The notes under the pieces: model-generated | What the model saw: only the letters and a program-made list of their open reading frames with translations | Databases searched by the model: none | Told to the model about the DNA's origin: nothing | Shown here: one piece after another, positions 1 through 64,000 of the stretch | Position numbering within the stretch: position 1 is the first letter of the stretch | Layout: every line of letters begins with the position of its first letter | NCBI GenBank assembly: GCA_030429235.1 | Contig: JAUIDB010000010.1 | Location: 13,334-77,333, forward strand | Reading direction: 5' to 3' | Origin: Thermoanaerobaculia bacterium | GTDB lineage: Bacteria > Acidobacteriota > Thermoanaerobaculia > Multivoradales > JAIOJS01 | Length of the DNA stretch: 64,000 nucleotides | Program-made: the position numbers and the translations under genes

Positions 1-2
1 GC

Positions 3-920
3 TACTTGGGCCATCTGCTGGTAGGAGGGTCGGTCCGCGACGTCGAACTAGCCAATGGCCACGCCTACCTGGCAGGCAGCGGAGGCTTTACGGTATTGGA
101 TACTTCGTCACCGTGGATGCCAACTGTGTCTGCGAGGTTTGAAACCCAGGGCCGAGCCCTTGATGTCTCGTTGGATTCTGGATTGGCCTATGTTTCCGTC
201 GATGGTCCCGAGGGCCTGTTGATTTATGACTTGGGAGACCCAGGAGTCCCGGTGCTGCTCGGTTCACTTGCGTCGGCATCCGCAGCCGAAGAGGTTTCCG
301 TTAGGGGCGGCTATGCGTTCTTGGCATCACCCTTTCTTGATCTGAAGATCGTTGATATCAGCGTTCCGTCAGCGCCAATCGAAGTTGCTTCGGTAGTAGC
401 CGGGGCCTCCCAGACGACCGCCCTCAATGGCGACTACGCCTATAGCGCCGGTTCTCAACTGGCGGTCATCGATGTCTCCGTTCCGTCCAACCCGGTGGTT
501 CTGGCCTCTCAGGGGTTGCCCTTCTCAATAAGCGACTCTGCAGTTCGCAATGGGGTGCTCTACTTCTCCTCTTCCGGCCTGCGCGTTTTTGACACTGTCG
601 ATCCTCTTTCTCCGAACCAAATCGGATTGCTGTCTCTGGCGGGAGGTTCTTCCCACGATTTGGTCCTCGAGGCCGACCTCGTCTACCTGGCTGCCGGCCT
701 AGGTGGTGTTCGGGTAGTAGATGTTTCTGCGCCCACGGCACCTCGGCAAGTAGCGTATCGCGGTACCTCGTACGCTCGTGGAATTGCGGTTGGTGGTGAT
801 CGGGTTGCTGTAGCCAAGGACGGGCAAGGTCTGTCGATTCTGCAAGGCTGCGCAGGGCTGCTTTTTGCCGATGGTTTTGAGTCCGGGGATACCGTGGCCT
901 GGCCCCAGAGTAGTCCGTAG
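3..920 (+). CDS. LVIVD-repeat beta-propeller secreted protein, 5' end outside the window, with C-terminal FADGFESGD tail
   Basis: ORF is open to the window edge. It has six to seven ~45-aa repeats, each ending in a hydrophobic-x-D-x-S-x-P strand (LLIYDLGDPGVP, LKIVDISVPSAP, LAVIDVSVPSNP, VRVVDVSAPTAP), as in LVIVD repeats. It ends LLFADGFESGDTVAWPQSSP. Confidence 0.75.
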   Translation, partial: YLGHLLVGGSVRDVELANGHAYLAGSGGFTVLDTSSPWMPTVSARFETQGRALDVSLDSGLAYVSVDGPEGLLIYDLGDPGVPVLLGSLASASAAEEVSVRGGYAFLASPFLDLKIVDISVPSAPIEVASVVAGASQTTALNGDYAYSAGSQLAVIDVSVPSNPVVLASQGLPFSISDSAVRNGVLYFSSSGLRVFDTVDPLSPNQIGLLSLAGGSSHDLVLEADLVYLAAGLGGVRVVDVSAPTAPRQVAYRGTSYARGIAVGGDRVAVAKDGQGLSILQGCAGLLFADGFESGDTVAWPQSSP

Positions 921-1197
921 CTCTTGCTCTTCAGTGGCGGCTGAACTTCGTGCCAGATGGGAGTGCGTCAAGGTGGGGTTCACCCCTTATACCGTCGTTT
1001 GTTTGGGGACTTCGCCTACGAGCCAACCGCCGAAGATCTGAGGTTTTGGAACGAGTGGGCCGAGGAAGGCAGGAGAGTACTGGGTGCGGGCCGGGTCGGA
1101 TTGCGGGAGTTGGTCGAACCGAACGGTTGGTTCCTCGAACCCTCGCTAGTTCGCGCTAGGATCGCCCCTCGAATCCAGCCACACGAGGAACGTCTCC

Positions 1198-2661
1198 ATG
1201 ATCCGACTGAACCAGCTCCGCTTGCTGACCCTCTTGGTCACGATCGCCGCCGCCCTGCTGCTTGCGAGTCCCTCCGCCTCGACGGAGGCGGGGGAGACCT
1301 CCGATCTGCTGCTGATTCTCGACGCCTCGGGGTCGATGTGGGGGCAGATCGACGGCGAGAACAAGATCGTCATCGCTCGTCGCGTCATGGCGGGCCTGAT
1401 CGAGGGGCTTCCGGACGAGAGCGAGGTGGGGCTGGTGGCCTACGGGCATCGCCGTGAGGGCGACTGCGAGGACATCGAGACCGTAGTGCCGATCGGGCCG
1501 CTCGACCGCGGTGCCCTCACCGGGCGGATCGGGGAGCTCAACCCCAAGGGCAAGACGCCGATCACGCGTTCGGTCGAGGAGGCGTTCGCCTCGGTTCGGG
1601 GGCGGGAGGAGCCGACCACGATCGTGCTGGTCAGTGATGGACTGGAGACCTGTGGGGGCGACCCCTGTGCCACCGTGCGCGCGGCGGCGGAGGAGGGGAT
1701 CGACTTCGTGCTCCACGTGGTGGGTTTCGACGTCGCCAAGGAGGACGTCTCGTCGCTCGAGTGTGCGGCCCAGGCGGGGAACGGGCTCTACCTGACGGCG
1801 GAGACCGCAGGGGAGCTGGGAGCGGCGCTGGATCGGGCGGTGGCGATGCCGGCCGAGGTGCCGGGGGGGCGGCTGTCGGTCAAGGTGATCGCCGATGGCG
1901 AACTGGCCGACGCCGCGGTCCACGTCACGCGGTCCGCCGACGGTGAAGAAGCTGGTGGCGGACGCACGTACACCAGTCCCGAGACGAATCCGCGCATCAT
2001 TCCGCTGGCCGATGGTACCTACGACGTCGAAGTGACCGCGGTCGGCCTGCGCGGCGACAACCAGCGAACCTTCGCCGAGGTGGTCATCGCCGAGGACGGC
2101 GAGATGGTGGAGAAGGTAGTCGACTTCACCGCCGGCGAGGTCACGATCGAGGTCACCCGCAACGGCGAGCTCTCGGACGCCACCGTCCGCGCCTACCGCA
2201 GCGGCACCACCGAGCAGGTCGATGCCAGCCGGAGCTACGCCGCTTCCTCCTCGAACCCGGTACGGTTTCGCCTCACCGCCGGCACCTACGACGTAGAGAT
2301 CGGCTCGGTCGAGATGAGCGACAAACCCGAGCACCGCTGGGAAGGCGTGGTCATCGAACCGGGCGGACTCGCCGAACTCTCGCACGACTTCACCAGCGGC
2401 ACCTTGAAGGTCGGCGCCACCCTGGCCGGCGAACTGGTCGACGCCACCACCTCGGTCCGCCGGGTCTCCGACGGCAAGGCAGTGGCCCAGGGCCGAACCT
2501 ACACGAGCCCCAAGTCGAATCCCAAGACCTGGGATCTCGCTCCTGGCCGCTACCGAGTTACGGTCAAGGGGGTACGGCTCGAGGGGGATCCCCGCCGGGA
2601 GGTCGAGTTGGAGGTCCGGGCAGGTGAGATCACCGAGACGATGGTTGAGTTCGACGGGTGA
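1198..2661 (+). CDS. Secreted von Willebrand factor type A (VWA) domain protein with three C-terminal ~88-aa tandem repeats
   Basis: Signal peptide LLTLLVTIAAALLLASPSAS. MIDAS-type DxSxS motif in LLLILDASGSMWG, followed by VSDGLETCGG. Three similar modules run from about nt 1864 to 2658. GAGGA lies upstream of the ATG. Confidence 0.85.
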   Translation: MIRLNQLRLLTLLVTIAAALLLASPSASTEAGETSDLLLILDASGSMWGQIDGENKIVIARRVMAGLIEGLPDESEVGLVAYGHRREGDCEDIETVVPIGPLDRGALTGRIGELNPKGKTPITRSVEEAFASVRGREEPTTIVLVSDGLETCGGDPCATVRAAAEEGIDFVLHVVGFDVAKEDVSSLECAAQAGNGLYLTAETAGELGAALDRAVAMPAEVPGGRLSVKVIADGELADAAVHVTRSADGEEAGGGRTYTSPETNPRIIPLADGTYDVEVTAVGLRGDNQRTFAEVVIAEDGEMVEKVVDFTAGEVTIEVTRNGELSDATVRAYRSGTTEQVDASRSYAASSSNPVRFRLTAGTYDVEIGSVEMSDKPEHRWEGVVIEPGGLAELSHDFTSGTLKVGATLAGELVDATTSVRRVSDGKAVAQGRTYTSPKSNPKTWDLAPGRYRVTVKGVRLEGDPRREVELEVRAGEITETMVEFDG

Positions 2662-2688
2662 AAGCTAGGCCGTTCCTTGAAGGGATGG

Positions 2689-3672
2689 CTACTTGCGAGG
2701 GGAGGCCTGCAGAACCGTGTTCAGTACCCCGTCGACGACGGTAGCCATCCGTTCATAGTCCAGCGTGTCGGCAGTGTCCGAGGACGTGTGGTAGTTGGGA
2801 TTCCTCATGAAGGCGGTGTCCGTCACCATCACAGCGTCGTATCCGTTGCGCCAGTAGTTGCGGTGGTCGGAAGCATCGATCCCCATTACCACGGGTCCGT
2901 TGAAGCTGAAGACTGGGATGGTGGAAGCGCCTCTGAACGACTTCTTGGCGTGGGCGGTGAGCCAGGCGTCTTCTGAGCGACCCACCACGGCGATGAAGTT
3001 CCCGTGGTCCGGGTAGAAGAGATCCAGGATCCAGCTGGGCCATGGCTGCTCGTCGACGAAGTAGCCGATCATCTCCAGGTTGATCATCCCCCAGATCTCC
3101 TGCTCCTCGGCGCCCAATAGGTCCGCGTGCACTCGGCTCCCCATGAGTGGGGAAGCGTAGAAGGGCGGCTCTTCCAGGGTGAAAGCGACCAGGGTTACCG
3201 GGAGCTTCGGCTGGGTGGCGCCGAGCAGCCGTGCTAGCTCCAGAAGGCCGGCCGTGCCGCTCGCATTGTCGTCAGCCCCTGGGAACTCGCCAAACAGAGT
3301 GAAGGCATCGTAGTGGGCTCCCACCACGACTCTGGGTCCCTCGTGCGGTCCAAACTCGGCGATCACGTTGTGGTAGTCGGATCCGTTCGCCGGGAAGGTC
3401 TGAAGGCGTACTCGGTCCGAGTACTGCTCGAACAGATCGGCGATGTAGTTGGCGGCTCGGGCGAGATTCTCCGGGTTGTCGCTCCCTCTCGGTACGACCT
3501 TCGTGGTCAGGAAGCGAGTGTGGGCCTCTAGAAGGTCAGCCCGCGCCCGATCGTGGGTCAGATCCTCGAAGTGGCCGAGGGAAGGCCGGCGGAGCACGAA
3601 GCAGGCGGTCGCGAGGAGTGTGAGCGCCAGGATTCCGGCAATCGTGAGGATTCGTAGTAGGCGGCGGAGCAC
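2689..3672 (-). CDS. M28 family metallo-aminopeptidase, membrane-anchored or secreted
   Basis: N-terminal hydrophobic anchor. Motifs VVGAHYDA and PGADDNASGTAGLLELARLL are typical of peptidase M28. Confidence 0.85.
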   Translation of the reverse strand: MLRRLLRILTIAGILALTLLATACFVLRRPSLGHFEDLTHDRARADLLEAHTRFLTTKVVPRGSDNPENLARAANYIADLFEQYSDRVRLQTFPANGSDYHNVIAEFGPHEGPRVVVGAHYDAFTLFGEFPGADDNASGTAGLLELARLLGATQPKLPVTLVAFTLEEPPFYASPLMGSRVHADLLGAEEQEIWGMINLEMIGYFVDEQPWPSWILDLFYPDHGNFIAVVGRSEDAWLTAHAKKSFRGASTIPVFSFNGPVVMGIDASDHRNYWRNGYDAVMVTDTAFMRNPNYHTSSDTADTLDYERMATVVDGVLNTVLQASPRK

Positions 3673-3934
3673 ACTGGTTCTACGCTGTGGCCGAGAGAAC
3701 CGTCCAACGTGTGAGTTTCTGGCCGGACCGCGGCGACCGCGGGAGTTCCTGTCTCACCAGACGGACCATTGTGCGGTTTGCGAGCCGGCTCGATAGCAAC
3801 TGATGAAGCTCCCCACTGACTGAGGGCAGTTCCTGCTCGTGCTTCAACTGCTTCTTTGGGTTCGAGGCGAGTGGAGTAGGCGGAAGTGCAGCCGGTGCTT
3901 GCTCTGCATTCGTCGAGACACTCGATGGTCCACG

Positions 3935-3950
3935 TGGCACGTCAGTTGCT
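3935..3950 (+). promoter_or_regulatory. Sigma-54 (-24/-12) promoter candidate upstream of the Kelch-like gene
   Basis: TGGCACGTCAGTTGCT matches the consensus TGGCACG-N4-TTGCW at every specified position. It lies in a 400-nt intergenic region, about 120 nt upstream of the ATG at 4073. Confidence 0.6.
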
Positions 3951-4072
3951 CCTAGGACGATCGAAGCGCGCTGATCAGAAGGATGGTCCTCCACCGCGCG
4001 GACGCATCGATCCGATGCTCACACCAAGTTGTGCGGTGACCAAGAACGAATTGCTAACGAAGGGGAACAAAT

Positions 4073-5392
4073 ATGTTCAATCTCAAGAATCTAGTCATCG
4101 CGACGATTTGCCTTCTGGCGATCCCGGCTGTGCTGCCGGCGCAGTGGGTAATCAACGGTTGGATGCCGGCGGGCACGGTACCGATCGACTACCCGCCCAG
4201 TCCGTTCTTTGCTGCAAGCTACCAGGGACACCTGTTCGTAATGGATGGAGTGACCGCTTGGGTTGGAGAGGTAGACCCCTCGACCGGCAACATCCTGAGC
4301 TGGGAGGAAACCACGGCACCCGATCGGACCCAGTACCGAGCAGCTTTGGTGCCCACGAGTGCGGCCGTCGTGGGTGACTACATCGTGATACCCCATGAAC
4401 CCGAGTCGCTGGTCGCTCGGTTCAACAGCGACGGATCGATCGACGGGGACTGGCTTCCAGCCCCCGGACTCGTCAATGCAAGAGCCACGACCGGTGTTGG
4501 AGCGACCGCCGTGTCAGGCTCCTTCCTCTACGTCGTGGGGGGACATGGGCCCGGCTCGGCCCTGGGACGTGTAGAGGGAACTCTCGTCAACCAGGACGGC
4601 ACCCTGGCTCCCTGGCAAGACCTTGGATCCCTACCGGCCCCCGTGATCCTCCACGACCCAAGGGCTGATGTGATCGATGGCTTCCTCTACGTGTTCGGAG
4701 GAGAAGGAACGTCGCCTTCGGGCTCCTTGACCCACTCTCGGAACGTTCACCGGGCCCAGATTCAGCCAGACGGTACGCTTGGATCCTGGGTCAAGGTCGG
4801 TGACATGCTGCAGGCTCGCCCGCATGCCGGCCACCTGCTTGCAAACGGATCCGTCCATGTGGTTGCCGGCGGTGTTCACTCCTACATGACAAGTTCGGTG
4901 GAGTCAGCGACTCTTGCCGAGTTTGGGGAGACCGGGAGTCATATCCAGAACGCTCCCTTGCCCTACTCTCCGGGCCTCAACGAACTGGCTACGGCCGTAG
5001 TGGGGTCTTGGGGTTACGTCGTTGGTGGGAACACCCGACCGTTCGGTGGTGGTTTGGTTGCGGATGTTCTCGTCGCTCAGCTCGCACCCCTTTGCTCGGC
5101 CGATGGCGGCCCGTTTCATTTCGTTCGTCGACGTGGGAAGCCCAGGACAGAGTCTGCATCCTGGGTCGGATGCGGGGGCTCAGGGACGCTGCGGATCCTC
5201 AACAGCGGCACTTCTTCCGCGGTTGTTGTGCTCAACGGGGGCGAAGTAGCAGGGCCACAAGACTTCAACCCCAACGTGCAGGTCCTCGAGATTCCGATTC
5301 TGGACCTACCGACCGAGAACACCTTGGAGGTGACCATGAGGGGAGCTCCGGGTTCGAGTCTGCAGATCTCGTTCATAGCAGCAGGCTCTTGA
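4073..5392 (+). CDS. Secreted Kelch-like beta-propeller repeat protein with C-terminal beta-sandwich region
   Basis: Signal peptide MFNLKNLVIATICLLAIPAVLPAQ. Recurrent blade signatures with a GG doublet: FLYVVGGHG, FLYVFGGEG, VHVVAGGV, GYVVGGNT. Composition is lower in GC than the neighbouring genes. Confidence 0.7.
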   Translation: MFNLKNLVIATICLLAIPAVLPAQWVINGWMPAGTVPIDYPPSPFFAASYQGHLFVMDGVTAWVGEVDPSTGNILSWEETTAPDRTQYRAALVPTSAAVVGDYIVIPHEPESLVARFNSDGSIDGDWLPAPGLVNARATTGVGATAVSGSFLYVVGGHGPGSALGRVEGTLVNQDGTLAPWQDLGSLPAPVILHDPRADVIDGFLYVFGGEGTSPSGSLTHSRNVHRAQIQPDGTLGSWVKVGDMLQARPHAGHLLANGSVHVVAGGVHSYMTSSVESATLAEFGETGSHIQNAPLPYSPGLNELATAVVGSWGYVVGGNTRPFGGGLVADVLVAQLAPLCSADGGPFHFVRRRGKPRTESASWVGCGGSGTLRILNSGTSSAVVVLNGGEVAGPQDFNPNVQVLEIPILDLPTENTLEVTMRGAPGSSLQISFIAAGS

Positions 5393-5420
5393 TTCCGGCC
5401 CCTTCGCTTCAGTTGGCGAG

Positions 5421-5459
5421 CAAGACCACAGTAGGCCAGGGCGTCCTACTGTGGTCTTG
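5421..5459. terminator. Perfect 15-bp stem hairpin between convergent genes (probable bidirectional terminator, no clear U-tract)
   Basis: CAAGACCACAGTAGG (5421-5435), 9-nt loop, CCTACTGTGGTCTTG (5445-5459). It sits 29 nt after the stop of 4073..5392 and lies between that gene and 5686..6804(-). Confidence 0.5.
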
Positions 5460-5685
5460 GGCCTGATGATCGAGACTCTCTATCCAGGACCAGAGCTCCT
5501 TGGCTCGCCCGAAGTCGTACTGGGGCACCGGCGTCGGAGCCGGGCGCGTTCTTTGGGCGACGTTTCGGTCGCGATGAGCTTCGGTTTTGGGAGTAAGAAC
5601 AGGCGACGATCGTGTCACCGGAAGTGGCTGCAGGTCATAGCATGGCCAAACTAGGACCGAGCTGGATCATCACTCCTTGGGTTCG

Positions 5686-6804
5686 CTAGCCCGTCCTTGG
5701 CGACCTACGCGATGGTGAGATCGCGGCTGAGCTTGCCCGGAAGAAGATCAACGCCGAGAGTAGCGGGCCACCGAGTATGAGCATGAATCCAGAGAACGCC
5801 CTCACAGCCACGTTCTGAATACTGAGGTAGTAGTCCACGAGATGACTCGAGTATTGCCAGGCGTATTGGACCGTGGCGATCGCGATGAGGGCTGAGATAG
5901 CCGGTGCGGCATACCGACGGAGCCACTCTTGGCGTTTGAAGAATGCCGAGATGGGAGCCACTAGAACGGAAAACACCACCAGCATTACGGTCAAGGCCAC
6001 AGAAGCCCGAATCCAGAGGTTCATAACGCCCTTCTGGGTCAACAGGTCTCTCATTCGCTGGCTTTTGGCATGGTCTCGTGCTAGCTTGCCATCCAGGTCT
6101 CGAATGTTGACGTCAGCTCCCATGGCGATTAGTACTTCCGCTACCTGTGTGTAGTCCTCTCTGACCGCGGCCATCAACGGTGTAGTGCCGTCCTGTGCAG
6201 TCGCATCGACTTCGAGGTGTCTTCCGCTGTCTCCGATCTCGGTGAGGATTTCATGGTGACCCCGGGCCGCTACAAACCACAGTGGCGCCGCACCTTCAGG
6301 CCCACCTTTCAGGTTCAGGTTCGCACCGCCGCTGACGAGTTCCCGGAAGACCTCCAGTCGGCCCCGTTTGGCAGCAATGACGAGGGGTGTCTCTCCAAGG
6401 CTGTTTCTCGTGTCGATGTCTGGCATCCTGTCTTGAGCTAGGAGGAGCCTCAGGGTCTGCGTATCTGCGTTTCTTGCGGCTACGTGTAGGACAGTGTCTC
6501 CTGGGGCCATTTCCACAGAGTCGCCTGCTCCCTCAGGGACACGAAGAAAGGCGTCGGCTCCGTTGGCAAGAAGAAGTCGTGCTAATCCGGTACGGCTTCG
6601 GGAGATCGCCCAGAGCAGGGCTGAGATGCCCTCTCCATCCAGTTGGTTCGCATCGCCGGTGTTGGCCAGAGCCGAGAAGAGTTCCTTGACGTTCCCGGAC
6701 TTGGCTGCGGAGACCAGTTTCCCCTCGTTCGCCGCCGCTTGGCTGCTTGCCACGGTAGTCGCAGCCAGCACAAGAGCCACTTTTCCAGCTATACCGAGAT
6801 TCAC
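5686..6804 (-). CDS. Ankyrin-repeat protein with N-terminal signal/anchor and C-terminal multi-pass membrane domain
   Basis: Several ANK units (GISALLWAISRSRTGLARLLLANGAD, DTVLHVAARNADTQTLRLLL, ETPLVIAAKRGRLEVFRELVSGGAN, TTPLMAAVREDYTQVAEVLIAMGADVN). Four hydrophobic helices at the C-terminus. The GTG start overlaps the upstream stop (GTGA). Confidence 0.8.
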   Translation of the reverse strand: MNLGIAGKVALVLAATTVASSQAAANEGKLVSAAKSGNVKELFSALANTGDANQLDGEGISALLWAISRSRTGLARLLLANGADAFLRVPEGAGDSVEMAPGDTVLHVAARNADTQTLRLLLAQDRMPDIDTRNSLGETPLVIAAKRGRLEVFRELVSGGANLNLKGGPEGAAPLWFVAARGHHEILTEIGDSGRHLEVDATAQDGTTPLMAAVREDYTQVAEVLIAMGADVNIRDLDGKLARDHAKSQRMRDLLTQKGVMNLWIRASVALTVMLVVFSVLVAPISAFFKRQEWLRRYAAPAISALIAIATVQYAWQYSSHLVDYYLSIQNVAVRAFSGFMLILGGPLLSALIFFRASSAAISPSRRSPRTG

Positions 6805-7619
6805 CGAGACTCACCCTTCCGAGACAGTTCGAGTTGAATTGATTGGAGTGACTCCCCAGTTCCTGCTAGGAAGCGAGATACCGCCTGCTTTTTTTCTGGC
6901 CGGAGATCTAGGGTTGCCGGACAGAGCCTCTTCTTCGTACAGCTGATACGGGATCGTTCCCACTCGTCTATGGATTGCGCCAACTCGAGCAGTCGAAGCG
7001 CTACGGTTTCTCGCTGTCGTTCGTAGCTATCGATTCTGTGAGACAGGGTGTTCTCGGTCCGTTCGGTTGTCTCCCGGACCGCAGTGAGTTCCTTTTTCGT
7101 CTCATAGAGCTGTTCGAGTGTTTCGTTGGCTTTGGCTTGCAGGTCCACAAGTTCGTCCTCGACGGTTTGTATGTGCGCCCCGACCCCAGCGAGTAGAAGC
7201 TCGAAACTCGTACGGATTTCCGAGCGCACTTCGTCGTCGTAGTTCTGAAGCTGCCCCTCCACTTGACGAAAGACCTTCTCTCGATGATCGTTAAAGGCGC
7301 TGGGAATTTGGTCTACGTACTGCATCACCTGCTCGTTGAGTTCGAGGTGTCTACGCACCAGATCGTCGTGTTCACTCCGAAGTACTGATAGCTCGACTTC
7401 GTGAATCCGGAGTTCCTTCCGGAGGTCGGCCGTCAACTCGTTCGCTCGCTGAAGCTGATCTGAACAGCCCTGGCCTTCGGACCTGCATCTCTTGAGATCC
7501 CTTTCGCAGCAGGCTGCGGTGCCACTGATAAGAAAGACGAGCAGTAGCCGAGTCGGCAACGAGCGGCTCCGGCGGTGGAGGCTCCTTTCAGATCGAACCA
7601 TCATGGATTCTTTGTCCAT
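6801..7619 (-). CDS. Coiled-coil protein, possible lipoprotein, translationally coupled to the ankyrin gene
   Basis: N-terminus LLLVFLISGTAACC (lipobox-like). The rest is heptad-rich and E/L/R/Q-rich. The 4-nt GTGA overlap with the start of 5686..6804 supports co-expression. Confidence 0.6.
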   Translation of the reverse strand: MDKESMMVRSERSLHRRSRSLPTRLLLVFLISGTAACCERDLKRCRSEGQGCSDQLQRANELTADLRKELRIHEVELSVLRSEHDDLVRRHLELNEQVMQYVDQIPSAFNDHREKVFRQVEGQLQNYDDEVRSEIRTSFELLLAGVGAHIQTVEDELVDLQAKANETLEQLYETKKELTAVRETTERTENTLSHRIDSYERQRETVALRLLELAQSIDEWERSRISCTKKRLCPATLDLRPEKKQAVSRFLAGTGESLQSIQLELSRKGESR

Positions 7620-7850
7620 CCGATCTCCTTCTTCCGAGGCCTTCTCGGGCGGCCTTCACAAAACAACTCGTGGGGCCATGGATCTGCAAGGCCCGGGCCA
7701 AGCCCTCCCGGAGGCCTGGGTATGTCTGGACGCGATTTCCGGCGCGACCCCGAGTGCAAGCAGGTGAAGAGACTGGCTGTGGACGTTGCTAAGCTAGTGT
7801 CTACCCGTGTCTCTCGGAAGATGCGCGCTCCTGACACAATAGGGCCAGCA

Positions 7851-10577
7851 ATGAACAGAGACGGGGATCAGGGTGTCCCATCGGTTCCGAGCCCGGCCCT
7901 AGCAGCCGGAGCCACCTTCCGCTCCCGCTACGAGATCGTCGAACGGCTCGGTCAGGGCGGCTACGCCGAGGTGTACCGGGCTCAGGATCTAGAGATCGAT
8001 CGCGAGGTCGCCTTGAAGATCCTGCGGCCGGATCGGACGAGTGACGCTTCGGTACGCCGGCTGAAGCGGGAGGCGGCGGTGGCCCGGGATGTGGAGAGTC
8101 CTCATCTGGTTCGGGTCTTCGAGGTGGATACGTCGACTCTGCCGGCGTTTCTCACCATGGAGGTGGTGGAGGGGGGCAGCCTGCTGGAGGAGATCGCGGC
8201 GGGCCCGGTGCCGATCGAGCGGGTGCTGGAGGTGGCGCGGCAGGTACTCCTCGGGTTGGAAGCGCTGCACGGAATGGGGATCCTGCACCGGGACATCAAG
8301 CCCAGCAACGTGATGATCACGTCGGACGGCCAGGTGAAGCTGGCCGACTTTGGGATGGTCCACCAACTCTCGCGAGAGTCGACGCGGCTGACCGAGTCTT
8401 CGGCCATCGTGGGGACGATCGACTACGTGGCTCCGGAGACGGTTCTCGGCGATCCGCCCGACGGTCGAGCCGATCTCTACGGGCTCGGGTTGTTGCTGTT
8501 CGAGATGCTCACGGGGAGCCTGCCCTTCGGTGACTCCCCTTCGGCTCTCGGCGCTGCGTTGGAGCGCCTGCACCGATCACCGCCTCGGGTGGTACCGCTC
8601 CGACCAGAGACCCCCCGTTGGCTAGAGAAGGTCGTCCTGAGGCTCCTCGAACGACGTCCGGAAGACCGTTTCGCGAGTGCCGAGGCCGTGCGCCGCGCCT
8701 TGCGCGAGCATCGTGTGCCGCGATCTCGTCGGGTGTGGCGACGGAACGCCTGGCTGGCGGCGGGGATCGTGCTGGCCAGTGTCGCGAGCGCCTGGGTGCT
8801 GGCGAGGATAGGGGGATCGATCCCGGTCCTCTCGCACATCACGGCGCAGGAACCGGAGCCGGGCCTCTTCGGGCTCTCGGCTGACGGTGAGGTGCTGTGG
8901 CATCGGCCCGACCTGAGGTCCGGTTGGTGGGTCACTGCCCAGTCGAGTTCGGGGGGCGGACCGATTCCCCTCGGGTTGCGGGCCGGGGCCGGGCCACAGG
9001 ATCTGGAGGTGCTGCACCAGTTGCTGGTTCTCGATCCCACCAGCGGGGAGACGGTGGACCGAGTGACGCTGCCTTCGGCGGGAGATGAGTTTCCCGGTTT
9101 TGCACCGCGGTTCCAGCCGGAACTCCACGCGGTCGACATCGATGGAGATGGCGGCGAGGAGGTGGTGGTCACCTACTTTCACACCTACTGGCCCTCGTAC
9201 ACCGTGGTCTATGAACCCAGATGGCGCCGGGCGCGGGTGGCGCTGTTGGCGGCGGGGCACCACCGCCCGGTCGGCGTGGCCGACGTGGATTCTGACGGCA
9301 ACAACGAACTGATCTTCCTGGGAGTTTCGAACCGCATGGGTTGGTACGCTGGGCTGGCCGCAGTTTCGATGGTGCCTCCGATCAACCGGCCGGGAGAGGC
9401 GACGCTGAGTACGGCGGCGGCCACGACGCCGGACGGCTACTTCCTCAGGCGATGGCGGGGCATGGTTTGGTACGCGCTCGCTCCGCCCGGGATCTGGTGC
9501 TCCGGGATCGGCACCTGTACCGAAGTGGACCCCGATGCTCGTGAGATTCGCCTGGAACCCCCCGGCGGCTCGCAAGTGCGCTACTCGTTCGACGGGTACC
9601 TAGTGGAAGACCGGGTCTCCGGCCTCGATTCGGCGGAGCGGAACCGCCGCCGGGGTCGCGCCTACAAGCACCTGGAGGAAGCGGGGCGGCTGCTCGATTC
9701 GCGGCTCGAAGATTGGGGCGAGGAGGAGGCCGAGCGAGCGGTGGAGTTGGCTCGTACGGTCCGCGACCGCTTCCTTACCGACTGGGCCCTGCGCACGCTG
9801 GGGAGGATCGTGATCGAGCGCGGACGAATCGAGGAAGGAGAGCAGATCTTCGAACAACTCTCGGTCGACTCTCCAGCTGCTACCAGCGCCGCCTTCGAGG
9901 CCGCCCACGCGCTGCAATTGGCTGGCCGCCCGGATCGCTCTCTCGATTGGTACCCGCGGGCCTTCGGCGCCGCTGGGGACTGGGGACCGGGCCGCAGTCG
10001 CGACCGGCTGGTTCGGGGGTTGTTGTTGGCCTACAGCGAGATCGGTGACTACGAAGGAGCACAGAAGGCCCTCGACCGGTTCAGCAATCCCGGGCAGATC
10101 ACGTCGCGAATCGACACGTATCTGAGGCCCTACGTCGCCTGGCGGATGGAGGATCGATCCGTAGCCCCCATGCCCTACCGCGCGGGGAACCCCGATCTGG
10201 AGGTCTATTGGAGCCTCGAGCAGGCGCTGGCTCACGGTACCGAACTCGAAGTCCTTTGGGAACGGGTGCAACTCGCCATGGACCAGAGTTCGGAGGAATT
10301 GCCTTTGCTGCAGAATCTGGCCGGTGAGATCCAATGGAAGATGGGTCGCCGTGCGGAGGCTTTGGTCTGGTTCGAGAGGGCTTTCGCGGGAGGTGAAGCG
10401 GAGCTCGAGCGGAGTATCTCGGTCCGTGCCCACTTCGATCTGATCGTCAGCCGACTGCTGCGGGGAGTCCGCGACGCAGGCCTCGAGACCAGAAGCAGAG
10501 AGATCGCGAGCGTGGCGGAAGCCTGGGATTCTCATCAGCGGCAGCTGCGTCATCTCATGTCTGTCAGAGGGCAGTAA
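7851..10577 (+). CDS. Transmembrane Hanks-type Ser/Thr protein kinase with FG-GAP-like extracytoplasmic region and TPR-like C-terminus
   Basis: GQGGYAEVY, VALK, HRDIKPSNVMI, DFG and APE motifs. One TM helix (AWLAAGIVLASVASAWVLA). VDIDGDGGEEVVV and ADVDSDGNNELIFLG are FG-GAP-like. The track ORF starts at 7575 and would overlap the divergent gene, so ATG 7851 (or 7821) is preferred. Confidence 0.85.
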   Translation: MNRDGDQGVPSVPSPALAAGATFRSRYEIVERLGQGGYAEVYRAQDLEIDREVALKILRPDRTSDASVRRLKREAAVARDVESPHLVRVFEVDTSTLPAFLTMEVVEGGSLLEEIAAGPVPIERVLEVARQVLLGLEALHGMGILHRDIKPSNVMITSDGQVKLADFGMVHQLSRESTRLTESSAIVGTIDYVAPETVLGDPPDGRADLYGLGLLLFEMLTGSLPFGDSPSALGAALERLHRSPPRVVPLRPETPRWLEKVVLRLLERRPEDRFASAEAVRRALREHRVPRSRRVWRRNAWLAAGIVLASVASAWVLARIGGSIPVLSHITAQEPEPGLFGLSADGEVLWHRPDLRSGWWVTAQSSSGGGPIPLGLRAGAGPQDLEVLHQLLVLDPTSGETVDRVTLPSAGDEFPGFAPRFQPELHAVDIDGDGGEEVVVTYFHTYWPSYTVVYEPRWRRARVALLAAGHHRPVGVADVDSDGNNELIFLGVSNRMGWYAGLAAVSMVPPINRPGEATLSTAAATTPDGYFLRRWRGMVWYALAPPGIWCSGIGTCTEVDPDAREIRLEPPGGSQVRYSFDGYLVEDRVSGLDSAERNRRRGRAYKHLEEAGRLLDSRLEDWGEEEAERAVELARTVRDRFLTDWALRTLGRIVIERGRIEEGEQIFEQLSVDSPAATSAAFEAAHALQLAGRPDRSLDWYPRAFGAAGDWGPGRSRDRLVRGLLLAYSEIGDYEGAQKALDRFSNPGQITSRIDTYLRPYVAWRMEDRSVAPMPYRAGNPDLEVYWSLEQALAHGTELEVLWERVQLAMDQSSEELPLLQNLAGEIQWKMGRRAEALVWFERAFAGGEAELERSISVRAHFDLIVSRLLRGVRDAGLETRSREIASVAEAWDSHQRQLRHLMSVRGQ

Positions 10578-10638
10578 GTAGCGACTGTGCTATTCTGAGC
10601 GCACTTTCCGATCCGAGAAGAAGGGGGAGGCCTCACGC

Positions 10639-12414
10639 ATGCTGCGTTTTGTCGCCCGGAACGAGGGCCAGGAGCGTCGATTTCCGATCGCGGCCGATGG
10701 CGTGTGGACCGTAGGCTCGGCGATCGAGTGCGAACTCTCTGTCCCCTTCGACGGGGTCTCGCGGCGGCATGCCAGCCTCGAGCGCCGGGGAAGCCGAGTC
10801 TGGCTCACGGATTGTGGTTCCAAGAACGGCCTCAGGGTGGAGGGGCGGGTCGAGGCGCAGATCGAACTGCTGCCAGGGATTCGGGTAGACCTCGGTGGCA
10901 CGGTGGTCGAGATCGAAGAGGCAGCGTCGTCGGATACACGATTCGCGGTCGAGCTGCGGCGTTCGTCGAGCGTGGCTTCTCGACTGCGCACCAGTACGGC
11001 GGGAGCGATGGCCGGCGACGGACGTTCTTCACCCGCTGCCGCGCTCGCCTTCGTTCGGCGGTTCGAGCGAGCGTCGCTCCAACCGGGCTCGGAACTCTGG
11101 TCGCGACTCGTCGCCGAGACTCTGGAGATCCTCGAGGCCGAAACCGTGGCGGTGCTGCAGCGGGTTCCCGGGGAGCCTCGCGAGGTGTTGGAACAGTGCT
11201 GGGGCAGGCACCGGGTGCCAGGAGCCGAGGTAGAGGATCCGTGGAGCGCGGCCCAGCTCTCGGCCGAACTGGAAGGGGAATCGGCCAGAATCGTGGCCAT
11301 CCTGGGCCAGGGGGCCAAGGTCGATCGCTGGAAGGAGGACTTCTTCTCCTACCTGGCGACCCGCTGGCAGGAGCAGCGTCACGACCCTCCCGCTCCTCGC
11401 GCCCAGCCGGCCCAGGTCGAGCCGGAACGAGGCCCCGTGGTTCTCGGGCGCTCCGCCGCCATGGTAGAGGTCGAAACGCTGGCTCGGGCCGCGGCCGAGA
11501 GTGGTCTCAACGTCGTGCTCCTCGGCGAGACGGGGACCGGCAAGGAGGTTCTCTCACGCTTCATCCATCGTCTGCGTGCCACCGGGAAGGGTGAGCTGGT
11601 AGCGATCAACTGCGCTGCGATTCCCTCCGAACTCCTCGAAGCCGAACTCTTTGGCGTTGCCAGCCGAGTGGCGACCGGCGTAGATCCCCGCGAGGGGCTC
11701 TTCGTGCGCGCCCACGGGGGAACCCTTCTCCTGGACGAGATTGGCGAGATGCCCTACACGCTGCAGGCGAAACTGCTGCGAGCGCTCCAGGAGCGGGAGG
11801 TCATGCCGGTGGGAGGGCGACGGCCGATGCCGGTCGATCTTCGAGTCATCTCGACGACGCACCGTCCCCTGGCTCGGCTCGTGGCCGAGAAGAAGTTTCG
11901 CGCTGATCTCTACTACCGACTCCGCGGACTCGAGATCTGGCTTCCACCCCTCCGAGAGCGACTCGAAGACATTCCGGAGTTCGCCACTCTCTTTGCCCAG
12001 AGAGCAGCCCGTGCTTCGGGAAAGCGGGTCCGCGGGATCACCGAGCGTGCGCTGCGGCTTCTTACCTGCCACCGCTGGCCCGGCAACGTGCGGGAACTCG
12101 AGACCGACATGGAACGCGCTGTGGCGTTGTGTGCCGACGGAGGCAGCATCGACTCGCGGCTCTTCTCCCACCTGGATCCAGTCGCGGGACGACCTAGTTC
12201 CGTCTCGGTGCTCGAAGCCCCGACCTCGAGGGCCGTGGCGCCCAAGGCTGGCCACTCTACGGTCACACTGCGGGAGGAACTCGACGCTACCGAGCGCGAG
12301 CGAATCCGACGAGAGCTGGCGCTTTCGGGCGGCAACAAGTCGGAGGCCGCTCGAAGGCTCGGGGTGACCTGGAATGGGCTGGTGATGAAGATGAAGCGAT
12401 TGGGGTTACGGTAG
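10639..12414 (+). CDS. FHA-domain sigma-54-type enhancer-binding protein (AAA+) with Fis-type HTH and degenerate GAFTGA loop
   Basis: N-terminal FHA signature (GSAIECELSVPFDGVSRRHASLERRGSRVWLTDCGSKNGLRVEG). Walker A GETGTGKE and Walker B LLLDEIGEM. C-terminal HTH LSGGNKSEAARRLGVTWNGLVMKMKRLGL. The position normally occupied by GAFTGA reads RVATGV (nt 11665-11682). Confidence 0.85.
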   Translation: MLRFVARNEGQERRFPIAADGVWTVGSAIECELSVPFDGVSRRHASLERRGSRVWLTDCGSKNGLRVEGRVEAQIELLPGIRVDLGGTVVEIEEAASSDTRFAVELRRSSSVASRLRTSTAGAMAGDGRSSPAAALAFVRRFERASLQPGSELWSRLVAETLEILEAETVAVLQRVPGEPREVLEQCWGRHRVPGAEVEDPWSAAQLSAELEGESARIVAILGQGAKVDRWKEDFFSYLATRWQEQRHDPPAPRAQPAQVEPERGPVVLGRSAAMVEVETLARAAAESGLNVVLLGETGTGKEVLSRFIHRLRATGKGELVAINCAAIPSELLEAELFGVASRVATGVDPREGLFVRAHGGTLLLDEIGEMPYTLQAKLLRALQEREVMPVGGRRPMPVDLRVISTTHRPLARLVAEKKFRADLYYRLRGLEIWLPPLRERLEDIPEFATLFAQRAARASGKRVRGITERALRLLTCHRWPGNVRELETDMERAVALCADGGSIDSRLFSHLDPVAGRPSSVSVLEAPTSRAVAPKAGHSTVTLREELDATERERIRRELALSGGNKSEAARRLGVTWNGLVMKMKRLGLR

Positions 12415-12466
12415 TTTAGAGAGCAGGGCCCCTGATTGCGGACGGGTGGTCGATGAGCCCGGCTCC

Positions 12467-13345
12467 TTATGCCACCAGCAAAGCCTTGGCCAGCGCCGCT
12501 CGCAGCTTTCCGAACACCACGGCGAGGTACATCAGGAGGAGCCCGATCGCCACCGTGGTTAGCCAGAGGCCGGGGAAGATCCACCAGGGCACGAACCACT
12601 CGAGCGAACCGAGGACCACGAGAGGGCGGTCGAAGATCAGCTGGGCGAAGGGACCGATGAAGCAGGAGAGGGCCAGACTGAGCAGGGTGACCGAGACGAC
12701 GAAGGTGAGAATGCCGAGTGGCAGGGAGAGCAGGCAGTAGAGCAGGGTCTTCCAGGTGAGGGAGTCGGTGAGCCAGTACCTGGCCTTGGGGAGCCAGCCC
12801 GTTTCGGTGGGCAGCGAGACCGGCCGTCGTGGCATGCGCACGCCGATCAACGCCTCGAGCAGACGCCCCTCTACCAATCCCAGCATGCGCAGGGACATGG
12901 CGAACCCGATGAAGAACGGCACGCCGAAGATGAGGATGCCGAACCCCAGGGACATCGACAGGCCGACCACCGCCCAGGTGAAGTAGAAGAGCCCGGTCAG
13001 GAGACCGAATAGCATGAGGAAGAGGGCCCCGTAGGCTTTGGGATCGATCAGCATGCCGAGGGTTCCGCTGAGGAAACTGACCACCGGCGCCGGGGTTTCG
13101 AGGGCCTTGGAGACCGTGATCTCGGTGGCCCGGTAGGAGGCGGCGACCTCCTGGGGCGACCCAAAACCGGCGATCGCACGGTCGACCAGCTCCTGCTCGG
13201 TGAGGTCACTCGCGGAAGAAGAACGCTCACTGCGCAGGAACTCGTCGACGTCGTAGAGAGCGTCCTGAACCATCGCAGGGTCGCTGGCGGTGAGTGCGAG
13301 GCGAATGGCATTGCGGTACTGTTCGGTGGTCTTGATACGAGTCAT
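12467..13345 (-). CDS. PadR-associated membrane protein (N-terminal helical domain plus multi-pass sensor-like membrane domain)
   Basis: Its start overlaps the PadR stop by 4 nt. The soluble N-terminal ~90 aa are followed by 5-6 hydrophobic helices, an architecture typical of genes co-transcribed with PadR regulators. Confidence 0.7.
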   Translation of the reverse strand: MTRIKTTEQYRNAIRLALTASDPAMVQDALYDVDEFLRSERSSSASDLTEQELVDRAIAGFGSPQEVAASYRATEITVSKALETPAPVVSFLSGTLGMLIDPKAYGALFLMLFGLLTGLFYFTWAVVGLSMSLGFGILIFGVPFFIGFAMSLRMLGLVEGRLLEALIGVRMPRRPVSLPTETGWLPKARYWLTDSLTWKTLLYCLLSLPLGILTFVVSVTLLSLALSCFIGPFAQLIFDRPLVVLGSLEWFVPWWIFPGLWLTTVAIGLLLMYLAVVFGKLRAALAKALLVA

Positions 13346-13830
13346 GAGTCGGTCTCCTGAGTGGTGTCGTGCTGGGAGGCTTCGACCGCCCGACGGATCT
13401 GGTCACCGCCGTCGAGGACCCGGTCGACGAAGTTTCTGGTATCGGTCCAGGCCGCTTCGATCAGCTCGAGGGCCTCGTGGCCGAGCGGGGTTACCTGGTA
13501 GTAGCGCCTAGGGGGGCCCGAATCGGAGGGCTCGAGGGAGCTGCTCAACAGCCCCTCGCGTTCGAGCGATCGCAGCACCGGGTAGAGCGTCCCCTGCTTC
13601 ATCGGCAGGGGAGCGCGGGTAACCTGCTCTAGGATCTTGGACAGCTGGTAGCCGTACATCGGCTGCTCGGCCCGGGCCAGCAGGGCGAGCAGGGTCACAC
13701 TGACCGAACCGGCATTGAGCTGACGTTGGATCTTGGCCACGGCGGGCGGGTAGTCGGTTTCGTGCATAGAGGGTTCCCCGTGGGTCGGAGTGGCGGCACC
13801 TGGCTGTGCCTCGGTCTCTAGTACGATCAT
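13342..13830 (-). CDS. PadR family transcriptional regulator
   Basis: Winged-helix signature SVSVTLLALLARAEQPMYGYQLSKILE...KQGTLYPVLRSLEREGLL...RRYYQVTPLG. An alternative start at 13767 (MHETDYPP) is possible. Confidence 0.85.
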   Translation of the reverse strand: MIVLETEAQPGAATPTHGEPSMHETDYPPAVAKIQRQLNAGSVSVTLLALLARAEQPMYGYQLSKILEQVTRAPLPMKQGTLYPVLRSLEREGLLSSSLEPSDSGPPRRYYQVTPLGHEALELIEAAWTDTRNFVDRVLDGGDQIRRAVEASQHDTTQETDS

Positions 13831-13835
13831 ACTAG
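13818..13835. promoter_or_regulatory. Imperfect palindrome at the PadR 5' end (candidate operator)
   Basis: CTAGTA-cgatca-TACTAG has perfect 6-bp arms. It sits in an AT-richer patch between the divergent PadR operon and the ELWxxDGT gene. Confidence 0.3.
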
Positions 13836-14029
13836 TAGAAGGTTTCTAATAGCTAGTCGGCAATAGGGTGGACCAGGGTTGCCGCCTACGGGCTGATCCC
13901 GTCCGCGCGGGTTCTGAGAGTCCCAGAGCAGCGTCGCCCCTGTCTGCCAACTCGGCGAGAGGACGGGCGACAGTAGGCAGTTCGACTCTGGTAGAGTGTC
14001 GATGAGGCGACAGTAGTGAGGATTCACAT

Positions 14030-16819
14030 ATGAGGAACAACGGCAGGGTGCAATCTCGACGCCGGTTCCTTCACAGATTGGGGATTGCGTGGGCGCTGGC
14101 TGGACTGCTCGCCAGTGCGACCGGACTCAGGGCGGGTGAGTCGGCGCCTGCGGCGATGGCGGCTGATCTCGGCGAGATTCCAGGGTGGACGTTTCTCGAT
14201 GCGGCGCCCGGGGGCTTTCAGGAACTCGACGGGATCGTCTACTTCTTTGCGCATGACGGTGTTCACGGGCAGGAACTCTGGCGAACCGATCTGACGGAGG
14301 CCGGTACCTGGATGGTCGAGGACATCTGTCCTGGCTTCTGTCACGGCATGACCAATGGCCCGCCGATGGTTCAGAGCGGTGGGGCGCTGTATTTCTTCGC
14401 CGACGACGGGGGGTCCGGGGGGGAGCTGTGGACTTCGCGAGGTACGGCCGAGACAACTCGGATCGTTCGGGACTTGCAGGCCGGCCCGGCCTCCTCCGCT
14501 TGTGGTCAGTTGATCGAGTTCGGAGGCCAGGTCGTGTTCGGTGCTGACGACGGCATCCATGGCTGCGAACTCTGGGTCAAACCCTCTTCGTGGGCGGGAG
14601 TCCAGCTGCTGGTCGATGCAGTTCCCGGCGCCGACTCCGGGTTCTCGTCCGGTTATCGCCGTCTCTTTCCGCTCGACGATCAGCTTCTCTTCTGGTCGCA
14701 GGACTCTCTCTGGACGACGGACGGTACTCCGGCTGGAACCGAGAAGGTCACCGAGGTCGTGGCGAACCTCGACGTGCCTTGGTTTCACGACAACGGCCCA
14801 CGGGCCTTCGACGGCAGGTTGTTTTTTCAAGGCTGGGACGCAGTACATGGCTGGGAACTGTGGGCCACCGACGGAACCGCAGCGGGTACGGGTCTGGTTG
14901 CGGACCTGGTCGCCGGTAGCGGCAGCAGTTCTCCGGACGACTTCGTGGTGCACGCCAGCCAACTCTGGTTCGCAGCCCGGGGCGAGGACCAGGACGGGGA
15001 ACTGTGGCGGAGCGATGGGACCTCGACGGGTACTGCGTTTGTCGCCGATGCGGACTGGGGTCCCCTGGGGAGTACCCCCGCTGGCGTCCTCTACGTGGTG
15101 CACAACGGAGTCCAGAGCGAGCTAAGGATCGCCGACGGGAGTCAGGTGAACACACTGGTCAGCGTAGAGGATGTTTACTTCTACTTCCTCTATCCTCGTC
15201 GACAGCTCGATGGTGGGGTCTTCCTGGCGCTGAACGCGGGGCAAACCGGTCCGGAGCCCTGGATCTCCGAAGGCACTCCCGAGACCACGCGGCTTCTCGC
15301 CGACATCTACCAGGGCGAGGAGGGTTCCATGTTCCTTCCTCTGGACACCGCAATCCAGCTCTCGACGGGAGAGATCCTGTTCAAGGCCTATTCCCCCGAG
15401 ATCGACTACTCGCCCTGGGTCAGCGATCAGACGACGGCTGGCACCCGCCGAATCAAGCGGATCGACGATCAAGTTTCGGCCGGGTATCCGGGACGACGAC
15501 TCCTCTATTCCAGCTTGGCCCCGATCGGACCACGATGCCTGACGAGTCGATACTCTCTGGAGTACAACCGCGAGGAGGCGTGGTCCTCGGCCGGAGACCC
15601 AGCGACGGTGGCTAGGATTCCCGTCCACCAGGGGCCTGGCGCCACGGTGCTTCAGGCAGATCCCGGACCTACTCCTGCCACTCGTTCCCGCGCCATTTTG
15701 AGAGTCCACGGGGAAGAGGGACCCAGCCTGTGGGGCACGGACGGTACGGTTCAGGGAACCGAGGAGATCACCGCGGCTTTCGGTGCGACGAGTCTGGGGC
15801 TCGAACGTTTCGTGGCGACTCCAGATCGCGTCTGGATCCAGAACCACGATCGGGTCTGGAGTACCGATGGAACCCTGGCCGGAACGGTGTGGGTTCCCTC
15901 CTGGAACCAGGTCAGAGACGCTGCCGTCGTCTCTGGCCGCACCTACCTGGCGCTCGGCAACAGCGGGACCGGAGTAGAACTCTGGCTTCAGCACCAAGGG
16001 GCAGCCCCGGTTCCGGTTCGCGACATCGAGCCAGGACCCGATAGTTCCACGCCATCGTGGCTGACGACCGGTTCCGAACCGAACCTCGGGGTCTTCTTCT
16101 TTGCCAGTACTACAGAGACTGGTCGCGAGCCCTGGTTCTCGGATGGAACTGCGGAGGGAACCTACCCGCTCGGGGACATCTTTCCTGGCGAGGAAGACTC
16201 TCGCGAGTTGACTGAGGAGCCCAATTCCGGCGGGGCCGTGGGGGCCTTCCTGGGGTCGACGCTCGTGTTCGCGGCCGATGACGGAGTCCACGGCAACGAA
16301 CTGTGGGCTTCGGATGGGAGTCCCGAGAGTGCGACTCTGCTTCTCGACCTCGTGCCGGGCAACGTGGGAAGCGAACCCGCTTGGTTTACCACCTTCGAGG
16401 ATCGGGTCTACTTCGTGGCCTCCACTCTGGAGCACGGACGAGAGCTCTGGCGGACCGACGGCACTCCGGAAGGCACCGAGATCGTGTTGGATCTGTTCCC
16501 GGGACGGCGTTCCGCTCTGCCCCACGATCTCTTGGTACGTGGTGACACTCTCTTCCTGGTCGCCGCCGACCCCGCCCACGGTTCCGAATTGTGGAGGCTC
16601 GACTCCGAGGGCCTCGAACTGCACCAGGACATCAATCCAGGGCCCGACTCGTCGTCACCGAGCTGGCTGGCGCTCGGTCAAGATCGACTCTGGTTCATGG
16701 CGACGGACGGTGTTCACGGGTTTGAACTCTGGAGCCTTCCGTTTGGGCTACTCTTTGCAGACGGCTTCGAATCTGGGGACGTCACCGCCTGGGGAGAAGC
16801 CGGGTCGGTCGTTCGCTAG
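14030..16819 (+). CDS. ELWxxDGT repeat protein (secreted), with C-terminal FADGFESGD tail
   Basis: Signal peptide, then more than 10 repeats such as GQELWRTD, GGELWTSRGTAETT, GWELWATDGTAAGT, DGELWRSDGTSTGT, GRELWRTDGTPEGT, GSELWRLD, GFELWSL. It ends LLFADGFESGDVTAWGEAGSVVR. Confidence 0.85.
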   Translation: MRNNGRVQSRRRFLHRLGIAWALAGLLASATGLRAGESAPAAMAADLGEIPGWTFLDAAPGGFQELDGIVYFFAHDGVHGQELWRTDLTEAGTWMVEDICPGFCHGMTNGPPMVQSGGALYFFADDGGSGGELWTSRGTAETTRIVRDLQAGPASSACGQLIEFGGQVVFGADDGIHGCELWVKPSSWAGVQLLVDAVPGADSGFSSGYRRLFPLDDQLLFWSQDSLWTTDGTPAGTEKVTEVVANLDVPWFHDNGPRAFDGRLFFQGWDAVHGWELWATDGTAAGTGLVADLVAGSGSSSPDDFVVHASQLWFAARGEDQDGELWRSDGTSTGTAFVADADWGPLGSTPAGVLYVVHNGVQSELRIADGSQVNTLVSVEDVYFYFLYPRRQLDGGVFLALNAGQTGPEPWISEGTPETTRLLADIYQGEEGSMFLPLDTAIQLSTGEILFKAYSPEIDYSPWVSDQTTAGTRRIKRIDDQVSAGYPGRRLLYSSLAPIGPRCLTSRYSLEYNREEAWSSAGDPATVARIPVHQGPGATVLQADPGPTPATRSRAILRVHGEEGPSLWGTDGTVQGTEEITAAFGATSLGLERFVATPDRVWIQNHDRVWSTDGTLAGTVWVPSWNQVRDAAVVSGRTYLALGNSGTGVELWLQHQGAAPVPVRDIEPGPDSSTPSWLTTGSEPNLGVFFFASTTETGREPWFSDGTAEGTYPLGDIFPGEEDSRELTEEPNSGGAVGAFLGSTLVFAADDGVHGNELWASDGSPESATLLLDLVPGNVGSEPAWFTTFEDRVYFVASTLEHGRELWRTDGTPEGTEIVLDLFPGRRSALPHDLLVRGDTLFLVAADPAHGSELWRLDSEGLELHQDINPGPDSSSPSWLALGQDRLWFMATDGVHGFELWSLPFGLLFADGFESGDVTAWGEAGSVVR

Positions 16820-16832
16820 GTCTCTCAGCTAC

Positions 16833-17822
16833 CTAGCGTTCGCCTCGGGACTCGGGCTCCGGGCTCTGCTCTGATTCCAGGCAAAGACTCTCGTCCGGCG
16901 GCGACCACGATCCGTCTCGACAGTAGAGCCAGAGCAGACCAAGGCGGTAGCTGGTGCCGCTGTAGGCGGAGTGGGTGCCGCCGGGAATGGTCAGGACCTC
17001 ATGAGCCCACGGCGCGGTGTCGGCATCCTGCCAGGCGGCGCTCCAGGCCAGGGCGGCCTCTCGGAGCGGTGGGTAGTCCTCGGATCCGCTGGTGACGACC
17101 AGACCCAGATCCTTCCGCTCGGCTGGGGCCGGAGTCGAGAAGTAGAGCTCGCGCCCGGGGTCGAAAGCCGGGTTGTTGGCGATTCGGCCCCAGAAGAGAT
17201 CCGGGTGCCGGAAGGCGGAGTAGAGCACCATCGAGCCCCCGCGGCTCTGTCCGAACAGGATGCGTCGTTCGGGGTCGACTCGGTAGTCCTTCTCGATCCG
17301 TGGGAGGAGTTCGCTGGACAGAAAGCGGTGGAAGTTCTCGGCCCCGCCCCGGGCTGGGTCGCCGTCCGGGGTGGGGGCCGAAAAGTCGAAGCCCCGGCGG
17401 TTGGTGTCGGGGGCGAAGGAGCCGTACGAGATGCCGACCACCACCGCCTCGGGCAATCCGAGGTCGTAGGTCAGGAAGAGATGACTGGCGGCCAGGATCG
17501 GGAAGAGCGAATCGCCATCCAGCACGTAGACCGTGGGGTAGCGGCGATCTGAGTCCGTCTCGTACCCGTCCGGCAGGCGAACGTAGATATGGAACGGCCG
17601 GCCGACCGCGCGCGAGTCGATCCGGAAGTAGCCCCCGGCCAGCGCGGGAAGGTGGTCCAGGGGAGTGGCGGCTTTGGCGACCGCTGGGTTCGGAGTCTGG
17701 TCGCCCGATGCGGGGGCGAGGTTGTCGACGGGGTGGCCCCAACCAGGGGCGCCCAACAGTTCCAAGATCAGCAGGGAACTCGCCAGGACGACGAGGAGGA
17801 TGGCTCTCACCCTGCGGACCAT
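16833..17822 (-). CDS. Secreted alpha/beta hydrolase of the putative-esterase (enterochelin-esterase-like) type
   Basis: Start re-set to MVRRVRAILLVVLASSLLIL (ATG 17822), because the track's N-terminal extension overlaps gene 17867..18415. Motifs RYPTVYVLDGD and GQSRGG (GxSxG). Confidence 0.75.
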   Translation of the reverse strand: MVRRVRAILLVVLASSLLILELLGAPGWGHPVDNLAPASGDQTPNPAVAKAATPLDHLPALAGGYFRIDSRAVGRPFHIYVRLPDGYETDSDRRYPTVYVLDGDSLFPILAASHLFLTYDLGLPEAVVVGISYGSFAPDTNRRGFDFSAPTPDGDPARGGAENFHRFLSSELLPRIEKDYRVDPERRILFGQSRGGSMVLYSAFRHPDLFWGRIANNPAFDPGRELYFSTPAPAERKDLGLVVTSGSEDYPPLREAALAWSAAWQDADTAPWAHEVLTIPGGTHSAYSGTSYRLGLLWLYCRDGSWSPPDESLCLESEQSPEPESRGER

Positions 17823-17866
17823 CCGCCGGCGGGCGGGAGTTCGATGGGTTGGGACTTCACCGGATG

Positions 17867-18415
17867 CTATTCGAACTCGAGATCCCGTCCCGGGAGGGGG
17901 GGCGGCGTCTCGTCCACTCGTTCGAGATCCTGGAACTCGGGGCTGGTGACGATGGTCTCCAGGTGTTCGACGAGCTGGTGGAGTCGTTCCTTCCGCAAGG
18001 CACGACCGCTCGCTGAGTCCGAGGGGTTGGGGGCCGCGGCTCGGAGTCCTTCCTCGGCTTGCTGCACCACCGAGGACCCTTCGGGCCAGCGACGGCTGGT
18101 CACCAACACGGAGAGGTCCTCGATGCGACGCGACAGCCGTTCGAGTTCGTCCTGAGTGGCGGACTGGCCCATGAGTTCCTGCAGTTTCTGCTCCTCCCAC
18201 TCGCGGCCACCGATACCGAAGATGCCAAAGACCTGGACGGTGTGGCTCAAAAACCCGATGCCCCAGCCCAGGAGCGGGAAGATGAACCACCACTCGCCGG
18301 GGGAGACGAGAAGATTCATAGTGAACAGCGCGGCGTTGACCCCCACGTAGGAGGTCAGGTGGCCGTAGTAGTCCCGCAGCTCTTTGACCCGCTTGCGGGC
18401 CTGGGCTTCGTTCAT
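17867..18415 (-). CDS. 2TM-domain membrane protein with C-terminal coiled-coil/acidic region
   Basis: N-terminus KRVKELRDYYGHLTSYVGVNAALFTMNLLVSPGEWWFIFPLLGWGIGFLSH matches the characteristic 2TM-domain pattern. Confidence 0.7.
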   Translation of the reverse strand: MNEAQARKRVKELRDYYGHLTSYVGVNAALFTMNLLVSPGEWWFIFPLLGWGIGFLSHTVQVFGIFGIGGREWEEQKLQELMGQSATQDELERLSRRIEDLSVLVTSRRWPEGSSVVQQAEEGLRAAAPNPSDSASGRALRKERLHQLVEHLETIVTSPEFQDLERVDETPPPLPGRDLEFE

Positions 18416-18578
18416 GGGGTAAGCCTACTACGTTCGCTCCGGGGCGTGGGGCTTCGTAACCGACCCTCGACTCGTACGTCCAAGGATCTGCGGTGCCGGC
18501 TTGCGAAGTCGTTCAGCCCAGTGTGGGTAGGAGCATCGCTCCCGAAGCGCTCACCTCGAGAGTTGGAGAATCAGCGTC

Positions 18579-19793
18579 ATGAACCGAAACCGAGTCCTTC
18601 GGCGATCCCTTGGCGTCAGCCTTGCCTGGTGCATCGCGGCGCTGTCGGTGGCGGCTGGCTCGAGCACAGCTCCCGACCCGCCGATCGCCCTGGGGGTCGA
18701 GAAGACGCTCGACTCCGACCGGCTGGGACACGTTCGTCGGGTCTTCGTCTCCCTACCGTCCGACTATGCCAAGGGGGAGGAGCGGTATCCGGTGCTCTAT
18801 CTGTTGGACGGCGACCGACTCTTCGAGTCGACGGCGGCGGCCGCTCGGTTCCTGGCTTCGGCCGGCGCGATCCCTCCCCTCATCGTGGTCGGAGTGGCCA
18901 ACGATGTCGACCGCGGCTACTACCTCACTCCGCCCTTCGATCGTTGGCTTTCCCGCAGTGGGGGCGCCGACGAGTTTCTGGGGTTTCTCGAGACCGAGCT
19001 GATCCCCTGGGTCGACTCCGAGTATCGGACGGCGCCGCATCGCACCCTCGCCGGTTCGTCGTTCGGCGGCATCTTCGTGCTGCATGCGCTGTACTCGAAG
19101 CCGGACCTCTTCCACGCCTACCTCGCCGCCAGTCCGAGCCTGCACATGGGGGAGGGATCGCTGGTCGACGCGGCGGCGTCGAGACTCGATCGCGGGCTGC
19201 CGACTTCGCGCTTTCTGTTTCTGAGCCTGGCCGACGAACGCAACGAACTGGTTTGGGGCCAGGAGATGCGGACCCACTTCGACCGGTTGGTCGAGCTACT
19301 GAACTATCGCCACCGATCCGCGGGGCTGCGGTTCGAGGCGCGGCAGTATCCCGACGAGACCCACTCCACGGTGAAACTGCGCGCCTTCTCGGACGGGCTG
19401 CGCAGCCTCTTCTGGCAGTGGCCCATCCCCGAGTTTCGCTCCCGCCGTGGCTTGTCCGGTCTCGAGGAACACTTTCGTGAACTGTCGAAGGAACTGGGGT
19501 TCGAGTTGGGGATTCCGGTGGTGGCCTTCGTCGACCTCGGGTCTCGGGCCCTCGATCGCGACGAGGCCGACCAGGCGGTCGAGTTGTTCCGCCTGGCTAC
19601 CGAGCGGTTCGCGGAGTCACCGATCCTCTGGCACGGCCTGGCGGAGTCGCTGGAGAAGGTCGGTGAGGGTGACTCGGCGCTCGAAGCCATGGCCCGAGCC
19701 GTGGACACGGCGCAGAGATCGGACGATCCCGACCTGGAGCGGTACCGCCGCCGCCTTCAGGCGATGGAGCAGCGACTGGGCGTCGAGCCCTGA
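18579..19793 (+). CDS. Secreted alpha/beta hydrolase (putative-esterase family) with C-terminal TPR-like helical region
   Basis: Signal peptide. Motifs RYPVLYLLDGD and AGSSFGG (GxSxG). It is a paralog of 16833..17822. The C-terminal ~110 aa are helical repeats. Confidence 0.8.
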   Translation: MNRNRVLRRSLGVSLAWCIAALSVAAGSSTAPDPPIALGVEKTLDSDRLGHVRRVFVSLPSDYAKGEERYPVLYLLDGDRLFESTAAAARFLASAGAIPPLIVVGVANDVDRGYYLTPPFDRWLSRSGGADEFLGFLETELIPWVDSEYRTAPHRTLAGSSFGGIFVLHALYSKPDLFHAYLAASPSLHMGEGSLVDAAASRLDRGLPTSRFLFLSLADERNELVWGQEMRTHFDRLVELLNYRHRSAGLRFEARQYPDETHSTVKLRAFSDGLRSLFWQWPIPEFRSRRGLSGLEEHFRELSKELGFELGIPVVAFVDLGSRALDRDEADQAVELFRLATERFAESPILWHGLAESLEKVGEGDSALEAMARAVDTAQRSDDPDLERYRRRLQAMEQRLGVEP

Positions 19794-19914
19794 TTCCTCG
19801 ACCGATCGGCCCCACCGACCGGGATCCTCACCGCCGCTAGGGATTCAGGAACGACGCCGAGCCGAGCGCCCGCGGAGGGATCTCGACGAGCTGCCAGCCC
19901 GCTCGGCGACGACC

Positions 19915-20646
19915 TCAGCCGGCCGGCTCGGGCAGCGTCAGCACAGGCGCGCCCGCGGCGTCGAGGAACTCGAGGCGGGGTCCGGCTTCGTCGACTAGAA
20001 GCCGCAGTCGCGGTTGTCCTGCTTCGTCTCGCATCTCGACCTGGGCCACCTGGTCGCGGCTGCCGACGAACAGTCGCTCGACTCCGATCTTCTCTCGCAT
20101 CGTCGCCATCTCGGCCCGCAGCCGTTCCCGCTCCGCTTCGTCCTCGCTCTCCATCCGCCGTAGGCCGAGGTCGAGGAAGTCGCCGAAGAAGAGGTCGCTG
20201 GGACGGTCCCAGACTCTGAGGCCCGCGCGGCGGGTCTGGCCGTTGTCGAGGTACTGGATTGCCACCACCTGGTTCTGGCGCCACTGATCGAAGGAGAGAT
20301 GGCCTCCCGCCCAGTATCCGTCCTCTTTGGGGATGCCATTGAAGACGAGGCCTCCCACCTCGTCGCCCTCTTCGTTGAAGAAGATCATGCCCGACAGCAG
20401 ATTGCGGCCGTCGCCGAAGGCCGCCGGATACTCCTTGCCCCCGAAGGTCGGGCCCGGGATATGCCGCTGGTTGGCCAGGGCGAGGACCGGTGCCCCGTTG
20501 ACCCCGACGATGTCGATGCGCTCGGCGCTGATGCGCGTGGTGTCGAGGTGGTCACGGGCCGCCGCCCGATCGAGGAGCAGGTAGCCGAGGGCGATCCAGG
20601 TCACCAACTGGCTCGTGACGAGGGCGAAGAGAACAGTGCGCTGCAT
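19915..20646 (-). CDS. Membrane-anchored hypothetical protein
   Basis: Start re-set to MQRTVLFALVTSQLVTWIALGYLLL (ATG 20646). Coding-like composition; no family recognised. Confidence 0.55.
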   Translation of the reverse strand: MQRTVLFALVTSQLVTWIALGYLLLDRAAARDHLDTTRISAERIDIVGVNGAPVLALANQRHIPGPTFGGKEYPAAFGDGRNLLSGMIFFNEEGDEVGGLVFNGIPKEDGYWAGGHLSFDQWRQNQVVAIQYLDNGQTRRAGLRVWDRPSDLFFGDFLDLGLRRMESEDEAERERLRAEMATMREKIGVERLFVGSRDQVAQVEMRDEAGQPRLRLLVDEAGPRLEFLDAAGAPVLTLPEPAG

Positions 20647-21039
20647 GCGAATCTCCAAGGGAATGGGGCGGAGGTAGAAACAGGGACTGGGAGGCGCTCC
20701 TGACGTCGCGAGGCAGCCTTCGACTCGGCCAAGGGTCCGGGGCGAACCTGTCGAGGTGCGGAGCGGAGACCCACGATCGTCGGGACGAGGCGCGAGGTTA
20801 CCTGATGTGAGGGCACTCTCGAGGCACCTGGCGCGAGTGGTTGGGGTCGACCGGTTTCCTGCTCCCGTTCTCGGGTGAGGCAAGGGTTCTCGACGGCCTC
20901 GTGTGAATCCAGGGAGGCCACACAGTCTGTGTCGAGCCCTGGGTCAAGTGGCTCTCGATTGAGTCTTGATCCTCACCCTACGTCAGGGACTACCGTCGGA
21001 TCTCCATCGATGTTCTGCAAAGGAAGGGACTTCCAATGA

Positions 21040-21429
21040 GTGAGAATGGCAAACCCCGAATCGACTCCGTTGAGGCAACGTTTCCTCTCTCTGTTCGAGG
21101 CTTTCGCTTGGACTCTGACCCTGGTGGTCCTGCTCCAGTTCATGGCCTGGCATCAGTCCGCGTTGGAACACACCATCTCGCAGCGCGCGATGGCCCTCCT
21201 CAAGATTGGCGGAGCCGACACCGTCGAGTTCGGCCTTGATTGTCTTCCTGGTCCTGCGGTTTCGCAGGAGGGGTATTCCCCGGAGCAACGAGTCGAGACG
21301 AGTGCAGAGTGCGACCCTCGACATCGGTCCGTCCGACTAGACTACGAGGCCATGGGCAGAGAGAGCCGAGGTCTCCAGCGGAGGTCCGAACCCACCAAGG
21401 ATCTGAAGCAGGTTCCAAGCTGGTCATGA
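21040..21429 (+). CDS. Hypothetical small membrane protein (weak call)
   Basis: One hydrophobic helix (AFAWTLTLVVLLQFMAW). It lies in a lower-GC intergenic-like stretch, with no recognisable family and no clear RBS. Confidence 0.25.
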   Translation: MRMANPESTPLRQRFLSLFEAFAWTLTLVVLLQFMAWHQSALEHTISQRAMALLKIGGADTVEFGLDCLPGPAVSQEGYSPEQRVETSAECDPRHRSVRLDYEAMGRESRGLQRRSEPTKDLKQVPSWS

Positions 21430-21447
21430 CGATCTTTCCGGCATCGG

Positions 21448-23745
21448 TTGTCCGTGCTTTCTTGCGTTCCGAAGACTGGTTTCGAAGCAGCAGCGAGTGG
21501 ATCGACCGGCCATGAGTTCAGCGCTAGTTCACTTCGGCCGTCGACCGACCCGGTACGGATTCTCGGTTTGACGCTCGGAAACAAGGGGGCCGACTGGCTG
21601 CGCCATGGGGTGGTCTTGTGGCTCGTGTCGTTGGCACTAGGCTGCAGCTCCGAGGCACCCTGGAACGTCTTGCTGGTGACTCTCGACACCACCAGGGCGG
21701 ACTTCCTCGGCTGCTACGGCAAGACCTCCGCGCAGACTCCCGTTCTCGACCAACTGGCCGAAAGGGGGACTCTCTTCGAGAGCGCCTATACCTCGAATCC
21801 GGTAACCCAAGCCGCGCACTCGACCATTCTCACCGGGGTCTACCCCATGGTTCACGGAGTGCGAGACAACATTCTCTTTCGCCTTCCCGAGGAGATGACG
21901 ACCCTCGCTGAGCATCTTCGGGTCGCTGGCTACGCGACCGGTGCCGCGGTCGGTGGCTTTCCCTTGACGCGGGAGTTCGGGACCGCACAGGGTTTCGACT
22001 TCTATGACGACGACTTGACCCATGGCCGCACAGATTTCCGGGGCCGGCCGATTCCGGATCGGCTCGCTACTTGGTACGACGAGCGTCCCGCGCCGCAGGT
22101 CAACGATGCGATTCTCAGCTGGCTCCGCGAAGATCGGTCGGTTCCATTCTTCGCCTGGGTGCACTATTGGGATCCGCACGAACCCCACATCGCTCCGTCG
22201 CCCTTCAGAGAACTGTTCATCGACGATCCCTACCAGGCCGAAATCGCCTACGCCGATCAAAGCCTGGGTGCACTACTCGACGCTCTGGAGCGTGCTGGCG
22301 AACGGCACCGCACTCTCGTCGTGGTGACCGCAGACCACGGCGAGGGACGGGGCGAACACCGCGAGAGCACACACGCGTTTCTTGCGTACGATGCCACGCT
22401 CCGCGTGCCGTTGATTGTCAGCGCGCCCGATCAAGCGCAGAACCGGAGGATTGCGGAACGCGTCGGCACGGTCGACATCGTGCCGACCATCCTGGATCTT
22501 CTCGATCTACCGTCCAGTGACCAGCTTCAGGGACGATCTCTGGCGCCGCTGATGCGCCAGCCTGCTGCCTCCGACAGTGTGGCGACCCCGCGCCATCGCA
22601 CTCCCTACTACAGTGAGAGTCTGTCGCCCCGGCTCTCTCATGGACTCGGAGAGCTTCGAGCCCTGTTCCTAGGTCCTTGGAAGTACGTCCACGGGCCTCG
22701 ACCGGAGCTGTTTCATCTGGGTCGCGACCCCGGCGAGCTTCGTGACCTCATCACGGTCGAGACAGCCCAAGCCGAATCGATGAGATCCCAGTTGCAGGAG
22801 TTCCTGCACGCAAGGAAGAGCAAAGAGGTGACGAAGGCCTTGCATGACATCGATGAAGAAACGCGGCAGAGATTGGCAGCCCTGGGCTACCTCGCCTCCA
22901 TGCCGGGTACCGGCGAGCAGGTCGACGAGATCCTGCGCTCTGATGGCGAAGCTCCCCAGGACCGTGTGGGCGACATCAACCTCCAGAGCCGTTTGAGAAG
23001 ACAGCTCGGAGTGCGACACTTCGCTGCCGCGGAGCGCACGGCTCGATCGCTGTTGATGGCCGCGCCCGAGAACACCTTCTACCTGAAGTCCCTCGTGGCG
23101 GCGCAACTCGGGCTCGACAAACCTGAGGAGGCGGCCCGCGAGCTGCTCGCCGTGACGCCGTCGGCTGCGCTTGGCCCTCAGTTCCTAGCAGTTGGCCAAG
23201 CTCTCTTCGACTCTGGCGCGGAGGTTCGAGGCCTCGAGCTGATTCGGCGAGGCATCGAAGCTGGAGACGTGGCCAACGGCGAAGCGCAGCTGGCCAGGCT
23301 GCTGCTTGCGTCCGACGACATCGAGGGATTCCAGCAAGCCACGAAGCGGGCTCTCGAGGCCGATCCGGAGCATCGAGGATCCCGTCTGGAACGGGCTCGC
23401 TACTACCTGGCGACCGACCGACTGCGTGAAGCAGAAAGCGATCTGCTGCGGCTCTTGCGCGCGAACCCTATCGACCCCGAAGTGCATCTGGAGTACGCGG
23501 GTCTGCTCCGTAGGGAAGGGCAGTCCGAGGCAGCGGAAAGGCGCTTGCTGCGCGTCCTGCGACTCGCACCGCACTGGTGTGACCCCTACCTGGAGCTGAT
23601 CCGGTTGCATCGAGAAGCCCTCCGGCCAGCGGAGGCTTCCGAGGTCTTGGGACGGATGCGCACACACTGCACCGACGCAAGCCAACTTTCCCATGCCGCC
23701 ACTCTTGCCGTGGCGATGGACACAGCTGGAGGATACCGCCCGTGA
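21448..23745 (+). CDS. Sulfatase-fold (alkaline-phosphatase superfamily) lipoprotein with C-terminal TPR domain; Thr replaces the formylglycine residue
   Basis: Lipobox LVSLALGCSS. NVLLVTLDTTRADFLGCYG. The active-site region reads VTQAAHSTILTG where type I sulfatases have C/S-x-P-x-R-xxxLTG. TADHGE is present. About 300 aa of TPR-like repeats follow. The exact start is uncertain. Confidence 0.8.
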   Translation: MSVLSCVPKTGFEAAASGSTGHEFSASSLRPSTDPVRILGLTLGNKGADWLRHGVVLWLVSLALGCSSEAPWNVLLVTLDTTRADFLGCYGKTSAQTPVLDQLAERGTLFESAYTSNPVTQAAHSTILTGVYPMVHGVRDNILFRLPEEMTTLAEHLRVAGYATGAAVGGFPLTREFGTAQGFDFYDDDLTHGRTDFRGRPIPDRLATWYDERPAPQVNDAILSWLREDRSVPFFAWVHYWDPHEPHIAPSPFRELFIDDPYQAEIAYADQSLGALLDALERAGERHRTLVVVTADHGEGRGEHRESTHAFLAYDATLRVPLIVSAPDQAQNRRIAERVGTVDIVPTILDLLDLPSSDQLQGRSLAPLMRQPAASDSVATPRHRTPYYSESLSPRLSHGLGELRALFLGPWKYVHGPRPELFHLGRDPGELRDLITVETAQAESMRSQLQEFLHARKSKEVTKALHDIDEETRQRLAALGYLASMPGTGEQVDEILRSDGEAPQDRVGDINLQSRLRRQLGVRHFAAAERTARSLLMAAPENTFYLKSLVAAQLGLDKPEEAARELLAVTPSAALGPQFLAVGQALFDSGAEVRGLELIRRGIEAGDVANGEAQLARLLLASDDIEGFQQATKRALEADPEHRGSRLERARYYLATDRLREAESDLLRLLRANPIDPEVHLEYAGLLRREGQSEAAERRLLRVLRLAPHWCDPYLELIRLHREALRPAEASEVLGRMRTHCTDASQLSHAATLAVAMDTAGGYRP

Positions 23746-25496
23746 TGATACTGCTCAGCCGTCGACTGAGGGCTGTCCCTTCCATCCTCTTCCTACTCGC
23801 TGTCGTGTCGCTCGCCTGCGCCAGCAACGACTCGTCCTCGCCGATCGACCCGGCCCGAGCTGGTGTCGTGGCTTCCTGGGACAGCGGGAGCCTTGGGCTC
23901 GAGGAGATCGAACAGGCACTCTCGACTTCGGTCCTCGAAACCTGCCGCAAGGCTCGCCGCCAGGGCGGACTGGAGAACCTGATTCCCTGCTATCGAGAGT
24001 TGTCCGAGGCTCTGGTGCTGGAACGTCTGGTGCTGGCCGATGTCGCCGACCTCGCGGAGGCAACGCGGAGGGTAGAGGGTTTTGGGCAGTTGGAACGGGA
24101 AGCTCTTCTAGGGTTGTTCCTGAGCCAGGTGCGAACTGAGATCTCGATCGAACCCGCTGAGATCGAGCGCCACTTCGAGGCCGACCCGGAACGGTTCCGC
24201 CAGCCTAGAGCTGTCGAGTTGTCGACGCTCTTTCGTCGCCACGAGAATCCGAGTCAGCCCGAGGCGACTCTCGCCTATCTCGAGGATCTCAAGCGGCGCT
24301 TCGAGGCAGGCGCTTCCTTTTCGGCACTCTCTCGGTCGCATTCGCATTCCGAGACCCGCTCTCGCGGCGGCGAGGTCGGTAGCGTTTCCGAGTTCGACCT
24401 ACCACCCCGGCTCGCTCAGGTCGCCTTCTCACTGGAGGTTGGCGAAGTCAGCGACCCAGTTCTGGTGAGAAACGGTGCGATTCTCTTGCACGTTCGCGGG
24501 GCGCGGGCAGCGGTCGAGCCCAGTCTGTCCAGTGCCGAGCTAGAGATCCGCCGCGAACTCCTACGCGAGCGGATCCGGTCGATCGTGTCAGAGCACACAA
24601 AGGACCTGACGCCGCCCGCTGGCTCGACCGTCCTCACCTCAGGGGAGCTCTCGACCGCGGTCGAGGCGGGCGTTCCAGATCGGATGGTTCTCGAGGTCGA
24701 AGGGGATTCCCTCGATCTCGCGGCGTTGCATCGACTGGCTGGGATCGGCAATCCCGGTCGGGCGCTGACCGAGGCCCAGTTCGGTCAACTCGAAGCTGAG
24801 TACCGGCACCAGATCGAGCGCCGACTCCTCGGTCTGGAACTCGTTCGGTCCCCGCCACCCGATCTCTCGGAAGCGGCTTTCGAGCGGGTACGGCGGAACG
24901 CGATTGATCGGCTCGTCGATGATCGAGTGCAAGAGGCCCTCGACCTTCGGCTCGACGAGACCGTCCTCCAGGAGTACTACGCGGACAATCGTCTGCACTA
25001 TCAGAGCCCGCTGCGGCTCGAGTTGCGGCTGTGGAGCCTGCCTTTCGGCGACGATCCACCCGCACAGCTTCGTCAGATGGAGCAGTTCCGAGCCGACCTG
25101 ATCGGTCACCGGAGGACGCTCGACGAAGCGGTCCAACGACTGGGAGGGGTCGTTCGAGAACTAGGCTGGAGGACCATCCAGGAACTACCGAGCGACATAC
25201 CGCCCAAAGCCCGAACCTATCTGGCCGAGGCTGCCTCCACGGGGTACTCCGTTCCCTACCAACAGGCCGAGGAACTCCACCTGTTCGTCATCGATGCGCG
25301 GCAGGATCCCCTGCCGCTTCCCTACGGGGAGGTCAAGGAAGAGGTGCGGTCGGACTATCTGAGGCGATTCCACCATCAGCTCTATCGAGAGATGCTGGAC
25401 GAGCGCCTGGCGGCCAGATCCTTCCAGTTCCACGAAACAGCCCTCCATGACCTACTGATTCCGAGCGGCGACCGCGATCCAACTGCGGTGCGGTAG
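23742..25496 (+). CDS. SurA/PpiD-like periplasmic chaperone lipoprotein with parvulin-type PPIase domain
   Basis: Lipobox VVSLACAS. Parvulin-like segment RAVELSTLFRRHE...FSALSRSHSHSETRSRGGEVGSVSEFDLPPRLAQVAFSLEVGEVSDPV. The start (GTG 23742 or ATG 23745) overlaps the upstream TGA, and GGAGGA lies at 23728. Confidence 0.75.
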   Translation: MMILLSRRLRAVPSILFLLAVVSLACASNDSSSPIDPARAGVVASWDSGSLGLEEIEQALSTSVLETCRKARRQGGLENLIPCYRELSEALVLERLVLADVADLAEATRRVEGFGQLEREALLGLFLSQVRTEISIEPAEIERHFEADPERFRQPRAVELSTLFRRHENPSQPEATLAYLEDLKRRFEAGASFSALSRSHSHSETRSRGGEVGSVSEFDLPPRLAQVAFSLEVGEVSDPVLVRNGAILLHVRGARAAVEPSLSSAELEIRRELLRERIRSIVSEHTKDLTPPAGSTVLTSGELSTAVEAGVPDRMVLEVEGDSLDLAALHRLAGIGNPGRALTEAQFGQLEAEYRHQIERRLLGLELVRSPPPDLSEAAFERVRRNAIDRLVDDRVQEALDLRLDETVLQEYYADNRLHYQSPLRLELRLWSLPFGDDPPAQLRQMEQFRADLIGHRRTLDEAVQRLGGVVRELGWRTIQELPSDIPPKARTYLAEAASTGYSVPYQQAEELHLFVIDARQDPLPLPYGEVKEEVRSDYLRRFHHQLYREMLDERLAARSFQFHETALHDLLIPSGDRDPTAVR

Positions 25497-25766
25497 GAGC
25501 GTGGGTCCCGCGGCACTGGCACGAAAGCCTGCGAGCTCTCGATCGAAGGGTTTGGACGAGGGGTCGTGTCTCGAGAGTGACTCTCGCCGGAGGTCGGAGT
25601 CCACCCCACAACCGGAAGGCGCGAAGGAAGCAGTCGCCATCCGAGGCGGCGGCATGCGACATGCTAGACTGCAGAAGCGTCCTACACAGGCAAGAGCGTC
25701 CGAGTTCAATGGCCATGGTCTACAAAAACGAGCCTTCTTGCTCGGCACACACGAGGTGACGAAACA

Positions 25767-26267
25767 ATGGTGACTTCCCGAGCGAGGCTGCTGGCCTGCA
25801 TCGCCGGCGGCATTCTGATCTTGATGGCTGGTGTCGACCCCGCCCGGGCACAATGCAATACCACCGGGAATCCGAACATGACCACGTTCCCGACCGGCCC
25901 CACCATCGTGATCACCAAGTACCTAACGGCGGCCACGACCTGTACGGGGACCGTGAGCACTGCCCTCGCCTGCTACCCATCGAATGGAGAGGTGGTCACC
26001 GGGTTGACGTTTCTGGTTGCGAGTGCGCTGACGGCAACAGTCAACCCTGTTTGTCAGTGGAACTGTGGCTGTGGCACCGTCACCACGGACACGGGAGACG
26101 GTCTGCCGGTGGAACTGATGGACTTCGAGATCGAAGCTTCGTCCCAAGCGGCTGGCATGCCAGTCGAGGAGACTCCGGCCAGAGCGGCTCCACTCGCTTC
26201 GAGTACCAGAGCCTCGAGCGCCGACTCCAACGCGCCGGTGTATCGACCAGAACCTCAGCCACTCTGA
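25767..26267 (+). CDS. Small secreted Thr/Cys-rich protein containing a PVELMDFEIE motif
   Basis: Signal peptide with cleavage-like site ARA|QC. Seven Cys in the mature part. GAGGTG lies 9 nt upstream of the ATG. No family recognised. Confidence 0.5.
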   Translation: MVTSRARLLACIAGGILILMAGVDPARAQCNTTGNPNMTTFPTGPTIVITKYLTAATTCTGTVSTALACYPSNGEVVTGLTFLVASALTATVNPVCQWNCGCGTVTTDTGDGLPVELMDFEIEASSQAAGMPVEETPARAAPLASSTRASSADSNAPVYRPEPQPL

Positions 26268-26571
26268 GAGAAGGACACTCGATCTCGAGAAGGCTTTGGG
26301 AACCGAGGTGTCGAGGTATCGGGGCTGCCTAGACTAGTGTTCTAGGGGATTCCGGAATGCCGATGTTGATGGTTGTGGTTCTGAATGAAGATCCGTGCCC
26401 ACTGGTGTCGATGGTCGAGATCACGGAGCCTACCGAGCACGCCACGGTGGAGTAATCTGGCTTCTTTGAAGTGACTCTCGGAGAAGGGGTTGCCGTCCGA
26501 GGGGTGTGGACTCGATGTTCGCTCACTGAGCAGGTGCGTGCGTTGTCGGGTCCGCTGGCGTTTCTAGGGTC

Positions 26572-27060
26572 ATGGGACAGCCATTGCAGTTGCTTGAACA
26601 CGCAATCGTTGAGCTGCGTCTCGTCGTGGTCTGGAGGCGGATTCCCTGGGCCTCTTGGGCCTTGACTCTGGCGACCCTTTTCGCGCTCTGGCCCCTCGTG
26701 GCGGCTCACAGCTCGAATCTCGGCGCCCCACCTAGCGATCGGGTTCGTCAGCTCCCAGACTCCACCATGGAAGCCGCGATCCAGGCCGGTTGTGGCTCGG
26801 CGGCCCCGTTGGAGTTCCGTCAGTCCCCGGGGTCGAAACCCGAGGTCACAGGGCCGCTCCTGCTCGCTGAGGGCCCCGAGCCGGTGCCCCGAGGCGTCAT
26901 CCTACTTCCTTGTCGGCGGGTTCCCCTTGACGGCCGCGGTCGGGGCTTCCATCGAGCCCATGGTGGAGGAGGCTCGTACCTGACCGACTCAGAGGTCTTC
27001 TCGTTGACGATGGTTCTTGAGGAACCGTGGTCGATTACTCAGGGCCAGGAGTCAGAGTAG
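26572..27060 (+). CDS. Hypothetical protein (weak), in frame with the next ORF and separated from it only by a TAG
   Basis: One TM-like segment (WASWALTLATLFALWPLVAA). No RBS seen. It stops at 27058-27060, immediately before GTG 27061 in the same frame. Confidence 0.25.
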   Translation: MGQPLQLLEHAIVELRLVVVWRRIPWASWALTLATLFALWPLVAAHSSNLGAPPSDRVRQLPDSTMEAAIQAGCGSAAPLEFRQSPGSKPEVTGPLLLAEGPEPVPRGVILLPCRRVPLDGRGRGFHRAHGGGGSYLTDSEVFSLTMVLEEPWSITQGQESE

Positions 27061-27792
27061 GTGCCGAGCGGTTTGCAGCCTCGGAGAGAGGAAGCGCCCG
27101 CCGCAGTTCCCGGAAGAGTCTGGGCTTTGCTCAGTGTCGTCTTGCTGCTCGATGGCTTCCTGGCAGTTCCGATGCTCGAGCAGTGGCGAGCGGGAAGCCT
27201 CCATCACGGGCTGCTTCTCTTTCTCCTGCCGTTTCATCTCTTCGCTCTGGGCTGGGTTCTCGAGCTTGTCTCGCGTTGCACTCTCGGGCGGTCACTCGAG
27301 CCGGAGGGCCTTTCGTTTGGTCGTGACGAGGCCATCGAGTGGGCGGAGTTCCATCGACTCGGTCCGATCAAGTTCGCACTGGGACTGCTGTTCGCGCTCG
27401 CCTTCGTACTGATGTTCTTTGCCTTCAGGGTGTCCAACGAGTCACTCGCGAGAGTCTGGCCGGTCCTTCTGTCTCTAGCCGTTGGGTTGTGGCTGGGGAA
27501 GGCTGTGTTCAACCGGCGCCGTTCCCGCCGGTATCTCTACTCCGCCGTGAAAGACTTGTTGACGCTTCCTGGAGGCGAGCAACTCGTGGCGTCGACTCTG
27601 AACCTACGGATCGAGGAGATCCAGTCTCCTCGCGGTGACAGAGTTCGCTGTCGCCCCGTACTCCTCGTCTGCGAAGATGGCCGCACGCGGCACATCCACC
27701 TTCCGTGGTCCTTTGGGCGGGAGACGAGCGAGCAGTTTGCCGACTGGTGGACCAGTCGCTGTGGTCAAGCGGCTGAGAGAGCTCTGCTCTGA
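27061..27792 (+). CDS. Multi-pass membrane protein, function unknown
   Basis: Four to five hydrophobic helices (VWALLSVVLLLDGFLAV, LLLFLLPFHLFALGWVLELV, FALGLLFALAFVLMFFAF, VWPVLLSLAVGLWLG) plus a soluble C-terminus. Confidence 0.5.
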   Translation: MPSGLQPRREEAPAAVPGRVWALLSVVLLLDGFLAVPMLEQWRAGSLHHGLLLFLLPFHLFALGWVLELVSRCTLGRSLEPEGLSFGRDEAIEWAEFHRLGPIKFALGLLFALAFVLMFFAFRVSNESLARVWPVLLSLAVGLWLGKAVFNRRRSRRYLYSAVKDLLTLPGGEQLVASTLNLRIEEIQSPRGDRVRCRPVLLVCEDGRTRHIHLPWSFGRETSEQFADWWTSRCGQAAERALL

Positions 27793-27884
27793 TCCTGCTG
27801 GTTGCTAACGGAACGGAGTGTAGTCAGCGAGATCAGGCAACCTAGTCCACGATACCCGAGCCAACCGCGAACAAACGAGGAAGC

Positions 27885-28256
27885 ATGCGACCGAAGACCT
27901 TGATACTCGCCGCTCTAATGGTGATCGATGTCGGGGTCTTGCCGGTCACGGCTCAGGTCTTCGATCTCGTCATCACCAAGGGTCGAGTCTTGGATCCAGA
28001 GTCCGGGCTCGACGCGATGCGCAACGTGGCCCGCGCTCGATCCCGATTTCTCGGGGTGCGACCCCCCATGCCGGCTTCTAGGTCGATGATCGAGACGCCG
28101 CGAGTCAGCGGATCCTGCTCTTCGGGTCGAGCGGTTGGTCCCCGGTCCGAGACCGGAGATCCAAGACACCGCAACCAGTATCAGCAGGCTCGCCCGCAAT
28201 CCACCTTCCGGTCGATGCGCTACAGAACCTCCTTGAAGCTGCCATCGCCGCCGTAG
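27885..28256 (+). pseudogene. Probable 5' remnant of a secreted amidohydrolase (D-aminoacylase-like) gene
   Basis: A signal peptide is followed by VFDLVITKGRVLDPESGLDAMRNVA, which resembles the conserved N-terminal strand of amidohydrolases. After that the translation becomes Arg/Pro-rich noise. Only ~335 nt remain before the convergent gene 28220..29596. Confidence 0.35.
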
Positions 28257-29596
28257 CGAAGCTGCTTTCCGCTGTCGAACGTAACGACAGTGTAGGCGGT
28301 GCCGCAGGGGGTTTGCCCAACGGTAATCTGGAGGAGGCTGCTTCTGGATCCAACCCTTCCTTGGGCGTCATCCAACAAGAGAGGCAGGGCTTCCAGTTTG
28401 AACGCCCCGGGGGTCATGCCCTGCTTGCAACTCAGCCACTGGGTATCCACGGCGGTGGGACCTGAGATCTCACCCGCCCTCCAACTCCACTGCTCGACCC
28501 CACCTTCGGCCTCAACCGAGAGGCTTAGGAAAGACGGTGGCATGGCTAGAGCACTTACTATCTCGGGTCCCGGGCCGACCCTCTCGAGCAGGGCGGTCGC
28601 CGCGTCTAGTAGGTCTCTAGCGACCGGAGAGAAGCCCTCGACGGAGTGGGTACCCGAGTGTTGGCTTCTGCTGGCGGATCCCACCACGACCTCGATCAGG
28701 CTCGTCGGGGCTTGCGCGACCACCCTGGGATCTTCGATCATTTTCCCCAACATCGCTTTCGGTAGAGGTTCCGCGATCGGCACATCGTAGTGGATCGTCA
28801 GCTCCGCGAATCGTGGCACGACATCGACTTCGCCCCGGGCCACGACGCCGTAGAAACCGACGCGCTTGAACGACTTGCCCTTCCGCTCGATGTAGGTGGT
28901 CACCGTCGGATCGCGAGCGAGCTGACGCCCCTGAGCATCAAACGCCCGGATGGGACCCATCTCTGAGAAGGGCGCGGCCTCCGGCAAGATCGCGGTCTCC
29001 ACCTCGAGGAAGGCCCCATCGACACGAGCCACTGATTCCTCATCTCCCCGGGTGGATCGAGTCTCCACTACGACTGGGTAGCGAACAGAGATCGTCCCGA
29101 CCACCCTCGCAAACTCGGCCGGCCCCTCGCCCGCCTCATCGAGAAAACGGATCTCGGCGATCTGCGACTCGGAGTCGTGCAGACCTCGCTCCAACTCAAA
29201 GGCGACCTCGTTCTCCGCAGCGTCGAGCAGGCGAGGTTCGAGCATCTCGATCTCTGCGTAGGTGCTGTTGGCTACCGCCGGTAGATGCAGTTGTAGTTCC
29301 GGCGTGTTGAACCCAAGAACGGCGTTGTTGCGGGTCGAAACGACGAGGAACGCTGATCGTAGATCCTCGTCGGTCCACTCGACAAAGCCGGGCTCGACAG
29401 GTGGATCGACAAACTGTGGGTTGTTGTCTTGTAGCGAGTCAAGCGCTCGTCCGGAGCTCACAACCAGGAAGAACAGAGTGAGAACTACCGCTACGTGGCC
29501 TAGGGGGTTGCTCTCGACAAGTTTCCGACGGAGGCTCCGGGGCCTCTGGTCTAGAGTCGTCGGTCCGTCTTCCGCGGGACAAGTTGAGGCGTTCAT
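28220..29596 (-). CDS. Membrane-anchored hypothetical protein
   Basis: 458-aa ORF with one N-terminal TM helix (VAVVLTLFFLVVSS) and balanced amino-acid composition. No family recognised. Confidence 0.6.
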   Translation of the reverse strand: MNASTCPAEDGPTTLDQRPRSLRRKLVESNPLGHVAVVLTLFFLVVSSGRALDSLQDNNPQFVDPPVEPGFVEWTDEDLRSAFLVVSTRNNAVLGFNTPELQLHLPAVANSTYAEIEMLEPRLLDAAENEVAFELERGLHDSESQIAEIRFLDEAGEGPAEFARVVGTISVRYPVVVETRSTRGDEESVARVDGAFLEVETAILPEAAPFSEMGPIRAFDAQGRQLARDPTVTTYIERKGKSFKRVGFYGVVARGEVDVVPRFAELTIHYDVPIAEPLPKAMLGKMIEDPRVVAQAPTSLIEVVVGSASRSQHSGTHSVEGFSPVARDLLDAATALLERVGPGPEIVSALAMPPSFLSLSVEAEGGVEQWSWRAGEISGPTAVDTQWLSCKQGMTPGAFKLEALPLLLDDAQGRVGSRSSLLQITVGQTPCGTAYTVVTFDSGKQLRYGGDGSFKEVL

Positions 29597-30064
29597 GACT
29601 CTAGAAACGCCGCGGTAGCTTGAAACGCACAGTTGCCTCGACTTCTCGAGCGACCGCCTGAACCGTCGGGTTCCAAGAGTCGTACCCGACGGCAGTGGTT
29701 GAAGTTCCAGGTCAGATGTGACCCGTGTGGGCAGGTCTGTGTCCTGGCGTCGCGGAGGTTGGAGCGTTGAGGTTCGCTGGCGGGTCTTCGGGCACTCGTC
29801 AGCTCAGTTCGTCAGCTCAACCGAGTCCGCGGAGCGCTCGATCGCCGACGAACGTCGTGACGCTGGGTCGCTGAGTTGCGGCCGAGGTGGCAGGGCTCGC
29901 GAAACAGTCGTTTGGCCGTGAGGTGTGCGGTTTCAACCGGATCGTCGTTTCGATGGGTGTACGCGGTCAGATCGACGGTTGGCTGGCGGAGCTCACAGCG
30001 CCGCTCGGTACCCAGATCGGACCTCTCGGAATCGTCGATCTGGTTATTCCTCTAGGAGTTCACA

Positions 30065-32230
30065 GTGAGTACACCACGCCTCGTCTTGCTCGGCAGCCTT
30101 GCCGTCCTCCTCCTCACCACTCCGGCGCTGATGGCTGGGGTCATCACCGTCGACACCGCCCTCGGCACGCGAGTGGACGACATGGGCGATGGCCCCTGCT
30201 CCTTCAAGGAGGCCCTGGCGAATGCCTTCGGGTCGATGCAGCAGTTCGACGATTGCGAGGACCCCGGGATGGCGCCCCACACCATCGTGTTCACGGGGGC
30301 CTTCGTGATCAATATGGACGATACCGGCTCGATCGCGAACGTGGTGAACGAACTGACCATTCAGGGGCCGGTGGTTTTGGACGGAAACAATCAGATGCAC
30401 GGGGGATTCCTCCTCGATGCGGCCAGTTCGGCCATCCTCACCGTCAACCAGGTGACGTTTCAGGACAACGGCGCGAGCGCGATCAACGTGCGGGACAGCG
30501 CCACGCTGACGGTGAACGCGAGCGTCTTCGACAACAACCAGGCCAACAACGGAGGCGCGATCCAGGCCGGAGGTAGCGGTTCGGTGACGGTCAATCTGTC
30601 GAACTTCACCCGCAACGATGCCACCTTCTTCGGCGGGGCGATCTTCAAGGGCAATGGGTGCGAACTGTTCGTCAGCGGCTCCAACTTCGGCGGACCGATG
30701 CTCGGTAACGAGGCCGACCAGGGGGGAGCGATCTACATCGCGGGCGCGGCCACCGGCGAAGGGGTGGTGATCACGGGATCGACGTTCCTCGGGAACTCCT
30801 CCGACGGCACCGATACCAACGACGGGGGTGGGGCGATCTACATCCAGGGCGCGGGGAACGGCTCCTACATCTCGATCTTCGGCGGTGCTTTCGGCTCCTC
30901 GGTGCCGCTGACCGGTAACAGTGCGATGAGCCGCGGTGGAGCGATCTACAACAACGCCACCTCGGGGCTGGTGAACAGCGACCCCACCGACATTCTCGAC
31001 GCGGGGATCATCGGCGTGGAGTTCGTGGGCAACAGCGCCGGTGATCGGGGCGGAGCGATCTACAACCGCGGGTCGATGAATGTCTTCCACGCTACCTTCG
31101 ATGGCAACAGTGCCGTCGGCGGGGGAGCGGTGGCCGACGACCAGCAGATTTCGGGCCGGGAGTTGACGATCTCGAACTCGACCTTCAATGGCAACAGCGC
31201 TTCGGGTGACGGGGGAGGACTCGGCAGCTTCGACTCCGACTCCAACGTGATCCTGCGGAATGTCACCCTCGCTGGGAACAGCGCTTCGACGAGTGGCCGC
31301 GAACTCTTCGCGACCGGCGACATCGACCTTGGCAACGTGCTGATCGCCAACGGGTCGGCCGGCGCCAACTGCGCCGGGGGCGGGACCTTCGTCGACTCGA
31401 TGGGCAACTTGCAGTGGGATCCGACCATGGACACCGGCTGTGGAGCGGCGATCCCCGTGGCTGATCCTCTGCTCGCGGCGCTGACCTTGAATCCGGGGCC
31501 GATCCCGGTCCGCACCATGGCCCTCGGAGCGGGGAGTCCGGCGCTGGGAGCCGGTGTACCGGCGATCTGTTCGGCCCTGCCGGTCTTCATGCTCGACGCT
31601 CGCGGGGTGCCGCGCCCTACCGCCTGTGATAGCGGAGCCTTCGAAGGTGGCGATGCGGCCCGGCTGGTCATCAACGAGATCGACTACGACCAGGGAGGGA
31701 CCGACGATCACGAGTTCATCGAGATCTACAACGGCGGTGCGGCCTCGATCAACCTCGACAACGTCAGTCTGGAGTTGGTGGACGGCAACATGGGGACGGC
31801 GAGTCTGTACGCGCCGTCGCCGATCGACCTGCCCAACGCCGACCTTGGTCCGGGCGAGTACTACGTCGTGTGTGGTCAGACCGGTCTCGGGATTCCGCTG
31901 ATCAACTGCGACCTCGACCTCGCGACCGACGATTTCCTGCAGGACGGCGATCCGGATGCAATCGGACTGCGGCTTTCGGGGCTTCTGATCGACGCCGTGA
32001 GCTACGGTGGCGCCGATACCGGGGCGCCCTACACCGAGACCGCGGGTGCCGGCGACGACCCCGGTGGTACTCCGTTCCTCGGCCTCTCGCGGTTGCCCGA
32101 TGGCGCCGACAGCGATGACAACTCGGCCGACTTTTCGAGCCGTTGTGCCACGCCGAAGGAGGCCAACGTGCCGGACGCGACGTCCTGTTCGATGGTCCCC
32201 GTGGAACTGCTCGGTTTCTCGGTCGAGTAG
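30065..32230 (+). CDS. Secreted parallel beta-helix protein with GGAI-type (polymorphic-membrane-protein-like) repeats and a lamin tail domain (LTD)
   Basis: Signal peptide. More than 8 GGAI(Y/F/Q) repeats (NNGGAIQAG, FFGGAIF, QGGAIYIAG, GGGAIYIQG, RGGAIYNN, RGGAIYNRG). LTD-like segment LVINEIDYDQGGTDDHEFIEIYN...GPGEYYVVCG...DAVSYGG. It ends VPVELLGFSVE. Confidence 0.8.
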   Translation: MSTPRLVLLGSLAVLLLTTPALMAGVITVDTALGTRVDDMGDGPCSFKEALANAFGSMQQFDDCEDPGMAPHTIVFTGAFVINMDDTGSIANVVNELTIQGPVVLDGNNQMHGGFLLDAASSAILTVNQVTFQDNGASAINVRDSATLTVNASVFDNNQANNGGAIQAGGSGSVTVNLSNFTRNDATFFGGAIFKGNGCELFVSGSNFGGPMLGNEADQGGAIYIAGAATGEGVVITGSTFLGNSSDGTDTNDGGGAIYIQGAGNGSYISIFGGAFGSSVPLTGNSAMSRGGAIYNNATSGLVNSDPTDILDAGIIGVEFVGNSAGDRGGAIYNRGSMNVFHATFDGNSAVGGGAVADDQQISGRELTISNSTFNGNSASGDGGGLGSFDSDSNVILRNVTLAGNSASTSGRELFATGDIDLGNVLIANGSAGANCAGGGTFVDSMGNLQWDPTMDTGCGAAIPVADPLLAALTLNPGPIPVRTMALGAGSPALGAGVPAICSALPVFMLDARGVPRPTACDSGAFEGGDAARLVINEIDYDQGGTDDHEFIEIYNGGAASINLDNVSLELVDGNMGTASLYAPSPIDLPNADLGPGEYYVVCGQTGLGIPLINCDLDLATDDFLQDGDPDAIGLRLSGLLIDAVSYGGADTGAPYTETAGAGDDPGGTPFLGLSRLPDGADSDDNSADFSSRCATPKEANVPDATSCSMVPVELLGFSVE

Positions 32231-32322
32231 TCGCAAGATCCTCCGCGCCCGGCACGGAACGCAACCCGCCGTTGTCCGTAGGGTATTCTGAGGGAAACGA
32301 GCCACCCGGTCTCGGAGGATCC

Positions 32323-32829
32323 ATGGGCAATCACCAGCGCAGTCTCTTCGTCGTCCCCTTCCTCGCCTTCGTCCTGCTCCAAGGGCAGAGTCAGGCGGGG
32401 GAGCGCGTGGAGACCTTGCAGGATCTGAAACCGAAACTGGAGGCCCTACTCGAGGGGATCGAGGGCACTTCGGTGTCGCTCCATCCCTGGGGTCTAGCAG
32501 CGGAGTACCGCGTGCAGGAGTTCCAGGTGCACGGCGTCTCGCGAGACGGGGTGGTGGCCGAAGCTCCGCACACGGTGCGAGGACCCAACCAGGGAGGGTT
32601 CCTCCTGCGCGTCCGGGTGCAAGACGGGCCGCGCTACCAGGGTCCCATCGCGCTCTCGAGCGAAGGGTTCGGGGCGCTGCGAGAGCCCTACTGGATGACC
32701 CAGGTGCGGGAGATCCCGCTCCCGGGAGGACAGCACCACGCGTGGGTGGCCCTGGCGCAGGGCGCCAAGGTGGACCAGGAGCTGATGGCCAGGATCCACG
32801 CAGTGGTGCACCGACACCTGACCGAGTAG
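32323..32829 (+). CDS. Small secreted hypothetical protein
   Basis: Start re-set to ATG 32323, preceded by GGAGGA. Signal peptide LFVVPFLAFVLLQGQSQA. Confidence 0.55.
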   Translation: MGNHQRSLFVVPFLAFVLLQGQSQAGERVETLQDLKPKLEALLEGIEGTSVSLHPWGLAAEYRVQEFQVHGVSRDGVVAEAPHTVRGPNQGGFLLRVRVQDGPRYQGPIALSSEGFGALREPYWMTQVREIPLPGGQHHAWVALAQGAKVDQELMARIHAVVHRHLTE

Positions 32830-32896
32830 CGATCGCGGCAACGAATCAGCGTGGGGATTCCGAATCGAAGCCTCGCGGTCGACTCGGCCCCAGGCT

Positions 32897-33334
32897 CTAC
32901 TGCTCGACCTGGATCGACTTCAAGAAGGCCACCAGATCGTCGATCTTGGCCGAGATCTCTTCGTCGTCGGCCTCCTCGAAGGCGACCTTGAAGGCGTTGC
33001 CCCAGACCGGCATGTCCGGGCTACCGTGCGCCGGGCGGCGCTCGCGGCCGTCGATGATCTCGTGGATCGTCTGGGTGGGAAACTCGCCGTCGTAGCGAGT
33101 GACGATCCCGGTCAGGTCGGCCGGTTTGGGCTCGAGATACTCGGCCACCGGACCGTCTCCTTCACCCTGCTTCCCGTGGCAACTACCGCAGTAGTTCACG
33201 TAGGTGGCGTGTCCACGGACGGCCGAAGCGGACTCCATCTCGTCGGCGCCGACCGGGCCGCTGGCGACCCAGCTCCCGATCCCTACCACCACGGCCACGA
33301 TCATCAGGATCCAACGCGTCGTGCGAGCTCCCAT
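32897..33334 (-). CDS. Membrane-anchored or periplasmic class I c-type cytochrome
   Basis: Heme-binding CGSCH (CxxCH) in YVNYCGSCHGKQGEGDGP, and a distal Met in SPDMPVWG. Start re-set to ATG 33334, which has an AGGAG RBS. Confidence 0.8.
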   Translation of the reverse strand: MGARTTRWILMIVAVVVGIGSWVASGPVGADEMESASAVRGHATYVNYCGSCHGKQGEGDGPVAEYLEPKPADLTGIVTRYDGEFPTQTIHEIIDGRERRPAHGSPDMPVWGNAFKVAFEEADDEEISAKIDDLVAFLKSIQVEQ

Positions 33335-33482
33335 CTCTGATCTCCTCTGGGTTGATTGTGGTGGATCTAGGATACACCCCTCCTGCCTCCCGTGGGATTG
33401 CACGGGCGAGGGTGGAGCTGACTTGGCAGGGTCGCCGTCGCGTTGCTATCGTCGCGGTACACAACCGAGGAGCCGAGAGTGG

Positions 33483-33719
33483 ATGCATAGCAGCCGATTG
33501 GAGTTCTGGGAGCGCTTGACACGCTGCTTCGAGGAGGACGAACTGCAGATCCTCGTGACTGGCACGACCAGCCCGGCGGTCAAGGTCGTCCACCGTCCCA
33601 CGGGGATCGAGACCACCTGCGACCAGCACAACTCGCAGATTTTCAATCGGTCGCAGGCGGCTCTCGACCTCCTGCAGCGGCTCTTCCGGGAGTCGGTGGC
33701 CGAGGACCCGGTCGCGTGA
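33483..33719 (+). CDS. 78-aa RF-1 (class I release factor / peptidyl-tRNA hydrolase) domain protein lacking the GGQ loop
   Basis: VKVVHRPTGIETTCDQHNSQIFNRSQAALDLL aligns by eye with the RF1/RF2 segment [27 protein letters not shown]. The preceding GGQ-containing ~10 aa are absent. GAGGAG lies upstream of ATG 33483. Confidence 0.5.
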   Translation: MHSSRLEFWERLTRCFEEDELQILVTGTTSPAVKVVHRPTGIETTCDQHNSQIFNRSQAALDLLQRLFRESVAEDPVA

Positions 33720-33801
33720 ACCCCCGGCTCGAGGTTCACCAACCCAGCCAACAGAAGACCACCTTGGTGCCGGCGAGCATCACTTCCGAGAGGACCTACC
33801 C

Positions 33802-34590
33802 ATGACGGACCCCTTCATCCCCCGCGTCGGCGGCGTGCTGAGCGCCGACATCGCCGTTCCCGACCACGAGCGAGAGGTGCGCTTCTACTCTCGGGTCCTC
33901 ACCACCGGCGAGAACCCGTTGTGGCGCGACGACCTGATGAACAACCGGGGTATGCCAGTCATCGGTCTCGGCGCGTACAGCGAAGAGTACGGTGATCTCC
34001 CCTTGCAGTGGATGCCCCACATCCAGGTCGAGGACGTTGCCGCCTGCGTGGCGCGGGTTCTCGAACGGGGTGGAAGTGAAGTGATGCATGCCAAGGACGA
34101 CGACGGGGCCAGCCAGTGGGCGGTGCTCCTGGACCCGAACGGCGCGGCGTTTGGGGTCATGCCAGTGGTATCGGTCGACGCGATGCCGCCGACAGACCCC
34201 TCCGCCAGTTCCGGTCCCGTGGGGTGTATCTCGTGGCTCGATCTGACGGTTGCCGATGCCTCGACCACGCGGGACTTCTATCAGCACGTCGTGGGTTGGG
34301 AAGTGCAGGACGTGGCGATGCGCGACGGCGAGGAGTCCTATGCCGACTACAACATGCTGGGGGGCGATGGATCCCCGGCCGCGGGGGTCTGCCACGCTCG
34401 GGGTGGCAATCTCGGCCTGCCGTCGGTGTGGTTGCTCTACCTGCCGGTAGGGGATCTCGCCGAGAGTCTACGCCGGGTGGAAGAGGAAGGGGGGAGCGTG
34501 GTCAAGGCGTCTCGAGGCAAGGACGGGGAGTACTCCTGGGCGGTCATCGAGGACCCGGTGGGAGTGCACCTGGCGCTGATGGCGGGATAG
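33802..34590 (+). CDS. VOC (glyoxalase/bleomycin-resistance/dioxygenase) family protein with two tandem domains
   Basis: Two similar halves (ADIAVPDHEREVRFYSRVL... and LDLTVADASTTRDFYQHVVGWEV...), each ending in a G..F.V.DP/DPVG-type strand typical of VOC folds. Confidence 0.75.
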   Translation: MTDPFIPRVGGVLSADIAVPDHEREVRFYSRVLTTGENPLWRDDLMNNRGMPVIGLGAYSEEYGDLPLQWMPHIQVEDVAACVARVLERGGSEVMHAKDDDGASQWAVLLDPNGAAFGVMPVVSVDAMPPTDPSASSGPVGCISWLDLTVADASTTRDFYQHVVGWEVQDVAMRDGEESYADYNMLGGDGSPAAGVCHARGGNLGLPSVWLLYLPVGDLAESLRRVEEEGGSVVKASRGKDGEYSWAVIEDPVGVHLALMAG

Positions 34591-34625
34591 GCCACCGTCC
34601 GGGTGGCGGTGGGATCGAAGCTGGT

Positions 34626-35303
34626 TCAGCTCGGGGTCGGCGCGGAAGCCGGGGGCCACAGGTTGCGTCCCAGCTTGGTCGACAGCCACTCCAGGCCGCC
34701 GCGCCAGCCCGTGAAGCGAATCCCGGTCTCGACGCGGGCGAGCAGTACGCAGCCTTCGTCGGCTTCGGTGGCGGGTCGGTGGCTCGAACCCGCCTCGTAC
34801 CGCACGAAGTCGCCCGCCTCGACCAGGAGCTGGTCGTCGCGATAGCCGCCGGTGAGGACCAGGGTCTCCTCGGAGCCGAGGTGCTGGTGGGTCGGGAAAC
34901 GCCGGTCGGCACCGGCTCGAGCCGCCACCAGGAAGTACTCGTCCTCGCGGGCCAGAATCGCTACCTCCACCCCCCGAGTCAAAGGCGATCGCCAGCGCGG
35001 CGAACCCTGCCAGGGGAGGCTACCCGTCCGCCACTCGCGAGGTAGAGGCAGCCCGCCATCGGTGGTGCCCGGCGAGTCGTCGAGGCTCCTTGCCAGGCGC
35101 TCCCAGATCGTCGGTGGCGGCGCGGCTTCCCGAACTCCTTCGAGCCAATGCTGTCCGGGGGCTTGCAGCGCGTCCAGTTCCGAGCGGCAGGCGGCGCAGA
35201 GATCGAGATGGCAGTCGATCAGAAAGCGGCGCGGCAGGTCGACCTGGCCGGCGGAGTAGTCGATCAGTAGATCCGCAGAGGGGTGGTGGCGGGGGATCCT
35301 CAT
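34626..35303 (-). CDS. chrR: ChrR-type anti-sigma factor (N-terminal zinc-binding domain plus C-terminal cupin)
   Basis: HHPSADLLIDYSAGQVDLPRRFLIDCHLDLCAACRSEL matches the ChrR N-terminal HxxxCxxC pattern. Cupin-like C-terminus. It starts 1 nt after the ECF sigma stop. Confidence 0.8.
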   Translation of the reverse strand: MRIPRHHPSADLLIDYSAGQVDLPRRFLIDCHLDLCAACRSELDALQAPGQHWLEGVREAAPPPTIWERLARSLDDSPGTTDGGLPLPREWRTGSLPWQGSPRWRSPLTRGVEVAILAREDEYFLVAARAGADRRFPTHQHLGSEETLVLTGGYRDDQLLVEAGDFVRYEAGSSHRPATEADEGCVLLARVETGIRFTGWRGGLEWLSTKLGRNLWPPASAPTPS

Positions 35304-35304
35304 C

Positions 35305-35844
35305 CTATCGATTCTCCAGGTGTTGTCTCAGTCGGTTCAGGCCGCTCCGAACCCTCGACTTGAGGGTGCCGAGAGGGAGCTCGAGACGGCGCGCCGTCTC
35401 CTCGTAGGTCAGCCCGCCGAAGTAGGCGAGCTCGAGGGCGCTGCGCTGCCCGTCGTCCAGCTGACCGAGAGCCTGTACCACAGCGAGACGGGTCTCGAGA
35501 GAGAGCCGCAAGGGTGGTTGGATCGGCTCCGATTCCAAGGCGCTGGTGGGACGACGTCCCTGGTAGCGCAGGCGATCGAACCACTTGTTGCGGGCGATGG
35601 TGAAGAGCCAGCCGGCGGCGACTCCGCGCCGGGCATCGAAGGTCGTGGCTCGGTCCCAGACGGCGAGAAAGACGTCCTGGAGCAGGTCGTCGACGTCAGT
35701 CTTCGCTGCACCGAGGCTGCTCAGGTAGGCGGCGATGCGACCGCCGTACCGCTCGTAGAAGGTCGCAAAGGCGTGGCGGTCGCCGCTGGCGACGCGTCGC
35801 AGCAGCTCCTGGTCATCGATCGTCGGTGTGGGCAAGGGAATCAC
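35305..35844 (-). CDS. ECF-type RNA polymerase sigma-70 family factor
   Basis: Region 2 (DVDDLLQDVFLAVWDRATTFD...WLFTIARNKWFDRLR) and region 4 (ALELAYFGGLTYEETARRLELPLGTLKSRVRSGL). GTG start with a GGAGA RBS. Confidence 0.85.
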   Translation of the reverse strand: MIPLPTPTIDDQELLRRVASGDRHAFATFYERYGGRIAAYLSSLGAAKTDVDDLLQDVFLAVWDRATTFDARRGVAAGWLFTIARNKWFDRLRYQGRRPTSALESEPIQPPLRLSLETRLAVVQALGQLDDGQRSALELAYFGGLTYEETARRLELPLGTLKSRVRSGLNRLRQHLENR

Positions 35845-36020
35845 AGTATGGCATCTCCGAGGGCCACAAAGTCGCTGCTTTCGGCAGGCTTGTCGATCCG
35901 TCCTACGTCGGCGGGGTGGATTTGGATGAAGTCATCTATCGCGGGCATCGTGGCGTAGACCTCCATGAAGCCACCGATCCACCGCGTGCGCCGCGCACCA
36001 TCTTCAAGGAGTTCCTGCCG

Positions 36021-37448
36021 ATGCTCTATCGTTTGTTTCGTAGAATGTTTCTCGCTCTGGTCTCGATCTCGCTCCTCGCTGCCGGCGCGTCGGCGAGCAC
36101 CCATCGAGGCCCGACCGTCGTCCCGACCGCGGAGGGTCAGATCGGGGAGACACCCGGGGTGGACGACCGGATCCTGGGGCCCCGCTTCGAGTCGATCCGA
36201 GGCCAGGCCGGCGAGGTCCTGTTGGGGAGCAGCGTGCTCTTCGGAGGGGTGATGCCGCCGCCGCCGGCCTTCGACTTCCTGACGGATCGGCTGCACGGCG
36301 CCAGCAATCCGGTACCGATCACCAGTGCCACGAGCTCCTTCCTGACGGTGCCGATGCAGTCTCCGGCCTCGGATCGGCGGCGCGCGGCCAGTGGGCTCGG
36401 TGACTTCGTGGCCTTCAGTTTCGCCGTCGACGGCTCATTGCCCCAGACGATGACGGTTCGGATCGCCACCTTCGACGAAGACGGGACGACGCTGGCCTCG
36501 GTGCCGGTGGCGGTCGATGTCCCGACGTTCAGCGTTCCGGACCCCTTGTTCACCAAGACCGGCGTAGCGGTCGACGACCAGGGTCGGGCTACCGTCGTCT
36601 TCACCCAATTCGACTCCGGGATTCCTACGGTGCGCGGTCAGCGGGTGAGTGTAGTGACGGGAGCCCCGATCGGTGGGTCGTTCCCGATCGGACCCGCGGC
36701 TCAGGCGAACCCTGACGTCGCTCTGCTCGATCCGGCGGGCGATCGACTGATCGTGGCCTCCAACCGCTTCACCAATCCCCCGGTGCTGGTCGGCAATATC
36801 GTCGACTTCTCCTCGGGCAGCCCCGTGGTCTTGCCGGAGTTCACGATCCCCAATACCCCGGCCAGTTTCGGCAACTTACTCACCGATGTTGCCGCAGACC
36901 CGGCCACCGGTACCTCCACCGTGGTCTGGGATCAGTTGACCGGCGTGCTCGGCAACCCGGCCGACGTGCGCGCCCGGCGCTTCGACGCCATGGGCAACCC
37001 CATCGGTGGCGACTTCCAGGTCAACACGCTCGATGCCAACGCGCAGGGCCAGGCGGCGGTGGCCTACGGACCGAACGGCAACTCGGCCATCATCTGGGCG
37101 GGAGATCCCGCCGCACCGCAGGGTCCCGAGGATCTCGACGTGTTCGGCCAGGCCTACGACGCCGACGGCAATCCGATCGGCGGCGAGGTGCCGGTGAACA
37201 CGTTCACGACCAACACCCAGGACCGGCCGACGGTTCGGTTTCTACCAGAGCCGGACGCGCAGGGTCGGTCCCAGTTCGCCGTCGCCTGGCGCGACACCGG
37301 GGACTCCACGGGGGCAACTCCGCGCGGCACCGGTCAGAGCTACCGCTGCTTCTCGATCGAAGGTCTGGAGGATCCTACGGAGATCTTCGCCGACGGCTTC
37401 GAGTCCGGGGACACGACATCATGGTCCGAGACGCAGCCCGGGTCATAG
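36021..37448 (+). CDS. Secreted repeat protein with C-terminal FADGFESGD tail
   Basis: Start re-set to ATG 36021 (MLYRLFRRMFLALVSISLLAAGASA). Repeated GNPIGG(D/E)xxVNT modules. It ends EIFADGFESGDTTSWSETQPGS. Confidence 0.7.
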   Translation: MLYRLFRRMFLALVSISLLAAGASASTHRGPTVVPTAEGQIGETPGVDDRILGPRFESIRGQAGEVLLGSSVLFGGVMPPPPAFDFLTDRLHGASNPVPITSATSSFLTVPMQSPASDRRRAASGLGDFVAFSFAVDGSLPQTMTVRIATFDEDGTTLASVPVAVDVPTFSVPDPLFTKTGVAVDDQGRATVVFTQFDSGIPTVRGQRVSVVTGAPIGGSFPIGPAAQANPDVALLDPAGDRLIVASNRFTNPPVLVGNIVDFSSGSPVVLPEFTIPNTPASFGNLLTDVAADPATGTSTVVWDQLTGVLGNPADVRARRFDAMGNPIGGDFQVNTLDANAQGQAAVAYGPNGNSAIIWAGDPAAPQGPEDLDVFGQAYDADGNPIGGEVPVNTFTTNTQDRPTVRFLPEPDAQGRSQFAVAWRDTGDSTGATPRGTGQSYRCFSIEGLEDPTEIFADGFESGDTTSWSETQPGS

Positions 37449-37493
37449 CTTCGGAAACCAGAGTCTTACCCGAGAGCAACGGCGATGACCGGT

Positions 37494-38888
37494 CTAGGTC
37501 TGGTCGTCCTGCTCCGGTCGGGCAATGCCGAGACTGTTCATCTTCTGATGGAGATGGGTCCTCTGCAGTTCGAGCAGGCGGGCGGCAGCGGCCACGTTCC
37601 AGCCCGTGCTGGCGAGGGCGCGTCGGATGTGGCGGGCCTCGGCGATCTCCTTGAACCGGCGAAAGGGGAGTACGGGGCCGTCGAAGGGGTCGTCGCCATC
37701 GGCTCCGCTCTCAGAGGTCCGGGGATCGAGCATCTCGACCGGTAGCTGCTCGGGAGTGACGGGGTCGGTGCCAAAGACGACGAGCCGCTCGGTCAGGTTT
37801 TCGAGTTCGCGAACGTTGCCGGGCCACGGGTACTGTTCGAGGATCGGATAGACGGCCTCGGTGGCGGCGAGTTGGCGCACGCGGTGGCGAGTCCAGGCCC
37901 GACGGAGAAAGTGGTCGAAGAGGAGCCGGATGTCTCCGGAGCGCTGGCGCAGCGGAGGGACTTCGATCGGCAGGTGGGCGAGGCGGAAGTACAGGTCCTG
38001 TCGGAAGGACTGGTTCCGGATGCCCTCCTCCAGTTGGGCGTGGGTGGCGGCGAGGACCCGCACGTCGACCTCTCGGTCGCGGGTCTCGCCGATGCGGCGG
38101 ACGCGGCCGTCCTCGAGAACCCTGAGGAGGCGGGACTGTAACCGGTAGTCCATGTCGCCGATCTCGTCGAGGAAGAGGGTCCCGCCGTGAGCCTCTTCGA
38201 AAAGGCCCCGTTTGTCGCTGGCGGCGCCGGTGAACGCTCCCTTGACGTGGCCGAAGAGCTCGTCCTCGACCAGATCCTGCGGGATCGCGGCGCAGTTGAG
38301 TTTGATGAAGGGTTGGCGCGCCCGTGGGCTGCCGCGATGGATGGCGTCGGCCACGAGCTCCTTGCCGGTACCACTCTCGCCGAGGATGAGGACCCGACCC
38401 TCGGTCGGGGCCGCTTTGGCGATCGCCTCGCGGAGGGCCAGCATGGCCGGCGACTCGCCGATCAGTTCCGACTGGCCGCGCAGCTCGGACTCGAGGTCCT
38501 GGACCCGCGTTCTCAGGCTGGAGTGTTCGAGGGTGTTCTCGATCGATCGGCGGAGGCGCTCGGTACTGAACGGCTTCTCGATGAAGTCGTGGACGCCGAG
38601 CTTGAGGGCCTCGACCGTCTCGGCGATCGAGGCCTCCCCGGAAACGATGATCGTCGGCGGGAGACGATCCGACTCGGCCAGGCGTCGGATCAACTCGACG
38701 CCGCTCAGGCCGGGCAAACGCACGTCGACCAGCATCAGGCCCGGAGGGTTGTCGGGTCGGGAGTCGAGCCATTCCAGGGCCGCCTCGGCGGTGTCGGTGG
38801 CCGCGGCCCGGTGTCCCGCCTCTTTGAGCTGGAAGAGCAGGTTGGCGCGAATCCTCGGATCGTCCTCGACGACGAGAACCTCGATCAT
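37494..38888 (-). CDS. NtrC-family sigma-54-dependent response regulator
   Basis: Receiver domain (VVEDD...MLVDVRLPG). AAA+ domain with GESGTGKE, an intact GAFTGA (ELFGHVKGAFTGA) and LFLDEIGDM. C-terminal Fis-type HTH (NVAAAARLLELQRTHLHQKMNSLGI). Confidence 0.9.
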   Translation of the reverse strand: MIEVLVVEDDPRIRANLLFQLKEAGHRAAATDTAEAALEWLDSRPDNPPGLMLVDVRLPGLSGVELIRRLAESDRLPPTIIVSGEASIAETVEALKLGVHDFIEKPFSTERLRRSIENTLEHSSLRTRVQDLESELRGQSELIGESPAMLALREAIAKAAPTEGRVLILGESGTGKELVADAIHRGSPRARQPFIKLNCAAIPQDLVEDELFGHVKGAFTGAASDKRGLFEEAHGGTLFLDEIGDMDYRLQSRLLRVLEDGRVRRIGETRDREVDVRVLAATHAQLEEGIRNQSFRQDLYFRLAHLPIEVPPLRQRSGDIRLLFDHFLRRAWTRHRVRQLAATEAVYPILEQYPWPGNVRELENLTERLVVFGTDPVTPEQLPVEMLDPRTSESGADGDDPFDGPVLPFRRFKEIAEARHIRRALASTGWNVAAAARLLELQRTHLHQKMNSLGIARPEQDDQT

Positions 38889-40114
38889 TCGGTACTCCGT
38901 GCGGACGGCGCCTCGGGTTCGGGCGGCGGCAGGGTGAGCTGGAAGGTGGCGCCGCCGGTCGAGCTCGAAACCAGTCGAAGGTCGCCACCGTGGTCGAGGA
39001 GGATCTTCTTGGAGATCGCCAGACCGAGTCCCATCCCCTCGCCGACGTTCCGGGTCGTCGTGTAGGGCTGGAAGAGGCTGTCACTCACCTGGGCGGCGAT
39101 GCCGGGGCCGTCATCGGCCACGTCGACCTGCACCTCGTGGTCGAGGCAGCGAACCTCCAGGGTCACCGACACCGAGCCCGGGGCCGCGGCGGCGGAACTG
39201 TTATCCCAGAGGTTCACCAGCACTTGACGCATCATGTCGCGGTCGATGTTGACGAAAGCGGGTCCGCTGGTGACGCACTGGAGGGAGAGGTTGTCCCAGG
39301 CATCCTGGTAGATCTCGGCGAGTTCGGCCAGGAGACTCGACAGGTCGACGCGCTGTAGCTTCGGCCGCGGCAGCCGGGCGAAGGAGCTGAAGCGGTGGGT
39401 GAACTCGGTGAGTCGATCCAGTTCCTGCCGGGCCCCGTCGAGGAACTCGTCGATCTCGGCGGCAGTGGCGCGAGGGTTCTTCTGCAGTGTGTTGCCCAGG
39501 CGAGCCAATTCGAGGCGCAAACCGGTGATGGGAGAGCGCATCTCGTGGGCGTGGCGTCGCGCTGCTTCCTGCCAGGCGGACAGGTTTTCGAGCATGGCCA
39601 GTCGTTGGCGGTCACCGGCCATGCGGCGCGAGGTCTCCTCGATCATGGCTGCGATCCTACCGAGGACGCCCCGCCCGCTCTCGCCCGTGTCGAGGACCGG
39701 TCGGCCTTCGGCGAGCCGACCGAGCGACTCTCGGAGCCGCTCGAGGCGGCGCTCGCGGTTCGTCTGGCGCCAAACCAGGCCGCCGGCTACCACCAGGAGG
39801 CAGAGGGCGAAGAGGGTGAGCCCGAGTGCCTCGGATCGCGCCACCAGGTCGGCTCGACTGCGCTCCAAGACCTGGAGTCGGTGCAGCGTCGATTCGATCC
39901 GATCGAATCGTTCGCGGTACTCGGCCGCTCGCTCCGGATCCAGCTCCGCCAGCCGCTTCTGGTCGTCGAGCGAGCCGGACAGTCGATCGAGTACCTCGGG
40001 GTGGGCGCCGAAGGCGAAGGAAGCCTGCGAGAGCTGTCGCTGTAGGACCTGAAAGAGGAGGGCCGCGAGCAGGATGGCTCCGAGCGTGGCGACGATCGGG
40101 GTGCGAAGCTTCAT
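38885..40114 (-). CDS. Two-TM sensor histidine kinase (HisKA + HATPase_c)
   Basis: Start re-set to ATG 40114 (MKLRTPIVATLGAILLAALLF). H-box HEMRSPITGL, N-box VLVNLWDNS, G-boxes DDGPGI and GMGLGLAISK. ATGA overlaps at both ends link it to its neighbours. Confidence 0.85.
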   Translation of the reverse strand: MKLRTPIVATLGAILLAALLFQVLQRQLSQASFAFGAHPEVLDRLSGSLDDQKRLAELDPERAAEYRERFDRIESTLHRLQVLERSRADLVARSEALGLTLFALCLLVVAGGLVWRQTNRERRLERLRESLGRLAEGRPVLDTGESGRGVLGRIAAMIEETSRRMAGDRQRLAMLENLSAWQEAARRHAHEMRSPITGLRLELARLGNTLQKNPRATAAEIDEFLDGARQELDRLTEFTHRFSSFARLPRPKLQRVDLSSLLAELAEIYQDAWDNLSLQCVTSGPAFVNIDRDMMRQVLVNLWDNSSAAAAPGSVSVTLEVRCLDHEVQVDVADDGPGIAAQVSDSLFQPYTTTRNVGEGMGLGLAISKKILLDHGGDLRLVSSSTGGATFQLTLPPPEPEAPSARSTE

Positions 40115-40800
40115 GGGCGCGGTGCCTTTTCGAGGCGCAGTGTCCATTCCAGATGCACCATGGGTCGACGGCGGATCGAGGTGCTGAGGAGTCCGTCGAA
40201 GACGCGGTCGAGAGAGCTCTCGCTGCGCTCGAGACGATCCTTGGACTCCGATTCGGCCGTACGACTGGAACGTACCGACTCGGCAAACCAACGCTGGGTC
40301 TCGCGCTGTTCGGCCGCCGAGAAGGGAACCACCTGGAGGCGCACCCGGAGGGCGGGAGGCGGGTCGTGGGCAAGAGCAGCCGCGCACAGTGGGACCTCGA
40401 GGTCGGACCACCAGCCCCGGAGGTCGGCGGGGTCGGCCAGGGTTCGGCGGGTGGTGCTGTCCGGAGTTCGGAAGGTGGTGACCTGAAACTGCTCCTCCCA
40501 GAGCTCGTACCGAATCTGGATCGTGGTCCGGGCCAGGGAGGCCTTGCGGTTCAGGGCCAACTCGAACCTGAAGTGCGTGGTCAGACCGGTCTGGAGGTGT
40601 CGCTCGATCTCGGGGTCATCCAGGATTTCGGGCAGCTGCGAGAGGAGCACACACTCCTCATTGGACCGAGAGAGCCGCGGCGGGTCGGCGGCCAAGGAGG
40701 AGCCCAAACAGAGGATCAAGCAGAGACCCCAGAATCCCCGAGTCGCGGGGCGACGAGGCAGGACCGACGACGGGGGCACCCGGTAGAGCAAAGGTCGCAC
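40111..40800 (-). CDS. Periplasmic protein co-transcribed with the kinase (possibly DUF4390-like)
   Basis: Signal peptide FWGLCLILCLGSSLA. GTG start 3 nt after the upstream stop, and its stop overlaps the kinase ATG. The DUF4390 assignment rests on my recollection of that family's position upstream of NtrY-like kinases and is unverified. Confidence 0.6.
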   Translation of the reverse strand: MRPLLYRVPPSSVLPRRPATRGFWGLCLILCLGSSLAADPPRLSRSNEECVLLSQLPEILDDPEIERHLQTGLTTHFRFELALNRKASLARTTIQIRYELWEEQFQVTTFRTPDSTTRRTLADPADLRGWWSDLEVPLCAAALAHDPPPALRVRLQVVPFSAAEQRETQRWFAESVRSSRTAESESKDRLERSESSLDRVFDGLLSTSIRRRPMVHLEWTLRLEKAPRP

Positions 40801-40803
40801 CGG

Positions 40804-42336
40804 CTACTGCTTCCCTCGATCCAGGTAGGCCAACCGCAAGGAGACCACGCCCCATGGGCTGCGGAACGACAGACCGCTGCTGACCTCGAACCCCCGTTCG
40901 AAGTCGGGCGCAGCGGGAGAACCGGCGAACGAACTGCCGTCGAACAGGGTCAGGGCCTGGGTCCAACGCAGTTCCCGGCTCCCGTGCCGACGGCTGGAGT
41001 GTAGGAGTAGGCTGTGTTGGAGCGAAGCCTGCAGTCGCCACACCGTCGAACGACTCGATCCGAGGCCCAGTCCCGAAGGCGCGACGTCGTCCACCTTGCG
41101 TTCTCCGGCCAGGATCCGACCGGAGACACCCAGCGACTGCCGGGCACCGAACGAGCGGTGGAGTTCCCCTCCCAGTGAGAGGCCGAGCAGGGACGAGTCC
41201 ATCTCCGCCAGCGGGGTCGTGGAGTCGAGGAAGGAGCGAATCGGGCCGAGCCGCGCGGTCAGGTGCTGCCACTCGATTCCCGCCTGCAAGCGGGCCCCGT
41301 CGGTGGGGAAGAGGGGGTCGTCGACCGAGTCGAATCGCCACGCCAACTCCAGCCGCTGGTCCTCACGGTCCTCGAAGCCCAGGGTGCTCTCGACCACCGG
41401 AGCGACGGCGGACCGACGGATCCCGGAATCGCTCCGCCGCGCTTCACCGCGGAGGAGCAGGGAGTGGTTGCGCCGCAGGGGGACTCCAAGGTCGAGCCGG
41501 AACCGGGTCGTGCGTTCGCCGGCGCTCCAGGTCGAGGCCGTCGGGTCGAGGACGTCGTGGAGCTGAGTACGGCACTCACTGCCGGCCGCCGGGACCGCGT
41601 CGTGGCCGATGGCCGACTCGAGAGAATCCACGATCTGCTGCCGCACGTCCTCGCAGTGCACGGTCGAGACGCTGAGGGTGGCCAGGCCCCCGCGGCCGAA
41701 AGGGTCGTAGCGGCTGACCCCCGCGGTGAGTTCGCCATCCCCACTGACGACGCCGAACGCGACGAGGCTCGGGCCGAGAGCGAAACGCCGACCGGCGAAC
41801 AGGGTCGTTCCGTCGACCCGATCGGTGGTGGCCAGCCCGTCGACCGAGACGTCGTGGGCCCACCAGGTGGCCTCGGAATACAGGCCGAAGACCCACCTTC
41901 GGACCTCTTCGACCCGAATCTGCAGGTGGTACAGACCGCGGGAGGAACCCTTCTCGAGCGAGAACTCGGCGTCCAGGACCAGGGGGAGCCGGACGATGCG
42001 GGCCATGGCCTGGCCGAGCTGCGACTCGCTGTAGGCGTGGCCCTCCTCCAACTGTGCCGTGTTGAGGAGGCTGGTCGTCGACAGCAGGGAGATGCCGTCG
42101 ACGGCGATCGTCTCGATCGCGAACCGAGGGCCCTCCGGGGGCGGCGGGGGCGAGGCGGCGTGCGTGGCCGGCGGGGGAGGCTGGGCGCGTCCCGTGGAGG
42201 GGCCCACCGCGGATCCCAGGAGGAGAGCGAGGCCGATCAGGACGACCGGCCGCCTCCAGCTTCCGCGGAGCCGGTTGCGGTGTGGCGGAGCGGGCCGCGG
42301 GATTCCCTGCACAAGGCCTGGTCGTCGGGTTCTCAT
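40804..42336 (-). CDS. POTRA-domain outer-membrane beta-barrel protein (Omp85/TpsB superfamily)
   Basis: Signal peptide. POTRA-like FAIETIAVDGISLLSTTSLLNTAQLEEGHAYSESQLGQAMARIVRLPLVLDAEFSLEKGS..LYHLQIRVEE. This is followed by ~400 aa of alternating beta-strand-like sequence. Confidence 0.7.
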   Translation of the reverse strand: MRTRRPGLVQGIPRPAPPHRNRLRGSWRRPVVLIGLALLLGSAVGPSTGRAQPPPPATHAASPPPPPEGPRFAIETIAVDGISLLSTTSLLNTAQLEEGHAYSESQLGQAMARIVRLPLVLDAEFSLEKGSSRGLYHLQIRVEEVRRWVFGLYSEATWWAHDVSVDGLATTDRVDGTTLFAGRRFALGPSLVAFGVVSGDGELTAGVSRYDPFGRGGLATLSVSTVHCEDVRQQIVDSLESAIGHDAVPAAGSECRTQLHDVLDPTASTWSAGERTTRFRLDLGVPLRRNHSLLLRGEARRSDSGIRRSAVAPVVESTLGFEDREDQRLELAWRFDSVDDPLFPTDGARLQAGIEWQHLTARLGPIRSFLDSTTPLAEMDSSLLGLSLGGELHRSFGARQSLGVSGRILAGERKVDDVAPSGLGLGSSRSTVWRLQASLQHSLLLHSSRRHGSRELRWTQALTLFDGSSFAGSPAAPDFERGFEVSSGLSFRSPWGVVSLRLAYLDRGKQ

Positions 42337-42412
42337 GGAGTCCGGACAGAGCCTCTCACAGGTTGCGCGGTGGCGCCAGGACGGCCCGCTCTCGCCACAG
42401 GGTCCATCCCGC

Positions 42413-43060
42413 CTAGAAGCGGTACCCGAGTCCGAGACTCAGGGAGTCGAAGTCGATGTCGACGGTTCCGTAGTCGACCAGCAGGTCGAGGCGGGGCGTC
42501 AGGTCGACGCGAGCGCCGGCACCGAGGAGTAGCTCGCTTCCAGTCAGCCGACCGAGGTACCCGAAGGTCGGTTGCACCGCCGAGATACGCTCTTCGTAAT
42601 AGCCCAGACCAACCCGTCCGAAGAGCGTAGTGCGGCCGAAATGGGTCTGCGGCACGAAGGCAAAGGTGAACAGTTCGAGGTCGGCCTCGACTTTGGCCAG
42701 CAGTTCGATGCAGAGAACCAGGGGGCCGGGAAAGCAGGCGGAACCCCAGCCCTCGAGATCATCGGCCCTTTGGTAGCCAACCTCGATGGCGAGGTTGCGG
42801 TGCAGTTCGAACCCGAAGACGACGGCTGGGGAGACCGCCTCGTTGTCGAAGTCCCAAGCGTGTAGGCCTTCGTAGGTGCGGTCGAAGGCCGCCAGTCCGC
42901 CCTTGAAGTCGACGTAGAAACGTTCCTCGGCCGCGCTTGGCGCCGCCAGGGCGAAGAGCACGCAGAGCCAGGCGAGGCCGGGAAGGAGCCTTCGAGACGT
43001 CGCAGGGGACCGGCGGGTCGTGGGGGCTGGGAGGTGGTTGCGGAGGAGGGAATGGTGCAT
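42413..43060 (-). CDS. Small outer-membrane beta-barrel protein (OmpA-like/OmpW-like porin family)
   Basis: Start re-set to ATG 43060 with an AGGAGA RBS. Signal peptide LAWLCVLFALAAPSAA. Alternating hydrophobic strands. C-terminal OMP signature LSLGLGYRF. Confidence 0.7.
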   Translation of the reverse strand: MHHSLLRNHLPAPTTRRSPATSRRLLPGLAWLCVLFALAAPSAAEERFYVDFKGGLAAFDRTYEGLHAWDFDNEAVSPAVVFGFELHRNLAIEVGYQRADDLEGWGSACFPGPLVLCIELLAKVEADLELFTFAFVPQTHFGRTTLFGRVGLGYYEERISAVQPTFGYLGRLTGSELLLGAGARVDLTPRLDLLVDYGTVDIDFDSLSLGLGYRF

Positions 43061-43103
43061 GGTGTCTCCTGGTCGGTGGAAAGGGTTCGATGCCTCTGAC
43101 GAC

Positions 43104-43119
43104 AGCAATGACCTTGCCA
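43104..43119 (-). promoter_or_regulatory. Sigma-54 promoter candidate (minus strand) for 42413..43060 and possibly the downstream operon
   Basis: The minus strand reads TGGCAAGGTCATTGCT, one mismatch to TGGCAC-N5-TTGCW with correct GG/GC spacing. It lies ~45 nt upstream of ATG 43060. Confidence 0.5.
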
Positions 43120-43309
43120 ACCTCGGGGGCGGAGGGCTCGGGTGGAGCGATCCTGGCCGATCCGAAGGTTGAGAAGAATCGGGGCCGGTCGGCGCCTCGT
43201 GTCCGAGAGGGGCGAGTCGTTCGTAGCCACCGACGGTGGTGTCTGGGAAACCAGACGGTTCCGCACCATGGAGCCCCGGTCACTGCCCGTTGGAAACGGA
43301 GGAATCGTC

Positions 43310-43325
43310 TGGCCTCGGGATTGCA
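43310..43325 (+). promoter_or_regulatory. Sigma-54 promoter candidate (plus strand) for 43353..43904
   Basis: TGGCCTCGGGATTGCA has the invariant GG and GC at correct spacing and a perfect TTGCA, with two mismatches in the -24 hexamer. It lies 28 nt upstream of ATG 43353. Confidence 0.45.
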
Positions 43326-43352
43326 CCGGCTTCCGAACCAGGAGGATCTCTG

Positions 43353-43904
43353 ATGACCAAACTTCTCTGTTCGACCCTTCTCCTACTCGTCGCTGGACCG
43401 TTGGCGGCTCTGCCGGATCTCTGGATCGGAGCTGGGGTGGGTAGTTCTCCCACGGCCGGTACCCAGGGCGCCAGCTTCCCCTCGGTCACCGAGACCGACG
43501 GGCCGAGCTGGCGGCTGAGCGCCGGCGCCGAACTGGGACGTTTTTTCGGTCTGGAACTTGCCTACCGGGACTTGGCGCGCCAGCTCTGTTGCGAGGGGTT
43601 CGCGGACCTCGGGTTCGATCTCTCGGTTCGAGGGCTCTCGGCGGCGCTCTCGAGTCGACTCCCCCTGAACCGCTTCTCGCTCTTCGCCAAGATCGGTGTC
43701 TTCACCTGGGAGGAGGAGGGCAACTTGCTGACGATCGCCGGGCCCCGCGACTTCGCCGCCGACGGCACCGACCTGTTGATCGGCGCGGGGATCGACTACG
43801 AACTCTGGCGCGACCTTGGAGTCCGAGCGGATTGGGAACGTCTCGAGTTCAACGATCTTTCGAGCGACCTCTTCTGGATCTCGGTGCAGTGGCGCTTCGA
43901 GTGA
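43353..43904 (+). CDS. Small outer-membrane beta-barrel protein
   Basis: Start re-set to ATG 43353, preceded by GGAGGA. Signal peptide LLCSTLLLLVAGPLAA. Beta-strand periodicity. It ends FWISVQWRFE. Confidence 0.65.
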   Translation: MTKLLCSTLLLLVAGPLAALPDLWIGAGVGSSPTAGTQGASFPSVTETDGPSWRLSAGAELGRFFGLELAYRDLARQLCCEGFADLGFDLSVRGLSAALSSRLPLNRFSLFAKIGVFTWEEEGNLLTIAGPRDFAADGTDLLIGAGIDYELWRDLGVRADWERLEFNDLSSDLFWISVQWRFE

Positions 43905-43999
43905 GATGCACCGGGGCCTGCCATCCGACGGGCTCCTGAGTCTCGGGGACCGGCGAAGCGGGTCGTCAGGCAGCGCAGGCGTCGGTGCGACCACTCGAC

Positions 44000-45385
44000 T
44001 CAGCCGAGGAGGCCGTCCGGATTCCAGGTGCGGCGCACCCGGTGGAGTCGCTCGAGGTCGACTCCTCCGCTGGCGCCGCGCCGCTCGCTTTCGTCTGAGT
44101 CCTCGGTCAGAAAGTTGACGTAGCCACCACGCTGCGATCGGGCGTGGACCTGGGTCCAGAAGTCCCGAACCCAACGGAGGTTGGCCTCGTCTTCCGACGG
44201 GTCGGTCCAGGCGGTGGCGATCACGACGATGTACCGAGCATCGCGGTGTCCGGCGGCCGAGTGCTGGGCCGAAACCCGGGCGACCGCGCCCCCCAGCTCG
44301 AAGACCTTGATGTTGGCGGCGGGGGAGGGCAGCTGCTGGAGCGCGCGGAGCAGAATCGCCTGCAGCTCGTCATCGAGTTCGCCGATGTACTCGGACTTCC
44401 AGTAGTTGCGCCGCCCGTCGGGCTCGCCGGCGTCGAACATCGCCTGGAACTGTCCGAACCGGCGGGGTTCGAAGAGGTCGGCGGCCAGGCCGGGCCCGAT
44501 GCGGAGCGGCGCGAGGTCGGTGGCAGCCTGCTCGAGATCGTCGCCACTATGGCAGCCGATGGTGGCAGCGCAGGGCTGGCCGTGGAGGTCGGCTTCCAGG
44601 AACGGGGCGGCCGGAGCCGCGCCGAGCTTCAATAGGCAGGTCAGTTCCTCGGGCCGGTTGCGCTCCCGCGAGCGGAACCGTCGAAATGCCGCTTCCGCGT
44701 CGCGGTGGAAGACCACTCCGGCCAGCACCTCGTGGTCGAGGCGGTGCGACCGGAAGTGGAAGGTGGTGACGACGCCTAGACCGCCGCCGCCGCCCCGGAG
44801 CGCCCAGAGGAGCTCGGGGTGGCTGTCGGCGTCGACGCGCACGGCTTCACCGGTGGCGGTGACCAGGTCGACCGCCTCGAGGTGGTCGCAGGTCAAGCCC
44901 CAGCGGCGGGAGAGCCAGCCGAAACCACCCCCGAGGGTGAGGCCGGCGATCCCGGTGGCCGAGACGATGCCGCTGGGGACGACGCGGCCGTGCGGCAGCG
45001 TGCCGGCGTCGAGGTCTCCCAAGGTGGCCCCCGGTTCCACGACGACGCGCTCACCTTCGATCCGCACCCCGCGGCGGTGGCCCTGGTAGACCACCACTCC
45101 TCCGTCAGCGAGGGCCCGTCCACCGATATTGTGTCCGCCACCCCGGACGCTGAGCGGCAAAGCATGGGTCCGGGCGAAGCGAACACACTCCTGCACGTCG
45201 GAGACGTCGTCGCAGCGCACGATGAGTTGCGGCTGACGCTCGATCATGGCGTTCCAGAGGGTGCATGCCGTGGGGTAGCCCGGATCCTCTGGGGTCAGGG
45301 CCTCGCCGCCCAGACGCGAACGCAGGGCCTCCAGGCCCTCCAGGGGGTGTGACGTCAAGGGGCTCGTAGGGGGTGTTTCGCGCAT
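44000..45385 (-). CDS. FAD-linked oxidase (FAD_binding_4 / berberine-bridge-enzyme-like)
   Basis: PLSVRGGGHNIGGRAL, GATLGDLD, TGIAGLTLGGGFGWLSRRWG, and a C-terminal BBE-like YVNFL...RLHRVRRTWNPDGLL. Start re-set to ATG 45385 with a GAGGAG RBS. Confidence 0.85.
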   Translation of the reverse strand: MRETPPTSPLTSHPLEGLEALRSRLGGEALTPEDPGYPTACTLWNAMIERQPQLIVRCDDVSDVQECVRFARTHALPLSVRGGGHNIGGRALADGGVVVYQGHRRGVRIEGERVVVEPGATLGDLDAGTLPHGRVVPSGIVSATGIAGLTLGGGFGWLSRRWGLTCDHLEAVDLVTATGEAVRVDADSHPELLWALRGGGGGLGVVTTFHFRSHRLDHEVLAGVVFHRDAEAAFRRFRSRERNRPEELTCLLKLGAAPAAPFLEADLHGQPCAATIGCHSGDDLEQAATDLAPLRIGPGLAADLFEPRRFGQFQAMFDAGEPDGRRNYWKSEYIGELDDELQAILLRALQQLPSPAANIKVFELGGAVARVSAQHSAAGHRDARYIVVIATAWTDPSEDEANLRWVRDFWTQVHARSQRGGYVNFLTEDSDESERRGASGGVDLERLHRVRRTWNPDGLLG

Positions 45386-45462
45386 GGTCGGTACTCCTCG
45401 GTTCTGCGGTGGCAAGGTGACGAGAGGAAGGGTAGAGGACTGCTCGCGGCGGGGCCAGTACG

Positions 45463-45495
45463 GTTTCTGTACCTCACCGGTAGCGTTTCTGTACC
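45463..45495. promoter_or_regulatory. Direct repeat GTTTCTGTACC x2 (22-nt period) in the HxlR/oxidase divergent intergenic region (candidate operator)
   Basis: Copies at 45463-45473 and 45485-45495. The first copy is embedded in GTAC-N7-GTAC. Confidence 0.3.
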
Positions 45496-45590
45496 GCGAC
45501 TTCGCCCCGCAGGCGGCACAAAGCGCCATCGCGAGGCAGGGATGGGTGGGTTCGGGTGCATTTTGGCGAGGATCGGTCTACGATCGGTGC

Positions 45591-46274
45591 ATGCCCGGAT
45601 ATGGCCAGTTCTGTCCAGTGGCGAAGGCGTCGGAGGTCCTCGCCGAGCGTTGGACTCCGCTCGTCGTCCGCGAACTGCTGTCGGGGAGCCACCGCTTCAA
45701 CGAACTGCAGCGAGGCGTCCCGCTGATGTCGCGTTCCTTGCTCTCCAAGCGCTTGAAGGAACTCGAACGGGCGGGAGTGGTCGAGCGCCGGAAGCTGGCC
45801 GGTCAGGGCACCCACGAGTACTACCTCACACCGGCGGGAGAGGAACTCCGCCCGATCATCGAGGGCCTGGGAGTGTGGGGCCAGCGTTGGGTACGCCAGG
45901 CGGTCGAACCGGAGGATCTCGATCCCGCGCTCCTGATGTGGGACATTCGGCGCCGAGTGCTCTGTGACGAGATCGAGGGCCGTCGCGTCGTCACCCGGTT
46001 CGACTTCCTCGGCGTACCGGCCGCGAAACGGCGTTGGTGGCTGGTCGTCAGTGGCGACGGCTGCGATCTCTGTCTCACGGATCCCGGATTCGAAGTGCAG
46101 CTCTTCCTCGAGGTCGGGATTCAGCCGCTGACCCACTACTGGCTGGGTCGGATCGAGTGGCGCCAACTGGTGGCGACCGACGGTTTTGCCCTCGAGGGGC
46201 CGACCTGGGCGCGACGTTCGTTGCCAAAGTGGTTGGGCCGCAGCAGCACCGCCCCCTACGCTCGTCACGACTAA
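45591..46274 (+). CDS. HxlR-family transcriptional regulator with C-terminal extension
   Basis: Start re-set to ATG 45591. CPVAKASEVLAERWTPLVVRELLSGSHRFNELQRGVPLMSRSLLSKRLKELERAGVVERR is a classic HxlR winged helix. Confidence 0.8.
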   Translation: MPGYGQFCPVAKASEVLAERWTPLVVRELLSGSHRFNELQRGVPLMSRSLLSKRLKELERAGVVERRKLAGQGTHEYYLTPAGEELRPIIEGLGVWGQRWVRQAVEPEDLDPALLMWDIRRRVLCDEIEGRRVVTRFDFLGVPAAKRRWWLVVSGDGCDLCLTDPGFEVQLFLEVGIQPLTHYWLGRIEWRQLVATDGFALEGPTWARRSLPKWLGRSSTAPYARHD

Positions 46275-46385
46275 ACCTGGGCGATCCCCATAGAGTGGCC
46301 CCGGGAATGGTGGGTTGCGGGGAGCATGTTCATGCGCTTTCGTTGCCTGGGAGCGAGCGGCCATCATGGGGCGAGAGGAGGTCCC

Positions 46386-47627
46386 ATGCACCGAGCACTT
46401 GTTCTCTCCGGAGCGTTCCTGGTTTCGTCGTTCCAGCCCATCTGCGCCGACAGCTACGTCGTCGATACCGAGGCCGACGTCATGGCGACCGGCTGCTCGG
46501 ACATCGTGGTAGGCGACTGTAGCCTGCGCGGTGCGATCCAAAGGGCGAACCAGAATCCCGGGCTCGACGTGATCACCTTCGGCTTCGGGGTGGCCGACGT
46601 TGCGCTGGGAATCGTCGGTTCCTACGAGGATGACAATCAGCAGGGCGATCTGGACATCCTGGAGGAGGTAGTGATCAACGGCGGCGACGTGGTGACGATC
46701 GACGGCAGTCTGATCGGTGATCGAGTGTTCGACGTGATGACCAGCACGACCGTCGAACCGACGATCCTTCAGGGGCTCACAGTGACGGGCGGAGCGGCGC
46801 CGTCGGGAGACTCTCTCTTCGACGGTGGCGGCGTCCGCTGTGACTCTTCTCGGCTCCACCTCGAAGCCGTGGTGCTCGCCGGCAACGGTCCGGTCCGCAA
46901 TGGGGGAGGAGTGTTTGCCCTGTCGTGCGACCTCTCGGTCGTCACTTCCACCCTCGACCACAACACGGCGACCGGTCTGGGAGGTGGACTGCACTTCGAG
47001 TCCGGATCGGATCTTTCGATAGCCCACGTCGCCTTCGTGGCCAACGTCGCCAGCTCGGGGGGTGGGTTGCAAGTGCACTCGGCGAGCGCCACCGTCGAGA
47101 ACACGACCTTCAGCGGCAACGACGCCGACAACGATGGGAGTGCGTTGCAAGTTGCGTTCGGCGAGTTGGAACTGGGCTTCGTGACCGTGGTCGGAGGGAC
47201 CGGCAACAACACTCTGTCCAACGCCGCGTCGGTGGTTTCGACCGTGGCCAACTCGGTGATCGTCGGTACCTGTCAGGGGACCTTCACGACCGAGGGTGGC
47301 AATCTCGAAGCGCCCGGCGACACCTGCGGACTCGACCCTCTCGTCGACCAGTTCTCCGTCGCCGATGCCCTCCTGCAGCCGCTGGGCTTCTACGGGGGGC
47401 GGACGCCCTCCCATGCTCCGCGCTGGGACAGTCCCGCGGTTGACGATCCTCTCGGCGTCATCGCCGACTGTCCCACGGTCGATCAGCGCCTCCAGCCTCG
47501 ACCCGTCGATGGCAACGGGGATAGCATCGTCGGGTGTGATGCCGGCGCCGTCGAAGCGGACGAACTGATCTTCGCCGACGGATTCGAGTCGGGCGACACC
47601 CTCGCCTGGGGGGTTGCCAGCCAGTAG
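46386..47627 (+). CDS. Secreted parallel beta-helix protein with C-terminal FADGFESGD tail
   Basis: Start re-set to ATG 46386 with an AGGAGG RBS. Signal peptide. CSLRGAIQRANQNPGLDVITFG opening typical of beta-helix adhesin-like proteins. GGG(V/L) repeats. It ends LIFADGFESGDTLAWGVASQ. Confidence 0.7.
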   Translation: MHRALVLSGAFLVSSFQPICADSYVVDTEADVMATGCSDIVVGDCSLRGAIQRANQNPGLDVITFGFGVADVALGIVGSYEDDNQQGDLDILEEVVINGGDVVTIDGSLIGDRVFDVMTSTTVEPTILQGLTVTGGAAPSGDSLFDGGGVRCDSSRLHLEAVVLAGNGPVRNGGGVFALSCDLSVVTSTLDHNTATGLGGGLHFESGSDLSIAHVAFVANVASSGGGLQVHSASATVENTTFSGNDADNDGSALQVAFGELELGFVTVVGGTGNNTLSNAASVVSTVANSVIVGTCQGTFTTEGGNLEAPGDTCGLDPLVDQFSVADALLQPLGFYGGRTPSHAPRWDSPAVDDPLGVIADCPTVDQRLQPRPVDGNGDSIVGCDAGAVEADELIFADGFESGDTLAWGVASQ

Positions 47628-47634
47628 GAACGTG

Positions 47635-47826
47635 ATGAAGAAGCGAAGGCCCCACGCCCGCGAGCTCCACCGCCGCCGCTACCAGCCTCAGACGGTACCG
47701 GACCGCCGGTCGGAGCATCTGGAAGAGGCGGCCCGCGACGAGATCGAGGAGGCCCTCGAAGAGGTCGCCAAAGATCGTCCGTCCGAGCCGTCGAACCCGA
47801 CGGTCGAAGACGATCAGCCGGGTTGA
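47635..47826 (+). CDS. Hypothetical 63-aa protein, basic N-terminus and acidic C-terminus (weak call)
   Basis: ATG 47635 is preceded by AGGA. MKKRRPHARELHRRRY...EEAARDEIEEALEEVAKD. No family recognised. Confidence 0.25.
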   Translation: MKKRRPHARELHRRRYQPQTVPDRRSEHLEEAARDEIEEALEEVAKDRPSEPSNPTVEDDQPG

Positions 47827-47891
47827 TGCCGGAGGCCCGGCCCCTCTCCTAGGTCACGAAAACGCCAGCGGTTCGCTACAATCGGCACACC

Positions 47892-50132
47892 ATGACCAGC
47901 GGACCAGTCACGGTGGAGACGTTCATCCATATGATGAGCCTCGCCTGGAAGCAGCTCTGGGTCTACCCCGAGGGGCATCCGGCACGGGCGGGAGCGGTGG
48001 GGCGTGCCTTCGCGCAGCTTCGTCTGCTCGTCGCGCCGACGGGGGAACTCGCTCTCGGCATCGATCGCGATGCCCTGGTCTGCGGCGGGGACCGGTTGAC
48101 CGACACCAACGCGCAGCAGGTGGCGGGACAGCTCTTTCGACGCAATGTCGCGGTGGTTCGGTTCCTCGAAGGGGTGGCTCCCGAGGACCTCGAGACCTGG
48201 CTGGCGCTGCTGCACCCGGATCCGTTGAAGAAGCACACCCAGAGGCTCTGGGACGAGGCGGCTCAGGCCGGAGTACAGCAGATCGAGATGGAGCCGGTCG
48301 ACTTTTCCGGCGTGGAAGCGACCGAGGACCTCGAGGCCGAGGTGGAGGAGGGCGAGTCGCCGGTCCAGGGCAACCTGTGGAACCGAATCCTCGCACGGTT
48401 GCTCGAGTCTGGCGCCAAGGGGGGTCCGAGGAAGGCGCGCAGCGGCGGTGGCGGCGGACTGTCCGAGGTCGTGCAGCTGTTGAAGGACTTGATCACGGAG
48501 GGAGAGGGGGAGGCGTCCGAGGGCGACCTGATCGGGGCTCCGGGAGCCTCCGATGGGGAGACGGTCGCCAAGCAGCGCAAGCGTCGAATGCACCATCTGG
48601 CCGAGCACCTCGCTTCGGCTGTGACCGGTCATCTCACCGAAGCGGGTACCGGCGAGCGTCCGGCCGAGGCGGACCTGCGGCAGGTGGCGGAACTGGTCAA
48701 GGCACTGCCCGCGGCGATGCGGCCCCAAGTCCTCGACGCGGCGGTGCGGCGGGTGGCGGGAGCCGAGGACGCCCGGGGTCTGGAACTGATGGCAGCCTCC
48801 AGTTCGGCGGCGGCCGTCGTCGGTTCGTTGCGCCGGTTGCGGGGAGAGGACTTCAGCTTCTCGGAACACGCGCTGTCGATCGTCGATGCCCTGGCCTGGA
48901 AGGAGGCGGGTGGTCTCGAACGCGAACAAGAGCTCTCCGAGGCCCAGCTGCAACATCGAGCCCACGATCTGAAGCGTTTCTTCGCGGCCGAGGACATCGA
49001 CTCCGTGGCCGGGGGAGGAGGGACCAACTCGCTGCTGTTGGAGCTACCGCCCGAGGTCGAGCCGCTGTCCGAGCTACCCCTCGAGATCGAGAACGATCTC
49101 CGCTCGTTGTCGGATCAGCACCAGTCTCGAGCCCTCTCGATGACGCTGCTCGAGTTGATCGCGCGCGCCCGGGAGCCGGAGGCGGCGGACCCCATGATCG
49201 AGCGGTTGGAGACGGTCTTCGCGACCCTCGTCACGGAAGGGCAGCTGACTTCGGCGACCCGAATCGTCGAGGTGCTGCGCGAGATCTCGACCCGTCAGGA
49301 AGAGACCGAGGCGGCGCGCGGGGCCGCCGTTCGTGGGCTGCGGCGCCTGTCGGGGCCGGCGGGGACCACGGCCATGGTGGACTACGTGGCGCGCGTTACC
49401 CACGAGGGATACGAGCGTCCCCAGAAACTGGTCGATGCCTTCGACGGCGCAATGCTCAAGTCGTTGCTGCAAGCGCTGTCGGAGGAGGAGGACATGACGC
49501 GGCGCAAGCGGCTGCTCGGCTTCCTGACCGCTCTGGGAAGCGAGGTAGCAGGCCTGGCTACCACCGCCCTGCAGGACTCGCGCTGGTTCGTGGTGCGCAA
49601 CATGCTGGGTCTACTCCGCGACGTCGGAGGGCCCGAAGCGGTGCCGGCGGTCCGCAAGGCAGCAGGGCACGAAAACCCGAAGGTGCGGCTCGAAGCGATC
49701 AAGACCCTCGCCCAGTTGGACGACGAGCCGCCACGAGACCTGATCGAGCAGCTCCTGGCGGACTCCGATGCCCAGGTGGCGGAACTGGCCACCACGACCC
49801 TGGCGGGCCGGGCCGGAGCCGGGGTCGACAGCCTGGTGGCTCTCCTGCAGAAGAAGGACCCTCTCGGGCGCGGCCGGGCTCAGCGGCTCAAGGCGTTCCG
49901 GACCCTCGGCACGGTGGGCGACCCACGCGCCCTCAAGCCCCTCAAGCGCTACTTCAACCAGTTCTTCGTCTTCGACCACATCAGCGAACGGAGGGCGGCG
50001 TTCGCTTCGCTGGCGGGGTACGAAGCGGAGGCGAGGAAACCCTGGCTCAAGAAGGGACGCAAGTCCAAGGACCCCGAGATCCAAGCGGTCTGTAGCCGCC
50101 TGTGGTCTGAAGATCAGGCGGGAGCGAACTGA
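47892..50132 (+). CDS. HEAT-repeat protein with an N-terminal domain shared with the downstream HD-GYP-like protein
   Basis: C-terminal HEAT/PBS-lyase-type repeats (NPKVRLEAIKTLAQLDD, DSDAQVAELATTTLAG, RLKAFRTLGTVGDPRAL). Its TGA overlaps the next ATG by 1 nt. Confidence 0.75.
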   Translation: MTSGPVTVETFIHMMSLAWKQLWVYPEGHPARAGAVGRAFAQLRLLVAPTGELALGIDRDALVCGGDRLTDTNAQQVAGQLFRRNVAVVRFLEGVAPEDLETWLALLHPDPLKKHTQRLWDEAAQAGVQQIEMEPVDFSGVEATEDLEAEVEEGESPVQGNLWNRILARLLESGAKGGPRKARSGGGGGLSEVVQLLKDLITEGEGEASEGDLIGAPGASDGETVAKQRKRRMHHLAEHLASAVTGHLTEAGTGERPAEADLRQVAELVKALPAAMRPQVLDAAVRRVAGAEDARGLELMAASSSAAAVVGSLRRLRGEDFSFSEHALSIVDALAWKEAGGLEREQELSEAQLQHRAHDLKRFFAAEDIDSVAGGGGTNSLLLELPPEVEPLSELPLEIENDLRSLSDQHQSRALSMTLLELIARAREPEAADPMIERLETVFATLVTEGQLTSATRIVEVLREISTRQEETEAARGAAVRGLRRLSGPAGTTAMVDYVARVTHEGYERPQKLVDAFDGAMLKSLLQALSEEEDMTRRKRLLGFLTALGSEVAGLATTALQDSRWFVVRNMLGLLRDVGGPEAVPAVRKAAGHENPKVRLEAIKTLAQLDDEPPRDLIEQLLADSDAQVAELATTTLAGRAGAGVDSLVALLQKKDPLGRGRAQRLKAFRTLGTVGDPRALKPLKRYFNQFFVFDHISERRAAFASLAGYEAEARKPWLKKGRKSKDPEIQAVCSRLWSEDQAGAN

Positions 50133-51277
50133 TGTCGCGAGGTCTCAACGAGGTGATCTTCTCGGCCACTACCGCGATCAGCGCGCGCTCGATGTACCCG
50201 GTGACCCATCCCAAGTTCGAGGAGGCTCGGGATCGTCTGCTGGGAGCGCTCGAACACGCGATGAAGGAGCGCAAGGCCGACGAGATGACCTTCCTGGTGG
50301 TCGGCGAGGACCTGGTCGAGGGCGACCGGCCGATTCGGCAATCGACCCTCTACATCGAGAGTTTTCTGCGCGCTCTGAAGCGTCACGGAGTCGAGCGGGT
50401 CACCTTTGCGCGCGGGATCACGGTCGAAGAGCTGGCGGGGTTTCTCGCCGGGATGAGTGGTGCCGGCGATCTGCAGACCACGACCCACCTGGTACTCGGT
50501 AAAGTTCGTCTCGAACTCGACTCGGTGGGTGAGGGAGGCGACGGCGAAGGCGAAGGGGAGGAGGGCGATGCCGGGGACCGGGGGCCGGGTCAGGTTCGCG
50601 GATTCTCGGAGCGAGATCTCGACGTGGCCCGAGGGAGTTTCGTGGGGTTCCGGACCGACCGTCAGGGCAGCATCAGGGCGCTGGATTCCGTGATGTGGCA
50701 TCTGATGGAGGGGATGGGCCGAGCGAGTCGCAACCTGCTGCTGTTGGCGCCGCTGAAGGGTGTGGACGACCGGGCCTTCGTGCACGCCATCAACGTCTCC
50801 CTTCTGGTGCTGATGCAGGGCCGATCGTTGGGAATCGGTGGCCAGCCGCTGCATGATCTGGGGATGGCGGCGTTGCTGCACGACATCGGCAAGCTCAGCT
50901 TGCCGCCGGCGATCGTGCAGAAGAAGGAGCCGCTGGACGAGAAGGAGGCAGCGATGCTCCGCCAGCATCCGGAACTGGGAGCGGTGCATCTGAGCGGGGT
51001 TCCGGGTACCTCGACCCTCGCCGTCTTGGTGGCCTACGAACACCATCTTCGTTGGGACGGCAAACCGAGCTATCCGGTCCTGCGGACGCCGCGGCGGCCC
51101 GGCCTCGCTTCGCAGCTGACGGCGGTGGCTGACACCTACGACCTGGCGCACAGCCGCTACGGCAACCCGCGAGGAGCCGCCCGAGCCCGGGCGCTGCAAG
51201 CGGTTGCAGCGCGGTCTGGAACCTTCTTGAATCCCGCTTTGGTACAGAACTTCAGCCGCCTGCTGGCAGCCGACTGA
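50132..51277 (+). CDS. HD-GYP-like metal-dependent phosphohydrolase (GYP degenerate: SYP)
   Basis: HAINVSLL...AALLHDIGKL...LRQHPELG...AYEHHLRWDGKPSYP...VADTYDL. The H/HD/H/HH/D ligands are present, but the HHExxDGxGYP signature reads HHLRWDGKPSYP. Confidence 0.8.
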   Translation: MSRGLNEVIFSATTAISARSMYPVTHPKFEEARDRLLGALEHAMKERKADEMTFLVVGEDLVEGDRPIRQSTLYIESFLRALKRHGVERVTFARGITVEELAGFLAGMSGAGDLQTTTHLVLGKVRLELDSVGEGGDGEGEGEEGDAGDRGPGQVRGFSERDLDVARGSFVGFRTDRQGSIRALDSVMWHLMEGMGRASRNLLLLAPLKGVDDRAFVHAINVSLLVLMQGRSLGIGGQPLHDLGMAALLHDIGKLSLPPAIVQKKEPLDEKEAAMLRQHPELGAVHLSGVPGTSTLAVLVAYEHHLRWDGKPSYPVLRTPRRPGLASQLTAVADTYDLAHSRYGNPRGAARARALQAVAARSGTFLNPALVQNFSRLLAAD

Positions 51278-51423
51278 CCGCCGGTCCGCCGTCTCCACGG
51301 CGCGAGCGGGAACCGTGGGCGGGATTGGTATAGTCAGCGCTCATTACGACCCCGTGCTCATGGCGGTCGCCCGGATCTGGCGGTGGCCTCGGTGAGTGAC
51401 GATCTCGCTGGAAAGGGAACTCC

Positions 51424-54400
51424 ATGCCGCCACGTTTCTCCACCCTCCATCGGTCCGTCGCCGTTCCCGGTGCGGTCGCCTTGCTCGTTACCTGGCTCAT
51501 CCTCCTACTCGCGGCCCAGGCCGCGCTCGCCACAACCGCTCGCAAGGGGAAGAAGGCGAAAGCCGAAGCCGAAGCGGAGGAGGAAGAGTGGTCGGTCGAC
51601 GCCCCGCCGTACCCGACCTTCGAGGTGGCCATCGACGTCGAGGAGGGTACCTGGATGTCGCTCGATGTCAGTCCCGAAGGCGACGAGATCGTGTTCGATC
51701 TGCTCGGCGATCTCTACACGCTGCCCATCACCGGCGGGGAGGCCACCCGTATCAGTCAAGGGATCTCCTGGGACATGCATCCGACCTACAGCCCCGATGG
51801 CCAGCGCATCGCGTTCACCAGCGATCGGGCGGGGGGAGACAACATCTGGGTGATCGACCGCGACGGGAGCGATCCAGTGCAGGTGTCCGACGAGAGCTTC
51901 CGACTGCTGAACAGCCCGGCCTGGAGCCCCGACGGCGAGTACATCGCGGCTCACAAGCACTTCACGTCGCAGCGGTCGCTCGGAGCCGGTGAGATCTGGC
52001 TCTACCATCGGAGCGGATCCGGCGGGTTGCAGATGACCGAGCGACGGAACGACCAGAAGGACCTCGGCGAACCCGCCTTCTCGCCCGATGGGCGGTATCT
52101 CTACTACTCCCACGACGCCACGCCGGGCGACACCTTCGAGTACAGCAAGGACTCGAACGGTCAGATCTACGCAATCTACCGCATGGACCGCGAGACGGGG
52201 CGCGTCGAGTCCCTGGTTTCCGGGGCGGGCGGAGCGGTACGACCGACCCCCTCGCCGGACGGCAGGCTGCTGGCGTTCGTGCGCCGGGTCGACTTCGTGA
52301 GCACCCTCTTTCTCAAGGACCTCGAGTCGGGTCAGGAGTGGCCGCTCTATTCACCCCTCGAACGAGACATGCAGGAGACCTGGGCCATCCACGGGGTGTA
52401 TCCCTCGATGGCTTGGACCCCGGACAGCCAGGAGATCGTGTTCTGGGCCAAGGGCAAGATCCATCGGCTGGACGTCGAGACCCAGGAGTACCACGAGATC
52501 CCCTTCCACGTGGCGGACTCGAGGCAGGTGGCGCAGGCACGACGGCGGCCCATCGAGGTCCACCCCGAGGCCACCGACGTGAGGATGTTGCGGTGGCTGA
52601 CCGCCTCACCGACCGGCGACCGCGTCGTCTACCAGGCCCTGGGATACCTCTGGGTCCAGGAACTTCCGAACGGCGAGCCTCAACGGCTTACGGCCCAGGA
52701 AGCGCACTGGGAGTACTACCCGGCCTTCTCGCGCGATGGGAAGTGGATCGCCTACACCACCTGGTCGGACGACGAACTGGGGACGGTGCGGATTGTCGCC
52801 GCCAGCGGCGGGGAAAGCCAGGTGGTCAGCGACCGCCCGGGACACTACGTCGAACCCGAGTTCTCGCCCAGCGGGGAAGCGCTGATCTTTCGCCGAACCA
52901 GCGGCGGCTACCTGCGAACTCCGACCTGGTCGCAAGACGAGGGGATCTACCGGATCGAGTTGGGGATGTTCGGAGAGTCGGGACCGGCGGAGTTGGTAAC
53001 TCGCGACGGTTGGCAGGCGCACTTCGGCGCCGAGGAGGACCGGATTTACCTGCTGCGCGCCTCCGGAGCCGACAGCCGAGACCTGGTCTCGGTCGATCTG
53101 TCGGGCGAAGACGAACGGACCCACGCTAGCGGCGGGTTCGTGAGCGAGTACCGGGTGTCTCCCGACAGCCTTTGGGTGGCGTGGCGAGAGCACTATCAGG
53201 CCTACCTGGCCGCCATGCCCCGGATCGGACGATCGATCAGCGTCGCCCCTGGGGCCAAGGCGATGCCCACGGCTTCACTGAGCAAGAACGCGGGGGAGCA
53301 CCTCCACTGGTCGGCTGACGGGGAGACCGTCTACTGGTCCCTGGGATCGCAGCTCTTCGATCGCTCGCGGTCGGAGCTCTTCGCCTTTGCTCCCGGTGCC
53401 CCGGACGAGTTGCCAGAACCCCCCGAGACGGGGCGGGACTTCGGGTTCGAGGTGCCGAGCGACGTGCCCACGGGGACCGTAGCCTTCATCGGCGGCAAGG
53501 TCATCACCATGCGGGGAGACGAGATCCTGGACCCCGGAACCGTGGTCGTGGAGGGCAACCGGATCCTGGCCGTCGGTCCGAGCGACGAGGTCGAGGTGCC
53601 GGCTGACGCCCACGAGGTCGATGCCACGGGGAAGGTCCTGATGCCGGGGCTGGTCGACGTGCACTGGCATGGTGCCTTCGCCAGCGAAGAGATCGTGCCC
53701 CAGCAGAACTGGGCGACGTATGCCAGCCTGGCGTTCGGAGTCACCACGGTCCATGACCCGTCGAACGACACCTCCGAGGTGTTCGCCGCCGCCGAGCTCC
53801 AGCGCAGCGGAGCGATCACCGCCCCCCGGATCTTCTCGACCGGGGTGATCATCTACGGGGCGAAGGCGTCGGTTCATGCTCCGATCGATAGCCTGGACGA
53901 CGCCCGTCGCCACCTGAAGCGACTGGCGGCCGCCGGTGCGTTCAGTGTCAAGAGCTACAACCAACCGCGGCGGGATCAGCGGCAGCAGGTGATCGAAGCG
54001 TCGCGGGAACTCGGCATGCTGGTGGTGCCCGAGGGCGGTTCGACCTTCATGCACAACCTCACGATGATCATCGACGGTCATACCGGCATCGAGCACTCCG
54101 TACCGGTCGCGGCAATCTACGACGACGTCGCGCAGCTATGGAGTGCTACCGAGACCGGCTACACCCCAACTCTCGGGGTCGGATACGGCGGGATCTGGGG
54201 CGAACGCTACTGGTACCAGCACACCGAGGTGTGGAAGAACGAGCGGCTGCTGAACTTCGTACCCCGGCGCCTGATCGATCCCGTGGCGCGGCGACGGATG
54301 ATGGCGCCCGAGAAGGAGTACAACCACTTCAACAACGCGCGGGTGGCAGCCCAGCTCCAGGATCTCGGAGTTCCGGTGGCGGTGGGAGCCCACGGTCAGC

Positions 54401-54774
54401 GGGAAGGGCTGGCGGCGCATTGGGAGATCTGGATGTTCGAACAGGGAGGAATGACGCCCCACGAAGCCCTGCGCGCAGGGACTCTCGACGGCGCCCGCTA
54501 CCTGGGGATGGACCACGAGATCGGCTCGCTGGAGGCGGGAAAACTCGCCGATCTGCTGGTGCTCGCCGCCGACCCGCTCGCCGACCTCCGCAACAGCGAG
54601 TCGGTCGAGTCGGTGATGGTCAACGGCCGGCTCTACGATGCCATGACCATGGAGCAGATCGGCAACCACCCGAGTCCGGCCCCGAGCTTCTTCTTCTCCT
54701 CCGAACCCGCGTCGGGGATGCACTGCGCGGGAGCGGCCTGCGCGGGGCCGAGTCACGCTCGCTGCGAACACTGA
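51424..54774 (+). CDS. Secreted PD40/TolB-like beta-propeller(s) fused to a C-terminal amidohydrolase domain
   Basis: Signal peptide. WD40-like PD40 repeats (HPTYSPDGQRIAFTSDRAGGDNIWV, SPAWSPDGEYIA, EPAFSPDGRYLYYS, RPTPSPDGRLLAF, YPAFSRDGKWIAY, EPEFSPSGEALIF). Amidohydrolase motifs VLMPGLVDVHWHG, EGGSTFMH, GHTGIEHS, AVGAHG. Confidence 0.85.
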   Translation: MPPRFSTLHRSVAVPGAVALLVTWLILLLAAQAALATTARKGKKAKAEAEAEEEEWSVDAPPYPTFEVAIDVEEGTWMSLDVSPEGDEIVFDLLGDLYTLPITGGEATRISQGISWDMHPTYSPDGQRIAFTSDRAGGDNIWVIDRDGSDPVQVSDESFRLLNSPAWSPDGEYIAAHKHFTSQRSLGAGEIWLYHRSGSGGLQMTERRNDQKDLGEPAFSPDGRYLYYSHDATPGDTFEYSKDSNGQIYAIYRMDRETGRVESLVSGAGGAVRPTPSPDGRLLAFVRRVDFVSTLFLKDLESGQEWPLYSPLERDMQETWAIHGVYPSMAWTPDSQEIVFWAKGKIHRLDVETQEYHEIPFHVADSRQVAQARRRPIEVHPEATDVRMLRWLTASPTGDRVVYQALGYLWVQELPNGEPQRLTAQEAHWEYYPAFSRDGKWIAYTTWSDDELGTVRIVAASGGESQVVSDRPGHYVEPEFSPSGEALIFRRTSGGYLRTPTWSQDEGIYRIELGMFGESGPAELVTRDGWQAHFGAEEDRIYLLRASGADSRDLVSVDLSGEDERTHASGGFVSEYRVSPDSLWVAWREHYQAYLAAMPRIGRSISVAPGAKAMPTASLSKNAGEHLHWSADGETVYWSLGSQLFDRSRSELFAFAPGAPDELPEPPETGRDFGFEVPSDVPTGTVAFIGGKVITMRGDEILDPGTVVVEGNRILAVGPSDEVEVPADAHEVDATGKVLMPGLVDVHWHGAFASEEIVPQQNWATYASLAFGVTTVHDPSNDTSEVFAAAELQRSGAITAPRIFSTGVIIYGAKASVHAPIDSLDDARRHLKRLAAAGAFSVKSYNQPRRDQRQQVIEASRELGMLVVPEGGSTFMHNLTMIIDGHTGIEHSVPVAAIYDDVAQLWSATETGYTPTLGVGYGGIWGERYWYQHTEVWKNERLLNFVPRRLIDPVARRRMMAPEKEYNHFNNARVAAQLQDLGVPVAVGAHGQREGLAAHWEIWMFEQGGMTPHEALRAGTLDGARYLGMDHEIGSLEAGKLADLLVLAADPLADLRNSESVESVMVNGRLYDAMTMEQIGNHPSPAPSFFFSSEPASGMHCAGAACAGPSHARCEH

Positions 54775-54782
54775 AACTCGAG

Positions 54783-54809
54783 GGAACCTCGGCCCGCGGG
54801 TCTGCGTTC
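54783..54809 (+). promoter_or_regulatory. ECF-type promoter-like motif upstream of the ECF sigma gene
   Basis: GGAAC-N17-CGTTC, ~55 nt upstream of the TTG start at 54862. This pattern fits typical autoregulated ECF promoters. Confidence 0.35.
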
Positions 54810-54861
54810 TTTGAGATAGGGCCACTTCGGAGGCCGCCGATCGACAAGGACACGACACGCT

Positions 54862-55449
54862 TTGGATGACCTGACACTCGTAGAACGTTGCCGACTCGGC
54901 GACGACATCGCCTGGGAGGCACTCGTGCGGCGCTATCAGCACCGGGTGTTCGGGGTCGCCTTGCACTATCTACGGAATCGAGAGGATGCCCAGGACGCAG
55001 CCCAGGAGATCTTCGTCAAGGTCTACCGCGGGCTGGGGAAACTGGAGCCGGGGCGCGCCTTTCTGCCCTGGTTGCTGCGCGTCGCCCGCAACGGTTGCAT
55101 CGACCGCATTCGACGGCGCAAGGTCCGAACCCCCGAGATCGAAGTGCCAGTCGAAGATTGCTACGACCTGTCGGCCGACGATCCCACTCCCGAGGACCGT
55201 TCACTACTCAGCGGGCGGCAGGCTCTGCTGTACCAGGCGTTGGGCCAGATCAGCGACAACCATCGAGAGCTGATCCTGCTCAAGGAGATCCAGGAGATGG
55301 AGATTCGTGAGATCGCGGATCTGCTCGACCTGCCGCTGGGAACGGTCAAGTCCCGTTCCAACCGCGCCCGGCTGGAACTCGCACGGGCGGTGCGCTCGCT
55401 CGAAACGGGCCAGGCACGCAACCCGGCGGTACAGGAGGTGGCACCATGA
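54862..55449 (+). CDS. ECF-type RNA polymerase sigma-70 family factor
   Basis: Region 2 (DAQDAAQEIFVKVYRGL...WLLRVARNGCIDRIRRR) and region 4 (ELILLKEIQEMEIREIADLLDLPLGTVKSRSNRARLEL). Apparent TTG start. Confidence 0.85.
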   Translation: MDDLTLVERCRLGDDIAWEALVRRYQHRVFGVALHYLRNREDAQDAAQEIFVKVYRGLGKLEPGRAFLPWLLRVARNGCIDRIRRRKVRTPEIEVPVEDCYDLSADDPTPEDRSLLSGRQALLYQALGQISDNHRELILLKEIQEMEIREIADLLDLPLGTVKSRSNRARLELARAVRSLETGQARNPAVQEVAP

Positions 55450-56246
55450 TCTGCTCGGATTTCGAGGGGCGTCTGGAGGCACTCGCAGAGGGCCGCCTCG
55501 GCGACCGTGCCGCGCAGGACTGCCGAGAGCACGCGGCCCGTTGCTCGGCTTGTTCCGAGTTGCTCTTCCTAGCGGGTCTCGGGCCCACCGAGGGGTCCGT
55601 GGTGGATCTCACGCCGGCGGTACTGGCGGCCACCAGTGGTTCCCTCTGCGAAGCGGTCCAGGGGCAACTGGCGGACGTCGAGTCTGGGGTCGGAGTTGCC
55701 GGAGCGGCCACCTACGACGAGGCGTTGGCGTCGCACCTGGACCACTGCCCGGAGTGCGAGGCGATCGCCGGTGTGCTCCACGGGTTGCCGCGGGAACTCC
55801 CCGCGCTGGCCGAGGTCCGGGCGCCGTACGGTTTCGTCGCCGCCGTACTCCGGCGCACCCTGCCGCCGACGACTCGCTGGCGACGGCGTTGCGCCACCGC
55901 GTGGCAGGATTGGGTCCGGCGGCCACGCTTCGCTACCGAACTGGCCTACGCGCTCACCGTCGCGCTATTGATCCTGGTCGGCAATCCGGCCACCCCCCTG
56001 TCGGCGATGTCGGATACGGCGCGTCGGGCGCTGCCGCGCGGCGAAGACCTGGCCCAACGAGTCGCTCCCCTGGAGAGCAAGCTCGAGCAGTATGGGGAGT
56101 CGATCGGCCACTCGCCGGCGGTGCGGGTGTTCGTGGCGGGGGCGGAGTGGAGTCAGGACCGGGTGGACGATCTGTGGCAGAGCACGTCGAGGGCCCTGTC
56201 CGACCTCGAGGCCGGCCTGACCGAGCTGTTCGGTCCCGGCCGCTAA
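55446..56246 (+). CDS. Transmembrane zinc-finger (zf-HC2/ZAS-like) anti-sigma factor with two HxxxCxxC motifs
   Basis: ATGA overlap with the sigma gene. HAARCSAC and HLDHCPEC motifs. One TM helix (LAYALTVALLILVG). Confidence 0.75.
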   Translation: MICSDFEGRLEALAEGRLGDRAAQDCREHAARCSACSELLFLAGLGPTEGSVVDLTPAVLAATSGSLCEAVQGQLADVESGVGVAGAATYDEALASHLDHCPECEAIAGVLHGLPRELPALAEVRAPYGFVAAVLRRTLPPTTRWRRRCATAWQDWVRRPRFATELAYALTVALLILVGNPATPLSAMSDTARRALPRGEDLAQRVAPLESKLEQYGESIGHSPAVRVFVAGAEWSQDRVDDLWQSTSRALSDLEAGLTELFGPGR

Positions 56247-56298
56247 CCGTCCGCAGTCCTCCGGACGCGTCCCTGTCGTCGACGACCTCGGGATCCGC

Positions 56299-56324
56299 GC
56301 GAACTCTTCGCGGTCGCTGACGTA
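56299..56324 (+). promoter_or_regulatory. ECF-type promoter-like motif upstream of the sulfatase-fold lipoprotein gene
   Basis: GCGAAC-N16-CGTA, 66 nt upstream of ATG 56390. It is followed by a 7-bp-arm inverted repeat, GATTTCC-N8-GGAAATC (56326-56347). Confidence 0.3.
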
Positions 56325-56389
56325 TGATTTCCTGAGTCTAGGAAATCAGCGACCACCGTGGCGTCGGCTCACGGTACGGAGGAGGCCGA

Positions 56390-58906
56390 ATGCGTAGAGG
56401 ATCGACCAGGGCGGCGACAGGTTCCACTCTTCTGGCCTTGGCCGCGGCGCTGGGTGGCTTGGCATGGCTGGCCTGCACTCCCGACGCTCCTGAGCCGGCC
56501 CCGGTCCCCCCTCTCCGCTTCCACTTGGCGAGCCAACTGAACACCGCGACGGTCGTGGCGCCGACGGCTCCCGACAGCACACCCTTGGACTGGCAGGGCC
56601 GCGATCTCGAGACGACGTGGACGCTGCTGGGCAGCGAATCGGTGCCTCACTTTGCGACCCTGGCTCCGACCTTCACCGACGAGGGAGTCGATCTCGACTT
56701 CGGGGTGCCGGCACAGCCGCGGGGACCGCTGCGGGTGGGTGGACTGCGCATCGACCTCGAAGCGAGCGACTTCGGTCGCTGGGATACCGTGCTGGTCGAG
56801 GCCCGTTCGAGTGATCGTTTTGCGGGAGTCACGGTGGCGGTCAACGTCGACGACGACGAGGCGCTGCCGGGTTTCATGCGGTTCTTCGCGTCGACTGGAA
56901 ACTGTCCCCCGATCTTCAACGATGGTTCGATCCAGACCTACGCGATTCCGATCAGCCTGGCTGAGAAGCAGACCCGCCCCGACCAACTGAAAAGCCTCGC
57001 GGTGCTCTTCGCGGCGCCCGGCGAGGCTACGATCCAGGTCCGGTCGGTCCGTTTGGTACCGCACGGCGCCTCGTACCCGGAAGAAGCCGGCGTCCTGCGC
57101 ACCGAGCGCGGGGGCACCACCCGCGAGGCGCTCTATCTACGGACACCAGGCGAGATCTCCCTCGAGGTGCCAGCCATGGGGGAGAGCCGGCTCGATTTCG
57201 GCCTCACCGCCGAGGTCGACCGCCCCGTCACGTATCGTTTGTTGCGAAGGTTCGGAGATTCCGAGGAGGTGCTGTTCGAGCGCACCGTCGAGGCGGCAGA
57301 GAGCTGGGAACAGTTCAGCCAACCGCTGAACCTGAACGAACCGACGCAGCTCGTCCTGGCGGCCGAGGCCGCGGAGCCCGGGACGGTCGCGCTGTGGGGT
57401 TCTCCGGTGGTGAGTTCCACTCCGCCGCCCGGCGGGCCACCCAACGTCATCTTCTACGTCATCGATGGCGGCGACGCCAACCTGATGAGCCTCTACGAGT
57501 ACGGCCGACCGACCACTCCCTACCTCGAGAGTCTGGCCAACGAGGGGGTTCTGTTTGGGCGGGCGTACTCCAATGCAACTTGGACCCAACCGTCGACGGT
57601 CTCGTTCCTCACCTCGCTGCAGCACAGTGTGCTGGGTGGCTTGCGTCGCGGCATCCACTCGACCCCGGTGCCGACGGCGGCGGTGACCATGGCCGAGCAC
57701 TTCCGTCAGGGCGGTTACACCACGGCTTCCTTTACCGCCAACCCCAACGCCGGTCGGATGGTCGGTACCGATCGGGGGGTCGACTGGATGCGGGATGCGG
57801 CGACCGAGAACCACTCGACTTCGTCCCTGACCCTGCACGAGGAGTTCTGGAAGTACCGCGATGCCTACCCGCAGGGGCCGTTCTTCGTCCACTTCCAGAC
57901 CACTGACGTCCACGAACCGAACCACCCCGAGGAGCCCTTTGCCGGCACCTTCGTCGGCGCGGAGCAGTTGGCCGAGTTCGAGGAGTGGGACAATCGGCTC
58001 TGGGGCGCCGTCTTCCCCTGGTTCGGACGCACCTCGGTGGTCGACCTCTACGACCGGGGTATCGAGGCCAGCGGAGTGGATCGCTACGCCTACTTCGCGG
58101 TCCGTAATGGGCTCTACGACGAGACCATGCTCCACCAGGACCACGCCCTCGAGCAGTTCGTGCAGGAACTCCGGGACCGGGGTGAGTGGGAGAACACGAT
58201 CCTGGTGATCGGCGCTGACCACGGACATCCGGCGGGGACCTTCGCCCGCTTCGGTCGTGGACTCCTCGATCCCCAGCCCGAACCCTGGCAGGGCGCCTTG
58301 GCAGATGCCTACGCCACTCGCGTACCCTTCCTCGTGGTGTGGCCGGGTCAGTTGGAGGGTGGTCGGCGGATCGACCGCCCCGTGTCGATGCTCGACGTGT
58401 TGCCCACGGTGCTGGAACTCGCCGGCCTGCCGGAGCCGGAAGTCTTACAGGGGCAGTCGCTGGCGCCGCTGCTGCGTGGGGGGGAGATCGAGGCTCGTCC
58501 GGTGATCCTGGACGAGTTCCGCGTCGACGAAACCAGCGGCGAGCTGATCGGAAATCTCGAGATCATCGACGGCCGCTGGGCCGCTTCGCTCGAGATCGGC
58601 CCCACTCCGGAGGAGACGGCGCCAGGGTTCGGTCGCTACCAGGTGCCGGCTGGAGGCCGTTGGGGGGCCGTTCATCCCTTCTTCCCCGACGTTCCGAGGC
58701 TGTTGCTCTACGACCTCGAGGAAGATCCCTTCACGACCCGGGCCGTCAACGAAGAGCATCCGGACCTGGTGCGCAAATACACGCGGTTGCTGCAGGAACA
58801 CTGGCAGGCGCACCAGGCTCTCGCCACCCGATTCAGCGAGGCGGGTGAGGTCACCCTGGATCCGGAACAGCTCGAGCAGCTCAAGGCACTGGGCTACATC
58901 CAATAG
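56390..58906 (+). CDS. Sulfatase-fold lipoprotein with an unknown ~330-aa N-terminal domain; Thr replaces the formylglycine residue
   Basis: Lipobox LGGLAWLACT. PNVIFYVIDGGDA. The active-site region reads WTQPSTVSFLTS where type I sulfatases have C/S-x-P-x-R-xxxLTG. GADHGHP is present. GGAGGAGG RBS. Confidence 0.8.
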   Translation: MRRGSTRAATGSTLLALAAALGGLAWLACTPDAPEPAPVPPLRFHLASQLNTATVVAPTAPDSTPLDWQGRDLETTWTLLGSESVPHFATLAPTFTDEGVDLDFGVPAQPRGPLRVGGLRIDLEASDFGRWDTVLVEARSSDRFAGVTVAVNVDDDEALPGFMRFFASTGNCPPIFNDGSIQTYAIPISLAEKQTRPDQLKSLAVLFAAPGEATIQVRSVRLVPHGASYPEEAGVLRTERGGTTREALYLRTPGEISLEVPAMGESRLDFGLTAEVDRPVTYRLLRRFGDSEEVLFERTVEAAESWEQFSQPLNLNEPTQLVLAAEAAEPGTVALWGSPVVSSTPPPGGPPNVIFYVIDGGDANLMSLYEYGRPTTPYLESLANEGVLFGRAYSNATWTQPSTVSFLTSLQHSVLGGLRRGIHSTPVPTAAVTMAEHFRQGGYTTASFTANPNAGRMVGTDRGVDWMRDAATENHSTSSLTLHEEFWKYRDAYPQGPFFVHFQTTDVHEPNHPEEPFAGTFVGAEQLAEFEEWDNRLWGAVFPWFGRTSVVDLYDRGIEASGVDRYAYFAVRNGLYDETMLHQDHALEQFVQELRDRGEWENTILVIGADHGHPAGTFARFGRGLLDPQPEPWQGALADAYATRVPFLVVWPGQLEGGRRIDRPVSMLDVLPTVLELAGLPEPEVLQGQSLAPLLRGGEIEARPVILDEFRVDETSGELIGNLEIIDGRWAASLEIGPTPEETAPGFGRYQVPAGGRWGAVHPFFPDVPRLLLYDLEEDPFTTRAVNEEHPDLVRKYTRLLQEHWQAHQALATRFSEAGEVTLDPEQLEQLKALGYIQ

Positions 58907-59024
58907 CGGGGATCATCTCCGTGGCGAGACTTCCGGCCGAGGAGTGGACGGAACCTCGGCGGGGTCAGCTGCGTCTTCTCTGTGAACCGGCACTCAGGTG
59001 CCCAACCCCATGAGGAGAGACGAG

Positions 59025-59675
59025 ATGTCCGAAACACCGATTTCCGATCAGGTCCCATCAGAGGAGGCGCCAGAGAGTGCAGCGCAGAGTCAAGCCCCGC
59101 CGGCCGCCGCGGCCGCGCCGAGGTCTGCTTCCTATCGAACCACCCCGACGTACTCCACCGTGGTCGCCGATGACCCGCGCCGCAAGTCCCCGCTGCTGGC
59201 TTCCTTTCTGTCGGCGATGCCGGGCCTGGGTCAGGTCTACGTGGGCTACTACCAACGGGGCTTCGCCCACCTGCTGACGGTGGCTGGCACGATCGCCGTT
59301 CTCAACACGCGTTCGCTGCACAACAACGAGGCCCTGGTCCCGGCGGTGGCCTTCTTCCTGGTCTTCTTCTGGCTCTACAACATCATCGATGCCGGCCGGC
59401 GGGCGTCCTTCTACAACTACGCCCTGGCCGGAGGAACCGACATCAACCTGCCTCAGGATCTCGGGGCACCGATGAGTGGTTCGATCGCCGGTGGCGTGGT
59501 GGCCATCGCGGTGGGTGCCCTCCTCCTGAGCCACACCCTGCTCGACTTCTCGATGGACTGGCTCGAGGAGTGGTGGCCGATGGCGATCATCGGGTTCGGC
59601 GTGTTCCTGGTCTACCGGGCGCGACAGGACCAGGCGAAGAACTCGACCGCAGCCCACGATCTCGAAGGCTACTGA
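59025..59675 (+). CDS. Multi-pass membrane protein, function unknown
   Basis: ATG 59025 is preferred because GAGGAG lies 7 nt upstream. Four hydrophobic helices. PGLGQVYVGYYQRG motif after a disordered N-terminus. Confidence 0.55.
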   Translation: MSETPISDQVPSEEAPESAAQSQAPPAAAAAPRSASYRTTPTYSTVVADDPRRKSPLLASFLSAMPGLGQVYVGYYQRGFAHLLTVAGTIAVLNTRSLHNNEALVPAVAFFLVFFWLYNIIDAGRRASFYNYALAGGTDINLPQDLGAPMSGSIAGGVVAIAVGALLLSHTLLDFSMDWLEEWWPMAIIGFGVFLVYRARQDQAKNSTAAHDLEGY

Positions 59676-59766
59676 GCCCGGGAGCGTCTGACCTCGGCTG
59701 CGAGGCACCGGGTCCCGAAGGGCTCGGTGCCTCGTGCTTGGTGCGGGGACGAGGTTGGGCGCCGGC

Positions 59767-61104
59767 TCAGAAGAAGCGGAGCCAGACGTAGAGGTGGGCG
59801 ATGGCCAGAGTCATCAGCAGGACCGGCATGCCCCAGGCCATGAAGCGCGTGAAGGAGATCTTGTGGCCGGCGCGTTCGGCGATACCGAGCACCGCCACGT
59901 TGGCGGAGGCTCCGATCGGGGTCCCGTTGCCTCCCAGGCAGGAACCCAGGGCCAGCGACCACCAGACCGGCAGGATCGAGGGGTGTTGGAGGGTCTGGAC
60001 GCCGCTCGGGGCCGCGCTGCCGACTACGGTCTCCGACATCTCGGCGACCAACGGTGCCATGGTGGCGACGTACGGGATGTTGTCGACGAAGGCCGAGAGG
60101 ATGCCGGAGAACCAGAGCATCACGTAGCTGGTGGTGGCGGTCGAGGCCAGGCTGGGGCTCGTCTCGGCGATCACCACCGCCGAGAGCTGCTCGACGAATC
60201 CCACCTTCACGATTCCGCCGATCACGATGTAGAGCCCGACGAAGAAGAAGATCGTAGGCCACTCGACCGCGGCGAACACCTCGTGCGGATCTTCCTTCGA
60301 AATCAGCAAGAGGAGGGCGGCTCCGGCGAGGGCGACGGCCGCGGGTTCGATGTGGGTCACGCTGTGGAACATGAACCCAGCGGTGACCAGGAGCAGCACC
60401 AGAATCGACTTCTTGACCAACGAGGGATCGCGGATCAGCTTCCCTTCGTTCATCCCGAGGATGTGTTGACGTTTGTCCTCGTCGACCCTCATGCGTCCGA
60501 AGAAGGCCCAGAGCACGACGAGCAGGGCTCCCATCATGACGATGACGACGGGACCGAGGTTGACGACGAAGTCGAGGAACCCCAGTTTCGAGCGCGATGC
60601 GATCATCAGGTTCGGGGGGTCACCGATCAGCGTGGCGGTACCCCCGATGTTGGAGGCGAGAGCTTCGGCGATCAAGAAGGGCACCGGGTCGAGTTCCAGC
60701 TCGTCGGCAATCAGCAGTGTCACCGGGGCGAAGAGTAGGACAGTCGTTACGTTGTCGAGCAGGGCCGAGAAGAAGGCGGTGGCGATCACGAAGAGCACCA
60801 TGATCGGAAACGGCCGACCTCCGACGAGTTTGGCCATGCGCACCGCGCACCACTCGAAGGCGCCGCTCTTGCCCAGGATGTCGACGATCACCATCATGCC
60901 GATCAGGAGGAAGATCACGCCGTGATCGATCCCGAGTTCGGCGGAGTGGAAGGCCTCCTCCTGGGTCAAGAGGCCGAGTCCCAGCACCACGCCGGCGCCG
61001 AGGAGGGCGGCTTTGGTCTTGTGGACCTTTTCACTGACGATCAGGCCCAGCGTGGCGACAAAGGTCGCGCACGCCGTCCAGTAGGCCAAGCTTCCAGAGA
61101 GCAT
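59767..61104 (-). CDS. ArsB/NhaD-superfamily ion permease
   Basis: 445 aa with about 11-12 TM helices. FSALLDNVTTVLLFAPVTL and ASNIGGTATLIGDPPNLMI are motifs characteristic of the ArsB/NhaD permease family. Confidence 0.85.
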   Translation of the reverse strand: MLSGSLAYWTACATFVATLGLIVSEKVHKTKAALLGAGVVLGLGLLTQEEAFHSAELGIDHGVIFLLIGMMVIVDILGKSGAFEWCAVRMAKLVGGRPFPIMVLFVIATAFFSALLDNVTTVLLFAPVTLLIADELELDPVPFLIAEALASNIGGTATLIGDPPNLMIASRSKLGFLDFVVNLGPVVIVMMGALLVVLWAFFGRMRVDEDKRQHILGMNEGKLIRDPSLVKKSILVLLLVTAGFMFHSVTHIEPAAVALAGAALLLLISKEDPHEVFAAVEWPTIFFFVGLYIVIGGIVKVGFVEQLSAVVIAETSPSLASTATTSYVMLWFSGILSAFVDNIPYVATMAPLVAEMSETVVGSAAPSGVQTLQHPSILPVWWSLALGSCLGGNGTPIGASANVAVLGIAERAGHKISFTRFMAWGMPVLLMTLAIAHLYVWLRFF

Positions 61105-61133
61105 GGTCGAATCTCCGTAGAGGGTCGGGGGCG

Positions 61134-61598
61134 CTATCCTGCGGGGGTGTCTTCTTCGAGGAGCAGGGGAGCGAGATGGTTGAGAACGGTGCGGCGGGTG
61201 ATCATGCCCACGAAACGGCCCTCCTCGAGAACCGGGAGGGTCTTTCGGCGATGCTCGACGATCAAACCCACGACCTTGATCAGACTGTCGTCCGGTGCCA
61301 CCGCGTCGATCTTGGTCGACATCAGGTCGCGCACCAGTACCTTACGGATCCGTGGCGCTCGCTCCTCGAGGTAGTCGGCGTGGACTACGTCGGCGAGCTT
61401 CAGATCGAGATCGAGGTAGAGCGGCACGAACTTCTTGAGCAGGTCGTGGACTCCGACCAGACCGAGGAGTTCTCGTTCTGGACCGAGTACCGCGGCCGTG
61501 GCCTGCCGACTGGCCAGGACCCTCGGCAAGAGGGTACCCAAGGCCTCGTCTGGGTAGGTCGTCAGCGGATCGTCGAGGAGGGCGTCACGTACGAGCAT
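61134..61598 (-). CDS. CBS-domain pair protein
   Basis: Start re-set to ATG 61598, since the track's 393-aa ORF has an Arg/Pro-rich N-terminal extension overlapping the SDR gene. Two CBS-like units (LLGLVGVHDLL and FVGMITRRTVL). It lies 29 nt upstream of the permease gene. Confidence 0.75.
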   Translation of the reverse strand: MLVRDALLDDPLTTYPDEALGTLLPRVLASRQATAAVLGPERELLGLVGVHDLLKKFVPLYLDLDLKLADVVHADYLEERAPRIRKVLVRDLMSTKIDAVAPDDSLIKVVGLIVEHRRKTLPVLEEGRFVGMITRRTVLNHLAPLLLEEDTPAG

Positions 61599-61759
61599 GG
61601 TGGGCTTCGCGAGGGGGCGGGAACGCAGTCGAATCGACTGCGCCCCGGACCCTACACCAGGACGCCGAGGATTTCGAGGGTCTCGGCCAGGGAGTACCGG
61701 CGGCGCAGCGTCCAGTGCCATGGCCTCATCCCGACGAGGCCGTGGCGGTCGGAACGAGA

Positions 61760-62464
61760 CTAGAACGGATTCGTGGCGAAGACGGCGAGTTCGGGGATGA
61801 ACCCGCGGTCGTTCATCTCGAGACCGTTGACGATCGCGGCGGCAATGTCTTCGGGACGGAGCTTCTTCGCATCGCCGGGATCCTGGGCCAGACCGGCTCG
61901 AGGGTAGAAGTCGGTGACCACCTCCGAGGGGTTGATCAAGAGTACGCGGACGTCGTGGCGTCGCAGTTCGTCGCGCCAGCAGTCGTTCATCCCGCGCAGG
62001 GCAAACTTGGACGAGGAATAGGCGGTGCCGCCGGCGAAACCCTTCAGGGCAGCGGTCGAGGCGACGTTGACGATCGCGCCCGAGCGCTGAGCCACCAGGT
62101 GGCGAGCGACCTCGCGCGCGACGAGAAACGCTCCGAAGACGTTGGTCTCGTAGACTCGTCGCAGGTCGCTGAGTTCGGTCTCGAGCAGAGGGGCGAAGGT
62201 ACCGAACCCGGCGTTGTTGACGACCGCGTCGATGCCCCCGAACTCCTCGACGAAACGCGCCACCATCGCGACGACCGTCGCCTCGTCGCTGACGTCCCCG
62301 GGCAGCGCCAGACATCCGAGTTCCGCCGCGGCCTCGGCCAGGCGCTCGGGGTTCCTTCCGTTGATGGCCACGCGAGCCCCACGGGCGACGAGGGCCGCGG
62401 CGGTGGAGCGACCGATGCCGCTCGATCCCCCGGTGACGAGGATTCGACTGTTCTTGAGTTCCAT
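61760..62464 (-). CDS. Short-chain dehydrogenase/reductase (SDR)
   Basis: TGGSSGIG cofactor motif, NNAG, and catalytic YSSSK (YxxxK). Confidence 0.9.
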   Translation of the reverse strand: MELKNSRILVTGGSSGIGRSTAAALVARGARVAINGRNPERLAEAAAELGCLALPGDVSDEATVVAMVARFVEEFGGIDAVVNNAGFGTFAPLLETELSDLRRVYETNVFGAFLVAREVARHLVAQRSGAIVNVASTAALKGFAGGTAYSSSKFALRGMNDCWRDELRRHDVRVLLINPSEVVTDFYPRAGLAQDPGDAKKLRPEDIAAAIVNGLEMNDRGFIPELAVFATNPF

Positions 62465-62475
62465 GGCAGGCTCCT

Positions 62476-64000
62476 TCAGGGGGTCTCGGTGGCGAGTTCG
62501 AGCAGGGCGGCGGTCATCATCTTCAAGTTGAGTTCGACCTGGTCTCGGGTGACGAACTCATGTTCGCTGTGGCCGGTGTACGGAGTGTTCGGCATCGACG
62601 GGCCGAAGTTGACGGCTCCCGGCAGCAGCTTGGCGTGGGTGGATCCCCCGATCGCCACCGGTTGGGCGTCTGCCTGACCGGTGTAGTGGCGGTAGACCGA
62701 GAGTAGGGTAGCGACGTGGGGAGCGTCGCGCTGGTCGATCGGGTCGCTGACGCTAACCTCGAGTTCGGCGAATCCGCGGCCTGGATCCTGTTCCCGTTGC
62801 CAGGCGGAGAGCGCATCCAGCGTCGCGGCCATGACGGCCTCTCGACTCCTTCCCGAGGGACGGCGGAAACTGATCCCGAGTTCGAGCTTCCAATCTTTGC
62901 TGCGCACTCTCGCCGCGGTCAGGGTCAGGCGTCCCATGAACTCGTCTTGGTAGGCGAGGTCTCCGAATCGGCCCGCGTAGTTCCCTCTCCCGACCAGGTC
63001 GTCGATCAGGCGTACGACCCCGGCGGCGGCGCTGGGGGGCCAGTCGACGGTGGCGAGGACGGTCGCCAATCGCGTCAGGGCGTTGTCACCCTCCTCCGGT
63101 ACGCTGGAGTGAGCCCCCGTACCGCTGGCCGAGATCTGCAGCTGGTCTCCGGTTCGCTGCAGGGTCACCAGACCGCCACCGTAGGCGGCGATGGCGGTGC
63201 CGAGTTCCTTCTCGATCGCCTCGGTGGCTCGATCGACGGTGGCTGAAGCGCGGCTCGGGACGATCGACAGGCCGGTTCCGGCCTCCAGGTGGGACAACCA
63301 GGGTTCTTCGAGGCCCAGGCCATCGCCCCAGAGCGGGAAGAAGACGTCGACGCCGCCCCAGGCCTTCTCGGCGACGGTGACCGGATAGCTCGAGTCGAAC
63401 ACGACGTTGAGGGGGGGAGGCGGGTGGTCGACGAGATAGTTGCGGAACGGATTCCAGTCGAGTTCCTCGCTGAGGGAGACGATCAGTTCGATGCGGCGCT
63501 GCATCGGGCGTCCGGAGTCGGCGACGGCCTTCATGGCGTAGAGGGCGACGGCGATGGCTCCTTTGTCGTCTTCGGTGCCCCGGCCGATGAGCCGGCCCGG
63601 CTCGGTCTCGGCGTCGAGCGTGAAGGGGTCCTTGGCCCACTGGCTGGCATCGACCGGTTGCACGTCGCCGTGGGTGACGAGTCCGAGGCGGTCCTTCGAA
63701 TCACCGAGACCGACGACCACCACGAGTCCGTGGTCCTCGACGTCGAAGCCGAGTTCGGCGGCGCGCTCGGCGAGGTAGCGTCGGATCTTTACGTACTCCT
63801 CGAGCTCCCCGTCGGCGGGTTGTTCGAGTTTGAAGGTACGGAAGGAGACGAGGTCGGCGAGGGTCTCGATCGTCGGCTCCAGATACCGGGCGGCCGCGGC
63901 CTCGCCCAGTTGGAGATTCTCCGTCGCCGGTTCGGGCAAGGACCAGGCAGGCGAGGCGATGGCCAGGAGGCAGACCACCAGCGGAGATCGGAGGAGAAGG
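62476..64000 (-). CDS. Secreted M20 family metallopeptidase (dipeptidase-like); the N-terminal signal peptide probably begins beyond the window end
   Basis: LVTHGDVQPV, GRGTEDDKGAIAVALYAMKAV and SLSEELDW (metal ligands of M20). The reading frame stays open upstream of the GTG at 63978 (..LLLRSPLVVCLLAIASPAWS) to position 64000. Confidence 0.8.
   Translation of the reverse strand, partial: LLLRSPLVVCLLAIASPAWSLPEPATENLQLGEAAAARYLEPTIETLADLVSFRTFKLEQPADGELEEYVKIRRYLAERAAELGFDVEDHGLVVVVGLGDSKDRLGLVTHGDVQPVDASQWAKDPFTLDAETEPGRLIGRGTEDDKGAIAVALYAMKAVADSGRPMQRRIELIVSLSEELDWNPFRNYLVDHPPPPLNVVFDSSYPVTVAEKAWGGVDVFFPLWGDGLGLEEPWLSHLEAGTGLSIVPSRASATVDRATEAIEKELGTAIAAYGGGLVTLQRTGDQLQISASGTGAHSSVPEEGDNALTRLATVLATVDWPPSAAAGVVRLIDDLVGRGNYAGRFGDLAYQDEFMGRLTLTAARVRSKDWKLELGISFRRPSGRSREAVMAATLDALSAWQREQDPGRGFAELEVSVSDPIDQRDAPHVATLLSVYRHYTGQADAQPVAIGGSTHAKLLPGAVNFGPSMPNTPYTGHSEHEFVTRDQVELNLKMMTAALLELATETP

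Follow-up and report, generated by a model that had tools for sequence, protein, structure and literature searches.

The window, that is, the whole stretch of 64,000 nucleotides that was analysed, contains four genes on its forward strand that encode otherwise different proteins (here called cargo) with the same short C-terminal tail. Cargo 1 (3..920, +), whose N-terminus lies outside the window, is an LVIVD beta-propeller (PF08309, 1e-27) ending in L-FADGFESGDTVAW-PQSSP-stop at 861..920. Cargo 2 (14030..16819, +) is an ELWxxDGT repeat protein of 929 aa (TIGR04534, 1e-155), with the tail L-FADGFESGDVTAW-GEAGSVVR-stop at 16751..16819. Cargo 3 (36021..37448, +) is an exported repeat protein of 475 aa to which the profile search gave no family assignment; its tail, I-FADGFESGDTTSW-SETQPGS-stop, lies at 37383..37448. 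Cargo 4 (46386..47627, +) combines a right-handed beta-helix with a choice-of-anchor Q domain in 413 aa (NF041518 at residues 327-391, 1e-11) and ends in I-FADGFESGDTLAW-GVASQ-stop at 47568..47627. The tails were located using the translations and a six-frame scan, and that of cargo 4 was also modelled with AlphaFold. An earlier note on this DNA had reported the four ORFs as proteins of different folds sharing one ending; the translations agreed with it, the motifs start at nt 864, 16754, 37386, and 47571 of the + strand, and the profile searches returned LVIVD, ELWxxDGT, one unassigned protein, and a beta-helix.

Reality of the motif and export of the four proteins

Regular expression searches of the six frames with strict and degenerate patterns gave exactly four matches in the window, all of them 15-22 residues ahead of a stop, and no internal or N-terminal copies. 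For a fixed 9-mer, about 1e-6 chance matches are expected in the ~128,000 six-frame residues, as roughly estimated from amino-acid frequencies. Every one of the four tails is closed by a genuine stop codon, after which comes either a neighbouring gene or intergenic DNA; downstream of cargo 3, the next gene lies on the opposite strand at a distance of ~45 nt. The domain body does not continue downstream. In pairwise comparisons of the four copies, 27-30 of 39 nt of the tail DNA were identical, 4-7 of the 11-12 common residues were encoded by different codons, and the 60-nt flanks were identical at 11-26 of 60 positions, which is the background level. Because the codons differ and the flanks are unrelated, the tail is conserved as protein and is not the product of a recent DNA duplication, in agreement with the earlier note. 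Its statement that no hydrophobic helix or basic cluster follows the motif holds as well, with only 5-8 polar or small residues after W.

The N-termini were assessed by inspection and with a crude hydrophobicity heuristic. Signal peptides had been claimed for the three cargo with N-termini inside the window and were seen by inspection in all three, that of cargo 2 with a twin-arginine-like (Tat-like) motif, SRRRFL. A metagenome contig (L120, 6030-7937) supplied cargo 1 in full length (635 aa), and its N-terminus is signal-peptide-like; therefore, all four window cargo are exported. Type I secretion exports its cargo in a single step and without N-terminal signal peptides, and a type I C-terminal signal was ruled out by the Sec- or Tat-type N-termini of the four cargo.

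Distribution and cargo of the tail

The consensus of the tail is (I/L/V)-F-x-D-G-F-E-(S/T)-G-D-x-x-x-W and then 5-8 further residues, with a canonical ending ...TSAWSxxVP-COOH. A search of 185,579 species genomes for the tail pattern gave 124 in-frame matches, of which ~105 were C-terminal (13-33 aa from a stop) and 57 had a stop exactly 18 residues past the motif F. The same spacing of 18 aa was found in 101 of 120 protein-database fragments. Some of the database matches are fragments from short contigs. Counting from the motif F as position 0, the invariant residues are F0, D2, G3, F4, E5, G7, D8, and W12; W at +12 was present in 103/103 tail proteins and is absent from the search pattern, and position -1, which the search also did not impose, was I, L, or V in 97/103. 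The endings after W in the window (PQSSP, GEAGSVVR, SETQPGS, and GVASQ) deviate from the canonical form, so the VP-COOH end is not universal. Tandem double tails occur, and some tails are attached to their cargo via Pro-rich linkers.

Nearly all genome-scan matches come from Thermoanaerobaculia, Holophagae, and other Acidobacteriota MAGs; the tail lineages include MAGs of Ca. Multivoradales and Ca. Sulfomarinibacteraceae, and no cultured organisms were among the genome-scan matches with a terminal tail. Four copies were found in the 64-kb window and four in 21 kb of another contig (L122), and several MAGs have at least 3-5 tail loci each under the strict pattern. Within the tail-bearing lineage, the regular expression check of C-terminal position proposed in the earlier note was thus positive. 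The note had also named a mostly internal position as evidence against a C-terminal tag; this does not apply to the tail-bearing lineage, and it does apply outside Acidobacteriota, where the motif (in Chloroflexota, Actinomycetota, Planctomycetota, and others) is internal, opens a ConA-like domain, and often occurs in tandem arrays. The top of an exhaustive HMM search was likewise dominated by proteins with internal, multi-copy motifs.

The 103 tail proteins form 58 sequence clusters. A Pfam census of 69 tail proteins returned 58 families, among them Peptidase_S8 (9), FG-GAP (6), Beta_helix (5), BNR (5), InhA MAM (5), M14 (4), and LVIVD (3), as well as GH9, PAD_porph, and trypsin-like families. 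Judged from these assignments, the cargo set looks like a secretome, with subtilases, M14 and M6 peptidases, FG-GAP, beta-helix, BNR, and LVIVD proteins. Enrichment in signal peptides, another check proposed in the earlier note, was found with a crude heuristic, which scored signal-peptide-like N-termini in 61/79 tail proteins vs 139/340 background proteins.

Lectin strand, anchor slot, and known signals

The AlphaFold model of cargo 4 has a mean pLDDT of 92. At residues 391-413 (pLDDT 69/61/48) it has no strands and is not packed on the body, so the model leaves the tail unstructured and outside the cargo fold. None of the Pfam or NCBIfam models covers the tail in the four full proteins, the isolated tails, or the 69-protein census, and PEP-CTERM (TIGR02595) and the other named CTERM models of NCBIfam gave no match to the four proteins at E<=1 or to the isolated tails at E<=10. 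The claim that the tail is not a named signal therefore stands with respect to family models; it falls short in that the motif corresponds to the strand with which a ConA-like lectin domain opens.

A new finding, going by the structural models, is that the tail motif equates to beta-strand 1 of a ConA-like lectin domain and is detached and specialised in these organisms. The internal motif was modelled as strand 1 (E14-17, pLDDT 76-87) of a 16-strand ConA-like sandwich, for which the best PDB matches were TtX122 (8q28, E 5e-9) and the globular domain of calreticulin; the start of the calnexin lectin domain aligned weakly to profile positions 212-252, the region of the orphan motif. Strand 1 of ConA-like/LamG-type jelly rolls shares the tail signature F-x-D-x-F-E-x-G-x-x-x-x-W, and F0, D2, G3, F4, E5, G7, D8, and W12 are invariant in tail and domain copies alike. 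Unlike the domain, the tail is followed by no body, the protein ending 5-8 residues after W, and it differs from the strand in its fixed length, its VP-COOH end, and position +9, where 76% of internal copies have a hydrophobic residue (L/F) and 74% of tails a polar one (T). The motif thus partly matches the boundary of a described domain, an outcome that the earlier note had listed as counting against a new signal, but no curated model exists for it and the terminal version is distinct. With invariants that belong to a folded domain, the tail could keep fold-type contacts and not be read as a linear signal.

One alternative is that the tail acts as an orphan strand 1 that inserts into the ConA-like body of another protein, either a surface receptor that itself lacks this strand or an adjacent subunit. 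The result would be non-covalent docking or polymerisation, by analogy with donor-strand complementation in chaperone-usher pili. The modelled strand position and the shared invariants are consistent with this, as are two proteins (P0249 and P0242) of the form [motif-domain]n-motif-stop, which carry n+1 motifs for n domains, and the presence of the full ConA-like domain within Thermoanaerobaculia, in a subtilase (L061). The exchange at +9 argues against it; AlphaFold also keeps the orphan copy of P0249 free, unswapped into the domain, and a search of the window and ~1 Mb of loci gave no ConA-like body devoid of strand 1, although the latter is a weak negative. We consider strand donation unlikely, though worth weighing.

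The position of the tail was compared with that of known anchors. Homologues of the choice-of-anchor Q protein have, after the domain, the tail, transmembrane plus basic signals, other short tails, or nothing. Homologues of the ELWxxDGT protein end in SLH domains, transmembrane plus basic signals, T9SS C-terminal domains (PF18962), or the tail. In two unrelated cargo families, then, homologues have known anchor or sorting signals where the tail sits, and this comparison of sequences shows the tail to be interchangeable with known anchors in homologous cargo. SLH domains are folded, ~55 aa long, and bind cell-wall polymers. They have no sequence similarity to the tail, but within Thermoanaerobaculia they fill the same slot at the C-terminus of ELWxxDGT proteins, a sign that the slot may be used to retain proteins at the cell surface.

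Tripartite sorting signals consist of a signature motif in which three or more residues are nearly invariant, a strongly hydrophobic transmembrane segment past the motif, and a terminal cluster of basic residues, and are found on unrelated protein families whose members mostly have an N-terminal signal peptide (bioRxiv 10.1101/2023.06.07.544157). The tail resembles PEP-CTERM/exosortase, LPXTG, GlyGly-CTERM, MYXO-CTERM, and PGF-CTERM signals in its location at the extreme C-terminus, its many copies per genome on unrelated cargo with signal peptides, its narrow taxonomic range, its several invariant signature residues, and its use of the same slot in homologous cargo. Unlike those signals, the tails are acidic and have neither a transmembrane segment nor a basic cluster. 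These differences and the lack of a model match make it unlikely that the tail is read by an intramembrane protease of the sortase type.

The T9SS C-terminal domain is a folded beta-sandwich of ~70-100 aa. It was rejected as an identity for the tail (PF18962/TIGR04183, no HMM match), which is 18-22 aa long and predicted to be unstructured, and so far shorter, as the earlier note had pointed out. The lineage also differs. The two have in common a signal that lies at the C-terminus of Sec-exported cargo and has no membrane anchor, the C-terminal position in ELWxxDGT homologues, and the cargo classes, namely proteases, a Porphyromonas-type peptidyl-arginine deiminase, and adhesin-like repeat proteins.

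Proposed function and alternatives

We lean, with modest confidence, towards reading the tails as a lineage-specific C-terminal tag of ~18-22 residues, derived from a ConA strand and read in trans for surface sorting. It is carried by many otherwise unrelated proteins of Thermoanaerobaculia and related Acidobacteriota that are exported via Sec or Tat. The tag goes back to strand 1 of a ConA-like lectin domain, a frequent addition to secreted proteins, and in its detached form has gained distinctive traits (polar T at +9, fixed length, and the VP-COOH end). Once the cargo has reached the periplasm, the free acidic tail would be recognised in trans by a dedicated partner, possibly a receptor, a component of a translocon, or an enzyme for processing or attachment, and the partner would guide the cargo to the outer membrane or the cell surface, either across or onto it. 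In this role the tail would be the counterpart of the PEP-CTERM, T9SS C-terminal domains, or SLH domains found on homologous cargo elsewhere.

No dedicated partner gene was found in the window or in ~1 Mb of tail-gene neighbourhoods, where recurrent neighbours were generic (Ser/Thr kinase-TPR proteins, sigma54 activators, ABC ATPases, sulfatases, and SDRs). Because no partner gene turned up, the sorting or anchoring role is one that we infer, and the same applies to the existence and kind of the partner and to cleavage of the tail. The earlier note had proposed a genome-wide cargo class with a partner encoded elsewhere; the features of a cargo tag were found, and the partner was not, in the window and these neighbourhoods.

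A protease or PDZ-type domain might instead bind the free carboxylate of the tail in the periplasm and remove it, with the destination of the cargo unaffected, so that the tail would be a C-terminal pro-peptide, a latency element, or a quality-control tag. The motif-to-C-terminus distance is indeed fixed in most copies, many cargo are proteases, which commonly need latency control, and the tail is exposed and unstructured in the cargo 4 model. Such a handle nevertheless seems quite unlikely, given that many cargo are non-enzymes (LVIVD, ELWxxDGT, FG-GAP, and beta-helix adhesin-like proteins), that homologues carry anchoring or sorting modules and not pro-peptides in its place, and that in the window the length after W varies from 5 to 8 residues. 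Alternatively, the acidic D-G-F-E-S-G-D might form an intramolecular or Ca2+-binding cap that stabilises the last domain extracellularly, with no sorting role. Three invariant acidic residues at i, i+3, and i+6 would suit this, and structural Ca2+ in ConA-like domains is often near the terminal strands, but at least 58 unrelated cargo clusters of different folds precede the tail, the tail does not pack on the body in the confident model of cargo 4, and some tails are set off by Pro-rich linkers or duplicated in tandem, making a cap very improbable. That the tail is a non-functional remnant of repeated truncation of ConA-like domains, or a gene-calling or assembly artefact, is hardly credible: the motif is identical to the start of a real domain and short-contig fragments occur among the database matches, but the conservation data contradict this reading, with the sequence kept despite synonymous change, invariant residues outside the search pattern, precise length and tail-specific residues recurring across hundreds of independent genes, and a genuine stop after each window tail.

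C-terminal sorting signals are the chief route to reading the surface and secreted proteome of bacteria from sequence, and to our knowledge every new one to date has opened the way to a processing enzyme or a secretion machine that was new as well. In its most specific form, the sorting-tag reading would make the tail the address label of an undescribed outer-membrane translocation or surface-attachment system of diderm Acidobacteriota: a short, unstructured, acidic peptide with no membrane anchor, exapted from strand 1 of a lectin and read via its free C-terminus by a dedicated machine or through complementation of a lectin domain that is incomplete. We put this forward tentatively, as a possibility with the odds against it; if true, the sorting principle would be distinct from sortase/exosortase, T9SS, and SLH systems. 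For a signal, descent from strand 1 of a lectin fold would be an unusual origin. The proteins that bear the tail are a large set in which proteases and adhesin-like proteins abound, and current annotation pipelines miss the tail. Thermoanaerobaculia are an environmentally widespread and almost uncultured class, and a tail profile would improve secretome prediction in these organisms and serve as a query for a partner search by phylogenetic profiling.

Short '...FADGFE-stop' endings were found in Pseudomonadota. In the choice-of-anchor Q protein of Tahibacter amnicola, (I/V)-F-A-D-G-F-E directly follows the domain, as the tail does, but the protein stops at E, without the SGDxxxW half. The presence of this short variant in the cultured Tahibacter offers a route into experiments.

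Four tails in the window

Translation of the window agreed with the earlier note: the four ORFs described there end in (L/I)FADGFESGDxxxW, with 5-8 residues and a stop codon following the W. Strict and loose patterns run over all six frames gave exactly four tail matches in the 64 kb; each is on the + strand, 15-22 residues from the stop. The four proteins, referred to here as cargo 1 to 4, proved as unrelated to one another as claimed: cargo 1 (3..920) is an LVIVD propeller (PF08309), cargo 2 (14030..16819) contains ELWxxDGT repeats (TIGR04534, 1e-155), cargo 3 (36021..37448) is a repeat protein without a family match, and cargo 4 (46386..47627) is a beta-helix protein with a choice-of-anchor Q domain (NF041518; Q domain below) immediately before the tail. 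The 39-nt tail cores are identical at 27-30 nt per pair, different codons are used at 4-7 of the 11-12 shared residues in pairwise comparison, and the 60-nt flanks match only at background level. Since codons differ and flanks are unrelated, the conservation is at the protein level, as had been proposed, and recent DNA duplication was ruled out as the source of the tails. Readthrough or frameshifting into a downstream domain was also ruled out, as short intergenic regions or convergent genes come after the tails.

Full-length cargo 1 was found on a metagenome contig and also has a signal-peptide-like N-terminus, so that all four window cargo are predicted to be exported. The N-terminus of cargo 2 (14030-14140, +) contains SRRRFL, a twin-arginine-like motif, which suggests that at least this tail-bearing protein may leave the cytoplasm folded, via the Tat pathway.

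Distribution, conservation and cargo of the tail

For FADGFE(S/T)GD, a back-translated pattern of approximately 39 bits was run against one genome per species, covering 185,579 species. At this information content only a handful of chance matches is expected; the scan yielded at least 117 loci and at least 124 in-frame matches. The C-terminal position held beyond the window, with approximately 105 of the 124 in-frame matches listed lying 13-33 residues from the stop and 57 lying exactly 18 residues from it. Among the matches listed, terminal copies were labelled Thermoanaerobaculia/Thermoanaerobaculales, Holophagae, Acidobacteriota, Ca. Multivoradales, Ca. Sulfomarinibacteraceae (the last two both members of Thermoanaerobaculia) or unclassified 'bacterium', with other labels on a few MAGs; no cultured isolate carried a terminal copy among the loci listed. 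The class in which the tail is frequent is widespread and essentially uncultured. In the tail proteins from these loci, counting from F = 0, W was present at +12 in 103/103 and I, L or V at -1 in 97/103, neither being imposed by the search pattern, and the ending ...WSxxVP-stop was frequent. A word-indexed protein search with the tail profile returned 233 candidates, all short fragments suitable for position statistics and not for a census; in this set, which is independent of the genome scan, 101 of 120 fragments stop exactly 18 residues after F. When 1.84 billion cluster representatives were searched exhaustively with an HMM, 6,776 proteins scored E<=1e-3, terminal and internal occurrences combined. 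The strict pattern undercounts the family, because four tail genes inside 21 kb of an Acidobacteriota MAG contig (L122, 7812-18703) end in the variants FMDGFESGD, FMDGFELGD, FQDGFEAGN and FSDGFESGN.

No NCBIfam or Pfam model covered the tail in the four window proteins at E<=1, in isolated tails at E<=10 or in a 69-member census, which upholds the view that it is not a named sorting or processing signal. Source annotations of tail-motif proteins read 'hypothetical' or gave the cargo domain name. The motif strings were not present in the searchable literature, which returned only irrelevant peptide lists, and nothing specific was found in the literature on Thermoanaerobaculia secretion or on choice-of-anchor domains. 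C-terminal cargo tags are a known kind; this one appears to be undescribed and is undetected by any curated model tested.

The 103 tail proteins from the loci listed form 58 sequence clusters, of which 41 hold a single member. The Pfam census, which took in 69 of these proteins, reads like a secretome: subtilases (9), FG-GAP (6), beta-helix (5), BNR/sialidase-like (5), InhA-type MAM (5), M14 carboxypeptidases (4), LVIVD (3) and glucose/sorbosone dehydrogenase (3), together with trypsin-like peptidases, one GH9 and one Porphyromonas-type peptidyl-arginine deiminase. Enrichment of signal peptides was borne out with a crude heuristic, by which signal-peptide-like N-termini occurred in 61/79 tail proteins vs 139/340 in the background.

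The C-terminal slot, the probable origin of the tail and its proposed reading

Cargo 4 homologues have the Q domain (DQRG..RP.DGDGD...CD.GA.E) in common and vary in what lies beyond it. The majority of near and mid-distance relatives carry the tail there; other homologues carry a hydrophobic helix and basic cluster (P0155, P0158, P0210 and P0216), a short YLPLVxK/R or GGCSLIR ending, RTX repeats or nothing, and some, such as one from cultured Tahibacter amnicola, end in a shorter ...FADGFE-stop. ELWxxDGT homologues end in SLH domains (many Thermoanaerobaculia), a TM segment plus basic residues, a T9SS CTD (PF18962), YLPLVxR, dockerin-like segments or the tail. In the window, a second beta-helix protein (30065-32230, +) has a Q domain at residues 467-527 followed by a Lamin-tail domain and ends in ...VPVELLGFSVE-stop, not in the FADGFESGD tail; set beside cargo 4, it shows that one genome uses different C-terminal endings after the Q domain. 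Because endings vary in this way in two unrelated families and in the window protein, the tail takes the slot of surface anchoring or sorting modules.

C-terminal SLH domains on Thermoanaerobaculia ELWxxDGT proteins (P0403, P0406, P0435, P0452 and P0471) would imply SLH-type attachment to cell-wall polymers in this class. The YLPLVxK/R and GGCSLIR endings (P0176, P0188, P0197, P0204, P0227, P0233, P0411, P0467; P0173, P0187, P0199), which have no transmembrane segment, recur beyond the same cargo domains and may represent additional tags, unnamed or little known. In the gammaproteobacterium Tahibacter amnicola (CP104694.1), the Q protein P0162 (L119, 10001-11509) ends in ...VFADGFE-stop and a neighbouring FG-GAP protein (L119, 795-2066) in ...RIFADGWGMRWPDQP-stop; FADGFE, FADGFD or FADGFQ terminate several other homologues. 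The Tahibacter ending may be a related short tail, and it is open to experimental study.

Internal matches among those listed from the genome scan were mostly from Chloroflexota, Actinomycetota, Planctomycetota, Dormibacterota, Rhodothermales and Vicinamibacteria, and there the motif opens a domain of approximately 190-290 aa with weak Laminin_G_3 and Polysacc_lyase matches. The best-scoring exhaustive HMM matches were mainly proteins in which 2-6 internal copies recur at intervals of 210-295 aa, as tandem arrays of a well-conserved domain of approximately 215 aa that starts with FADGFESGDLSAWSS... and ends with ...GTYYFDAFESRR. Residues 321-575 of one protein, P0249, comprising one domain unit, a linker and an orphan motif, were modelled using AlphaFold: the N-terminal motif formed strand 1 of a sandwich of 16 strands (pLDDT 76-87), and the orphan C-terminal motif was unstructured (pLDDT 54-65). 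Foldseek matched the domain to ConA-like lectin folds, namely TtX122 8q28 (E 5e-9), with the calreticulin globular domain, the botulinum HC lectin-like domain and alginate lyase as further neighbours; a PDB sequence search with the domain profile gave nothing significant. P0249 and P0242 have n domains and n+1 motifs, and the full ConA-like domain also occurs inside Thermoanaerobaculia, in a subtilase (L061). Tandem double tails approximately 21 residues apart (e.g., ...IFADGFESGDTSAWSKLSSPFIFADGFESGDTTAWSG-stop) were seen at the C-terminus of P0255, P0282, P0319 and others.

On balance we favour a lineage-restricted tag: cargo would leave the cytoplasm as exported proteins bearing it at the C-terminus, it would be read in trans after export as an analogue of PEP-CTERM, the T9SS CTD and SLH in homologous cargo, and it would derive from strand 1 of a ConA-like domain. 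That origin, suggested by the models, is unusual and was absent from the expectations of the earlier note. In a comparison of 262 terminal with 137 internal copies, core residues were invariant in both alike, T occupied position +9 in 74% of tails vs L/F in 76% of internal copies, and the ...(T)VP-COOH ending at fixed length occurred only in tails; stricter conservation at +1 and +8 is partly due to how the sets were collected, and the differences at +9 and the terminus are not. Terminal copies are thus specialised. Strand donation, by which the tail completes a ConA-like body in trans, would agree with the invariance of the fold-determining residues but not with T at +9, and a search of six-frame ORFs of the window and loci for a strand-1-less ConA-like receptor gave only motif-bearing domains; we regard it as unlikely. 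That the tail serves as a handle for a protease or PDZ-type reader, or as a latency peptide, seems rather improbable. The AlphaFold model of cargo 4 (54 homologues) has a mean pLDDT of 92, which drops to 69/61/48 in residues 391-413; these residues make no body contacts, although no other block of the alignment is as conserved. The tail is thus predicted to stand apart from the cargo fold, and an intramolecular or Ca-binding cap is very unlikely. A non-functional remnant is scarcely credible.

That a tail so conserved plays no intramolecular part argues for recognition of the tag in trans. The analysis established its position, its conservation, the diversity of its cargo, its lack of intramolecular structure and its interchangeability with other endings; the existence and nature of a reader, and any cleavage of the tail, are what we infer. 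Of the seven attributes listed for small C-terminal sorting domains (bioRxiv 10.1101/2023.06.07.544157), the tail shares five (location, copies per genome, invariant signature, signal peptides and diverse cargo) and lacks the hydrophobic segment and the basic cluster, the two features by which it had been set apart from LPXTG/PEP-CTERM-type signals. Their absence places it outside the sortase/exosortase-type class and makes an intramembrane protease unlikely as reader. It is also, as described before, far shorter than a T9SS CTD, and unstructured by comparison. Tentatively, the reader could be a lectin domain, incomplete by itself, that the tail completes, or else a new machine for secretion or attachment; either would be categorically new.

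Candidate partners and neighbouring genes

From the loci (at least 117) and the window, 710 called proteins were clustered at two stringencies and the recurrent families annotated with Pfam. The dedicated partner gene expected by the earlier note was not found in the window or the 117 loci listed: there was no candidate sorting enzyme or transporter near tail genes, and three further annotated neighbourhoods held nothing specific to the tail. Neighbours were generic, with Ser/Thr kinase-TPR proteins in 15 loci and sigma54 activators in 10, besides ABC ATPases, hybrid histidine kinases, sulfatases, SDRs, beta-lactamase-fold and GGDEF/EAL proteins. A partner, if any, is encoded elsewhere; in many-to-one sorting systems the partner is usually encoded away from its cargo.

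In locus L123, a tail-bearing beta-helix gene has, 2.5 kb upstream, genes for a PadR regulator and an Rce1-like CPBP intramembrane protease (6023-7437). Some sorting signals that contain Cys are processed by CPBP proteases; the L123 protease was rejected as partner, since it was seen only once, in a PadR operon of a common type, and the tail has no transmembrane segment.

A Ser/Thr kinase-TPR gene and an FHA-sigma54 activator (window 7575-12414, +) lie upstream of cargo 2, and kinase, activator and cargo recur in the same order in L091 (2-6516). Another kinase-TPR gene (L119, 2582-5350) lies approximately 4.7 kb upstream of the Tahibacter short-tail protein. This proximity may be regulatory coupling or only family abundance. 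A perfect sigma54 -24/-12 element, TGGCACGTCAGTTGCT (window 3935-3950, +), is located upstream of ORF 4073-5392, which encodes an exported protein without a known family. Control of the cargo genes from sigma54 promoters was rejected, as matches in the window were at chance level overall and none preceded a tail-bearing gene.

The interval from cargo 3 to cargo 4 holds an Omp85-family gene (weak PF01103 match) and two small outer-membrane beta-barrel genes (40804-43904), an arrangement that did not recur near tail genes in the other loci. Two putative ECF sigma and anti-sigma pairs were seen, one (34626-35844, -) divergent from cargo 3 and the other (54862-56246, +) upstream of a sulfatase; the sigma at 54862-55449 is backed by precomputed Pfam in L118, and the other three members by N-terminal sequence only.

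Follow-up and report, generated by a model that had tools for sequence, protein, structure and literature searches.

What does a sequence reproducing the full sigma-54 consensus signify when it stands alone in a divergent intergenic region, in front of a gene for an apparently exported beta-propeller, and which regulator would act on it? The question is raised by an element hereafter called P1, located near one end of the window (the whole 64-kb stretch of DNA analysed here). We consider that P1 is probably a functional RpoN (sigma-54) promoter driving the gene at 4073..5392, a reading that rests on sequence comparison and on the statistics of the window. The features immediately concerned are the following:

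2689..3672, minus strand: gene for a membrane-anchored M28 peptidase, the divergent neighbour bounding the noncoding gap
3781..3792, no strand assigned: perfect 12-bp palindrome CGAGCCGGCTCG, by direct reading; unsupported as an enhancer
3935..3950, plus strand: P1, sigma-54 -24/-12 element TGGCACG-TCAG-TTGCT (TGGCACGTCAGTTGCT), by direct sequence reading
3960..3962, plus strand: predicted transcription start (near 3961)
3962..4072, plus strand: predicted 5' leader of ~112 nt, with an AAGGGG Shine-Dalgarno sequence 7-8 nt before the ATG
4073..5392, plus strand: gene for a 439-aa Kelch-type protein with a signal-peptide-like N-terminus, from its translation and a fold model

The -24/-12 element P1 and its placement

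P1 is composed of TGGCAC (3935-3940), a G at 3941, the spacer TCAG (3942-3945) and TTGCT (3946-3950), with the GG at 3936-3937 and the GC at 3948-3949 exactly 10 nt apart. It agrees with TGGCACG-N4-TTGCW at 12 out of 12 specified positions, as the preliminary description of this DNA had correctly reported, and it is the sole match without mismatches on either strand of the window. Given the window's own composition, 0.016 exact matches per window would be expected under a zero-order model and 0.008 under a first-order model; because P1 had been picked as the best match of the window, it is this whole-window expectation (~0.01), rather than a per-site one, that applies. P1 is oriented like the gene and lies in a noncoding divergent intergenic region of 400 nt (3673-4072); 123 nt separate the end of its -12 element from the ATG at 4073. 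The earlier figures of a 400-nt noncoding gap and about 120 nt to the ATG are thus borne out, and an independent gene call agrees on the boundaries. For genome-wide prediction, well-oriented sites located at -50..300 from a translation start have been considered 'highly likely' to be genuine (Francke et al., PMC3162934); P1 falls within this range and is co-oriented with its gene. A consensus promoter of the sigma-70 type was not found in 3400-5800, using an E. coli-type consensus that may not fit this phylum.

Two other candidates in the intergenic region were set aside. The 9-nt inverted repeat AGCAACTGA/TCAGTTGCT (3795-3803 and 3942-3950) does not create a -24/-12 site on the minus strand and is at chance level, with ~0.5 expected by our own estimate. 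A minus-strand open reading frame at 3680..3994 figures among the called genes of a single truncated contig; it has no Pfam match and a noncoding-like GC3 of 0.61, and was treated as spurious.

All GG-N10-GC core sites of the window were then ranked by their agreement with the consensus, and the same consensus search was run with ten wrong spacers (0-3 and 5-10 nt) as a negative control. The two sites ranked directly below P1 are:

7685..7700, minus strand: P2, -24/-12-like element TGGCCCGGGCCTTGCA (11/12), upstream of the ATG at 7619
43104..43119, minus strand: P3, -24/-12-like element TGGCAAGGTCATTGCT (11/12), upstream of the ATG at 43060

The top three sites (P1 with 12/12, P2 and P3 with 11/12 each) are all noncoding and face a start codon, located 123, 66 and 44 nt downstream of P1, P2 and P3, respectively. 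With the correct spacer, the single 12/12 match and both 11/12 matches stand upstream of a gene; the ten wrong spacers together yielded no 12/12 match and two 11/12 matches, both intragenic. At the two-mismatch level the sigma-54 pattern occurs in the window at chance frequency (8 observed versus 6.5 expected). Only 3.1% of the position-strands of the window are eligible, that is, noncoding, co-oriented and 20-200 nt from a start, a figure based on our own gene list (open reading frames, Pfam matches and GC3). The chance that the three best matches all fall in eligible positions is ~3e-5, to which P3 contributes provided that its gene starts at ATG 43060 and not at the upstream TTG 43120. Since P2 and P3 also face genes while the wrong-spacer matches are intragenic, the organism appears to use canonical -24/-12 promoters. 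The gene for sigma-54 itself, rpoN, is not among the genes of the window; nevertheless, the presence in the window of a canonical GAFTGA activator, itself encoded behind a -24/-12-like site (see below), implies that the genome would encode sigma-54.

Comparative data for the locus are scarce. Orthologous loci for the Kelch gene were not found in the searched collections; the other contigs carrying it belong to the same genome and are identical in sequence. Logan runs with sequence of this genome are ERR3428545 and SRR24442553; one run in which the contig occurs comes from biofloc aquaculture, as a metagenome (PMC10582022). Protein searches with the Kelch-type product returned the same genome and homologues at no more than 44% identity, and searches of genome contigs with this protein and with the kinase encoded nearby revealed no close relative. 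Two of the homologues (42-44% identity) are found in other genomic contexts, with no -24/-12 site in the available upstream DNA.

That the exact match at P1 arose by chance and has no promoter function, the gene being transcribed from a promoter of another class, seems to us quite improbable. Extrapolated from the window, a genome of 5-8 Mb would hold roughly 0.6-2 exact matches by chance; the homologues of the Kelch gene without such a site are in line with a chance origin, and the sigma-70 scan, with its E. coli-type consensus, may have overlooked a promoter suited to this phylum. However, only ~3% of chance matches would land in an eligible upstream position, which reduces the expectation to ~0.02-0.06 per genome. 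Moreover, P2 and P3, which rank next, are correctly placed as well, and the wrong-spacer controls produce no matches in such places.

If P1 is indeed a sigma-54 promoter, the holoenzyme would bind the GG of the -24 and the GC of the -12 element to form a closed complex, which an AAA+ enhancer-binding protein, positioned somewhere in the ~260 nt upstream of P1, would open with ATP. If the C of GC at 3949 is assigned to -12, the predicted start falls near 3961, sigma-54 promoters being of fixed geometry; the resulting mRNA would be monocistronic, would have a leader of ~112 nt and would encode an exported six-bladed propeller protein of the Kelch type. The leader (3962-4072) matched no Rfam family and its predicted fold is no more stable than those of shuffled sequences (z 0.31); with the search empty and the stability ordinary, an RNA element is unlikely there.

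The Kelch-type gene and its neighbourhood

The start codon at 4073 is the first possible one in its frame, and the N-terminus of the product, MFNLKNLVIATICLLAIPAVLPAQ, resembles on inspection a Sec signal peptide. At normal thresholds the 439-aa protein has no match in Pfam (none at 1e-3) or NCBIfam; matches to families of the Pfam Kelch clan exist, but all of them lie below the cut-offs (E 0.04-6.5). Its homologues are few, 12 among 5.8 billion clusters, the distant ones with Kelch Pfam domains, and the latter have in common with it the repeat signature LYVxGG...DGTLxxW (LYVxGG...DGTLGxW in the alignment). The AlphaFold (AF2) model is a six-bladed propeller spanning approximately residues 25-340, with a pLDDT of 76 overall and of 80-97 over most of residues 30-340, followed by a beta domain of ~100 residues that is poorly modelled (low confidence). 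When this model was compared with the PDB using Foldseek, the top 50 matches were all Kelch domains or Kelch-derived designs (E ~1e-13 to 1e-11, probability 1.0). A secreted six-bladed Kelch-like propeller is therefore a fair description of the predicted product: the earlier label of a secreted Kelch-like protein holds as regards the predicted fold and the signal-peptide-like segment, although no Pfam Kelch model reaches threshold.

Beyond the Kelch gene lie a convergent two-gene unit on the minus strand and a kinase/regulator pair:

5686..6804, minus strand: gene for an ankyrin-repeat protein with a signal peptide and C-terminal membrane helices, second gene behind P2
6801..7619, minus strand: gene for a coiled-coil protein with a lipoprotein-like signal, first gene of the unit downstream of P2
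7722..10577, plus strand: gene for a Ser/Thr protein kinase whose C-terminal region contains TPRs; three starts are possible (7722, chosen by the gene caller, 7821 and 7851)
10639..12414, plus strand: gene for a regulator with FHA, AAA+ (sigma-54 interaction) and HTH_8 domains, the nearest candidate activator

The genes for the Kelch, ankyrin-repeat and coiled-coil proteins have a GC3 of 0.61-0.68, compared with 0.76-0.87 in their neighbours, and this low-GC3 trio (4073-7619) may be a more recent acquisition. P2 itself contains a GC-rich palindrome, GGCCCGGGCC, which is also found within a gene at 13664-13679. Judging from their sequences, all proteins encoded behind P1 and P2 seem to be exported or associated with the envelope. 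Envelope and exported components are a general theme of sigma-54 regulons (PMC3162934), and the target of P1, which matches this theme together with those of P2, is therefore not especially unusual; the preliminary description had called sigma-54 control of such a protein unusual, a judgement that this described theme does not sustain. P1 thus adds one well-supported predicted sigma-54 target, a gene for an exported Kelch-type protein, in a poorly studied lineage of uncultured, probably acidobacterial, bacteria, and would show the textbook -24/-12 consensus in use in this organism. This is useful for annotation and changes no concept: P1 is a further case of a well-known type of element, with a target that is new and not surprising.

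Candidate activators of P1

Two genes of the window had been listed as sigma-54-type activators, neither of them adjacent to P1. Both are found at the coordinates reported, 10639..12414 and 37494..38888; the second, however, runs on the minus strand, and only its product carries GAFTGA. The remark on adjacency understates the relationship, as the pair formed by the kinase and the FHA regulator begins just two genes (~2.3 kb) beyond the Kelch gene and the -24/-12-like P2 adjoins the kinase. The second regulator belongs to a putative operon behind P3:

37494..43060, minus strand: putative operon, four genes in one run
42413..43060, minus strand: gene for an OMP beta-barrel
40804..42336, minus strand: gene for an Omp85-like protein
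38885..40411, minus strand: gene for a histidine kinase
37494..38888, minus strand: gene for an NtrC-type response regulator with a receiver domain, PF00158 including KGAFTGA, and HTH_8, all present

The first start codon of this operon, ATG 43060, is preceded by the ribosome-binding site AGGAG, and a signal peptide is encoded directly after it. This gene run looks like a typical autoregulated two-component operon, and two inverted repeats are located 120-137 nt upstream of P3; none of this kind exists at P1.

The AAA+ domain of the FHA regulator matches PF00158 with E 5.8e-54 and possesses the Walker A sequence GETGTGKE, its HTH_8 matches PF02954 with E 9.8e-8, and its best solved relatives are ZraR and NifA; among NCBIfam equivalogs, none reached the cut-off. 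In HMMER alignments, RVATGV stands opposite the GAFTGA of ZraR and NifA, Ala replacing Phe, and the protein therefore falls outside the contact-loop definition that requires both the Phe and the Thr of GAFTGA to be intact. In most cases a change at either of these residues abolishes activation, while TyrR, DhaR, HupR and VpsR, homologues whose loops are defective, work with sigma-70 (PMC3162934; PMC7175178). By these published standards RVATGV would disqualify the FHA regulator as a sigma-54 activator. The loop is not a product of decay, since a loop of the R[VI]ATGV type is common to 118 of the 120 best homologues, none of which has GAFTGA, and R-V-A-T-G-V-D-x-R-x-G is invariant in an alignment of 24 sequences of the family. 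The RVATGV(DPR) family comprises more than 100 clusters and is apparently centred on Acidobacteriota. A metagenome search with the family alignment returned 80 loci, all of the canonical GAFTGA type, the generic Walker A pattern having dominated the search; in the literature searched we found no mention of the variant loop, which says little about the wider literature.

Related loci offer a view of the company kept by these regulators. A kinase of ~900 aa is encoded directly upstream of the regulator in five sampled loci (L009, L010, L011, L012 and L097), a split kinase gene occupies this position in L094, and a kinase is found near the regulator in L093, L095 and L096. L009-L012 share TGGAAY-N5-ATTGCA without variation, in GG-N10-GC spacing and 43-45 nt ahead of the following gene, whose product is a secreted Flg_new_2 protein; the flanks and the spacer vary. 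In L097, TGGCAGCGGCCTTGCT precedes the next gene by 61 nt, and upstream of this site stands the inverted repeat GGCGCCAAG-CGCT-CTTGGCGCC, whose GCCAAG..CTTGGC motif recurs in L009 and L010; L094 has TGGCATCTTCCTTGCC ~30 nt before the next gene, and nothing comparable was found in L093. These -24/-12-like sites score only 9-10/12, and 9/12 matches occur as noise 6-14 times per GC-rich locus, so that their weight comes from position and conservation. GCCAAG..CTTGGC was not found in the window, and the HTH recognition helix of the window's regulator has W where its relatives have a near-invariant R; for these two reasons the binding site of this regulator is not inferable from its relatives. In these loci, the products encoded after the regulator show no similarity to the Kelch protein.

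No shared k-mers or inverted repeats above chance were detected among the upstream regions of P1, P2 and P3. A weak candidate is the following:

3842..3853, plus strand: possible shared motif CTTCAACTGCTT; recurs once in the window, upstream of P2, as CTTCACCTGCTT (7769..7758, minus strand)

The corresponding 12-mer pattern, CTTCANCTGCTT, is represented in the window by these two copies only; both have the same orientation, and they precede the -24 T by 93 nt at P1 and by 69 nt at P2. The pattern was derived post hoc from the P1 and P2 regions, and ~0.3 such matches are expected between two 260-nt regions by our own estimate; we regard it as a weak lead, near chance.

The palindrome CGAGCCGGCTCG had been put forward in the preliminary description as the activator site. 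It is a perfect inverted repeat that ends 143 nt before the T of TGGCAC and lies ~174 nt upstream of the predicted start, and enhancers are able to act over such distances. Paired DNA-binding domains bind UAS sites (PMC7175178). Nevertheless, the window contains 25 perfect 12-bp palindromes, about one per 2.5 kb, which gives a ~10% chance of finding one in any 260-nt stretch; with one mismatch allowed, the pattern again occurs at chance-level frequency, its sole near-copy residing inside a sulfatase gene at 57183. A check for recurrence did not find the palindrome upstream of P2 or P3. It is also a single site without a spacer, unlike the inverted repeats upstream of P3 and of the L097 site, which have separated half-sites. 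We conclude that a role of this palindrome as the enhancer (UAS) of P1 is very improbable and that neither its frequency nor comparison with the other candidate promoters supports the earlier proposal.

Provided that P1 is real, its activator may be sought in the immediate neighbourhood or elsewhere. A local module, in which the Ser/Thr kinase would signal through the FHA domain and the product of 10639..12414 would activate both P1 and P2 despite its RVATGV loop, is conceivable but doubtful in our opinion. The regulator is the nearest activator-like gene, P2 is directly beside the kinase, the pairing of kinase and regulator is conserved in relatives, and -24/-12-like elements precede the next gene in L009-L012, L097 and L094; the three low-GC3 genes (4073-7619) are grouped beside the pair, and CTTCANCTGCTT occurs in the window solely upstream of P1 and P2. 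Against this, the replacement of the loop Phe by Ala is of a kind that mostly abolishes activation (PMC3162934; PMC7175178), matches of 9/12 are common noise in GC-rich loci, and the shared 12-mer is a post hoc, near-chance finding. Furthermore, the window has neither GCCAAG..CTTGGC nor the near-invariant R in the regulator's HTH, and what the relatives encode downstream of the regulator bears no relation to the Kelch protein.

Conversely, the activator of P1 may well be encoded elsewhere, either by the NtrC-type gene 37494..38888 or, more likely, outside the window, an assignment that we favour tentatively. Acidobacteriota carry many sigma-54 activators, and activators need not adjoin their targets; the homologues closest to the FHA regulator carry the source names Thermoanaerobaculia and Vicinamibacteria, the basis on which the window is taken to be probably acidobacterial. 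The NtrC-type regulator has the canonical GAFTGA loop, and the upstream regions of P1 and P3 have in common the pairs ACCAGACGG/CCGTCTGGT and CCATTGTGCGG/CCATGGTGCGG. These coincidences are nonetheless at chance level (~0.5 exact 9-mers and ~1 one-mismatch 11-mer expected), and the NtrC-type regulator appears tied to its own P3 operon, whose upstream inverted repeats P1 lacks.

A broader proposition is that the kinase-coupled RVATGV(DPR) FHA-AAA+ family consists of genuine sigma-54 activators and that the copy in the window switches on P1 and P2. We regard this as unlikely; if true, low-GC3 genes for exported eukaryote-like repeat proteins (Kelch, ankyrin, coiled-coil) would be under the control of a Ser/Thr kinase. 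It is usual to discard proteins of the RVATGV type as 'not real' sigma-54 activators; several relatives nonetheless encode them immediately upstream of -24/-12-like elements. The family bears on whether sigma-54 activators in nature can do without the Phe of GAFTGA, and is in this respect a more useful lead than P1 itself.

Comparison with known systems

With respect to canonical sigma-54 promoters, such as glnAp2, nifH and pspA and the compilation used in PMC3162934, P1 is identical in its 12 specified bases and in GG-N10-GC spacing. It differs in having no recognisable enhancer or IHF site (the IHF consensus was not found anywhere in the window) and in its target, which is not a nitrogen, flagellar or stress gene but one that encodes an exported Kelch-type propeller. 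The propeller model matches the Kelch domains of KLHL proteins and Keap1 with E 1e-13 and TM-scores (normalised by target length) of 0.72-0.78; compared with the bacterial Kelch-repeat propellers of the Pfam Kelch_1-6 clan, the family of 4073..5392 is very small and stays below the Pfam Kelch thresholds.

Like TyrR, DhaR, HupR and VpsR, the FHA regulator keeps the AAA+ fold and HTH_8 without the Phe of the loop. Loops of the TyrR type are described as showing 'substitutions/deletions', with a clear deletion in VpsR and YplP (Francke et al., PMC3162934). In the FHA regulator, by contrast, the loop has the same length but for one residue, still contains Thr-Gly and is strictly conserved in its variant form. 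A further difference from TyrR-type proteins is that, in several relatives of the FHA family, the next gene is preceded by a -24/-12-like element and by no obvious sigma-70 promoter.

A further parallel comes from Myxococcus xanthus, in which FHA-domain enhancer-binding proteins coupled to Ser/Thr kinases were reportedly described by Jelsbak, Givskov and Kaiser in 2005 (PNAS 102:3010). The regulator of the window has the loop RVATGV, and not GAFTGA; it shares with these proteins the order of domains, FHA - AAA+ - HTH, and its gene immediately follows that of a Ser/Thr kinase, a pairing that suggests phospho-threonine-dependent control.

Sigma-54-like elements in the window

Three elements resembling the sigma-54 -24/-12 consensus are considered here. 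P1 (3935-3950, + strand), an exact match, precedes the exported Kelch-type gene; the other two are listed below.

43104-43119, - strand: P3, TGGCAAGGTCATTGCT, 44 nt before ATG 43060
7685-7700, - strand: P2, TGGCCCGGGCCTTGCA, 11/12 sigma-54-like match, 66 nt upstream of the paired coiled-coil and ankyrin genes

The ORF list extends the outer membrane protein (OMP) beta-barrel gene behind P3 to TTG 43120, but ATG 43060 is probably its true start. P3 heads a gene run (37494-43060, - strand) encoding the OMP, an Omp85-like protein, a histidine kinase and an NtrC-type regulator, and two adjacent inverted repeats, CCACCG-t-CGGTGG and GTCTGG-tttc-CCAGAC, lie 120-137 nt upstream of the element. P2 is less secure than P1 or P3, because the palindrome embedded in it, GGCCCGGGCC, recurs at 13664-13679 within the PadR gene. 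P2 also adjoins the Ser/Thr kinase gene (+ strand), the start of which is ambiguous: the gene caller's ATG 7722, only 22 nt from P2, competes with ATG 7821 and with ATG 7851, the latter being preceded by AGGG. GTG 7575, the start in the ORF list, is an unlikely one and overlaps the divergent gene.

Around P1, the -12 region TCAGTTGCT (3942-3950) has an exact reverse complement, AGCAACTGA, at 3795-3803, beginning 3 nt past the 12-bp palindrome (3781-3792) of the preliminary description, and CAACTG/CAGTTG occurs three times in 150 nt. By our own estimate, such repetition is at chance level. A 10/12 sigma-54-like match, TGGGACAGCCATTGCA, is found at 26573-26588, within a stretch of about 2.7 kb (25497-28219) in which no confident gene was recognized, only short and medium ORFs with weak coding signal.

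ECF sigma factor genes

The window also carries two ECF sigma factor genes (regions 34626-35844, - strand, and 54862-56246, + strand).

35305..35844, - strand: ECF sigma factor gene adjoining a ChrR-cupin anti-sigma-like gene (34626..35303)
54862..55449, + strand: ECF sigma factor gene overlapping the next gene (55446..56246) by 4 nt

The product of 55446..56246, for which no Pfam match was found, is possibly the anti-sigma factor of its ECF neighbour.

Exported-protein genes and a variant-loop regulator

GC3 is 0.61-0.68 in the three exported-protein genes (Kelch-type, ankyrin and coiled-coil; 4073-7619) versus 0.76-0.87 in flanking genes, and is likewise low (0.58) in the LVIVD gene 6..920. 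Genes 4073-7619 may have been acquired as an islet encoding eukaryote-like repeat proteins.

L003 5-3850 (JGI 3300036859): locus of the Kelch-protein homologue P0002
10639-12414, + strand: FHA-AAA+-HTH_8 regulator gene; related loci L009-L012 and L093-L097

P0002, which has a PKD domain, is the closest real homologue of the window's Kelch protein (44% identity). Its gene follows, at 45 nt, a Flg_new_2/fn3 protein gene of the same domain family as the genes that, in L009, L011 and L012, come after the paired kinase and FHA-regulator genes; the L003 contig stops short of where a regulator might appear.

Across the related loci, the usual partner of regulator genes with the loop RVATGV(DPR) is a Ser/Thr kinase of about 900 aa, and in several relatives the regulator/kinase pair is followed downstream by a -24/-12-like element and then a secreted-protein gene. 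This variant loop, of which no mention was found in the literature searched, is present in the window's regulator and in 118 of its 120 best homologues, whose source names are Thermoanaerobaculia or Vicinamibacteria, and it occupies the position held in enhancer-binding proteins by GAFTGA, their sigma-54 contact loop.

Follow-up and report, generated by a model that had tools for sequence, protein, structure and literature searches.

A small bacterial gene that probably encodes a stand-alone release-factor domain 3 lacking the GGQ motif, and its scattered family of homologues

The open reading frame at 33483..33719 of the window, by which we mean the whole stretch of 64,000 nucleotides analysed here, encodes a 78-aa protein that we take, with a probability of roughly 0.9, to be a dead, stand-alone release-factor domain 3 and a member of a family of such proteins. 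The whole product would correspond to the peptidyl-hydrolase domain of the release factors (domain 3 of RF1, RF2 and PrfH), in which the GGQ loop would have been lost and shortened and an N-terminal helix gained to leave a compact alpha-beta-beta-beta-alpha module. The homologues recovered with it, some 30 small proteins of one common architecture, make up a family of single-domain, catalytically dead derivatives of bacterial release factors that is rare and, it seems, has not been described before.

The reading frame is a genuine protein-coding gene. Its GC content by codon position (0.62/0.43/0.87) has the same periodicity as that of the flanking genes, and third-position GC in frame 0 is 0.83 over codons 1-30 and 0.92 over codons 31-78. 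An earlier note on this DNA, made from the letters alone, had quoted its translation exactly. The start at ATG 33483 is fixed by the family alignment introduced below (A3). A longer in-frame reading from GTG 33204 (171 aa) overlaps the cytochrome c gene and does not improve the match to release factors, and the alignment favours ATG 33483. The gene, the signals around it and its neighbours are as follows.

33483..33719, forward strand: coding sequence of the 78-aa GGQ-less mini release-factor-domain protein (P0001), from ATG 33483 to TGA 33719, stop included
33467..33472, forward strand: GAGGAG, Shine-Dalgarno-like, 10 nt 5' of the ATG, by reading of the sequence
33423..33452, forward strand: sigma-70-like promoter match, TTGGCA-18 nt-(TG)TATCGT, a consensus match only (1 site against 0.1 expected in shuffles)
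33716..33739, forward strand: perfect 7-bp inverted repeat GTGAACC/GGTTCAC across the stop codon, with no T-run and not an attC site
32897-33334, reverse strand: cytochrome c gene, the upstream neighbour
33802-34590: two-domain VOC/glyoxalase gene, 82 nt downstream

The GAGGAG ribosome-binding site named in the earlier note is present, and the frame does stand alone, flanked by the cytochrome c and VOC genes that were given as its neighbours. The flank carrying the inverted repeat folds no better than shuffled sequence (z +0.9). The wider surroundings are ordinary chromosomal ones, with sulfatases, an ECF sigma/anti-sigma pair, sigma-54 regulators and Omp85, and a scan of the whole window against Rfam gave no match.

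Comparison with curated models shows a genuine similarity of the product to class I release factors, which for the single sequence stays below threshold. As a single sequence it matches the Pfam RF-1 model (PF00472) with an E value of 5.6e-6, residues 28-70 aligning to positions 29-72 of the 116 in the profile, although the 26.7 bits scored lie below the gathering cut-off of 35. The NCBIfam models prfB, prfA and prfH match with E values from about 1e-6 (prfB and prfA) to 7e-4, with prfA and prfB scores of 27-28 bits against cut-offs of 370-423. In a phmmer search of the PDB the best match is T. thermophilus RF1 (E 8.6e-7), with 'GTTSPAVKVVHRPTGIETTCDQHNSQIFNR' aligned to a 30-residue RF1 segment. 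For the family as a whole the homology becomes unambiguous: 22 of the 29 aligned members match Pfam RF-1 at E<=0.01 (best E 1.7e-7), and the profile built from A3 finds T. thermophilus RF1 with E 8.8e-13 and RF2 with E 2.4e-12. We therefore regard homology to the RF-1 domain, which the earlier note had proposed, as secure on sequence comparison, although the single sequence does not reach the curated Pfam threshold. Four elements can be laid out along the protein.

33495..33521, forward strand (codons 5-13): family-specific N-terminal helix (consensus LLxRLExCF), predicted by the model as H5-13, with no counterpart in the RF-1 match; the window protein has W9 and T13
33543..33557, forward strand (codons 21-25): predicted strand 1, LQILV (E21-25 of the model), equivalent to the 'RIDTF' strand before the GGQ loop in release factors
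33558..33578, forward strand (codons 26-32): shortened, degenerate remnant of the GGQ loop, TGTTSPA, without glutamine, from the loop alignment
33564..33692, forward strand (codons 28-70): similarity to the core of RF-1 / class I release-factor domain 3 (strands 2 and 3 and the helix equivalent to release-factor helix alpha7), from Pfam, NCBIfam, the PDB, the model and Foldseek

The single-sequence Pfam and NCBIfam matches begin at residue 28, directly past the position where GGQ is expected. No GGQ occurs in the in-frame translation, as had already been noticed, and the catalytic position is without glutamine. Between the strand-1 position at residue 23 (the threonine of IDT) and the 'AV' of strand 2 at residue 32 there are 8 residues in the product and 16 in RF1, so that some 8 residues around SGxGGQHV are missing; the earlier note was right that the loop is shortened, and its count of about 10 absent residues is near to the 8 or so of the alignment. 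The distal, C-terminal half of the loop is still recognisable ('GTTSPAV' against 'NTTDSAV' in RF1). In the family-profile alignments the 'GQGV' of RF1 is placed as an insertion relative to the profile, and the profile segment 'eegEietLv' is aligned with 'NMDEIRIDV' of RF1.

An assembly or sequencing indel could conceal a normal GGQ-containing ArfB-like gene, and an off-frame 'PGGQ' at 33572-33583 (GGQ at 33575-33583) does fall precisely at the loop position, overlapping the end of the remnant. The off-frame motif is a by-product of the codons CCG-GCG-GTC-AAG, which read P-A-V-K in frame, and the same off-frame GGQ recurs in a homologue (L009) at its A-V-K codons. Its flanks are unlike those of release factors, whereas the N-terminal part in frame 0 agrees with the family consensus, frame 0 is backed by the third-position periodicity on both sides of the loop, and no basic tail follows downstream. 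An identical protein is found on contigs from independent samples, with L6S as the one variant, and over 20 kb the window is matched at 100% identity by a contig from another run. The earlier note had considered that a GGQ-bearing piece in another frame would indicate an assembly indel; an off-frame GGQ exists, but it is a coincidence of codon usage in a sequence that was assembled identically from independent samples, and the chance that a normal gene is hidden here is close to nil.

The relatives of the protein came into view by degrees of search sensitivity. A word-indexed protein search with the single sequence returned only the query and the L6S variant, while exhaustive phmmer against 1.84 billion representatives gave 21 matches at E<1e-3, mostly of 68-110 aa and aligned over nearly their full length, with E values from the product to the members of 1.9e-10 to 1e-3; at the top of this range stands P0003, a protein of 76 aa with 46% identity (E 1.9e-10). 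Two profile searches (24 and 18 clusters) added further members and recovered P0001 itself at 95-101 bits. Taken together, the HMMER scan and the two profile searches yield about 30 small proteins of 70-92 aa, and the group of poorly understood release-factor-like small proteins suspected in the earlier note thus takes concrete form. The alignment A3, of 29 sequences, defines what we call the mini-RF family. Its architecture consists of an N-terminal helix LLxRLExCF, a strand GEIETL, a variable loop without GGQ, and the segments AVKVxHRPTGxE and SQxxN(K/R)xxALxxLLxxL. The columns of N55, A59 and L67 are invariant in A3 and those of H37, G41, E43 and Q52 nearly so, and the L9, E13, C15 and F16 columns are near-invariant in A3 and A4. 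Outside the loop the conserved positions of release factors are nearly all kept (AV+V.H.PTG, SQ..NK..A). Within it GGQ is found in 0 of the 29 members, and the length varies from about 5 to 18 residues; where the loop is long it reads PGxG(L/V)xV, visibly a degenerate SGxGGQHV. With W9, T13, I23 and F54 the window protein diverges from the other members, and its loop is in the shortest class.

The family is sparsely distributed. Among the GTDB species-representative genomes there is no member, the two matches being an ordinary RF1 and a PrfH-like gene, and a motif scan of metagenomes gave 80 loci of which 78 are canonical release factors, the family being represented only by L013 (the P0004 contig) and L014. 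Searches of viral contigs, IMG/VR, INPHARED phages and PLSDB plasmids gave no member. An Acinetobacter match labelled as plasmid turned out to be chromosomal prfA.

Codon alignment of the six members for which DNA was available indicates that the family is under purifying selection. The least saturated pair, P0004 and P0032 (71% identity), gives dN 0.17, dS 1.24 and dN/dS 0.13; the other computable pairs give 0.14-0.52 with dS saturated, and one pair is too saturated to compute. These values bear on the possibility that the gene is a decaying, functionless remnant of a duplicated prfA, prfB, prfH or arfB, a reading that the earlier note had offered in the form of a decaying ArfB-like gene. The protein is indeed short and without the catalytic motif, it departs from the family consensus at W9, T13 and I23 and has the shortest class of loop, and one homologue (L014/P0016) is apparently frameshifted. 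Set against this are about 30 intact, collinear homologues with a common start and end, to which L014/P0016 is the one exception; the dN/dS range of 0.13-0.52; the GC3 of 0.87; the gene's own Shine-Dalgarno and promoter-like sites; a confidently folded model; and an identical sequence in independent samples with the sole variant L6S. Decay is thus highly improbable, and together dN/dS, the intact collinear members and the identical independent assembly lead us to reject both this and the assembly-error reading. In L014/P0016, moving the frame by 1 nt after 'NKS' brings back the consensus 'ALLRLMDRL'.

The AlphaFold2 model, built with 22 family sequences, has a mean pLDDT of 90 and a pTM of 0.77, and its elements (H5-13, E21-25, E33-37, E42-46 and H52-74) follow one another as alpha-beta-beta-beta-alpha. 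As modelled, the product has the three-stranded sheet and long helix of release-factor domain 3. The first 47 Foldseek matches in the PDB are all release-factor domain 3 or GGQ domains (RF1, RF2, mtRF1a, mtRF1, PrfH and C12orf65), with TM scores of 0.56-0.73 except for 5mdy at 0.45; the top matches, to domain 3 of RF1, RF2, mtRF1a and PrfH, reach 0.66-0.73. Overlay on domain 3 of RF1/RF2 gives a TM score of 0.70 and an rmsd of 2.2 A over 71 columns. From the model and these matches the product would be essentially one release-factor domain 3 with a new capping helix. Double-stranded RNA-binding domains appear as distant neighbours at ranks 48-49 of the Foldseek list, and this is one of the observations that could point to a scaffold re-purposed away from translation, in which a stable, dsRBD-like alpha-beta3-alpha fold has taken on a new RNA-binding, ligand-binding or regulatory role through E13, C15, F16, E20 and E43. 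Only this family has the N-terminal helix and a number of polar, near-invariant residues that release factors lack, and the gene contexts described below are unrelated to translation. We nevertheless consider such a change of role unlikely: the release-factor core positions outside the loop are nearly all retained, the acidic charge of the protein speaks against generic RNA binding, and no positive evidence points to a specific alternative ligand.

Measured against RF1 and RF2, the product shares with their domain 3 (PF00472) sequence homology, the same fold and the retained motifs AV(K/R)VxH-PTG and SQxxN(K/R)xxA, but differs in having an extra N-terminal helix and in lacking GGQ from a loop that is 8 residues longer in RF1/RF2. 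Those factors are proteins of about 350-370 aa with domains 1 and 2/4 and a PxT or SPF codon-recognition motif, none of which is found in the 78 aa here; the frame is bounded by the stop at 33717-33719 and the upstream intergenic region, and without domains 1, 2 and 4 the protein has no means of codon recognition. In standing alone without codon-recognition domains the protein resembles ArfB (YaeJ), ICT1 (mL62) and C12orf65. ArfB, however, retains GGQ and in addition possesses an inserted helix and a basic C-terminal tail by which it is anchored in the mRNA channel (PMC6514570; PMC7427801), and the mini-RF family is without all three. The C-terminus of the product reads RESVAEDPVA, its net charge is -4 and its pI 5.2 (family median 5.3), compared with a pI of 11.5 for the ArfB-like P0038. 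In the model a turn of 4 residues connects strand 33-37 with strand 42-46, without the alpha-i helix of ArfB/ICT1. The family profile finds no ArfB/ICT1 entry at E 1e-3 in the PDB or at E 0.01 in NCBIfam, where prfA, prfB and prfH are its only matches. Judged by profile similarity, ArfB is more distant from the family than RF1, RF2 and PrfH are, and the ArfB-like affiliation suggested in the earlier note is not supported. PrfH (RFH), the partner of RtcB2, is likewise an accessory, horizontally spread release-factor paralogue, and the family profile matches it at E 3.3e-9. PrfH keeps GGQ and a codon-recognition-like domain, though, and is operonic with RtcB (PMC6514570), whereas the mini-RF family has neither the motif nor the decoding-like domain nor an RtcB neighbour.

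Loss of the catalytic glutamine with retention of the domain has precedents outside bacteria. The plastid protein PrfB3 is a eukaryotic, GGQ-less derivative of the bacterial release-factor domain. MRPS35 is likewise a eukaryotic inactive derivative of this domain (PMC6514570), and ticks have an extra ICT1 without GGQ (PMC3472500). Like the protein described here, these three have a bacterial-type hydrolase domain from which the catalytic glutamine was lost and which has been retained in a non-catalytic capacity, but they are eukaryotic organellar proteins, larger and with extra domains, while the window protein is bacterial and one-domain and its family is mobile. The most complete survey of how release factors evolved, from 2019, names four versions of this hydrolase domain in bacteria (RF1, RF2, ArfB and PrfH), with the glutamine retained in the two accessory ones (ArfB and PrfH) and inactive derivatives only in eukaryotic organelles (PMC6514570). 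Our full-text literature search for bacterial release-factor domains without GGQ, and for integron cassettes that carry release factors, yielded no relevant report. A further parallel, by analogy only and not by homology, is offered by the GGQ-less aeRF1-type factors Dom34/Pelota (PMC6514570) and Balon (baeRF-1; PMC10901736), which occupy the ribosomal A site. They too are release-factor homologues without GGQ and with a variable loop, and Burroughs and Aravind describe the length of the catalytic loop as unconstrained in catalytically inactive aeRF1-type domains (PMC6514570). They differ from the mini-RF proteins in their aeRF1 RNase-H-like fold, multi-domain build, delivery by EF-Tu or Hbs1 and links to hibernation-factor operons.

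Since the glutamine is missing from every member and the loop is free to vary in length, we infer that peptidyl-tRNA hydrolysis is impossible for these proteins and that they would act by binding. Our best guess is a binding-only role at the domain-3 docking site of the 50S subunit, with a role as a protein decoy nearly as likely. The likeliest target would be the surface normally engaged by domain 3 on the A-site side of the 50S peptidyl-transferase cleft, where the protein could be a non-catalytic occupant or a competitor of RF1, RF2 or ArfB, and the outcome might be accessory modulation of termination or rescue under stress or conflict. We hold this account, of a dead domain-3 protein that binds the docking site as occupant or competitor, tentatively and at somewhat less than even odds, although it is the best explanation we have; the ribosome-binding mechanism itself is rather doubtful. 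The ribosome is favoured as target because the release-factor positions outside the loop, which are consistent with a kept docking surface or with the fold, are nearly all retained, and because, to our knowledge, every characterised member of the release-factor hydrolase domain superfamily works on the 50S A site. The occupation of the A site by the glutamine-less aeRF1 homologues Dom34 and Balon argues in the same direction (PMC6514570; PMC10901736). Several properties weaken the case. The protein has no known anchor in the form of codon-recognition domains or an ArfB-type basic tail, a lack that weakens the non-catalytic ribosome-binding factor considered in the earlier note, and it is acidic, as is the family at the median. 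ArfB needs its C-terminal tail for ribosome binding, the essential residues lying mostly there and the N-terminal domain alone being inactive (PMC7427801). The loop of the window protein, in the shortest class, could not extend as far as the peptidyl-transferase centre, the extra helix at the N-terminus might collide with the ribosome, the conserved residues may merely maintain the fold, and no translation-related neighbour is conserved.

The gene is horizontally mobile and scattered over unrelated genomic contexts. Across the loci examined there is no neighbouring gene common to the family, no RtcB gene and no conserved translation-related neighbour. Two homologue lineages are integron gene cassettes flanked by attC. 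In the first (L003), the P0026 gene occupies 1185-1424 and has an attC site on either side, at 1086-1177 and 1468-1552, the upstream one reading GGCTAAC-CAG-CCGTTGCAG...CTGAACGG-CAGTATC-GTTGGAC and the downstream one running from GTCCAAC to GTTGGAC; the cassette opens with bases complementary to the R'' box in its own attC, and four attC sites occur in 2.5 kb. In the second (L005), an attC at 2597-2712 precedes the P0004 gene, an R'' box GCCTAAC overlaps the stop codon of that gene, and at least 5 attC-like sites occur in 9 kb (none in shuffles), interspersed with toxin-antitoxin cassettes (ParE twice, and BrnT/MqsA-like). The attC sites of P0026 and P0004 fold as imperfect hairpins (z -3.5 and -4.9, respectively). 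P0026 and P0004 thus resemble other integron cassettes in that each is a single gene bounded by attC, with toxin-antitoxin cassettes in the same arrays. The copy in the window is no integron gene cassette: near the gene in the window and in L001 there are 0 attC-like sites and the flanks do not fold, and the window copy has its own promoter-like site and ordinary chromosomal genes around it. Other members are found within a long same-strand array of small orphan genes (L008), in a conserved three-gene operon with an SNase-like protein and a small membrane-like protein (L009 and L096), in 4-nt overlap with the preceding gene (L012), directly after three tRNA genes (L098), or next to genes for TIR, PARG and ADP-ribosylglycohydrolase. 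There is no conserved partner gene, the coupled upstream genes of L009 and L012 being mutually unrelated.

These contexts bear most directly on the decoy possibility, according to which the protein would mimic domain 3 and sequester a protein that recognises it, for instance a toxin or an effector directed against release factors or the termination machinery, in the manner of an immunity protein or antitoxin and with no binding to the ribosome. An acidic, tail-less protein would suit such a role, as would the sporadic and mobile distribution of the family, its presence in the toxin-antitoxin-rich integron arrays of L005, its occurrence among small orphan genes arrayed at length on one strand, with a weakly Imm10-like one in L008, and the adjoining TIR, PARG and ADP-ribosylglycohydrolase genes. 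By itself, however, this possibility is on the unlikely side, given that no partner gene is conserved over the family, that PADLOC gives no match for the protein or its coupled neighbours, that our literature search found no toxin aimed at release-factor domain 3, and that the window copy sits in an ordinary chromosomal neighbourhood. In its most far-reaching form, binding at the docking site would mean a mobile, sometimes integron-borne dead domain at the A-site face of the 50S peptidyl-transferase cleft, which blocks or tunes RF1, RF2 or ArfB, or antibiotics or peptides that act there. In the bacterial lineage such a domain would match Dom34 and Balon in a minimal, one-domain form, and it would represent a novel class of accessory modulators of translation that travel as gene cassettes; we put this proposal forward as improbable in its entirety.

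The gene described here shows that bacteria too keep a glutamine-less one-domain version of the release-factor fold under selection, moved as an accessory gene and in two lineages as an integron cassette. If the members bind the ribosome, no smaller A-site factor would be known, and they would offer a way into the modulation of termination or rescue; if they bind a protein, they would point to an effector, so far unknown, that is aimed at the termination machinery. Either way, the alignment and the family name can be given to orphan proteins that are now labelled 'release factor A' or 'release factor-like', the public labels of members being at present 'peptide chain release factor-like protein' (NCBI, in an Acidobacteriota MAG), 'protein subunit release factor A' (JGI) or hypothetical.

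The homologous locus L003 (positions 1-2562; ENA ERZ27257208 k141_2658397), which carries the release-factor-like (RF-like) family member P0026, is a textbook integron cassette array. Its four attC sites are near-identical, are each about 85-150 nt long, and separate single small orphan genes encoding a TPR protein, a 102-aa protein, the RF-like protein P0026 and an 85-aa protein. The L003 genes are also present on a 111.9-kb JGI contig (3300047160), where at least 14 small genes lie on one strand with similar spacing. A second integron-type array, with an attC family unlike that of L003, occupies positions 900-8800 of L005 (ENA ERZ869903 NODE_2233), the locus of family member P0004, and includes toxin-antitoxin cassettes of ParE type and BrnT/MqsA-like type. 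The two attC families read as follows.

L003: R'' RYYYAAC, L'' CCGTTGCAG ... L' CTGAACGG, R' GTTRRRY
L005: GCCCAAC...GGCGCTGAAGCTG...CAGCTTAxCGCC...GTTRGGC

Of the attC site 3' of the L005 RF-like gene, only the first half is found (2975-3040). A ParE/antitoxin pair in inverted orientation comes next, and this arrangement suggests that the site was rearranged within itself.

The only recurrent neighbourhood found for the RF-like family is a conserved three-gene unit, present at L009 374-1477 and L096 441-1609 (NCBI assemblies GCA_024449665.1 and GCA_024449835.1), in which the genes of the L009 copy overlap by 4 and 8 nt. Its products are:

177-aa protein resembling SNase (Pfam SNase, E 8.8e-5)
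84-aa RF-like protein
104-108-aa hydrophobic protein

At L098 (47-926; JGI 3300023368) three clustered tRNA genes (Ser-tga, Ser-gct, Arg-acg), together with a strong hairpin resembling a terminator, are found directly 5' of the RF-like gene of P0018.

As called, the frame of family member P0016 (L014 1556-2100; Ga0124853_1506525) is missing the C-terminal helix. Moving the frame by +1 after '...QIRNKS' gives back 'ALLRLMDRLIGL', and no stop then interrupts the shifted frame for over 100 additional codons; the alternatives are an indel from sequencing, a copy in decay, or a fusion. In the window, positions 33575-33583 spell an off-frame 'GGQ' that coincides with the P-A-V-K codons, precisely at the point from which the genuine GGQ loop has disappeared. 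For the window alone this would be expected by chance at ~0.65%, and the high-GC codon choice GCG-GTC-AAG accounts for the motif. The same off-frame GGQ occurs in frame 2 of the homologous L009 gene, a second family member.

Five very small RF-1-domain proteins (P0014, P0015, P0051, P0038 and P0050) are not members of the RF-like family, and their best match is PHROGs phrog_20323, a phage family that spans 73 positions and consists of RF-1 domain proteins. P0015 (68 aa) and P0051 (76 aa) are without GGQ and have release-factor-like N-termini, not the LLxRLExCF helix. GGQ is likewise absent from P0014 (93 aa), which has a CxxC...CxxC motif at its end. Both GGQ and a basic tail are retained in P0038 (115 aa) and P0050 (133 aa), which from their sequences appear to be missing the inserted helix of ArfB.

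Two further features were noted around the RF-like ORF in the window.

34626-35844, minus strand: ECF sigma factor gene (Sigma70_r2/r4_2) directly followed by a gene for a Cupin_7 protein (ChrR-like anti-sigma)
30044-32305, minus strand, and 30065-32230, plus strand: a pair of ORFs, each longer than 720 aa, in near-total overlap

The sigma factor stop and the Cupin_7 start are 1 nt apart, and the pair converges with the VOC gene next after the RF-like ORF. Gene calls on the identical contig assign a 721-aa LTD-domain protein to the plus strand of the overlap, and the minus-strand ORF therefore looks like a high-GC shadow ORF.
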